38,424 bases of DNA from Nonlabens sp. (lineage in GTDB: Bacteria; Bacteroidota; Bacteroidia; Flavobacteriales; Flavobacteriaceae), in contig JALZUY010000089.1 of assembly GCA_023301395.1 (NCBI GenBank), positions 1 to 38,424 of the forward strand. Reading direction: 5' to 3'. Every line of letters begins with the position of its first letter. Positions within the stretch are counted from its first letter, which is position 1. The notes below the pieces were generated by a model. The model ran no database searches. It was given only the letters and a program-made list of their open reading frames with translations, and had not been told where the DNA came from. Below, piece after piece: positions 1 to 38,424 of this stretch. A program made the position numbers and the translations under genes.

Positions 1-1212
1 CACTTTAAGCACGTACTTGATGAAGCATTGAAGAACGATATTCATATCGAGACGTCTTCTGCTTTTGATGTAGACATCGTTGAGAACCTAAAATCACAAG
101 GTAAAATTACAAATGACACCTATGTTATTAGTAACGGTTTTAAGCGTGATCAATATGTTCAAAACCTTGCCCGTCTTATAAACAACGGTCACAAAAACTG
201 TATTGTGGTACTTGACAATTACGAAGAAATTAATCTCTTTGACCAAGTAGTCGATGGCAAGTATAATGTAGGTATCCGAATCGCTTCAGAAGAAGAACCA
301 AAATTTGAGTTCTACACCTCAAGACTAGGAATAGGCTATAAAAACATAGTGCCTTTTTACAATAACGAAATCAAGAATAACCCTAAGGTTACTCTTAAAA
401 TGTTGCACTTTTTTATCAATACAGGAATACGCGATACTGCCTATTACTGGAACGAGCTTTTAAAGTGTATGAAAGTCTATGTGAAGCTTAAAAAGGAGTG
501 CGCTACCCTAGACAGTTTAAATATAGGTGGCGGTTTTCCTATTAAAAACTCTCTGGCTTATGATTATGACTATGCGTATATGGTGAGCGAAATCATTCGT
601 CAGATTAAACAAGTTTGCGACGAGAACGATGTTGCTGTTCCTCATATTTTTACAGAATTTGGAAGCTTCACTGTTGGAGAAAGTGGCGGAGCTATTTATG
701 AAGTGTTGTACCAAAAACAACAAAACGATCGTGAAAAATGGAATATGATTAATTCATCATTCATAACGACACTTCCAGATTCTTGGGCAATTAACAAGCG
801 TTTTATAATGCTTCCAATAAACCGTTGGGATAAAGAATATGAGCGTGTATTGCTAGGTGGACTTACTTGTGATAGTGATGATTATTACAATAGTGAACAG
901 CATATGAATGCTATTTACTTACCTAAATACAGTCAAGACAAACCGTTATATATTGGCTTTTTTAATACTGGGGCGTACCAAGAAACCATAGGTGGTTTTG
1001 GAGGACTACAACACTGTTTGATCCCTACACCTAAACATATTCTTATTGATCGCGATGAAGATGGAAAGCTTGTTACTTCGGTATTTGCAGAGCAACAAAC
1101 ATCAGAGCAACTCCTATCTATTTTAGGATATGATTATGGGATTAATAACGCTTTCGCGAAAGCAAACCATTCAGATTCTGAAGTTTCTGAGGCTATAAAA
1201 TTATCATACTAA
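1..1212 (+). CDS. speA: Arginine decarboxylase (PLP-dependent, alanine-racemase fold), 5'-truncated by window edge
   Basis: Frame is open from base 1 (HFKHVLDEALKN...). Motifs LNIGGG, EFGSFTVG, LTCDSDD, TGAYQE; lies directly upstream of agmatinase. Confidence 0.9.
   Translation, partial: HFKHVLDEALKNDIHIETSSAFDVDIVENLKSQGKITNDTYVISNGFKRDQYVQNLARLINNGHKNCIVVLDNYEEINLFDQVVDGKYNVGIRIASEEEPKFEFYTSRLGIGYKNIVPFYNNEIKNNPKVTLKMLHFFINTGIRDTAYYWNELLKCMKVYVKLKKECATLDSLNIGGGFPIKNSLAYDYDYAYMVSEIIRQIKQVCDENDVAVPHIFTEFGSFTVGESGGAIYEVLYQKQQNDREKWNMINSSFITTLPDSWAINKRFIMLPINRWDKEYERVLLGGLTCDSDDYYNSEQHMNAIYLPKYSQDKPLYIGFFNTGAYQETIGGFGGLQHCLIPTPKHILIDRDEDGKLVTSVFAEQQTSEQLLSILGYDYGINNAFAKANHSDSEVSEAIKLSY
1150..1163. 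repeat. Palindrome GCTTTCGCGAAAGC, exact, in speA 3' tail
   Basis: Exact 14-mer, read as AFAKA. Confidence 0.9.
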
Positions 1213-1229
1213 GGAAAAATATTCATACA

Positions 1230-2165
1230 ATGACAACTCAAACATACGCTGGAATTCCAAAAGAGTTAGGCAAACTAGAAAACGCAAAAATAGTATTAAT
1301 ACCTGTTCCTTATGACGGAACTAGTACGTGGCAAAAAGGATCAGACAAGGGACCAGAAGCATTTTTAAACGCTTCAGAGAATATGGAACTCTACGATATT
1401 GAGACGGAAACAGAAGTATACAAACAAGGCATCCACCTCACAGATGCTATAACAGAAAATAGTTCTCCAGAAGCTATGGTGGATGCAGTACACGCCAGCA
1501 CAAAGAGTTATATAAAGAAGAACAAATTTGTTACCATTTTTGGAGGCGAGCATTCCATCTCTATAGGAACGATAAGAGCTTTTAACGAGTGTTATGATAA
1601 TCTAACAGTGCTTCAACTTGATGCGCACGCAGATTTAAGAAAAGAGTATGAAGGTTCTAACTTTAATCACGCCTGTGCAGTTTATGAAGCCAGCCAAACA
1701 ACAAATTTACTCCAAGTAGGCATACGCTCTATGGATATTTCAGAGACTACTGTAATGGATAAAGAGAAAACCTACTTTGCTCACGAGATGGCTGTAGATG
1801 ACTCTTGGATGGACTCATCGATTGATCAAATGACAGAAAATGTTTTTATCACTATTGATCTAGATGTATTTGACCCATCTATTATGCCTAGTACTGGTAC
1901 TCCAGAACCGGGCGGTCTTTTATGGTATGAAACATTGGAATACCTAAGTCAAGTATTTAAACACAAAAACGTGGTAGGGTTTGATATTGTAGAGTTATGC
2001 CCTAATAAGAATGATAAATCTTCGGATTTCTTGGCTGCCAAGCTTTACTATAAAATGTTAAGTTACAAATTCCAAGGTAACAATATCGAAGATGATTTCG
2101 ATAACGATTACCAAACAACATCAAAAAACAATACAACTAAATACAACGAAGACGATGAGTACTAA
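1230..2165 (+). CDS. speB: Agmatinase (ureohydrolase family)
   Basis: GGEHS, DAHADL, DLDVFDPS, PSTGTPEPGG Mn-binding ureohydrolase motifs; follows speA. Confidence 0.93.
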   Translation: MTTQTYAGIPKELGKLENAKIVLIPVPYDGTSTWQKGSDKGPEAFLNASENMELYDIETETEVYKQGIHLTDAITENSSPEAMVDAVHASTKSYIKKNKFVTIFGGEHSISIGTIRAFNECYDNLTVLQLDAHADLRKEYEGSNFNHACAVYEASQTTNLLQVGIRSMDISETTVMDKEKTYFAHEMAVDDSWMDSSIDQMTENVFITIDLDVFDPSIMPSTGTPEPGGLLWYETLEYLSQVFKHKNVVGFDIVELCPNKNDKSSDFLAAKLYYKMLSYKFQGNNIEDDFDNDYQTTSKNNTTKYNEDDEY

Positions 2166-3129
2166 AGGTCCAATTTCACAATTTATAGAAACGCATTATT
2201 TACATTTTAATGCAGCTGCACTTGTTGATGCGGCAAAAGGATATGAAGAACAATTAGCGTCTGGCGCAAAAATGTTAGTTTCTCTAGCTGGTGCAATGAG
2301 TACTGCAGAGTTAGGTAAAAGTTTTGCCGAAATGATTCGTCAAGATAAAGTACAGATTATCTCTTGTACAGGTGCAAACCTTGAAGAAGATATAATGAAT
2401 CTAGTAGCACACTCTCACTATAAGCGTGTACCAAACTATCGTGACCTAACACCACAGGATGAGTGGGATTTACTTGAGAAAGGATTAAACCGTGTTACAG
2501 ATACCTGTATTCCAGAAGAAGAAGCTTTTAGACGTTTACAAAAACACATCGTTAAGATTTGGAAAGATGCTGAGGATAAAGGCGAGCGTTTTTTACCGCA
2601 CGAGTATATGTATAAAATGTTACTCTCTGGAGTACTTGAAGAATACTACGAAATTGACTTGAAAGATTCCTGGATGTATGCCGCAGCAGAAAAGAACCTT
2701 CCCATTGTTTGCCCTGGTTGGGAAGACAGCACAATGGGAAATATTTTTGCAAGTTATGTGCTTAAAGGCGAATTGAAAGCGAGTACTGTCAAGTCAGGCA
2801 TTGAGTATATGACATTTCTAGCAGATTGGTATACAGATAATTCTAAAAAAGGCATAGGCTTCTTTCAAATAGGTGGTGGTATTGCTGGAGATTTCCCTAT
2901 TTGTGTTGTGCCTATGTTGTATCAAGATATGGAACGAACAGATACACCTTTCTGGAGTTACTTCTGCCAAATAAGTGATTCTACAACAAGTTATGGCTCA
3001 TATAGTGGAGCGGTGCCTAATGAGAAAATTACTTGGGGAAAGCTAGATATAGATACACCTAAGTTTATTATTGAAAGTGACGCTACCATAGTAGCACCAC
3101 TGATTTTTGCTTACTTATTAAATATGTAA
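2155..3129 (+). CDS. Deoxyhypusine synthase-like protein (probable homospermidine synthase)
   Basis: TGANLEED, IGGG, GSYSGA and EKITWGK (catalytic Lys of DHS family). Likely start is ATG at 2155 (MSTKGPISQF), overlapping the speB stop, rather than 2092. Confidence 0.88.
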   Translation: MSTKGPISQFIETHYLHFNAAALVDAAKGYEEQLASGAKMLVSLAGAMSTAELGKSFAEMIRQDKVQIISCTGANLEEDIMNLVAHSHYKRVPNYRDLTPQDEWDLLEKGLNRVTDTCIPEEEAFRRLQKHIVKIWKDAEDKGERFLPHEYMYKMLLSGVLEEYYEIDLKDSWMYAAAEKNLPIVCPGWEDSTMGNIFASYVLKGELKASTVKSGIEYMTFLADWYTDNSKKGIGFFQIGGGIAGDFPICVVPMLYQDMERTDTPFWSYFCQISDSTTSYGSYSGAVPNEKITWGKLDIDTPKFIIESDATIVAPLIFAYLLNM

Positions 3130-3131
3130 TT

Positions 3132-3416
3132 ATGGACACTAGAAAACGTGTTATCGTAGATTTTAAAAAACTGACACCAGAGTTGTTAGCACTTTTAGTA
3201 GAAAAGTACCCTGATGGGTATGATGATAATAATATTATCAAGTTTAAAAACGCTAAAAGCGAATGGATAGAGGCAGTGCAACTAGATACAGAAGATGCAA
3301 AGTATTTGGTAAAAGTGAGTACAAAACTAGCTGTAACAATGGAAAATTATGATGAGGATGATTACGCAGATTATGATGTTAACGATCCAGATGCAGTTCA
3401 AAATCCAAAGATCTAA
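3132..3416 (+). CDS. Small conserved hypothetical protein with acidic C-terminus
   Basis: 94 aa ORF 2 bp after the DHS-like stop; KRVIVDFKKL...LVEKYPDGY pattern typical of a Bacteroidota small-protein family; function unknown. Confidence 0.75.
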   Translation: MDTRKRVIVDFKKLTPELLALLVEKYPDGYDDNNIIKFKNAKSEWIEAVQLDTEDAKYLVKVSTKLAVTMENYDEDDYADYDVNDPDAVQNPKI

Positions 3417-3467
3417 TGAAGGTTATTAATAAAACACGACTACTAGCTATTAGGGATAGTAAAATAC

Positions 3468-4252
3468 GGTTCTGTCGCATTAACTCAATGAGAATATGAA
3501 ATGAGAGTTAACAATAAAATTAAGCAGCTAGACTACAGAAAGTTTTAAAAGTAGATTTCTTAGGATTCAAAATTTGATCCTTTCTAATCATGTGTACTAT
3601 TTCTATTCCTGCTAGAGTTCTTTGTGCTGATTCAAACTCTTTAAAACCTGTAGTGATTTTGATTCTCCTCTTTATACTTCTGTGATCTTGTTCTACAATA
3701 TTATTCAAGTATTTCACTCGTCGTATTTTAACCTTTTTAATACTGTTGTTTCGTTTATTCCAAGTCTTGATTCCTGCGGTATTAGAGCCGCTTTTATCAA
3801 TATTTATTATTCTGGGTTTACCATTATTCTTAATGGCTTTATTCAAGAATTTTTGAGCAGACCCTTTCATTCTTCGCTTGGTTAGAAGAATGTCTATGGT
3901 GCTTCCTTGTTTATCAACTGCTCGGTATAAATACATATCTCTACCACCTACTTTGATGTAGGTTTCATCTAGTCTCCAGCTATCAGTAATCTGTCGTTTA
4001 CGACGGTTCATGTTTTGTTCAATTTCTTTTGAAAACTTGAACACCCATCGCTGAATGGTAGAGTGATCCACCTGTACACCTCTAATAGCCATTAATTCTT
4101 CTACATCTCGATAACTCAAACTAAATCGCAGTTTAAAGTAAACTGCTTGCTGTATTACAATATGAGGATATCTATGACGGTGGTACATGTACTTATTTTA
4201 GAATCTCAAAACTAAGTATATTTGAAATTCTAAAAGTTAATGCGACAGAACC
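3468..4252 (-). mobile_element. IS6-family insertion sequence (785 bp)
   Basis: Perfect 18-bp terminal inverted repeats GGTTCTGTCGCATTAACT (3468-3485) and AGTTAATGCGACAGAACC (4235-4252) flanking a DDE transposase; no target-site duplication visible. Confidence 0.95.
3520..4188 (-). CDS. IS6-family transposase
   Basis: LSYRDVEE, HSTIQRWV, WRLDETY, YLYRAVD, NIDKS, LNNIVEQDHR motifs of IS6/IS26-type DDE transposases. Confidence 0.95.
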   Translation of the reverse strand: MYHRHRYPHIVIQQAVYFKLRFSLSYRDVEELMAIRGVQVDHSTIQRWVFKFSKEIEQNMNRRKRQITDSWRLDETYIKVGGRDMYLYRAVDKQGSTIDILLTKRRMKGSAQKFLNKAIKNNGKPRIINIDKSGSNTAGIKTWNKRNNSIKKVKIRRVKYLNNIVEQDHRSIKRRIKITTGFKEFESAQRTLAGIEIVHMIRKDQILNPKKSTFKTFCSLAA

Positions 4253-4481
4253 AAAAGCTGATTTTCTATTGGTTTATTTAGACATTTATGCTCGGTTATT
4301 TCTTTTCTTTTGATGAATATGAATTTAATGTTTAATCATTATTTATATGGTGTTATTTAAGATGACTTCAACTTTATAAAAAAAATCAGGATGTTTGTAC
4401 ACCTATTACCGTACAATCTATGAGTGAATAAGTTGATTTTAATGATCTTATTAGAGTAAATTCATTCCCTAAATACGAACC

Positions 4482-6779
4482 ATGAGATTTATACTTCTTT
4501 TCCTCTTTTCTTTTCTTATCATAAGCTGTAAAACTGATTCAAAAAGCATTTCTTCTTTAACAGTCAAAAACCTTGATGAATTACAATCTACTATTAAGAA
4601 TGCCCAACCTGGAGATGAAATAATCTTAGCAAACGGAACCTGGAAAGATGTAGAGATCAAATTCCACGCCACTGGAACAGAAGAAAGTCCAATTATTCTT
4701 AGAGCCGAAACTCCAGGAAAAGTTACTCTAGAAGGACAATCAGTTTTAAAAATAAGTGGTGAACACTTAATTGTAAAAGACTTGTATTTCAAGAATGGTT
4801 TCACACCTGATGAAGCAGTAATCATATTTAGAAACAGTCCAGATTCTATTGCTTATAACTGTCGCGTTACAGGAACAGTCATTGAAGAGTACACACAATT
4901 AGATAGACATAGAAAAGATCACTGGATAGAGTTTTATGGACAGCAAAATGAGGTGGACCATTGTTATATCGCTGGTAAATCAAATGAAGGACCTACATTA
5001 AAGGTCTACTTAAATGGGAACCGCCATATCAATAATCATCATAAGATTCACGATAATCATTTTGGCCCGAGACCGAGAAAAGGTGGTCCTAAGGCCGAAA
5101 CGATGCAACTAGGTGCAAGTACGACCTCTATGACTCCTTCTTATACTCAAGTGACAGATAATCTTTTTGAGAAATGTAATGGCGAAGTGGAGATAATTTC
5201 AAGTAAATCAAATTTCAATAACTTTAGTAACAACGTCTTTTTAGAAAGTGAAGGATCTGTAGTTACTCGTCATGGAAATTATGCTAACATAAGTGGTAAT
5301 ATGTTTCTAGCAAATGATAATCCTTATGTAGGTGGAATACGTGTTATCAATACTGGTCACTGGATTACAAACAACTATTTCTATGGATTGAAAGGTCAAG
5401 AATTTAGAGCAGCACTAGCTGTAATGAATGGAATTCCTAAATCACCTTTAAATAGATACAATCAAGTTACTGACGCAGTTATTGCGCATAACAGTTGGAT
5501 CAACTGTGAGCAACCTATTCATTTTTCAGTAGGTGTAAATCTAGATCAGGCAGCAGTTTTACCACCATCTGAAATTAGATCAGCTCGTCCTAAACGTGTG
5601 ATTTTTGCAAACAACTTTGTGTATAATGACAAGTACACGTCCTACCCTATCAAAGCTTATGATAAAATTGATGGAGTGAAATTTAAAAAGAACTTAATGA
5701 TAAGCAATCAGACTATGGACTCTGATCGTAATGATTTTGATATAAAGTCAATCTCTAACTCTATAGGTGATGAGCTTTTCTTTGCTCCTGCTCAGTATAA
5801 TAATGAGTTATATGATGGATTTGGTTTTGAAACGATGGACAAAGATCTATTTGGTACAACTAGAGATAAAGAACACAACTATATAGGTGCTATCATTCCT
5901 CCTATAAATGCTAAACAGGCTGCAGTTGATTATTCTAAATATGGTGCCTCTTGGTACACTCCTTATCAAGGAAATCAAGATATACAAACTCATCAAGTTT
6001 CTAGCACTAGCGAATTAGTTGCCGCTATTGAGAAAGCAAACTCTGAAGACATCATCATTCTTAAATCAGGAAATTACTTAATTGATAAAACGATTCCTGT
6101 TGCTAAAGAACTAACCATTAAAGCGACAGGTGTAAAGACTACCATTCAATTTGACGCTCTTAAAACAGGTTTCTTAATGCAACCTAAAGGAATTTTACAT
6201 CTAGAGAATCTCAACATCGCTGGAACACCAGAGCAAGACTTATTCAACACACTAGATAAGGACATGTCTATAGCTTATGGAGTTCACATGAATAATGTCA
6301 GTATTTCAAATTTCAAATCTGTTCTTGATGCCTCAAAAAGTTCGTTTGCAGATGAGATTACTGTTACTAACTCTAGTTTTAAAAACTGTGAAAACGGATT
6401 CCTACTCGATAAAGAAACAGATGATAAAGGAGATTATAATGTAGAATTCTTAACTATAACTGGATCAACTTTTGATAATATCTCTAATGAAGTAATCGAT
6501 TTCTATCGTGGTGGTTATGATGAATCTACTATAGGTGGTGTTCTTACACTTTCTGGAAATACATTCAGTAAATGTGGTAAACAAGATAAAGATGAAATCT
6601 TAGTCAACACTCGTGGTATCATCAACGTAACTTTTGAAAACAATACTTTCACTAACAATGATACCCAACTCACTGCCATTCTTTGGGGTATAAAAGGTCA
6701 GAAATCGGTTAATAATACCCTAGTTAATTCTGGAGAAATTAAAGTTGTAGAGAATCTAGAATTGAAACTGGTTTATTAA
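4482..6779 (+). CDS. PL6 alginate lyase (chondroitinase-B-like beta-helix plus C-terminal beta-helix domain), lipoprotein
   Basis: PGDEIILANGTW, EVEIISSKS, VTRHG, GGIRVIN, MNGIPKSPLNRY PL6 motifs; lipobox LIISC. Confidence 0.9.
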   Translation: MRFILLFLFSFLIISCKTDSKSISSLTVKNLDELQSTIKNAQPGDEIILANGTWKDVEIKFHATGTEESPIILRAETPGKVTLEGQSVLKISGEHLIVKDLYFKNGFTPDEAVIIFRNSPDSIAYNCRVTGTVIEEYTQLDRHRKDHWIEFYGQQNEVDHCYIAGKSNEGPTLKVYLNGNRHINNHHKIHDNHFGPRPRKGGPKAETMQLGASTTSMTPSYTQVTDNLFEKCNGEVEIISSKSNFNNFSNNVFLESEGSVVTRHGNYANISGNMFLANDNPYVGGIRVINTGHWITNNYFYGLKGQEFRAALAVMNGIPKSPLNRYNQVTDAVIAHNSWINCEQPIHFSVGVNLDQAAVLPPSEIRSARPKRVIFANNFVYNDKYTSYPIKAYDKIDGVKFKKNLMISNQTMDSDRNDFDIKSISNSIGDELFFAPAQYNNELYDGFGFETMDKDLFGTTRDKEHNYIGAIIPPINAKQAAVDYSKYGASWYTPYQGNQDIQTHQVSSTSELVAAIEKANSEDIIILKSGNYLIDKTIPVAKELTIKATGVKTTIQFDALKTGFLMQPKGILHLENLNIAGTPEQDLFNTLDKDMSIAYGVHMNNVSISNFKSVLDASKSSFADEITVTNSSFKNCENGFLLDKETDDKGDYNVEFLTITGSTFDNISNEVIDFYRGGYDESTIGGVLTLSGNTFSKCGKQDKDEILVNTRGIINVTFENNTFTNNDTQLTAILWGIKGQKSVNNTLVNSGEIKVVENLELKLVY

Positions 6780-6833
6780 ATATTAGTTTTAATAAACACT
6801 CCTGTTAAATGAGTTCTATTTTTAAAGTATAAA

Positions 6834-6865
6834 AAAAATCCCTGATCTTACGATCAGGGATTTTT
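6834..6865. terminator. Bidirectional rho-independent terminator between convergent PL6 and SDR genes
   Basis: AAAAATCCCTGATC-TTAC-GATCAGGGATTTTT perfect hairpin with A/T tails on both sides. Confidence 0.85.
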
Positions 6866-6887
6866 ATATATAAAATAAACTCAGGTA

Positions 6888-7649
6888 TTAAATACCTAGA
6901 GCTTGTCCACCACCTATCTGAATAGTCTCAGCAGTGATGAATGATGCATCTTTACTTGCAAGGAAAGAAACAACACCAGAAACATCTTCTGGTTGACCTA
7001 GCCTACCTAACATAATGTTATTTGCCCATGAAGCAAATACCTCAGGCTTAGTAGATTTAATTTGAGAATGAAAAGGAGTATCGATAGTACCAGGAGATAC
7101 TGCGTTTACTCTAATCCCATATTCTGCAAGATCTTTTGCAAGTGCTCTTGTAATTGCATGAACACCAGCTTTAGAAGTTCCATAAATTCCAGCTCCAGGT
7201 CCACCAGCATTCCATGCTGCGTTTGAAGTGTAGTTAATGATAGAAGGATGTGTTCCTTTTTTAAGGAAAGGAATTGCTGCTCTTGAAGTAAAGAATACAG
7301 AATCTAAATTAAGAGCCATTACACCTCTATAAAAGTCTGTAGTCATTTCTTCAAAACGAGATCTTCCACCTAATCCACCTGCATTGTTCACAAGTGCATC
7401 TATTCTACCGTACTTCTCACCTATAGCAGCAACACTAGAATTTACAGCTTCTTCGTTTGTTACATCAAATTCCATAAACTCACAATCAATTCCGTGAGCT
7501 TTTAATTCTTCTACACGCTGATTTCCTAAATCTGCTTGAAGCCCATTAAGAACGACAGTATAACCGTCAAGTCCTAATCTTTTTGCTACTTCAAATCCTA
7601 TTCCACCAGTTGCTCCAGTTACAATAGCTACTCTACCTTTATTATTCAT
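6888..7649 (-). CDS. Short-chain dehydrogenase/reductase, probable DEH (4-deoxy-L-erythro-5-hexoseulose uronate) reductase
   Basis: TGATGGIG, NNAGG, YGTSK, VSPGTIDTPFH; position downstream of PL17 and kdgF. Confidence 0.85.
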   Translation of the reverse strand: MNNKGRVAIVTGATGGIGFEVAKRLGLDGYTVVLNGLQADLGNQRVEELKAHGIDCEFMEFDVTNEEAVNSSVAAIGEKYGRIDALVNNAGGLGGRSRFEEMTTDFYRGVMALNLDSVFFTSRAAIPFLKKGTHPSIINYTSNAAWNAGGPGAGIYGTSKAGVHAITRALAKDLAEYGIRVNAVSPGTIDTPFHSQIKSTKPEVFASWANNIMLGRLGQPEDVSGVVSFLASKDASFITAETIQIGGGQALGI

Positions 7650-7685
7650 ATTATTAATTATATTTAATTTACTTTTTATTAATTT

Positions 7686-8066
7686 TTAAGCTTCTTTATC
7701 TCCAAAATATGATACACCGCTACCATCCATAAAATCTTCTCTTATGGGTGCAAATGTATCTATTAACATCCCTTCTTCCAGGCACACTGCACTGTGTAAC
7801 AAATTAGGCTCCATATAAACACCATCACCAGCACTCACAATTTGTTTTACACCATCTATGATAAACTCAAATTTTCCTGCAGCCACATAAGTAGCTTGTG
7901 TATGAAAATGTTGATGTGGTGCGCCTTCTGCACCTTTTTCAAACTTCACTTGAACCATCATAATCTGGTTATCATAACCTAAAAACTTACGTGATACTCC
8001 ACCACCTAGTTCTTCCCATTCCATCTGATTAGTTAGAATATACTTTTCACTAAACCTACTTTTCAT
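7686..8066 (-). CDS. kdgF: Cupin, KdgF-like uronate ring-opening protein
   Basis: GGGVSRKFLGYD, PHQHFHTQ, HSAVCLEEG, DTFAPIREDF; alginate context. Confidence 0.88.
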   Translation of the reverse strand: MKSRFSEKYILTNQMEWEELGGGVSRKFLGYDNQIMMVQVKFEKGAEGAPHQHFHTQATYVAAGKFEFIIDGVKQIVSAGDGVYMEPNLLHSAVCLEEGMLIDTFAPIREDFMDGSGVSYFGDKEA

Positions 8067-8069
8067 GAT

Positions 8070-10274
8070 TTATAATTTTATTAGTTGATGCGGTCCTTCC
8101 CATGAATAGGAATTACCATTATATGTTATTGTATGATTTTTGTTATTATCTCGCTTTCGCGAAAGCGTATACAAATAAACATCTTCTCCAGTCTTAAAAG
8201 TTACCACGTCATAATCACCTTCTTGCTCATGTTTCAACTCTGAAATTACAGATTTAGGTTGCGCAACCGTTTCCTGTATAGGGTCAAAAAAACCATGTGG
8301 CTCGATGATATTTACAAAGGTATGAAATGATTGACCTTTAGGTTGTCTAATCAAATACTGTCGTTGCAAATTAAGATTAAACTCTGGATCATTTGCTCCG
8401 GTTTGTGTTATAAAAAGCTCCGTATTTGCATTTGTAATAGTCGTGATTGTATAGAAACGTTGTGATTGTAAAAACGTAAACTGAGTATTACTGGAACCCT
8501 TTTTAGGTGATCCTTTTGCAAGAATTTCTAAGTGATCATAACCATCATCAGTACCTAGCGCTGTTTTATTCACAGGTCTTGTGTAGTCAAATTGAGTATC
8601 AATTATGTCACCAAAAAACGGATAGTTCAAATCCATTTGATGACCCGTTTTTGAATCTATATGATATAAATCGATAATAAATGGTCGGTCAGAGATTGCT
8701 GGTTCATTAACCATAGTAATTGAACGAGATAAAAGAGTGTTATTATAAGCCATAGTATCCATAGCAATAGTCAACTGTAACCTCTCGTTATTCATATCGG
8801 TCTTAATGAGTTGAGAAACGTGTTCTTCAGAATATTTTACGTTTCCTTTATATTGAGATTGCTCATCAAGAACTACAGCTCCATGAGCTATAGTATGACG
8901 TGCATATGTTTTGTTCTCTGGTAAGTATCTTCCTCCACGTTTTGCTTCTATATTCAAGAAACGTGCTGCACCATAATCTGGCATGATTTCATTTCCATGA
9001 TCATAAACAGATAAACTTAATCTATCAAAATGTCCATGTCCCATTCCTTGCGTAGAGAATTTAAGAACGGCTTGCAGCTGACCATCTGTTTGTTGAGGAC
9101 TACGCATTAAGGTAAGACCACCACTTTTTCCCTCTACACCATCTGCAACGAACATACTAGGTCTGGCATAGAAATCATTTGTATCGTCAGTAATTGCATT
9201 TGCGGCAAGTGCACCAGCGTCTGTCAATGAGATTTTACCCATCATTTTAATCACAGGTAATAAACTTTCATCTTTATATTGTTTGTAGGCAATATTTGTT
9301 GCAAAAACAACCTCATCACTTTCCCAAGTCTTACTTTTTATAGCGTCATTAATAGGATAAAATCTTCCTTTCTCGTCTGTCAACTGTAACAATGTAGTAA
9401 CTGCTTTCTTTAAGATACCATCACGATGTTGAAAGATTTTCACATCAGGACGATTGTTTTCAATTGCCTCGGCAAATGCTATAAATGGCAGTATTGCATA
9501 CCTGTGATAATATGGACCTTCACTGTAGAATCCATCACTTGAAAATAAAGCATCTAATTGAGCGATAAATCCTGTTTTGCTGTCTTTATTACTTCCATAT
9601 ATAGAGCGCTCTACCATATCATCATCTCCTAGCACCATTCCAGTCATACCTACTGCAGCAACAGACCATGTTCCATGATTATGAATTTTATTGAAAACCT
9701 CATAACTATCAACACTCAAAAAAGTAGCCATAGGACGTAATAGGTCTTTTTCAATTTTAGATTTTTCCTCTTGTGATAGAAACTCACGACTCAAGTCATA
9801 AGCTTGTATCATATAAAACAGCGTTACAGCTTCATTAAGTCCTTGCCAGTATAATTTTCCAGCTGGGTGATTATTCTTAGACTTAGGATGCAATCCAAGT
9901 GTAGGATACATACTAGCGTATCCATCAAACATATTTTTTATGTAAGTGATTTTTTCTTCTCTAGGATTAAGGTTGTGAGAAATCGCCATGCGGTATAGTT
10001 CTGCATAGTTTTTTTTATGCTTCTCATGTGAAAATCCTCCACCAGCGTCTACCGGTTGTGGGATTTCAATGGGATTTTCTAAGATCTCAATTACTTGAAT
10101 CTCTAGTTCACTGGCTGATTTTTCAACGAGGTCACTTTGCGCATTATTAAAACTTTGAATACCATTGGATGTCAGTAAAAGCTGTGCACTGGACTTATTT
10201 GAATTTGATTCTACTTGTTCTTGACAAGAATAAAGAGCTACAGCAAAGCAAAGTACTAGAATTCTATATACCAT
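8070..10274 (-). CDS. PL17 exo-oligoalginate lyase (alginate lyase + heparinase II/III domains), lipoprotein
   Basis: AGGGFSHEKHK, WQGLNE, HNHGTW, EGPYYHRY, GMGHGHFD, DYGAARFLN motifs; lipobox LYSC. Confidence 0.92.
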   Translation of the reverse strand: MVYRILVLCFAVALYSCQEQVESNSNKSSAQLLLTSNGIQSFNNAQSDLVEKSASELEIQVIEILENPIEIPQPVDAGGGFSHEKHKKNYAELYRMAISHNLNPREEKITYIKNMFDGYASMYPTLGLHPKSKNNHPAGKLYWQGLNEAVTLFYMIQAYDLSREFLSQEEKSKIEKDLLRPMATFLSVDSYEVFNKIHNHGTWSVAAVGMTGMVLGDDDMVERSIYGSNKDSKTGFIAQLDALFSSDGFYSEGPYYHRYAILPFIAFAEAIENNRPDVKIFQHRDGILKKAVTTLLQLTDEKGRFYPINDAIKSKTWESDEVVFATNIAYKQYKDESLLPVIKMMGKISLTDAGALAANAITDDTNDFYARPSMFVADGVEGKSGGLTLMRSPQQTDGQLQAVLKFSTQGMGHGHFDRLSLSVYDHGNEIMPDYGAARFLNIEAKRGGRYLPENKTYARHTIAHGAVVLDEQSQYKGNVKYSEEHVSQLIKTDMNNERLQLTIAMDTMAYNNTLLSRSITMVNEPAISDRPFIIDLYHIDSKTGHQMDLNYPFFGDIIDTQFDYTRPVNKTALGTDDGYDHLEILAKGSPKKGSSNTQFTFLQSQRFYTITTITNANTELFITQTGANDPEFNLNLQRQYLIRQPKGQSFHTFVNIIEPHGFFDPIQETVAQPKSVISELKHEQEGDYDVVTFKTGEDVYLYTLSRKRDNNKNHTITYNGNSYSWEGPHQLIKL
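8152..8167. repeat. Palindrome CGCTTTCGCGAAAGCG, exact 16-mer, in PL17
   Basis: Read as TLSRKR. Confidence 0.9.
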
Positions 10275-10329
10275 GAAATGTTTTTAATTATTTACAGAAA
10301 TATAACCAAAGGAAATCGATTCAGAAATG

Positions 10330-10357
10330 AATTGGTTAACCAATCTGGTTGCCCAAA
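10330..10357 (-). promoter_or_regulatory. Putative GntR/FadR tandem operator upstream of PL17-kdgF-SDR operon
   Basis: AATTGGTTAACCAATCTGGTTGCCCAAA: palindrome TTGGTTAACCAA plus degenerate second site; 27/28 identical to 35388-35415. Confidence 0.8.
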
Positions 10358-10386
10358 AATAATGGTTTTAAATGTGGAATTGCAAA
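10354..10386 (-). promoter_or_regulatory. Bacteroidota sigma70 promoter for PL17 operon
   Basis: Minus strand TTTG (10386-10383) - 21 nt - TATTTTTG (10361-10354), matching the TTTG/TAnnTTTG consensus; overlaps the operator. Confidence 0.7.
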
Positions 10387-10444
10387 TTGTTGTAGTCTTT
10401 TCTTATTGGCTTATAAACTTAATAGTCTTGAGAATGTGAAATTC

Positions 10445-10458
10445 GCTTACGCGAAAGC
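10445..10458. repeat. Palindrome variant GCTTACGCGAAAGC, intergenic
   Basis: One mismatch; just downstream of EamA stop. Confidence 0.8.
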
Positions 10459-10473
10459 ATAGAAATAAGAATA

Positions 10474-11325
10474 TCAATTACTTACTCTAGCTTTATAGAC
10501 AATATTAAGAACCAGTCCTGTGATGATCATTAAAATACCAATAACGGACCAAATGGTATAGATTTCAAGAAACCATATTGAGCCTATGAGTACAGTAAAA
10601 ATCACTTCAAGATACTTAAGCGGTGCTACCTGATTAGTTGCGGCAATTTGAAATGCACGAGTCATAAATAATTGACCTATGAATCCTACTACGCCTAAAC
10701 CAAACAACAGAATCCATTCATTACCTACCGGTGTTTTCCAATCGCTTAACATCAATAAACCACCTAGAACTGTTCCTGTTATCATGAAATAATTGATAAT
10801 AACCATGGGATGATCTTGTTTACCAATTTTTGCAATCAAGACAAATACAAGCCCCATAAACAATGATGATGTAAGGACGAGAACTAGGCCTACTGCACTG
10901 GTGCCACCATCAAAACTATTAAGTACAAACACGCCCAATAATGCTAGTAGGAAGAAGATCCATTGCCATGGTTTAATTTTTTCCTTGAGCCATATTACTG
11001 CAAATATTGCTGCAAAAATGGGAGATAAATAACGTAAAGTAACTGCTGTACCTACAGGAAGATATTTTAAGGATAAGAAGAATAAAGTCAATGATACAGC
11101 ACCTGCTAGTCCACGACCTATCAATAGCGTTCTTTTATTACCAAGTAAAGAGATTTTTTTTAAAAGTAAATAGGGTGTTGTAAAAACTAAGGTACCTAAA
11201 GATCTGAAAAACACTTTTTCATAAGCACTAAATCCATCGAGATATTTTACAATACCATTCATGACCGCAAAAACAAGTGCGCTGAGTAGCATGAATAAAA
11301 TAGCTTTTTTAAGGTCTGCTTTCAT
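10474..11325 (-). CDS. DMT/EamA family permease
   Basis: About ten hydrophobic segments in two repeats; FFRS, LRYLSPIF, LKEKI, APLKYLEV motifs. Confidence 0.85.
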   Translation of the reverse strand: MKADLKKAILFMLLSALVFAVMNGIVKYLDGFSAYEKVFFRSLGTLVFTTPYLLLKKISLLGNKRTLLIGRGLAGAVSLTLFFLSLKYLPVGTAVTLRYLSPIFAAIFAVIWLKEKIKPWQWIFFLLALLGVFVLNSFDGGTSAVGLVLVLTSSLFMGLVFVLIAKIGKQDHPMVIINYFMITGTVLGGLLMLSDWKTPVGNEWILLFGLGVVGFIGQLFMTRAFQIAATNQVAPLKYLEVIFTVLIGSIWFLEIYTIWSVIGILMIITGLVLNIVYKARVSN

Positions 11326-11400
11326 AAATAGAGTGCAAAGATGAGGATTTCAATGATAGTATTTAATAATCGGATTTTGAATATTTAATACAATCAAGAA

Positions 11401-14400
11401 CTATACAGAGAATTTCTTAGAATAAATTGATGGAGTTTCTCCATAAGCTTTTTGAAAGCATTTACTAAAATATTTAGGATTTCTAAACCCTACTTTATAA
11501 CTCACCTCAGAGATGTTTAATCCTCCTAATTCAAGAAGTTGTGCAGCTCGTTTCATACGAAAATGTTGAATGAATTCATTTGGTGTGAAGTTGGTCCATG
11601 CCTTAACCTTAATAAAAAGCATGGTCCTACTTACTCCTAATTCTGAACAAAATGTAGGTACATCAAATTGGTCATTAGGAATATTGTCTTCAACAATTTG
11701 AATTGCCTTTTTCATCAATTCATTATCTACTGACGATACATTAATTTCGTCTGGTGATAAAACGTCAGTTGCCGTAAATTTATCTTTCAATTTTGCTTTA
11801 TAAAGCAAAAGATTCTTTACTCTTAATTGCAATTCTCTAATGTCAAATGGTTTACTTAAGTAATCGTCGGCACCACTTTCTAGACCTTCTATTTTGTATA
11901 TAAGAGAGGTTCGAGATGTTAAAAGTATTACTGGAATATGACTCGTTCTAGCGTCTCCCTTTACTTTAGAACACAACTCTGTACCTGTCATTTTAGGCAT
12001 TACCACATCACTTATAATGATATCTGGATTATTATTTACAATAATTTTAAAAGCTTCTTCACCATTACCAGCCTCTAGAACGTTATAATATTGACTTAAT
12101 AATTGAGACATAAATGACCTTAAGGAGGCATTATCTTCTACAACTAAAACATTTAACTTCTCATCATCATTAATAAAACTTAGACCTTTTACCTCATCCA
12201 TAGTTCCCATCTTATCAATATGATCAGTATATTGAGTAACATCATCACTAAACTTAAAATCAGCTATTATTTCCTTATCAATTAAATGGTCTTTACCTAA
12301 TTTAAGTGCTACGGTAAAAGACGAACCTTCATCCAACTTACTTTTTAAAGCAACAGTACCTTTATGTAAATGGATTATGTTTTTTGCTATATTCAAACCT
12401 ATTCCGGTTCCTTGTGTATAGGTATTCGGCTTTTCACGATACGCTTCTATTTCATAAAAACGGTCAAAAACTTTTTCTTGTTTCTCTGGAGCGATACCTA
12501 TACCACTATCTTTAACCTTAATAAAAATGTGATTTTTATCTCTTGAAACTCTTATTTTAATAGTTCCTCCATGAGCAGTAAATTTGAATGCATTTGAAAT
12601 GAGATTAAAAAAGGCTCGTTCTAACTTTTGACGATCATAGTAAACCAGAATTTCCTCATCAGTCGTTTTAAAATCAAAATTATAGTCGCCTAGCTTGGCA
12701 TGTTCCTCAAAACTGAGATAAATTTCTTTTAAAAACTTAACAATATTCCCTTGTGCTGCTTGTAACTCAAATTGATTCTTTTCTAATTTTCTAAAATCCA
12801 TCAACCTATTAATAAGTTGTAGTAATTGCTGTCCATTACTCTCAATAGTTAGCAACTTTTTATACATTAAATTGCTCCCTTTATAATCAGTCAACAATTG
12901 CTGTAGAGGTCCTAGAATAAGTGTTAATGGCGTCCTGAACTCATGGGAGATGTTTGTAAAGAACTGGAGTTTTGCCTCGTTTATATCTCGATTCCTTTGC
13001 AATTGAACTTGTTCAAATTTCAATTCTTCTTGGAGCCTCGTTTTAGATTTAAGAATTCTTACCAAAAAATATCCAACTGCAAAAAACGCAAGTGCATATA
13101 ACAAGAAGGCCCACCAGCTATACCATGGTGCAGGAATCACCTCAATATCAAGTTTTGTTATGTCACTTTTAATTCCATCGCCATTAACACCACGTACTTC
13201 AAATTGGTAATCTCCAGCATTCTGTATCGCATAAGTCGCCTTATTCTCAACCGTTGTATTCCATTTAATCTCTAGGCCTTTTAGTCTATATTCATAAGTT
13301 TTACTAGTTAAATTATGATAACTAGGCATGGTGAATTCTATGGTGAAATTGCGCTGATTGTGATTGATTTGAACCGTTTTCGCAAAAGCGATATTCTCTA
13401 CCTCATTATCGTTCCCATTGAACTGTAGTAATTCATCACTTGTCGATTTTAAGTTAGTAATTAGAACTTGAGGAGCGTAATCATCGATTCGGATTTTAGT
13501 AGTATTAAAGGATGAAATACCGGCAACACTTCCAAAGAATAATTGATCTTGAGCTAGACGTAATACAGCGTTATCACTAAATTCATTTCCTACTAGACCA
13601 TCTTTTTGCTGATTTAAGGATAATATTTTTAAACTGTTTTTATTTAATTTTAAAACACCTTGATTACTACTCATCCACAGCATTCCATTACCATCTTCAA
13701 CTATGGAATGTATAGTCGTAATATCTTTATCTGCCCATTTTAAAGGAATCTTAACAAATTGATTATTGACTTTTTTAAATAAACCTTGAGATTTTGTTCC
13801 AGCCCAAATCGTATGCCGACTATCTTCATAAATATTAAGAACATCAAATCCTGCGTCTTGTTCTTTATTGAAAAGAAAATTTGAAATTTCGTCAGTAGTA
13901 TCTAGACTATTAAGACCGTTTTGGGTTCCTATCCATAAAACATCTTTTTGATCAATCAGTAAACATCTTATTAAATCGCTAGTTAAACCATTATTTCTTG
14001 TAGCTAAATAACCACTCAGCCCAGTTGTGCTTGACTGGAAAAGAACTCCTTTCCCTGATGTTCCAAAATATATTTTATCAGTATCTTTCACTATCGAGTA
14101 GACACCAGTATGAGGCAATTCTGACTGTAAAGGTTTTGAGATCAAATCTTTTATAAAACGCTTTTCATCAATATTATACACATCAATCCCTTTACTAGAT
14201 GTTCCTATATACAGGAGATTACCATCAAGAAATAATGATTTAATATCATTCTCTTTTAGCGCACTGTTATCGCTTGTTATATAATCAAAATTGTTTTTCT
14301 CTAAATCTAAAACATTAACACCACCTTGCTCCGTACCTATAAATAATTGATTTTCAAATAATTGCAAAGAATTTACTACTGAATAATTCAATCCTTTATT

Positions 14401-15429
14401 AGTTCCATTCTGGACATAATTCTGAAAATTACTATTTGCTTCATTCCATATGTTTGCTCCACCATAATGGGTCCCTACCCATATGGAACCACTAGCGTCT
14501 TCATAAAGTGATTTTACTGAGTTTTTTGCAAGGCTATAAGGATCATTGATATTATTTATAAGATGACTTACATTTCCTTTATCATAAATATAAATCCCGT
14601 TATAGGAACCTATCCATAACCTATTGTTTTTATCCAATCTTAACTTACGAATATCATTAATTTTCAATTCTTCATTTACCTTGAAAGGTTGGATATTATT
14701 TGCAATAGCATCATAAACTAAAACTCCAGAAGACTTTGTACCAATAAACAAACGATCTTTTCCTGCCGGAACAATATCAGTAAAATCATCATCATGAAAA
14801 GCGTCGTATCGTAACACTTCATAACTATCATTTTGCTTTTTATGAACTGCCCACAATCCTAAATTTGTTCCTATCAAGAATGAATCTTGAGAGAGTTCCA
14901 TAACACTGTAAACCACGACATCTTGAAGTACGCCTTCAAAAACCCCATTATAAAAAGTGTTTTCCTCTGGATTATAAATGGAAAGTCCTTTTGAGGTTCC
15001 TATCCACATATTTCCATCACTTGTGGAATATACTTCTTGAATGATATTACTAGCAAGCGAATTATTATTGGCAGTTTTTAAGAATTTTGTAAATGTGTTT
15101 GTTTTAGGATTATAGCGGTTCAATCCGTTATAAGTCCCTATCCATATTTGACCTTTATGATCTTTCTCTAGAGATAGAATATCACTACTACTTAAGGAGT
15201 TTTCATTTTCTCCATCAGATTTAAAAACAGTGATTTTATGACCATCATAGACATTAAGACCATCACGAGTTCCTATCCACATTTGACCCAAAGCGTCTTG
15301 TTCTATAGCTATAGCACTACTTTGAGAAAGACCATCTTCAGTAGATATATGCTGGAATTGAAAACTATCAATCTGTGCAGTTGTAGATAGTGTTGAAAAG
15401 AAAAGGATTATGATTAAAACTCTATACAT
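11401..15429 (-). CDS. Hybrid two-component system (beta-propeller sensor, Y_Y_Y, His kinase, receiver, AraC HTH)
   Basis: Repeated WIGT propeller motifs, TM at [51 protein letters not shown] receiver, [12 protein letters not shown] AraC. Confidence 0.95.
13376..13389. repeat. Degenerate palindrome copy GTTTTCGCAAAAGC in HTCS
   Basis: Two mismatches; read as AFAKT. Confidence 0.45.
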
Positions 15430-15919
15430 AAAAAGAATAAACTATTTGGCTCTAAATGTAGTTAATATGGTTGTTATAGAATCCTATAAGGAACAACCTT
15501 TTGTACCATTTAATTACTAATTAACTATTAAGTCAAATAGTTAATTGATAATCTATAACGACGGTTCAATACTTAGATATTGAGTTGTATTACTAATATT
15601 AGGAAAAGGAATGTGATTCACTTCAATATTCACAATAATCTGGTACATTAATTTATTGAAAGTAATTTTAAGTACGAATAGTAGGTACTCTATGATTCAA
15701 CAGGTCATAGATATGCTCCTTTAAAAATCAGAATTGACAAGCTGAAGTCAGATTATCTTTGTAAATCTCTGAATTTTGAATAATTATACATGACAAATTT
15801 GTCAAAACACAGAGATATACAAATTTAAAAATATGTTAATCAGTAATTTACAGACAATTCTTCTTATTATGAATAATTCCTTAGCATACTATATACGGTT
15901 ATAGGAGATTATTTCTCAT

Positions 15920-15935
15920 ATTTGGTCAACCAATT
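15920..15935 (+). promoter_or_regulatory. Third putative GntR operator, upstream of TRAP operon
   Basis: ATTTGGTCAACCAATT, matching the TTGGTnnACCAA palindrome at 10332 and 35390. Confidence 0.6.
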
Positions 15936-16139
15936 TTAATGTGCTCTAATAAACCAACGCATTTTGCAATCAAAACGGCAGTTTTAATAAGGGTCGTTCT
16001 TAATATTTGCAATACATGGACCATATTGTTAGTTAAAAAAATAAGTAAATTAGATAGTATCTTTTTAAGAAAAAAAATGAACCAATCTGTTATTCAAAAT
16101 AAAACTATTCTACCTATTAGAATTAAATAAACACACTAT

Positions 16140-17114
16140 ATGAAATTTAAATACATTTATCTCCTGTGTCTACCTATTTTATTACTGAGCAGTTGTGAGG
16201 AAATTCAATCCACTAAAACCTTAAGATTAGCACATAGTGTAGACACACAACATCCTGTACACAATGGAATGGTAGTACTAGGTGAAAGTCTAGAAAGGAT
16301 ATCTGAAGGGAAATTGAAAGTTAGAATCTATCCTAACGGTCAGTTAGGTGGAGAGAGGGAAAGTATAGAATTACTTCAAATAGGTAGTCTAGACATCGCC
16401 AAAGTAAGTGCTGGTGTTCTAGAGAATTTTATTCCAGAATATAAAGTATTCAGTATTCCATATATTTTTAGGGATAAGGATCATATGCATGATATTTATG
16501 ATGGAGATGTAGGGAAAGGTATTTTATCTCAAGGAAATAATTTCAATCTAGAAGGTCTTACGTTTTATGACGCTGGTAGCCGTAGTTTTTATACGAAAGC
16601 TACACCTATTAATTCTCCTGCTGATATTAAGGACATGAAAATACGTGTAATGAAAAGTAATATGGCTATTGCGATGATTAACAAATTAGGTGGTGCTCCT
16701 ACTCCTATTTCTTATGGTGAACTTTACACGGCTTTACAACAAGGTGTCGTAAGTGGTGCCGAAAACAATATACCGAGTTATTTTACATCTAAACATTATG
16801 AAGTTTGTAAATTTCTAAGCATAGATGAGCACACCTCAGTTCCTGATGTTTTAGTAATAGGAACCGAAACCTTAAGCCGTTTGAATGAACAAGAAAAAGA
16901 GTGGTTGAATCAAGCTGTTGAAGAATCTAAAATTGCTCAACGTAAGTTATGGGAAGCATCTGAGAAGGAATGTTTAGATAAAGCAATTGAAAGTGGTGTT
17001 CAAGTATTTTATCCAGACAAAAAACCATTTCAAGATGCAACCGTAGAACTGGTTAATGAATTTAAAGAAGACCCTTTATTAGGTAGATTAATTCAATCTA
17101 TACAAAGTAATTAA
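16140..17114 (+). CDS. dctP: TRAP transporter substrate-binding protein (lipoprotein)
   Basis: YPNGQLGGERE, KIRVM, ELYTALQQGVVSGAENN; lipobox LLSSC. Confidence 0.92.
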   Translation: MKFKYIYLLCLPILLLSSCEEIQSTKTLRLAHSVDTQHPVHNGMVVLGESLERISEGKLKVRIYPNGQLGGERESIELLQIGSLDIAKVSAGVLENFIPEYKVFSIPYIFRDKDHMHDIYDGDVGKGILSQGNNFNLEGLTFYDAGSRSFYTKATPINSPADIKDMKIRVMKSNMAIAMINKLGGAPTPISYGELYTALQQGVVSGAENNIPSYFTSKHYEVCKFLSIDEHTSVPDVLVIGTETLSRLNEQEKEWLNQAVEESKIAQRKLWEASEKECLDKAIESGVQVFYPDKKPFQDATVELVNEFKEDPLLGRLIQSIQSN

Positions 17115-17116
17115 TT

Positions 17117-17587
17117 ATGAGAAAAACGATAGACTCCATTTTAGGTAAGATGTGCTTAGTGCTACTTATTATTATGCTTCTTGCTGTAATATGGCAAGTA
17201 TTTGCTAGATTTATTTTACAATCACCTAGTACCGTAACCGATGAAATATCTAGTTATTCTCTCATATGGGTAGGATTACTAGGAGCTGCATACGCTACAG
17301 GACAGCACTTACACCTTGCTATTGACTTATTACCGGAAAAGATGGTTCAGAAAAACACGAAACTTTTTGATGGTTTTGTTCATCTATGTGTTTTTGCATT
17401 TGGATTTTTTATAATGATTTTGGGTGGTTTACGATTATGCCAACTTAGTTTTCAATTTGAACAAAAATCGGCATCTCTTGGGATACCGTTAGGATTTGTT
17501 TACATCGTAGTGCCGCTAGCAGGTATTCTTATTTGTTATTTCAGCATAGATACTTTTTTCAAAACACTTAAAACTTCAAAAGCTTAA
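17117..17587 (+). CDS. dctQ: TRAP transporter small permease
   Basis: 4 TM segments, QVFARF, DEIS, HLAIDLL; between dctP and dctM. Confidence 0.9.
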   Translation: MRKTIDSILGKMCLVLLIIMLLAVIWQVFARFILQSPSTVTDEISSYSLIWVGLLGAAYATGQHLHLAIDLLPEKMVQKNTKLFDGFVHLCVFAFGFFIMILGGLRLCQLSFQFEQKSASLGIPLGFVYIVVPLAGILICYFSIDTFFKTLKTSKA

Positions 17588-17590
17588 GAC

Positions 17591-18892
17591 ATGAATTATA
17601 TAGAAATTTTGATATTAGTATTGAGTTTTTTAGTGTTTTTATCATTGCGCGTACCTATTGCTTACGCGATAGGACTTGCCGCATTTGCTACACTTATTTA
17701 TTCCATGCCTTTCTTACCTTCAGTTACAACACTGGCGCAACGTATGGCAACCTCGCTGGATAGTTTTACTTTAAGCGCCATACCATTTTTCATACTCGCT
17801 GGACAAATTATGAATCGTGGTGGAATAGCCGTGCGACTCATCAACTTTGCTAAAGCCATTGTAGGTCCACTACCTGGTGGATTAGCCTTTGTGAATATCA
17901 TATCTTGTATGCTTTTTGGGGCTATTTCTGGTAGTGCAGTAGCTGCCGCTAGTGCGATAGGTGGATTTATGAATCCTATGATGGAAAAAGATGGATACAG
18001 TAAACCTTTTAGTGCCGCTGTAAATATAACCAGTGCCACTACAGGTTTGATTATCCCACCTAGTAATGTCTTAATTGTTTATTCTCTTGCCAGTGGTGGG
18101 GTTTCTATTGCTGCATTATTTATCGCTGGATATGTTCCTGGATTACTTTTAGGACTTGCTTTAATGGTAGTAGCTGCTATTTATTCTATTATCAAAAAAT
18201 ACCCAACAGATAAGCTCGTAAGTGTAAAGGTATTTTTCAAAAGATTCTTAGATGCCCTACCTAGTTTAATGCTATTAGTAGTAGTTATAGGTGGAATAGT
18301 AGGTGGAATATTTACCGCTACTGAAGCTAGTGGTGTTGCTGTAATATATACTCTAGTACTAGGTCTAGTTTATAAAGAGATTAAAATTAAAGACCTATCT
18401 CCTATTCTACTAGAAACTATAAAAACGAGTTCTATAGTACTTTTTTTAATTGCTACTTCTATCGCTATGAGTTGGGTAATGTCCTACGAGAACATTCCAC
18501 AAGAAATAAGTGATGCATTATTAGGCATAAGTGATAATCCTATTGTAATTCTTATTCTTATCAATCTGATCTTACTATTTGTAGGGATATTTATGGATAT
18601 GACTCCAGCGGTATTGATCTTCACTCCTATTTTCTTACCTATTGTAACAGCTATGGGAATGGATCCAGTACACTTTGGGATTATAATGATTATGAATCTT
18701 TGTATAGGACTCTGTACGCCACCCGTTGGCTCAGTTCTATTCGTAGGTTGTTCTGTTGCCGATTTGAAGATACAGAAGGTCATACGACCTATGCTGCCTT
18801 TGTTTGCAGCGATGATAGCTGTACTAATCATGGTAACTTACTTTGAAGATATTACACTTTGGTTGCCTAGAACCTTTGGTTTGATGGATTAA
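17591..18892 (+). CDS. dctM: TRAP transporter large permease
   Basis: AIPFFILAG, FGAISGSAVA, IIPPS, GIFTATEA, GLCTPPVG. Confidence 0.93.
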   Translation: MNYIEILILVLSFLVFLSLRVPIAYAIGLAAFATLIYSMPFLPSVTTLAQRMATSLDSFTLSAIPFFILAGQIMNRGGIAVRLINFAKAIVGPLPGGLAFVNIISCMLFGAISGSAVAAASAIGGFMNPMMEKDGYSKPFSAAVNITSATTGLIIPPSNVLIVYSLASGGVSIAALFIAGYVPGLLLGLALMVVAAIYSIIKKYPTDKLVSVKVFFKRFLDALPSLMLLVVVIGGIVGGIFTATEASGVAVIYTLVLGLVYKEIKIKDLSPILLETIKTSSIVLFLIATSIAMSWVMSYENIPQEISDALLGISDNPIVILILINLILLFVGIFMDMTPAVLIFTPIFLPIVTAMGMDPVHFGIIMIMNLCIGLCTPPVGSVLFVGCSVADLKIQKVIRPMLPLFAAMIAVLIMVTYFEDITLWLPRTFGLMD

Positions 18893-18918
18893 TCCATTAT
18901 TTCAAATAACTATATCAA

Positions 18919-18948
18919 AAAACCTGCTATCGTTTGATAGCAGGTTTT
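18919..18948. terminator. Bidirectional terminator between dctM and SMI1/KNR4 gene
   Basis: AAAACCTGCTATC-GTTT-GATAGCAGGTTTT hairpin. Confidence 0.85.
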
Positions 18949-18969
18949 GTAATTACTCAAATTACAGAC

Positions 18970-19491
18970 TTATTTTTCTTCAATTAATTCATGTAAAAGA
19001 TCTAGAACATCACTAAAATGAGCTTCTAAATTCTCATATTCCTCTTCACCTGGAATCCAATTTGCAAATTGCCAGTAGCGCCACTTCTTCATATTATTAA
19101 CTGGCGGTAGTAAAAGAAAAATTTGTTCTTCATCAATTCCACCTATTAAAATACTTTCCTTGAATTGCAAAGCTGTTTCTTCAAATCCACCGATATCATC
19201 GTAAAAATCTAAGGAACCTTTAAAATGCTTAAAATTCTTAAGGTAGTCTACATTTTCAGTAGGTGAGAAAGTTATATCAATGCTAGACGTTGCATTGAAC
19301 CCATTTGATGTTTTTAAAAATAACTTATAGTCATCTGGTAATTCAATACCTAATCTTGTTTCTAGGATAATAATATCACTTTGTGTGGCTGCATCTTTTC
19401 CTAACCACTTTTCAATTATTTGTTTTTCATTGAATTGAGAATCTTCTAATTCAATAGCCTTGATTGAAATTTGCTCTAACAGTTTTCTCAT
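18970..19491 (-). CDS. SMI1/KNR4 (SUKH) family protein
   Basis: ATQSDIIILETRLGIELPDDYKLFLKTSNG is the SUKH N-terminal signature. Confidence 0.85.
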   Translation of the reverse strand: MRKLLEQISIKAIELEDSQFNEKQIIEKWLGKDAATQSDIIILETRLGIELPDDYKLFLKTSNGFNATSSIDITFSPTENVDYLKNFKHFKGSLDFYDDIGGFEETALQFKESILIGGIDEEQIFLLLPPVNNMKKWRYWQFANWIPGEEEYENLEAHFSDVLDLLHELIEEK

Positions 19492-19513
19492 TTTTAAATA
19501 TCTATATAATTAT

Positions 19514-19527
19514 GCTTTCGCGAAAGC
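19514..19527. repeat. Palindrome GCTTTCGCGAAAGC, exact, intergenic
   Basis: Upstream of SMI1/KNR4 start. Confidence 0.9.
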
Positions 19528-19574
19528 GTAATCACACTCAAACTTAAATAATTTAGGATAATATGTGTGACTCT

Positions 19575-19621
19575 TATAAACAACAATTCCAACCTTTTAT
19601 AAGTTGGAATTGTTGTTTATA
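19575..19621 (-). terminator. Long hairpin terminator after PL7 gene (end of the SusC operon)
   Basis: 19-bp perfect stem TATAAACAACAATTCCAAC / GTTGGAATTGTTGTTTATA with 9-nt loop. Confidence 0.8.
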
Positions 19622-19646
19622 TATTAAATATTCATTTCTTAACGTA

Positions 19647-20555
19647 TTAATGAGTCACTTCTAAACTGTACATTTTCACCTTAGAATACCCAGCTGGATC
19701 AGAAGTTTGTATATAATTACCTGCTTTAAAATAATTATCAAATGGCCATTTTGCTAAACTTATATCCTGAAATACATGAGTCTGTCCATTCACGGTAACC
19801 TGAAGTCTTCCTGAAGAAGCTCTTATTTCTAAATCAAATGGTTCATATCCTACTTGACCAAAATTGTGTGATATATCACCCCAAACGGCATTATCTTTAT
19901 TAATGATAGCATCTCCAGATAGTGATTCATCATTCAATGTTTTTTTGTAGGCAAATAAATCTCCATCTCTCCATTGCATTTTTAATAATGGTGGAGCCGC
20001 ATCACTAGTTAAGTTGAGCCTAGAAACATCTGATGGTTTAATTATTCCATGAATTTGAGCCATCATAAAACGATCTTTATTTAGACTTCCAGTTCCTGTG
20101 TTATTTGATGCCTCAAGTACCTGCATGCGAACTTTTAAAATTCCGCCATCAGTCAAACTCCAGTTGTCTCTAGAATTAGAAGGATTAATTAATTCTCTTA
20201 GTTCTGTTCTGGGAAATGAACTGTTTGCGGTAGTGGCACCGTTTGGATCAAATTGAGTATAAAAAATAATCCCTTCTTCATCTGTATCATCAAACATAAA
20301 CCCGTCTAATGCAGCAAGATTGCGATAAGCTCCATTGTCTAATTGAGATGGTGAATACTCGTCAGGACTGCCATCACTATCGATATCAACAGGTAGTGTT
20401 ACCTTCCAGTTAGAAAAGTCAATATTTAGACCTATCGGATCTGGATCAGTAGGATTATTTGGGTCCACAAGTTGAATACGCTCAGGAGCCTCTTCCTCTT
20501 TATTACAAGACCATAGTAGCGTAATAGATAGCAGTAAAAAAACAATCTTTTTCAT
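19647..20555 (-). CDS. PL7 alginate lyase, surface lipoprotein
   Basis: WKVTLP, PRTELRE, QIHG, YFKAGNY PL7 motifs; lipobox LWSC followed by acidic NKEEE and a Pro/Asp linker. Confidence 0.92.
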   Translation of the reverse strand: MKKIVFLLLSITLLWSCNKEEEAPERIQLVDPNNPTDPDPIGLNIDFSNWKVTLPVDIDSDGSPDEYSPSQLDNGAYRNLAALDGFMFDDTDEEGIIFYTQFDPNGATTANSSFPRTELRELINPSNSRDNWSLTDGGILKVRMQVLEASNNTGTGSLNKDRFMMAQIHGIIKPSDVSRLNLTSDAAPPLLKMQWRDGDLFAYKKTLNDESLSGDAIINKDNAVWGDISHNFGQVGYEPFDLEIRASSGRLQVTVNGQTHVFQDISLAKWPFDNYFKAGNYIQTSDPAGYSKVKMYSLEVTH

Positions 20556-20601
20556 TTCTAATTTCTTTTAATTAAATTTAATTCTCAAAGTTCACAAAAG
20601 C

Positions 20602-21885
20602 TTAATAACCGGTAACTTTTAACTTTTTATAAAGCCACTTTTTACCTGTTTTTTTGATTTCAGGATACATTCAGTGCGCAACGTTATAAGCTACACGTAT
20701 CTCTTTATGTGATTCTATTTCATTTAAAGCAGCAGCAACAGACGTCGCAGGACAAACATTATCATTATAACCATAACCATAGTATCCTGGCGCATCGAGT
20801 AATCTAGCAAAATTTACTACATCATAGTAACGACTCACTTTCACCTTTTGCTCTGTAAATTTAAATCCTCTACCATTGAGTCTAGGCCAGCCACCAGCGC
20901 GGTTATTATTAAAACCTTCAAGATCAGCAAGTGCTGGATAATAAGCTGCAATAGCATCTACTCTATGATCAAGAGCAGCCGTCACAATGGTTAAAGCACC
21001 ACCTTGAGAACCACCAGTAACTCCTATATTCTCACCATCAAACTGTTCTAATGTATGTATGAAATCAATTGCTCTTATACATGCCGTATATACACGTTTA
21101 TAATAATATCGATTCCTATCATCCATACGATTCAAATTGTATTTGTAAAGAGCTCCATATTTCAAATTTTCATATATATCACTGCCATATAAGTTCACAG
21201 GTATACCATGTATCCCTATTTGTAGGGAAACTATATCGTCATTATAGTCTTTACCTTCATAAGGCCTTACTCCAGCTCCAGGAACATGGAGAATGGCTGG
21301 ATATTTACCTTCCTTTTTAGGAACGGTTAATATTCCATAAATAAAGGATTTCTTACCATGATTGAATCTTATGTGATAAGCCAGTTTTGTAGCCGTATCT
21401 TTCTCTGGCATTCTAGTTAATAGAGGTCTCAAATCAATTTTACGGGCATCTATAATAGCCTTATTCCAGAATTTATTGAAATCAGTAGGCATTTTAGTAA
21501 ATGTCTCAATTTCATCAACATCTACACCAGCGGTTGCTGTATTTGTAAAAACAGCATTCTCGTCTTTATGTGTCACAGTTAATCTTATAAAACCTGGTTG
21601 AGATAAAGAAATCCCTTTAATAATACCATGCCCATCTTTAAGTACTATGGATCGTTCTATTTCAGGAATCATTTGCTCGGCACCTATACTATATTCAATA
21701 GCTGCATTTTTCACCAGCTTGCCATATTTGAAAACAGACACTTCAAAATCTGCTCGTTCATTAATTCCATATTGATAAGATTCACTTAACGGAGCAGCCA
21801 TTATAGTTATCAACTCTGTTCTTTGAGACTGAGCAATACTAGTTACCGAAGTGATTAATAGAAATAAAATTAAAAAATGTCGCAT
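20602..21885 (-). pseudogene. CE7 (acetylxylan esterase / cephalosporin-C deacetylase family) esterase with premature in-frame TGA at 20673-20671
   Basis: VPGAG, GGSQGG nucleophile, YYDVVNFA, DNVCP, ...NVAH then TGA. The frame continues MYPEIKKTGKKWLYKKLKVTGY* to 20602, resembling the usual GHWxxPE...WL tail. Family call is strong; pseudogene status less so. Confidence 0.65.
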
Positions 21886-21896
21886 GAAGTATACTT

Positions 21897-22706
21897 CTAG
21901 TGTTCAATAATTTCAAAGTCAGCAAATCTCACTTGCTCATCTCTTAATTGATCTGAATGTTTTAAACTGCGATAAAGTCCCCATTTGGGTCTTAAGAATT
22001 GAGCATTATCTTTCCACATCCTGAGATCTCCTTTATAACTTATAAGTTCTTTGTTGTCTCGCTTTCGCGAAAGCGTAACATCTAAACTTCCCTTTTCACC
22101 AAAGACAATCGTTTCTTCAACCACAATCCATTCTCCTAGAAAAGGTTCTAAGTCGGTACTTATTATGCTTTCTTGTTCCAAATTAACAGAATGACGGATA
22201 TCAAAAGTTTTCTTGTCTCTTTTGTCTCGCAAAGTATACGTAAGAGTAGGCATTTTATCCTGTGATCCACCTACCGCTTTTATTTGATGGATATGAGTAA
22301 ATCCAGCCGAGGCTTGAAAATCTTTATCTAACTTAAATAGCCATTTATAAGTATGTGTTTCATCGTTTGTAGCCAGTGTATTTTCAGGAGATTCACTGTA
22401 GGTTTTAATTTCTGTACGTTGTTTATCAAATCGCTTACAACGATCTGTATCCTTATCTACATGTCCATGGAAAATGAATACATCTTTTTCTAACTCTTTA
22501 TCAAAAGCTTGAGTAATATGCGCTCCAAATGACGGATGACTGCAATCGCTTACTTCTACAACATTGTTTCCTGGTGCTAACACAGAATTAACGAGTTCAT
22601 AAGTATCTTTATTACTATCTGCCTCCAGAATGGTGGAAACAGTAACAGCCCTATCTTGCTTAAAAAGCATAAATAGGACTGCTATTGAAATGAATGTGTA
22701 TTTCAT
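21897..22706 (-). CDS. Secreted polysaccharide-lyase-like beta-jelly-roll protein (heparin lyase I-like superfamily), unclassified
   Basis: N-terminal hydrophobic signal; QRTEIK, FTHIHQIK, RPKWGLYR parallel the RxE / QxH / KxGxY motifs of jelly-roll lyases. Confidence 0.6.
   Translation of the reverse strand: MKYTFISIAVLFMLFKQDRAVTVSTILEADSNKDTYELVNSVLAPGNNVVEVSDCSHPSFGAHITQAFDKELEKDVFIFHGHVDKDTDRCKRFDKQRTEIKTYSESPENTLATNDETHTYKWLFKLDKDFQASAGFTHIHQIKAVGGSQDKMPTLTYTLRDKRDKKTFDIRHSVNLEQESIISTDLEPFLGEWIVVEETIVFGEKGSLDVTLSRKRDNKELISYKGDLRMWKDNAQFLRPKWGLYRSLKHSDQLRDEQVRFADFEIIEH
22060..22075. repeat. Palindrome CGCTTTCGCGAAAGCG, exact 16-mer, in lyase-like gene
   Basis: Read as TLSRKR. Confidence 0.9.
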
Positions 22707-22707
22707 A

Positions 22708-25700
22708 TTATTTCACAAGGAATTGTATTGTTTCAGAACCTTGAGCTGTCTTTACATTTACAAAATATGTACCAGTTTGTAATGAACTGATATTTATTCT
22801 ATTTGAAAACTCATTAACAATCATTACTTCTTGACCAGTAACATTGAAAATAGATAATGAAGTCCAGTTTGTATCTTCTAATTCAATAGATAAAAAATCT
22901 GTTGCTGGATTAGGGTACAATAAAATATTAGTAAGTAAATTATCCTCATTAGATAGTGTACTATTTTCAAATGCGATTGCAAAACGGTCTAACGCACTAC
23001 TTGCATTTACATCATCAATGGCAAATGATACTTCATTCATCCCAGAATTATTTAAAGCTGTTCTAGTTCCTAAGAAGTTATCTACTAGAGCTACATTGAA
23101 CCCTACAAATGTACTTACATCAATTCTAAAGGTATAATTAGCATCTCCATAGTTAGTAATGTTTAATGGAAACATCATCCCATCCTGAACTTGAGAAATA
23201 GATTGAACACCGTACTGTGCTGCATTTGTTCCCACAATAGATAAAGTCTCATCTAGATTTGTAGGTTTTAAGAAATCTTGATTATCGTTTACATTTGAAA
23301 AAGTATGATCTACTCTTAGCATTACTGCATCCGTAGGAGAGCTGTTTACTTGTAAAGAAGCAGTGTCAAATAAGGTAACAACTAATTGGTTTGAAGCAGT
23401 ATTGTTGATTCCAAAAACGGTACTTGAACTAAGATCTGTAGATGTTCCTTTATCGCTTTCGCGGAAGCGTAATACCATATCATTTCCAGCTCCATTTGCT
23501 CCAGTAGTTGCAACTACAAATGCTGCTTGACCTGGTTGAATAAAGTCAGAATTAGGACTTGATGGTAATGCTGTTGCTATTCCTCCAGCTGCAAAACCAC
23601 TAACTGTAGTGTAAGCTCCACGACCATTCAATCCACCTAGATTAGGATCCCAGTAATAGATAACGTCATTATTTACATTATCTGAATTTGCAAGGATTGA
23701 TTCCATATCTACAGCAGATTGGTATGGATTACCTATGAATACGAATTCATTTTCTTCTACATCATAATTAAGAGTTTGATCTCCTTGATTTACAGTTCCA
23801 GTAGTTGATAGTGTGGTTGCGCTAGCTGCAATTGAACCTGATAATCTAGACATATCTCTATCTCCTCTTATAAAAACACGATATGCATCCATTGCAGTTA
23901 ACTCATCACCTGATTGGTTAGTACTTGTTAAAGCATCCCAAGTTTGATTTGTATCATTTGAATATCTAAACGCTGATACATTTCCACTAACTGTTTGATC
24001 AAATCCAGTTGTCATATCTACCGTTCCTGCAGTTCCTGCAGCACCAGTAATATGAGTTCCTTTACCAGCTACACTAGCACCAGCTTCTTGCCAGTTATCA
24101 TAGATAGTTGTTGTAGTTGTTACTGGAGATGATAAGAATCTATAAACTCTACCATCAACAGCTGTTGAAATTGGTATAAATCTCTCAGCAATAAAATCTC
24201 CTGTAATACTTGATGTTGCCGGTAATTCATTAATTACGGCTGTACTTGTCGCTGTATTTTTTAATGTAAATGTTCCTGTATTATCAAAATCACCTGTTGA
24301 AATCGTCAATTCATTGTATAAATCTACTGTTGAACTGGAAGACAATCCTGCAGCATTATCTAAATCAATTGTACCTAAACTCACAGTTCCTGCTCCAGAA
24401 ATCATTTGGCTCGTATTACCATTAAAGAATACAATTGCATCGTTTGCGTTTAGATCACCATTTACAAGAACATTTTCTGATACAGTAAGTACAACATCCA
24501 TATCTACATTCATTGATCCCGAAGTTTCAATATTAATACTTTGAATAATCGTGTTTGATGTTAATGTCGCTGTTCCATTTAAAACTACTAAGTCTGCTGT
24601 TGTATTTGTATTACCACTAGCATCATTAAATGGTGCTAACCATGCGTTATCATAAGTAAATACTTTATTGAAGTCGTTAGGTAAACCTGGTGTACCAAAT
24701 GAGTTTGATACTGTACCAAAAGGAGTTATTGCAAAATCCCAAGCCTCGCTATCATCATTATCATTTACATCAAAAAATGAAAAACCTAACTCTAGACTCG
24801 CACCATCATCTTGACCTTGCGTAGGGAATCCTATAGGAGCAGTTCCATAACCATAATCATAATCAACTCTATCTAATTCTAATCCAGTTACTGATACTAT
24901 AAAGACACCATCAATTTCATTATCATCAGGAGTCCCGTCATCAAAAGAAGATTCGTTATTAAACCTAGGGTAATCAGTTCCAGGAGCTGATGGACCTCCT
25001 ACAGGAGAATTAAAACCATATGCATATAATACATTAGTGATTCCACCATTCATACTAGAATCTGTTGTAGGTGAAAGAACGCCATAAGAATTTGCCAAAA
25101 GCATCACTGGTGCAGCTGCTGTTATTACGTGAGCTCTTCCACTAGAAGATGAATCCCCTATAGTCCACCCAACAAGATCTATATCATTATCAGTTGTATT
25201 ATAAATTTCAATCCATTCTGTATTTGCTTCAGATCCGTTAGCATCTATCATGATTTCAGTTATCAGAACATCGCCTGGAGCTAAAACACCACTACTAAAA
25301 CCAAAGTTTGCGGTTCCTGGAGTACCTCTATAGTCTGTACTATTAAAGGATCCAAAAATATTTGTGCTCGCTACCCAATTTGCAGCTGCATCGTTTGATG
25401 CAGAGTCTAAGGTATTTCCATTTAATTGATAACTCACAGAAGATGCAGCTCCTTGATCAGGCCAAGCATTCAATCCATTATACCCAAAACCATAAAGAAT
25501 ATTATCAATAGTTATGGTTCCTCCCATACCGTCAGGCGCAATTAGTTCTATTCCATCATCATTAGTAGAACCACCACTATAAGTACTTTCATTATTCCAC
25601 GTAGGGAATCCTGAATTTGACATTCCAGTTGCTGCTCCATATACATAAACAGTATTAGGAAGAGTTATTGCTACATTTGAGTCATCATTATAAACAAACA

Positions 25701-25986
25701 CTGCATAACCATTTGCCGGTATTACAACAGGTAATACCGCACCGTTATTGTCAGTTGATGTAATTAAATGATCCCTACCACTTGAACTATTATCTCCAAT
25801 GATCCAACCATTCATGTCTATCGGTGAGCTTGTTGTATTATATACTTCAAACCATTCTCTATCTTGCTCATTATTGCTATTAGGATCTATCATTATTTCC
25901 GTAATAACAATATCTCCTGGAGAAACTGTTTGCGCTAAACCTATAAAGCTTATAAGTAATAATGCTAGGGTTGTTATCTTTTTCAT
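22708..25986 (-). CDS. T9SS-secreted protein with two lamin-tail domains
   Basis: Two repeats of GD(I/V)(V/L)ITEIM...EW(F/I)E(V/I)YNTT...GTPG; C-terminal LYPNPATD...GTYFVNV T9SS type A sorting domain. Confidence 0.85.
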   Translation of the reverse strand: MKKITTLALLLISFIGLAQTVSPGDIVITEIMIDPNSNNEQDREWFEVYNTTSSPIDMNGWIIGDNSSSGRDHLITSTDNNGAVLPVVIPANGYAVFVYNDDSNVAITLPNTVYVYGAATGMSNSGFPTWNNESTYSGGSTNDDGIELIAPDGMGGTITIDNILYGFGYNGLNAWPDQGAASSVSYQLNGNTLDSASNDAAANWVASTNIFGSFNSTDYRGTPGTANFGFSSGVLAPGDVLITEIMIDANGSEANTEWIEIYNTTDNDIDLVGWTIGDSSSSGRAHVITAAAPVMLLANSYGVLSPTTDSSMNGGITNVLYAYGFNSPVGGPSAPGTDYPRFNNESSFDDGTPDDNEIDGVFIVSVTGLELDRVDYDYGYGTAPIGFPTQGQDDGASLELGFSFFDVNDNDDSEAWDFAITPFGTVSNSFGTPGLPNDFNKVFTYDNAWLAPFNDASGNTNTTADLVVLNGTATLTSNTIIQSINIETSGSMNVDMDVVLTVSENVLVNGDLNANDAIVFFNGNTSQMISGAGTVSLGTIDLDNAAGLSSSSTVDLYNELTISTGDFDNTGTFTLKNTATSTAVINELPATSSITGDFIAERFIPISTAVDGRVYRFLSSPVTTTTTIYDNWQEAGASVAGKGTHITGAAGTAGTVDMTTGFDQTVSGNVSAFRYSNDTNQTWDALTSTNQSGDELTAMDAYRVFIRGDRDMSRLSGSIAASATTLSTTGTVNQGDQTLNYDVEENEFVFIGNPYQSAVDMESILANSDNVNNDVIYYWDPNLGGLNGRGAYTTVSGFAAGGIATALPSSPNSDFIQPGQAAFVVATTGANGAGNDMVLRFRESDKGTSTDLSSSTVFGINNTASNQLVVTLFDTASLQVNSSPTDAVMLRVDHTFSNVNDNQDFLKPTNLDETLSIVGTNAAQYGVQSISQVQDGMMFPLNITNYGDANYTFRIDVSTFVGFNVALVDNFLGTRTALNNSGMNEVSFAIDDVNASSALDRFAIAFENSTLSNEDNLLTNILLYPNPATDFLSIELEDTNWTSLSIFNVTGQEVMIVNEFSNRINISSLQTGTYFVNVKTAQGSETIQFLVK
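23454..23469. repeat. Palindrome variant CGCTTTCGCGGAAGCG in LTD/T9SS gene
   Basis: One mismatch; read as RFRES. Confidence 0.85.
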
Positions 25987-26026
25987 TGGTTCTTTTTAAT
26001 TTAAGTAATTGAATTGAATGTACTAT

Positions 26027-27466
26027 CTATCCAGCTGGGTCAAAAGTATCTGTAACATCAACAGCTCCAAATTCAGTCAACACACTATCCGTAACTATAA
26101 ACCAATCAAAATTGAAATAAGCAGGAACTGTAGCACCACTACTTCCTGGTGTTATTCTTAATTCAAATACATTATTAATACTTGTTTGACCTGGAATAAA
26201 ACCATTAAGCCTTACTGCATATAACTTCCAACCACTTCCAGAGTTTGCATCTGGACCATCAAGACTGCGACGATTTGCAGATCCAGTTCCTCCTATATAA
26301 ATTTTAAAAGCCATATCAGTATTCTCCGTATTCATCCAGAAGTGTAATACTGGATTATCTCCATAATTACCAGTATCCATGATATTATTAACAGTTGAGC
26401 TTGTAGAAGTTTGATGAATTTTTGCTCTTGCCACTGTAGAACTAGTTGCCGTATTCATTTCTAATGCATAGTAATTACTTCCAGGGAATGGTGGCGGAGG
26501 AACATTACCATTTATACCAGCCACTGCATTAGGATCTTTACTAAAATCAACATCAAATACAGATGCTGGATCTGAGTCAAATTCATATAGTTGCTCAAAC
26601 TGACCATTTATATAAGGAGTTCCAGCTTGAGTTATTGTTCCACCACCTTGAAAATTAAGATCTATATCTACAAATCCAGTAACAATAGAACTAGGTACGT
26701 CAAATCTTAATTCAGTAGGTGATTGAGAATTAATGACTACAGGAACACCATTTATATTAGCATCAGTAATAAGATTCATGTCTTGTCCAGCTATAATCAC
26801 TTCGTTATCTCTAGTTAATACTGCTGGAAAACCACCGATAGTAGGTTGTGGTAAAATAACTTCAAATGCAGGAGATGCTTCAAGCGTAGCTGTTCCTGCT
26901 GATGTTAAATAAGATAAAACTACATCTACAATCCCAACGTTATTAGGAACTCTCACTACTAGTGCTTGACTTTCTTGAAATTCAATATTCGCTGCTGTTC
27001 CTCCAAAAGTGACTCCAGTCACACCAACTAAGTCAGTTCCTATAATATTTATTAAAGAATTTACATCACCACTCGCTGGCAATGCAGTAGTTACAGTAGG
27101 TACTGGATAAGTAACTGTTAACATTGAAGTACTTACTGCTTCTTTACCTTCATCAGTAACAACTTTAATGATTCCTGATATTGCGTTATTAGGCACTAAA
27201 ATTTGAAGGCGCTGGCCGGTAATTCTAGAAGTAATTGTTGCTTCTACATCACCTATATAAGCCTCAGTAGCAAAGTTCAAAAAAGTTCCATCTATGTCTA
27301 CTAATGAATTTACAGGAGCAGAACCAGGAGAGAAACCTGTAATCGTAGGTTGTTCAGATTTAATTTCAGCAACCGTTTGATCTATTTCTAGATCTGCTTC
27401 ACATGCTATTAAAACACCAGCTAATACTGCTAGTAACATGATTATTTTATAAACGTTTTTCATCAT
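26027..27466 (-). CDS. IPT/TIG-domain lipoprotein, probable surface glycan-binding protein (SusE-positioned)
   Basis: Lipobox LIAC; three PT(I/V) Ig-like repeats (I.G..L), then a C-terminal beta-sandwich; in SusC/D operon. Confidence 0.75.
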   Translation of the reverse strand: MMKNVYKIIMLLAVLAGVLIACEADLEIDQTVAEIKSEQPTITGFSPGSAPVNSLVDIDGTFLNFATEAYIGDVEATITSRITGQRLQILVPNNAISGIIKVVTDEGKEAVSTSMLTVTYPVPTVTTALPASGDVNSLINIIGTDLVGVTGVTFGGTAANIEFQESQALVVRVPNNVGIVDVVLSYLTSAGTATLEASPAFEVILPQPTIGGFPAVLTRDNEVIIAGQDMNLITDANINGVPVVINSQSPTELRFDVPSSIVTGFVDIDLNFQGGGTITQAGTPYINGQFEQLYEFDSDPASVFDVDFSKDPNAVAGINGNVPPPPFPGSNYYALEMNTATSSTVARAKIHQTSTSSTVNNIMDTGNYGDNPVLHFWMNTENTDMAFKIYIGGTGSANRRSLDGPDANSGSGWKLYAVRLNGFIPGQTSINNVFELRITPGSSGATVPAYFNFDWFIVTDSVLTEFGAVDVTDTFDPAG

Positions 27467-27481
27467 CTTGTTTTTTAATCC

Positions 27482-29875
27482 TTAATTAATTAATCCTATA
27501 TTTTTCTTGTCAGTTGCTGCTCCTTTAAGAGCAGAACTTTCTTTAATTGTAAATGTATCAGTGTTTTCCCATTTAGGATTAAATCTTTCTAATTTAACCT
27601 TTTGAGAATTTCCACTCAATTTGACTTTACCACTGTTATAAATTACACAGTTTTCAATTCTATGAGTTTCTTCTTTGAGCTGTACGATACTATTAGTAGC
27701 TCTTGAATTATCTATTACTGTGTTCTTAATATGAACATTTTTTAAACCTTGTACCTTAATAATTCTTCCTTTTTCTGAATCATCTACTTTATAAAAAACA
27801 CAATGATCTACTACTAGATTACCACCAGATGTTCCTTGTTGCTCACCACTACGAGAGTAATTAATCGCAAACTGAGAAATATCAGCAAATGATGTGTTGT
27901 GCATTATTATATGTTCTGCGTTATACTTTCCCGTTTGATCTTTCTCATATGAAAGATTAAATCCTCTAAAAGAATCTCTAAATGTTGAATTCTTGACAGA
28001 AATAGTATCAGCCTTAGTACCTACATATGCTTTAAAGATAGCACCACCATCTGAATTACTAAAGTTTACAAAAGCAACGTCATCTAAATACACATTATAA
28101 AGAGCACTTGTTGCATTGTTAGGTGAAGTGATACCGTACTTTACAGCATCACCTTTTGTGTTACCATCTATATGAACACCTGTAATTTTTAAACTTTTTG
28201 CTCCATCCATTCTCAAAATATACTGAGGAGTTTTAGCAGCGCTTTCACTAATCTTGATAAAAGTTTTTCCTTTTCCGGCACCTATAATGGTTAAGTCTTG
28301 ATTTACCTTATTTGCTTTAGATAAATAATAAGTTCCTGCTGTTAATTTAAGCACAGTAGGTCCAGACATTTTTCTTATCGCTTTACCAAGAGTGTTTTCG
28401 CCAGGCTCTATTTCAATTACTGATTTTGGCAACACTTGTTTCATTTCTCTTAAATCTTCTATTTTTAAATAGCTCACACCAGCTTGAGATGTTAATGCAA
28501 GTGCTGGTTTAAAGTTCCCAGGAACTATTGCGCCAGCTCTAATTGCAGATCTTAAAGCTCCTGTTGCATCTACTCTAACTTTAGGACTCGTTTTAGGAGA
28601 TGCTAGTAAAGCATCACTTTCTTTAGAAGGAACATAAATTCCATTTGAAGCTTCCATAGAAACATCAACAGCATCTACTCCATCGTAATCCTCGATAAGT
28701 GTTGAACTTACTTTATTTCCAGAAAATGAGATTCCGCTTACATCATCTCCAGCAAGAATAGCGAGACCACGAACAGAACTGTAAATATGATTGTTCTGAA
28801 AAATTGTATTTGATGGAACTACAGTCGCCTCTTTCTTAGAACCTACCGCTAGTGCAATTGGACTGGAGTTAATGACCGTATTATTTTGCATAATCCCGTC
28901 TATTACTGGGTCATATCCATTAAGCTTAGAATTAGGAATACCATTCATTATTGATAAAGGAGCTCGCAATTCCTTTCCAGCGATACCTATTAAAATATTA
29001 TTACGTACAATATTTCCTTTGTTGATCATGCGTATCCCACCAGTCTTAGGTAAATTACTTCCTATAATTACGTTTCCTTCTACAAGATTATAATCTCCGT
29101 GACGTAATGTAATCGTTCCTTCACTATCTAATATTAGGTTATTACGTACTATGTTATGAGCAGATTTTATAGAGATTATTTCCATCTCACCACTACATCT
29201 TTCAAAGAAATTATTTTCAATTACTGTTTTAGAAGATTGTTTAGAATAAGTAGAAGTCCCTACTCTTATAGTCTCTCCACCATTAAAGCCTAGAGGTAAT
29301 CTTTCTCCAAAATAGTTATGATCGATTCTATGATTATTATCAATACTATTCTTTAACCTTACCGCGATGGCAGGACCTTTATTTAACTTACCTAATAAGC
29401 TACAATGATCTACTCTGTTATTTAATCCATGAAGACCGATATAATAATTTGTAATATCTCTAGAATCGGCATTAACATTAATTATAGCACAGTTAGTAAC
29501 TCGTGAATTATTTGCAGGTGTTTCACTATCTGCTTGAAATCTAATCACATTGTTCTTACCTACATTACCGTCTTCAAACCATAATCCATGAACCTCAAGA
29601 TACTCACCACCTATTCTCAAGGTAGAACTACCGGTTAATTTCACTTTTCCTGGAGTTTGAGATCTTAAGACAATAGGCTTCTCAGCAGTACCAGTTGCTT
29701 TGAATTTAATATTCACATCCTTCCATTCATTATTAACCATAATAATGGTATCACCTGGCTTAGCACTTTTTATAGCACTATTCAATTCAGATAAATTTTT
29801 AACTGGTATAGACTGCGCTTCCGCGAAAGCGAAACACAACATAAACCATATTACTATGTGAAAGTTTCTTTTCAT
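27482..29875 (-). CDS. Second PL6 alginate lyase (two beta-helix domains), SPI signal
   Basis: AKPGDTI, GERLPLGFNGGETIRVG, EMEIISIKS, TLRHG, MNGIPNS; ATG overlaps susD TAA (TAATG). Confidence 0.9.
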   Translation of the reverse strand: MKRNFHIVIWFMLCFAFAEAQSIPVKNLSELNSAIKSAKPGDTIIMVNNEWKDVNIKFKATGTAEKPIVLRSQTPGKVKLTGSSTLRIGGEYLEVHGLWFEDGNVGKNNVIRFQADSETPANNSRVTNCAIINVNADSRDITNYYIGLHGLNNRVDHCSLLGKLNKGPAIAVRLKNSIDNNHRIDHNYFGERLPLGFNGGETIRVGTSTYSKQSSKTVIENNFFERCSGEMEIISIKSAHNIVRNNLILDSEGTITLRHGDYNLVEGNVIIGSNLPKTGGIRMINKGNIVRNNILIGIAGKELRAPLSIMNGIPNSKLNGYDPVIDGIMQNNTVINSSPIALAVGSKKEATVVPSNTIFQNNHIYSSVRGLAILAGDDVSGISFSGNKVSSTLIEDYDGVDAVDVSMEASNGIYVPSKESDALLASPKTSPKVRVDATGALRSAIRAGAIVPGNFKPALALTSQAGVSYLKIEDLREMKQVLPKSVIEIEPGENTLGKAIRKMSGPTVLKLTAGTYYLSKANKVNQDLTIIGAGKGKTFIKISESAAKTPQYILRMDGAKSLKITGVHIDGNTKGDAVKYGITSPNNATSALYNVYLDDVAFVNFSNSDGGAIFKAYVGTKADTISVKNSTFRDSFRGFNLSYEKDQTGKYNAEHIIMHNTSFADISQFAINYSRSGEQQGTSGGNLVVDHCVFYKVDDSEKGRIIKVQGLKNVHIKNTVIDNSRATNSIVQLKEETHRIENCVIYNSGKVKLSGNSQKVKLERFNPKWENTDTFTIKESSALKGAATDKKNIGLIN
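29816..29831. repeat. Palindrome variant CGCTTCCGCGAAAGCG in PL6 signal peptide
   Basis: One mismatch; read as AFAEA at the signal-peptidase site. Confidence 0.85.
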
Positions 29876-31362
29876 TAATACCCTACGTTTTGTGCTACTG
29901 ATGGATTTAAATCAATTTCATATTGTGGTATAGGTAACAGAGTTTGAAATTGTTGAATAGGCGATGTATTAAATGCTGGTTCATTAGGATCATTATATTG
30001 AAAATCACTTGTAAAATGACCATTCATTACTGTTACTGCTCTACCTGTACGTAATAAATCAAACCATCTATGATTCTCAAAAGCAAATTCTCTACGACGT
30101 TCTTCTTCAATAGCTAGTTTAAAATCAAAATAAGTACTAGTTTGACTTGCTGTTAAAGGTGACTGAGCAGCTCTAACTTTCACCTCATCTACATAACCTA
30201 TAGATTCAGTTGTTGGTCCACCATTGTTTTCATTAATTGCCTCAGCTAGTAACATGATTACATCTGCATGACGGCTTATCACCCAATCGTTAGGTGCATC
30301 ATCAAGGTTTGAGAACGTACTGTTATATTTACTTACAAATCTTTCCACGTTTGTATTCCCGCTATTATCAACCCAAGAAACTGCAAAATTGACTCTTGCT
30401 CTTGGATCAGAAGTAACATATAAAGCTTCCATTTCTTCAGTAGGTACGTTAAACTCATCGCCACCACCAAAAATCACAGCATTTTCACTTTGTAACGGAG
30501 AGAAAAAATTTGCAAACGGTGACCCCAAACCTAGTAAACCAGATTGATAGCGCACTGCAAACAAAATCTCATCATTAAATTCATTATTTGAATCAAAAAC
30601 CTGATCATAATCATCTAAAAGACGTTTCCCGCTCAATGTTGCCACATCCCTCAAAACAACCTCTGATCTTGAAATACTTGTTGCAGAACCTTCAGTAAGC
30701 AATGCTTTACCTAGCTCAGCTCCTGCAGCCCATTTTGTAACTCTACCTACATCATTACTACCATAATCTTCTGGTAAATTTGCATAAGCATATTCTAAAT
30801 CTTCAATAATAACGGCATAAGCCTCTTCAATACTTTTACGTTCAAGATTTCTTGCTTGTGAAGCATCTATTGTTTCTGTTACTACAAAAACACCTCCATA
30901 TAGACGTACAAGATTAAATAATGAATGCGCTCTTAAGAAACGTGCTTCTCCTTCAAATTGAGTAGCTAAATTTGCGTCATCTACTACAGCTAAGTTTTCT
31001 AAAACGTGATTACTTAATCCTATTGTTTTATAACTCGCTCTCCAGTAACTAGCAGCAAACTCATTCAACGGGTTAGATACAAAGCGATCTAATTGTCTAT
31101 AAGGTACGTTTGCATTTACAGAATTATCAAAACTCAATTGTGTATTATCACTACGTAACTCAGTTACAATCCACTCATCAATCTGCTTTAAATGAAGTGA
31201 ATTATAGATACCTATTACGCCTAAATTTACTTCGTTAGTATTTGCGTAAAAACCATCTGCTCCTATATCTGATATAGGTTGTAAATCAATTGGATCATCA
31301 CAAGAATGAAACCCAACTATTATAGTCAATAAGACGGCTATTTTATATATATGCTTTTTCAT
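29875..31362 (-). CDS. susD: SusD/RagB nutrient-binding lipoprotein
   Basis: Lipobox FHSC, GEARFLRA, LVRLYGGV, EERRREFAFENHRWFDLLR, LPIP...QNVGY. Confidence 0.93.
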   Translation of the reverse strand: MKKHIYKIAVLLTIIVGFHSCDDPIDLQPISDIGADGFYANTNEVNLGVIGIYNSLHLKQIDEWIVTELRSDNTQLSFDNSVNANVPYRQLDRFVSNPLNEFAASYWRASYKTIGLSNHVLENLAVVDDANLATQFEGEARFLRAHSLFNLVRLYGGVFVVTETIDASQARNLERKSIEEAYAVIIEDLEYAYANLPEDYGSNDVGRVTKWAAGAELGKALLTEGSATSISRSEVVLRDVATLSGKRLLDDYDQVFDSNNEFNDEILFAVRYQSGLLGLGSPFANFFSPLQSENAVIFGGGDEFNVPTEEMEALYVTSDPRARVNFAVSWVDNSGNTNVERFVSKYNSTFSNLDDAPNDWVISRHADVIMLLAEAINENNGGPTTESIGYVDEVKVRAAQSPLTASQTSTYFDFKLAIEEERRREFAFENHRWFDLLRTGRAVTVMNGHFTSDFQYNDPNEPAFNTSPIQQFQTLLPIPQYEIDLNPSVAQNVGY

Positions 31363-31373
31363 AGTTGTAATTT

Positions 31374-34300
31374 TTAAAATGTAATATCTATTCCTGCTGC
31401 AAATTGTCTACTTAATGGATCTGCTCCACGTTGGTAACCAGATACTAGAGGAGATGAGTATTCACCTGAAGTACGTAAAGCCTCTGGATTGTTTCCGTAA
31501 TAATCGTCTGCAAAGAAGTATAATAAATTTTGCGCCGAAGCAAATATTCTAAATGATTCTAACCCCAAAGATTTAGTTATTTTATCATTAAACGTGTGTC
31601 CAAAAACAACTTCTCTTAACGCCACATAACTTGCGTCTTGTATTAAATAGTCAGTTGCTGTCCACTCACGACCTAATCTACCTGATGGTTGCGTTGCTGG
31701 AATATCTGGATGAACCCATCTATCCTGTAGGAAGTCACTATGTATTACACGACTTTCTAAGTAAAAACCATCTCCATAAAAAACTTCAGCGCCTTCACTA
31801 CCTTGTAGCAAGAAATATAAATCAAAGCCTTTATACTTGAATGTATTTGTAATACCCCATGTAAAATCTGGGAAAGGACTTCCTAATGTAGTTCTATCTG
31901 CGGTTGTAATAACACCATCACCGTTAATATCAGCTACTCTAATTCCGCCAGGAGCATCCTCAGCAGAGCTCGGGTTATTATCAATTTCATCTTGATTTTG
32001 CCAAATACCAATTGAACGATACCCATAAAACTGAATAGCTTCTTCACCTACTCTAGATATGTATTGATCTTCTCGTTCTCCATCATTGATAAATTGTTCT
32101 TCGCCACCAAGTGAAATCAATCTATTCTGATTGGTACTGATATTTGCAGATGCAACCCAATTTAATTCTCCAAAATCAAAATTAGTACTCACTACAAATT
32201 CAACTCCTTGATTTTGAATTTTACCTATATTATTAATAAAACTATCATGACCAGTAGCATATGACACATTCTGGTTTAACAATAAATCTTGTGTTATAGA
32301 ATAATAATAATCTGCAGTAAAAGATATCTTTTTATCTAAGATCGATGCATCGATCCCAAAATCATAAGAATCTGTTTGTTCCCAGCTTATTGCTCTATTA
32401 GCAAGTACATCACCATTCTCTGCAAGTCCAGATACAATTGATCCTGGTCCAGCACCTAATGAATAGTTTGTTGGGAATAATAAGTTTGTAAATGAATAAT
32501 TGTCAATATTATTATTTCCTACCACACCATAACTAGCTCTAAGCTTGAATTGATTTAAGAAAGAAATATTTTCATTGAAAAACTTTTCATTATGCATGTT
32601 CCATCCAGCACTTGCTGATGGGAAGAAACCATATTTATTATTAGGACCAAATAAGGAACTACCATCTACTCTAGCAGCAAGAGACACAAGATATCTATTA
32701 TCATATCCATAATTTACACGAGCTAATCCCGATAGTAATCCAATTTCTTCCTTAAGAGTAAATGTGTCATTTGCATCAATAATTGTTGCTGCATTGATGG
32801 TTGAGATAAAATCTGTAGGGAAATTTGAACCTAAGATTGAAGAGGTCTTTAAGAATGTGTATTCATAAGTACCACCAATCAGTGCATTAAAGTCGTGATC
32901 TCCTTTTGAATAGTTGTAGTCAAATGTATGTTCTGTTATTACTCTGTTACGCTGAGAGTTCACATCTTCAGAGAAGGATTGCCCATCTCTTCTTGCAATA
33001 GAATTTCTAAATTGCTCATCATTTCTCAAACGGAAATAAGTTCCTACTCTACCATTATACTTAAGACCTTTCATAATCTTCCAGCTCAACTTAGCATCTG
33101 CCACAAAACGGTATTCATAACGCACTCTCTTCTCATTCTCTAAACGTGTTACTGGGTTGTTGTTGTTAGTTCCCCAAATACTTGATTGTGTAAAGTCTTG
33201 CTGCACACCATCTGCATCGATAAAACTAAAATCTAGGTTCCTATAATGTCTTGCATGAGCAGGACTACCTACTGGTTCTCCAGTTAAATCGCTACTCCAT
33301 TGATTATGAGTAGGCGCAAAGAAATTATAGTTACGCAAAAAATCTGAGAATTGTTGAGCACTCCTTCTTTGTCTCGAGTATGAAGGTCTGAAATTAATCC
33401 CAAGTTTTACTTTATCACTTAATTTAGTATTGAATCTTGCTTGAAGATTCAATGCTCTGTATTCATTATCTCTAATAAGGCCTTCGTCTTGAACAAATTG
33501 TCCAGAGAAATAATATTTAGTCAATCTACTACCACCACCTACATCAAACTGATAATTCTGGATAGTTACACTTTCACGTTTTGCTTCCTCTAACCAGTCC
33601 GTACCATTACCGCTCTCACTTGTATTTTGAGCTACTATGCGACGAGCAAGTTCTAGATTTGAATATCCTAAAATATTAGGCTCTCTATTTTCATTTAAAG
33701 CATTAGCATTTTCCGCAGTCTGACGTTCTCCTAAAGTAAAGTCAGTAAATTCTGTAGTGTTTAAAACATTTGGCAATCTCAAAACTGATTTTACACCAGT
33801 AAAAGCCTTGAAACTAAATTTAGGCTCACCATCACCATCTTTAGTAGTAACTAATATAACTCCATTTGCTCCACGTGATCCATAAAGAGCAGCAGAACTA
33901 GCGTCCTTAAGCACTTCAATAGATTTAATTGAACCTGGATTTATAAACTCAAGTGCATCTTCAATAGGAAAACCATCTACAACAATTAATGGAGAGCTAC
34001 TAGCTGTAATAGAACTCAAACCTCTAATACTAATAGTAGGTGATTCACCTACTTGACCAGATGTATTTGTGATCTGAACACCTGCAAGTTTTCCTTTTAG
34101 AGCATCTGCAACGCCAGAATATGATAATTCATCAAGATTTTCATTTTTAAGTTGAGCAACTGAGTTTGTTAAGTTACTTTTTGAAGATTTACCGTAAGCA
34201 ACGACTATTACTTCATCAAGTGCTTCTTGATCTTCTTGCATTATTATTTCAAAAGTGGTCTTTTCTCCTACAATAATATTCTGAGTTTTAAAACCCAAAG

Positions 34301-34550
34301 AACTAACGACTAAAACATCATCTGGCATAACTTTAATACTAAATTTACCGTCAATATCTGCGACGGTAGCTTTATTAGTATTTAAAATTTGAATCGTAGC
34401 ACCTAGTATAGGTTCTAAATCTGCTCCAGAGGTAACCGTTCCAGTCACATCTTTCAACACTCCTTGTGCAAACGTTACCGCTGGCAAAGCAAGCAAGCAG
34501 AAAATAAAAATTATTTTTCTCATAGAAAACTTGTTATCGAGTAATCTCAT
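31374..34550 (-). CDS. susC: SusC/RagA TonB-dependent transporter
   Basis: LDEVIVVAYG, PLIVVDG, IEVLKDASSAALYGSRGANGVILVTTK, WEQT, C-terminal F. Alternative start at 34523 (MRKIIF). Confidence 0.95.
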   Translation of the reverse strand: MRLLDNKFSMRKIIFIFCLLALPAVTFAQGVLKDVTGTVTSGADLEPILGATIQILNTNKATVADIDGKFSIKVMPDDVLVVSSLGFKTQNIIVGEKTTFEIIMQEDQEALDEVIVVAYGKSSKSNLTNSVAQLKNENLDELSYSGVADALKGKLAGVQITNTSGQVGESPTISIRGLSSITASSSPLIVVDGFPIEDALEFINPGSIKSIEVLKDASSAALYGSRGANGVILVTTKDGDGEPKFSFKAFTGVKSVLRLPNVLNTTEFTDFTLGERQTAENANALNENREPNILGYSNLELARRIVAQNTSESGNGTDWLEEAKRESVTIQNYQFDVGGGSRLTKYYFSGQFVQDEGLIRDNEYRALNLQARFNTKLSDKVKLGINFRPSYSRQRRSAQQFSDFLRNYNFFAPTHNQWSSDLTGEPVGSPAHARHYRNLDFSFIDADGVQQDFTQSSIWGTNNNNPVTRLENEKRVRYEYRFVADAKLSWKIMKGLKYNGRVGTYFRLRNDEQFRNSIARRDGQSFSEDVNSQRNRVITEHTFDYNYSKGDHDFNALIGGTYEYTFLKTSSILGSNFPTDFISTINAATIIDANDTFTLKEEIGLLSGLARVNYGYDNRYLVSLAARVDGSSLFGPNNKYGFFPSASAGWNMHNEKFFNENISFLNQFKLRASYGVVGNNNIDNYSFTNLLFPTNYSLGAGPGSIVSGLAENGDVLANRAISWEQTDSYDFGIDASILDKKISFTADYYYSITQDLLLNQNVSYATGHDSFINNIGKIQNQGVEFVVSTNFDFGELNWVASANISTNQNRLISLGGEEQFINDGEREDQYISRVGEEAIQFYGYRSIGIWQNQDEIDNNPSSAEDAPGGIRVADINGDGVITTADRTTLGSPFPDFTWGITNTFKYKGFDLYFLLQGSEGAEVFYGDGFYLESRVIHSDFLQDRWVHPDIPATQPSGRLGREWTATDYLIQDASYVALREVVFGHTFNDKITKSLGLESFRIFASAQNLLYFFADDYYGNNPEALRTSGEYSSPLVSGYQRGADPLSRQFAAGIDITF

Positions 34551-34652
34551 TTAATTTACTCTATAAAACCATTAGTAAGGAGTGATAATCCCAAAGGGTC
34601 TTATTTTGTAAAACAAAAAGGGATATACTCCTTTATTAATTACTATTTATTA

Positions 34653-35372
34653 TTACTTTTTAATGTATTCTCTTAATGCTTTAAAATGTACTCTTAAAGC
34701 AACCGTAGCCTCTTCAGGGTTTTTATTTTTAATAGCATTCAAAATATCTTCATGTTCTTGCACGAGCTTAATTGCTTCGGTACGATCACATATGTGTTCT
34801 TTATTAAAATGGCCAATGATATCTGGAACAAGAACCTTCATTAACCAATATAAGATAGTGTTTTCACTAGCTTTTACAATCGCCAAATGAAACTTTAAAT
34901 CTTCAATCAATGATGGAAGTCCACTTGTAATGCAATTCACAAAATCCTCATGAGCTTGTTCTAAATTCAATATTGATTCCTCTGTTCCTCTTGCAGCAGC
35001 TAGTTGAACCGCATTTGACTCAATTATAACTCTTGTTTCTACTAGTGATTTAAAATCTGGAGTTTTAAGGTCCAGAATATCTGTCATCATAGTATTCATA
35101 GAAGGAACACCTATACCTGTAATTATAGAACCACTTTGAGGCATAGTATTAATAATACCGTAGAATTCTAATTTTTGAATTGCAGCCCTAATTTGATTGC
35201 GACTTACAGATAGTTTTTCAGATAATTTTCTCTCTGAAGGTAGTTTATCTCCAGCACCTAAATCATGTTTCTTTATGAGTGCTCTAATTTGAGAAACAAC
35301 TTCATTATCTTTAGCTAAATCGATTTCGTTATCGAAGCTAGGAGTTACTAATTTAAGACCGTGTTCTATCAT
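34653..35372 (-). CDS. GntR/FadR-family transcriptional regulator (alginate-locus repressor)
   Basis: GDKLPSERKLSEKLSVSRNQIRAA HTH; FCD domain DLKFHLAI...EHEDILNAI. Confidence 0.92.
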   Translation of the reverse strand: MIEHGLKLVTPSFDNEIDLAKDNEVVSQIRALIKKHDLGAGDKLPSERKLSEKLSVSRNQIRAAIQKLEFYGIINTMPQSGSIITGIGVPSMNTMMTDILDLKTPDFKSLVETRVIIESNAVQLAAARGTEESILNLEQAHEDFVNCITSGLPSLIEDLKFHLAIVKASENTILYWLMKVLVPDIIGHFNKEHICDRTEAIKLVQEHEDILNAIKNKNPEEATVALRVHFKALREYIKK

Positions 35373-35387
35373 AATTTATAAAAACAA

Positions 35388-35415
35388 AATTGGTTCACCA
35401 ATCTGGTTGCCCAAA
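35388..35415 (-). promoter_or_regulatory. Putative GntR tandem operator (autoregulatory, also controlling susC operon)
   Basis: AATTGGTTCACCAATCTGGTTGCCCAAA; overlaps near-consensus promoter TTTG(35443-35440)-20 nt-TTAATTTG(35419-35412). Confidence 0.8.
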
Positions 35416-35511
35416 TTAAAGTGTTATCATAGAGATATCCAAATATTATGTGAAAATAATTTACGATATGAACATAAATCGCCTATAAAATCAAGAAATT
35501 GTTAATAACGA

Positions 35512-36168
35512 TTAGGAATATAACTGAGTTGCAATGTCAACAGCTTGTTGAATATCGATTTGCAGATTTTCAAAATCACCTTTGTTAATTTTGTTTTTAT
35601 CAAATAATTGACTTCCCATCCCTACACAATTGACACCAGCATTAAACCATTCTTCAAGGCCATTACTTGTAGGGATGATTCCACCTGTAGGCATTATCGC
35701 AAGTTGAGGTAGGACAGATTTAACTGCTTTCGCGAAAGCGGAACCTATCACATTTGCTGGAAATATTTTAATCATCTCACAACCCAAATGCATTGCGGTA
35801 GTCGCCTCTGTAATAGTAGCGATTCCAGGAATATAAGCCATATTATTTTGAATACAGTAAGAACCCAGTTCAGGAACAAGACCTGGTGATACTATAAACT
35901 GAGCTCCTGCAGCTACAAATTCTCTTGCCGTTGCACTGTCATATATTGTTCCTACTCCTATTATATAGTCTGGATATTTCTCAAAATGCTTTACCGCTTC
36001 AGTAAAAGTTTCTATTCCATTACTACCACGATTTACAAATTCAAAGATACGCACACCACCTAGATAGGATGCTTCCATAGTTTGAATAGTAATGGCAGCA
36101 CTTTCATTAAAAAAAACGGGCACTATTTTATGATCACTTGTTAAGCTTATAAAGTCTTGTATTCTCAT
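35512..36168 (-). CDS. eda: KDPG/KHG aldolase
   Basis: GVGTI, GAQFIVSP, PGIATITE, KIFPA, MPTGGI, VGMGS. Confidence 0.9.
   Translation of the reverse strand: MRIQDFISLTSDHKIVPVFFNESAAITIQTMEASYLGGVRIFEFVNRGSNGIETFTEAVKHFEKYPDYIIGVGTIYDSATAREFVAAGAQFIVSPGLVPELGSYCIQNNMAYIPGIATITEATTAMHLGCEMIKIFPANVIGSAFAKAVKSVLPQLAIMPTGGIIPTSNGLEEWFNAGVNCVGMGSQLFDKNKINKGDFENLQIDIQQAVDIATQLYS
35726..35739. repeat. Palindrome GCTTTCGCGAAAGC, exact, in eda
   Basis: Read as AFAKA. Confidence 0.9.
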
Positions 36169-36169
36169 A

Positions 36170-37165
36170 TTATCTAAGTAATCTACCTACATTATCGCCT
36201 TGTACTAGGGCCTCTACTTCTTCCCTACTACTTAAATTCACATCTCCGATAGTACTGTGCTTTAAAACCGACGCAGCAACTGCATATTCAATATTTGCTT
36301 GAGGTTCTAGGTTTAAAAATCCATAAATCAATCCTGCCATAAAAGCATCTCCACCACCTATGCGATCTATGATGTTTTTCATATCATATTTCTTAGAAGT
36401 ATAAAGAATACCATCTTGATATAATAATCCTGACAACTCATTGCGTGAAGCTGACATCGCATTACGTATGGTTTTTGAAAATGCCTTAATATGTGGATAT
36501 TTCTCTTTTACCTTATCGCAGTTTGTAGTCCAATCTTCATCTACTATTCCTAAACAATTTTCTAGATCTACTCTACCTCCTATTACTATATCTGTATGTT
36601 CAACAAGTCCTGGCATAACATCCAGTGGCTGTTTTCCATATTGCCACAAGTTGCGACGGTAATTGATATCACCACTTGTGGTCATTCCTCTTTTGCGCGC
36701 TTCTTGTAGTGCTCTCAGAGTAACATCTGCTGAGTTTTGAGAGATTGCTGGAGTAATACCGCTGTAATGAAACCAAGTCGCATCTTTAAAAACAGTATCC
36801 CAGTCCACGTCATCCACTGTTAAGTCTGTAAATGCGGTATTGAATCTATCATAAACTATTCTAGAAGGTCTTTGCATAGCTCCAGCCTCTAAGAAGTAAA
36901 TCCCTAACCTTCCATCTTTACGAGTAATTCCTTCTTCATTAACTCCATTGAGTTTTAAGAAACGAGAAACTCGTTCTCCTAAATCATTAGTAGGAACTGC
37001 AGTAATATGCGTGTTTTCTAATCCAAAATGAGCTAAGGAAACACCTACATTTGCCTCTGACCCACCAAATGTGACATCAAAATTTACCGTTTGAAATAAA
37101 CGTTTATGATGCGGTACTGTTAACCGCATAAGAACTTCACCTAGAGTAATTACTTTTTGATTCAT
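36170..37165 (-). CDS. kdgK: 2-keto-3-deoxygluconate kinase (PfkB family)
   Basis: GEVLMRL, GGSEANV, SGITPA, DINYRRNLW, DRIGGGDAF. Confidence 0.92.
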   Translation of the reverse strand: MNQKVITLGEVLMRLTVPHHKRLFQTVNFDVTFGGSEANVGVSLAHFGLENTHITAVPTNDLGERVSRFLKLNGVNEEGITRKDGRLGIYFLEAGAMQRPSRIVYDRFNTAFTDLTVDDVDWDTVFKDATWFHYSGITPAISQNSADVTLRALQEARKRGMTTSGDINYRRNLWQYGKQPLDVMPGLVEHTDIVIGGRVDLENCLGIVDEDWTTNCDKVKEKYPHIKAFSKTIRNAMSASRNELSGLLYQDGILYTSKKYDMKNIIDRIGGGDAFMAGLIYGFLNLEPQANIEYAVAASVLKHSTIGDVNLSSREEVEALVQGDNVGRLLR

Positions 37166-37359
37166 TTATTAAAACTTAGATTCACAAACTTAAGATTCTA
37201 AAGTCAATAAAATCATGTCTAGAACAATCTTTGACCTTTTTAGGAGCTTTAAGGACTTTAGAACACCTTAGACTAATCTTTATAGTTATAAAAAAAATAC
37301 TAATTTAGTAAGGCTAAGTAATCCTTAACTTACTTAAATAAACAAGGCTTAAAAATCCC

Positions 37360-37806
37360 ATGACTCAAAGATTCACAAACGCCATTACTAAACTATATGA
37401 TGCTTTCCATAATGGAACATTGCATCCAGAATGTGCATGTCAATGTGCAGTAGGAAACATATGTGATAATAATGATGCCTGGAAACACTTATCAGATGAT
37501 CATGGAAGTTTAAATTTAAACTACATAGGAATCGTTAATGAAAAGCTAGGTAAGAGACTATACGGCTATAAACCGTCTGAATTACTAAGAATTGAACAAG
37601 CATTTCTTCAAGGCTGCGGTTATCAATTACCTTTAAAACACAATCATTTTAAACCGTCAAATCCAGAAGACAGGAATCTACAGTTTGAAGGTTTATGTGG
37701 AGCAATCATCATAATGTGCAAACTAGAAGGGATTAATGATATTACAGACTACACAAAGTTATTTGAGAATGAGGACCAGCTGTCTAAACATTCCATAGAA
37801 GCCTAG
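37360..37806 (+). CDS. Conserved hypothetical protein with CxCxCAVGNIC motif
   Basis: 148 aa ORF divergent from kdgK; Cys cluster suggests metal binding; function unknown. Confidence 0.7.
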   Translation: MTQRFTNAITKLYDAFHNGTLHPECACQCAVGNICDNNDAWKHLSDDHGSLNLNYIGIVNEKLGKRLYGYKPSELLRIEQAFLQGCGYQLPLKHNHFKPSNPEDRNLQFEGLCGAIIIMCKLEGINDITDYTKLFENEDQLSKHSIEA

Positions 37807-37846
37807 TCTTTAAAATGTTCTTACTCTTAAGAGATTATAACTATTT

Positions 37847-38409
37847 TTAATATTTCTGTTTTATAGCAAATTCCTTTTCAATAATGCGATCCATACAATT
37901 TATTCCATCTATGGCTGCACTTATGATTCCACCAGCATATCCTGCGCCTTCGGCACATGGATATAGACCTTTAATCTCAATGTGTTCTAGAGTCATTAAA
38001 TCTCTAGGTATTTTAACTGGAGAAGAGGTTCTACTTTCTGGAGCATGTAAAACCGCATCAGTAGTTAAATACCCTTTCATCTTATTTCCAAAAGCTACAA
38101 AAGCTTTCCTCAATCTACTCGCTAGCATATCCGGTAAGACTTCATTCAAGTCAACAGCCGTTAATCCTGGCTGGTAAGATGTTTTAGGAAAATCTGTAGA
38201 TATTTTTCCTGCGATAAAATCAGTCATGCGTTGTGCAGGAACTTTTTGAGTCTTTCCGGCAGCAACCCAGCAATCATACTCTACTTTCTTTTGAAAATCC
38301 AGACATACAAAAGGATCATTCTCTTTAAAATCAGGTAAATCTTGTGGTGTGACACTTACTACTATACCGCTATTTGAATATGGATTATTACGTTTACTAG
38401 GGCTCCACC
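37847..38409 (-). CDS. FAD/NAD(P)-dependent oxidoreductase, C-terminal part (5'-truncated)
   Basis: Frame open to contig end (WSPSKRNNPYSNSG...); ESRTSSPVKIPR and GLYPCAEGAGYAGGIISAAIDG motifs. Confidence 0.85.
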
Positions 38410-38424
38410 AGATCGGAAGAGCAC
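38410..38424 (+). other. Illumina TruSeq adapter remnant (artefact)
   Basis: AGATCGGAAGAGCAC at the very end of the sequence. Confidence 0.95.

What the first reader, a model, noticed from the sequence alone, without database searches (positions are those of the whole stretch)
1150..35739. Highly iterated GC-rich palindrome (C)GCTTTCGCGAAAGC(G) embedded in unrelated genes in all three frames
Seen: five exact 14-mers (1150, 8153, 19514, 22061, 35726), three one-mismatch copies (10445, 23455, 29817) and one two-mismatch copy (13376), roughly one per 4-5 kb. It is translated as AFAKA/AFAEA, LSRKR and RFRES in different genes and also occurs intergenically, so selection acts on the DNA, not the protein. 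Assuming about one-third GC (estimated by eye), an exact 14-mer is expected about 3e-5 times per window. Four copies are followed by GTA on the + strand, hinting at an oriented longer consensus. There is no target duplication, transposase or REP-like clustering. Inference: a genome-wide DNA signal analogous to cyanobacterial HIP1, DNA uptake sequences, or chromosome-organising sites (parS/matS/NBS-like), bound or generated by an unidentified protein. I do not know a named system for this motif.
Basis: partly seen in the sequence, partly recalled or inferred. Interest (0 to 1): 0.85.

Follow-up and report, generated by a model that had tools for sequence, protein, structure and literature searches.

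The report
Evenly spaced genome-wide palindrome tag
Two groups of marine flavobacteria carry one 14-16-base palindrome about every 4-5 kb, written into genes by point changes and kept nearly letter-perfect; it likely serves as a protein-read "own DNA" tag that biases DNA uptake and recombination, but the reading protein is unknown.

Summary
The window has the 9 copies listed, and its genome has 298 exact and 140 one-mismatch copies. All 26 other genomes of the genus tested (inferred to be Nonlabens) and two Dokdonia-type genomes have 312-858 copies; the other 296 family genomes have 0-16. The scan noted this motif before on other DNA.

- Spacing is strongly even: 2 gaps under 1 kb against 44.5 expected.
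- The site is mirror-symmetric, not oriented. Its arms are G/T-rich and C-poor to about 25 bp; in this genome T-blocks recur every ~18.6 bp out to ~57 bp.
- Sites arise stepwise by substitution.
- They are absent from two Nonlabens phages without integrase, a plasmid contig and a 91-kb cluster, sparse in two resident prophages, but host-like in five selected phage records.

No shared methyltransferase, REP transposase, extra ParB, SMC, secretin or gene transfer agent was found; ComEC and DprA are intact. The best reading is an uptake/recombination tag like USS or HIP1 (45%), with an intracellular chromosome-organising site close behind (33%). My paper searches found no description of it.

The parts
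1150..1163 (.). exact palindrome, near the end of ORF 1-1212 (+), reads AFAKA
8153..8166 (.). exact palindrome in ORF 8070-10274 (-), reads LSRKR; strong arms
   Evidence: outer-flank score 8.6
10445..10458 (.). one-mismatch copy, intergenic
13376..13389 (.). two-mismatch copy in ORF 11401-15429 (-), reads AFAKT; arms match, so probably a true site
   Evidence: outer-flank score 4.7; random mean -7.3
19514..19527 (.). exact palindrome, intergenic, 22 bp before the start of ORF 18970-19491 (-)
19464..19577 (.). example of the full inferred footprint: core plus symmetric arms to about 57 bp from the centre (G/T-rich and C-poor on the 5' side of each strand)
   Evidence: extent from the genome-wide profile; not shown for this copy alone
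22061..22074 (.). exact palindrome in ORF 21897-22706 (-), reads LSRKR; strongest arms in the window
   Evidence: score 12.0
23455..23468 (.). one-mismatch copy in ORF 22708-25986 (-), reads RFRES
29817..29830 (.). one-mismatch copy at residue 16 (signal-peptide region) of ORF 27482-29875 (-), reads AFAEA
35726..35739 (.). exact palindrome in ORF 35512-36168 (-), reads AFAKA

Best explanation
The palindrome is a lineage-specific DNA site, evenly spread and kept by selection on the double-stranded sequence, that likely acts as a self-DNA tag: an unidentified two-fold-symmetric protein would bind the core and its G/T-rich arms and favour uptake and recombination of tagged fragments. Shown: abundance, even spacing, mirror symmetry, stepwise origin by substitution, conservation, and absence from recently acquired DNA. 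Inferred: protein binding. Inferred and untested: the uptake role. In this model biased uptake plus homologous recombination drives new sites up in loosely constrained spots (intergenic DNA, signal peptides, variable stretches). A second site on the same fragment adds little, which would give the even spacing. DNA that has not long recombined within the clade stays untagged.
For: The genomic behaviour is that of uptake sequences and HIP1. Of 298 exact copies, 174 are in ORFs (frames 93/40/41) and 124 in the 11% of DNA outside ORFs. Orthologues in motif-poor genera differ at 6-12 of 14 bases in 10 of 11 comparisons, with no nearby gap in 9 of 11. Diverged island copies show graded intermediates: of 139 non-independent comparisons, 75 identical, 17 one-off, 41 with 2-9 differences and 6 gapped. 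Within the genus 11 of 11 G000 sites differ by at most 1 base, against 13% of control 14-mers and 28% where the amino acids are identical. The chance of meeting the next site rises from about 0 below 1 kb to 0.6 per kb at 8-12 kb. There is no bias by gene strand or intergenic orientation. Large site-free blocks are tolerated: 91 kb in G001, a ~34-kb prophage with 0 sites and a ~40-kb prophage with 3 in G008, and a 29-kb Mob-bearing contig with 0. Phages P12024S and P12024L have none at up to 2 mismatches. ComEC is full length in 5 of 5 motif-rich genomes and DprA in 6 of 6. Precedent from papers: palindromic HIP1 raises transformation (PMC13756078, abstract and section 14 read), and Riemerella prefers its own DNA (PMC7965970, passages read).
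Against: ComEA-like genes are in 21 of 21 motif-poor genomes and DprA in 4 of 4, so these genes do not mark the clade; ComEC was not searched in motif-poor genomes. No secretin was found in 6 of 6 motif-rich genomes, so the type IV pilus route of Neisseria and Haemophilus is missing. There is no shared methyltransferase of the three families searched, unlike HIP1. [quoted passage not shown] Classical uptake sequences are non-palindromic and about 30 bp at most (recalled), whereas the footprint here may reach ~115 bp. Five phage records carry 5-6 sites in 24-40 kb, but they were picked for having several.
Confidence: 0.45

Rival explanations
1. Intracellular chromosome-organising site: a sequence-specific dimer would bind the core and nucleate a phased protein array or wrap of up to ~115 bp every 4-5 kb, setting loops or supercoil domains.
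For: The site is mirror-symmetric. After codon-phase correction, T-blocks lie at 14-20, 33-39 and 51-56 bp from the centre, period 18.6 bp; pooled bootstrap 18.7 (17.8-19.35), n=626. Near-total exclusion below 1 kb. Depletion in genes with high-expression codon bias, 20.8 down to 0.9 per 100 kb with the sites masked. The longest gap in G000 is the ribosomal-protein cluster, 13,989 bp. No SMC-sized protein in 3 motif-rich genomes.
Against: Gaps of 34-91 kb are tolerated. Two motif-poor relatives also lack SMC. HU/IHF, ParB, GyrA and ParC have ordinary copy numbers. The outer 18.6-bp repeat is weaker in other Nonlabens loci (49 sites) and not clear in the Dokdonia set (83 sites) or in G254 and G274 separately. 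The depletion may simply reflect protein constraint.
Confidence: 0.33
2. Repair, recombination or topoisomerase hot spot: a two-way Chi-like or gyrase-like site where DNA is cut or unwound and RecA or a topoisomerase is loaded; even spacing would limit resection or torsion.
For: The G/T-rich, C-poor arm lies 5' of the core on each strand, the side where RecA loads after Chi. The 18.6 period equals the RecA helical turn (both recalled). Spacing is similar to that of E. coli Chi (recalled).
Against: Lone half-sites are at background: 26 of 774 GCGAAAGC words lack the left half, against 7-57 counts for six control words. Chi is short, polar and single-stranded (recalled). Gyrase flanks have a ~10.7-bp period (recalled), which is not dominant here. 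GyrA of motif-rich genomes is ordinary in length.
Confidence: 0.12
3. Relic or product of a mobile element (REP, MITE), a packaging signal of a gene transfer agent, or an RNA hairpin or terminator.
For: Perfect palindrome, about 5-fold denser outside ORFs.
Against: No length change in most orthologues. No left-right covariation beyond the profile (largest z 2.6 of 36 tests). No preference for convergent regions (0.73-0.97 sites per kb across the four classes). Y1 transposase absent in 2 of 5 motif-rich genomes. Terminase and portal present in only 1 of 5.
Confidence: 0.05

Closest known systems
HIP1 (GCGATCGC) of cyanobacteria
   Same: Hyper-abundant GC-rich palindrome in and between genes, spread by substitution, conserved, non-randomly spaced; transformation and chromosome-structure roles both proposed (PMC5861425 passages; PMC13756078 abstract and section 14).
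   Different: 14-16 bp rather than 8, unrelated sequence, Bacteroidota host, long symmetric arms, and no shared cognate methyltransferase found.
DNA uptake sequences (USS of Pasteurellaceae, DUS of Neisseriaceae)
   Same: Long near-perfect motif at hundreds of sites, coding sequence rewritten, even spacing (PMC1939737 passages), base preferences in the flanks, scarce in recently acquired DNA.
   Different: Palindromic, lower density (1 per 4-5 kb), not paired as terminators, no secretin, uptake bias not shown.
ParB/Noc family sites (parS, NBS), also matS and SlmA sites
   Same: 14-16-bp perfect palindrome with a TTTC..GAAA-like centre, read by a dimer (family traits recalled).
   Different: 300-860 copies rather than a few to about 70 (recalled); written into genes; one ParB with canonical parS already present; no regional limit seen.
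Chi sites (RecBCD/AddAB)
   Same: Similar spacing and a G/T-rich 5' context (recalled).
   Different: Needs the whole palindrome; half-sites are not enriched.
REP/BIME elements with RAYT; Rickettsia palindromic elements
   Same: Palindromic, many copies, some in genes.
   Different: No insertion, clustering or covariation; Y1 transposase not shared.

Membership tests
HIP1 | sequence GCGATCGC or a close variant | tested here: not met
   the consensus is (C)GCTTYYGCRRAAGC(G)
HIP1 | over-represented, conserved, made by substitution, non-random spacing | tested here: met
HIP1 | cognate DNA methyltransferase shared by carriers | tested here: not met
   PF00145 absent in 6 of 16 motif-rich genomes, PF01555 in 5 of 12, PF02086 in 10 of 12; G007 and G008 (99% complete) lack all three. 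Type I and Eco57I-type families were not searched.
DNA uptake sequences (USS/DUS) | sequence-biased DNA uptake | not testable with these tools
   needs an uptake assay
DNA uptake sequences (USS/DUS) | type IV pilus/secretin uptake machine | tested here: not met
   secretin PF00263 in 0 of 6 motif-rich and 2 of 4 motif-poor genomes
DNA uptake sequences (USS/DUS) | intact downstream competence genes | tested here: met
   ComEC 5 of 5, DprA 6 of 6 motif-rich, ComEA-like 15 of 16 motif-rich (missing only in 78%-complete G000); DprA and ComEA-like genes also occur in motif-poor genomes
DNA uptake sequences (USS/DUS) | genome-wide, even, scarce in recently acquired DNA | tested here: met
parS/NBS (ParB family) | a dedicated ParB-family reader and a regional distribution | tested here: not met
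   one ParB per genome in 5 of 5, conserved, with 2 canonical parS in G000; sites run across 0-3.0 Mb of G001 (the listing stopped there)
Chi | short polar word enriched on its own | tested here: not met
   lone half-sites at background
REP/MITE | insertion with length change, clustering, associated Y1 transposase | tested here: not met
gene transfer agent packaging signal | conserved terminase and portal genes in all carriers | tested here: not met
   PF03237 and PF04860 in 1 of 5; other terminase families not searched

The most novel reading that the evidence does not exclude
The sites are sequence-positioned nucleoprotein beads: an unknown dimer nucleates a ~115-bp symmetric array with an 18-19-bp repeat every 4-5 kb. 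This would give these SMC-less bacteria a chromosome scaffold encoded in the genome, strong enough to rewrite hundreds of proteins and to be copied by some temperate phages. No such system is known to me.
Probability: 0.2. Interest if true: 0.93.

Novelty: new variant of a known kind. Interest (0 to 1): 0.74.

Why it matters
Only a few lineages are known to flood their genomes with one selected motif (USS, DUS, HIP1), and whether such motifs serve uptake or an internal role is a long-open question. This is an independent case in Bacteroidota, with a sharp boundary between carrier and non-carrier genera and cultured members on both sides. The 14-16-bp site is long enough for a clean pull-down. 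It would reveal either a pilus-free, methylase-free route of sequence-specific DNA uptake or a new chromosome-organising protein. The motif also works as a provenance mark: islands in other genera that carry it have likely passed through these hosts.

Tried and rejected
Oriented consensus: rejected.

Hairpin or cruciform arms: no covariation beyond the profile. One unexplained exception: the symmetric double variant with TT..AA inside the core occurs 16 times.

Sequence dialects in other genera: no comparable dispersed palindrome in 20 kb from each of 20 motif-poor genomes, while control G001 was found. The samples are small, so sparse dialects would be missed.

Reader candidates: HU/IHF, GyrA/ParC, ParB, SMC, three methyltransferase families, ComEA-like, tyrosine recombinases (judged by counts and sizes only), Y1 transposase, terminase and portal and secretin. 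None marks the motif-rich genomes. Listing G000 proteins shared with about 0.5 Mb of Dokdonia-type DNA gave no candidate (output partly cut).

Five of the six best matches to an island protein are in motif-rich genomes, so spill-over from those hosts is simpler.

Temperate phages generally carry sites: not supported by the unbiased test.

Plasmid BLAST gave 2 chance-level hits. Contig-end enrichment was weak, 17 against 11.6.

Monophyly of the carriers is unresolved. GyrA gives two separate strong clades. RecN and RecF five-taxon trees group the carriers against two non-carriers (SH-aLRT 93 and 84), while XerC and XerD are unresolved.

Paper searches found no description of the motif (judged from listings only). 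Subscription journals and supplements are outside these searches and could hold one.
Full report
Observation. The genome G000 (2.46 Mb, 78% complete, 35% GC) has 298 exact, 140 one-mismatch and 70 two-mismatch copies, and the motif supplies all 25 of the commonest 14-mers. Of the exact copies 174 are in ORFs (frames 93/40/41) and 124 in the 11% of DNA outside ORFs. Fifty of 230 copies in complete genes fall in the first tenth of the gene.

Distribution. All 24 genus genomes of the first draw have 312-858 copies, and 0 of 16 genomes from other families of the order have any. Among 300 family genomes, two more of the genus (722 and 581), G254 (409) and G274 (797) are rich; the other 296 have 0-16. 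I infer that the window's genus is Nonlabens and that G254 and G274 are Dokdonia-type lineages. G254 keeps the same motif at about 46% GC. Twenty-kb samples of 20 motif-poor genomes showed no substitute palindrome. Whether the carriers form one clade is unresolved.

Anatomy. The core is (C)GCTTYYGCRRAAGC(G). GCTT, the central GC and AAGC are nearly fixed, and the two bases either side of the centre tolerate transitions. Both halves are needed, since only 26 of 774 right half-sites lack the left half. On each strand the DNA 5' of the core is G/T-rich and C-poor: C falls to 2-4% at 12-14 bp from the centre. This holds inside and outside genes and on sense and antisense strands. After correcting for codon position, T-rich blocks sit at 14-20, 33-39 and 51-56 bp, a period of 18.6 bp with a 9.3-bp overtone; the pooled bootstrap gives 18.7 (17.8-19.35). 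The inner arm, to about 25 bp, repeats in G274 and in phage sites, and more weakly in G254. The outer repeat is clear in G000, weaker in 49 other Nonlabens sites and not clear in 83 Dokdonia-set sites. Left and right arms do not covary, so the arms reflect sequence preference rather than pairing. This points to a two-fold-symmetric protein on double-stranded DNA (inference).

Spacing. Of 195 gaps between sites with at most one mismatch, 2 are under 1 kb against 44.5 expected. The rate of meeting the next site climbs from about 0 to 0.6 per kb with distance. The Dokdonia-type pieces show the same trend more weakly: of 62 gaps, 6 are under 1 kb against 13.4 expected, and 17 are 3-4 kb against 6.9. 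Subsets of sites run across the first 3.0 Mb of complete genome G001 with both orientations of the flank about equal. Intergenic density does not depend on gene orientation. Sites are depleted in genes with high-expression codon bias; conservation and expression cannot be separated here.

Evolution. Within the genus sites are held: 11 of 11 differ by at most one base, and 48 of 74 two-way rows in a wider set are identical. With Dokdonia-type orthologues only 3 of 17 and 3 of 26 positions are shared, so positions have turned over or arisen separately. Motif-poor orthologues mostly show no gap. A metal-resistance island explains the low counts in the seven motif-poor genomes where I looked, apart from a few sites in other cargo genes. 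Its copies, 70-95% alike, show every intermediate state, and its closest relatives lie mostly in motif-rich genomes.

Mobile DNA. Phages P12024S and P12024L, whose records annotate no integrase, have no site. A 29-kb Mob-bearing contig has none. Two resident prophages of G008 have 3 sites in ~40 kb and 0 in ~34 kb, beside host DNA with one per ~3 kb. A 91-kb stretch of G001 with giant ORFs that look like peptide synthetases (my reading of the translations) is empty. Against this, five phage records chosen for multiple hits carry 5-6 spread sites in true phage DNA; two have integrases and one looks Mu-like. Site content therefore seems to follow time spent in these hosts (inference).

Mechanism. 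No tested family marks the carriers: HU/IHF, gyrase and topoisomerase IV, ParB, SMC, three methyltransferase families, Y1 transposase, terminase, portal or secretin. ComEC is intact in the five carriers searched; DprA and a ComEA-like gene are intact in carriers and non-carriers alike. I favour an uptake/recombination tag (0.45) because sharp near-perfect copies, rewritten proteins, spacing that rises with distance and tolerated foreign gaps are the profile of USS and HIP1. An intracellular organiser (0.33) better explains the symmetry, the long phased arms and the tight spacing. A repair or topoisomerase site gets 0.12 and mobile-element or RNA readings 0.05. No binding, uptake or in vivo occupancy was shown.

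Comparison and novelty. It works like HIP1 and USS but fails membership of both on sequence, methylase and pilus. From papers I read passages of PMC5861425, PMC7965970 and PMC1939737, and the abstract and section 14 of PMC13756078. Searches for the motif and for these genera with palindromes found no description (listings only). Three earlier notes of this scan report the same motif in other genomes. The arm structure, half-site test, phage and prophage contrast and island provenance were not in the lines of those notes that I saw. Traits of Chi, RecA, gyrase, parS/NBS and USS flanks are recalled, not looked up.

Verdict. A real, selected and apparently undescribed hyper-abundant palindrome of two marine Flavobacteriaceae lineages: a new variant of a known kind, interest 0.74.

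Noticed in passing
window 4482-37165: The window looks like an alginate-use locus (lyase-like proteins, TRAP transporter, SusC/SusD pair, sugar kinase and aldolase, GntR-type regulator), judged from the translations without a family search; it carries sites at host density.
   Followed up: no
window 3520-4188 (-): An ORF that looks like an IS6-family transposase sits in the window's longest gap between sites (1150 to 8153).
   Followed up: no
L001, L002, L392-L411: A copper/heavy-metal efflux island with an integrase, in seven motif-poor genomes, keeps the sites letter-perfect at 70-95% identity; the motif acts as a mark of passage through Nonlabens or Dokdonia hosts.
   Followed up: yes
L392:12640 against its G143 counterpart: In one island copy a 24-base piece is inserted into the middle of a site; another copy shows an odd peptide insert at the matching signal-peptide position of a different gene. 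Small repeats may target these sites.
   Followed up: no
G341-G345 (L527-L536): Five phage records of about four distinct types (G344 and G345 are close kin) carry 5-6 spread sites with host-like inner arms, while two prophages in G008 have few or none.
   Followed up: partly
G001:C1:131.7-222.9 kb (L004, L537-L539, L005): A 91-kb cluster of giant ORFs that look like NRPS/PKS genes has no site.
   Followed up: partly
genus g1 and G254: The ~710-aa helix-hairpin-helix protein (Tex-sized) found in many relatives and in G274 was not found in any of the 14 genus genomes searched or in G254.
   Followed up: no
G000 contigs C19, C61, C126: Probable contaminant contigs: ATP-synthase and cold-shock genes unlike flavobacterial ones and a 44% GC contig without sites.
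   Followed up: no
G000 whole genome: TTCGAA is strongly avoided (73 copies against 1569 of TTGCAA).
   Followed up: no
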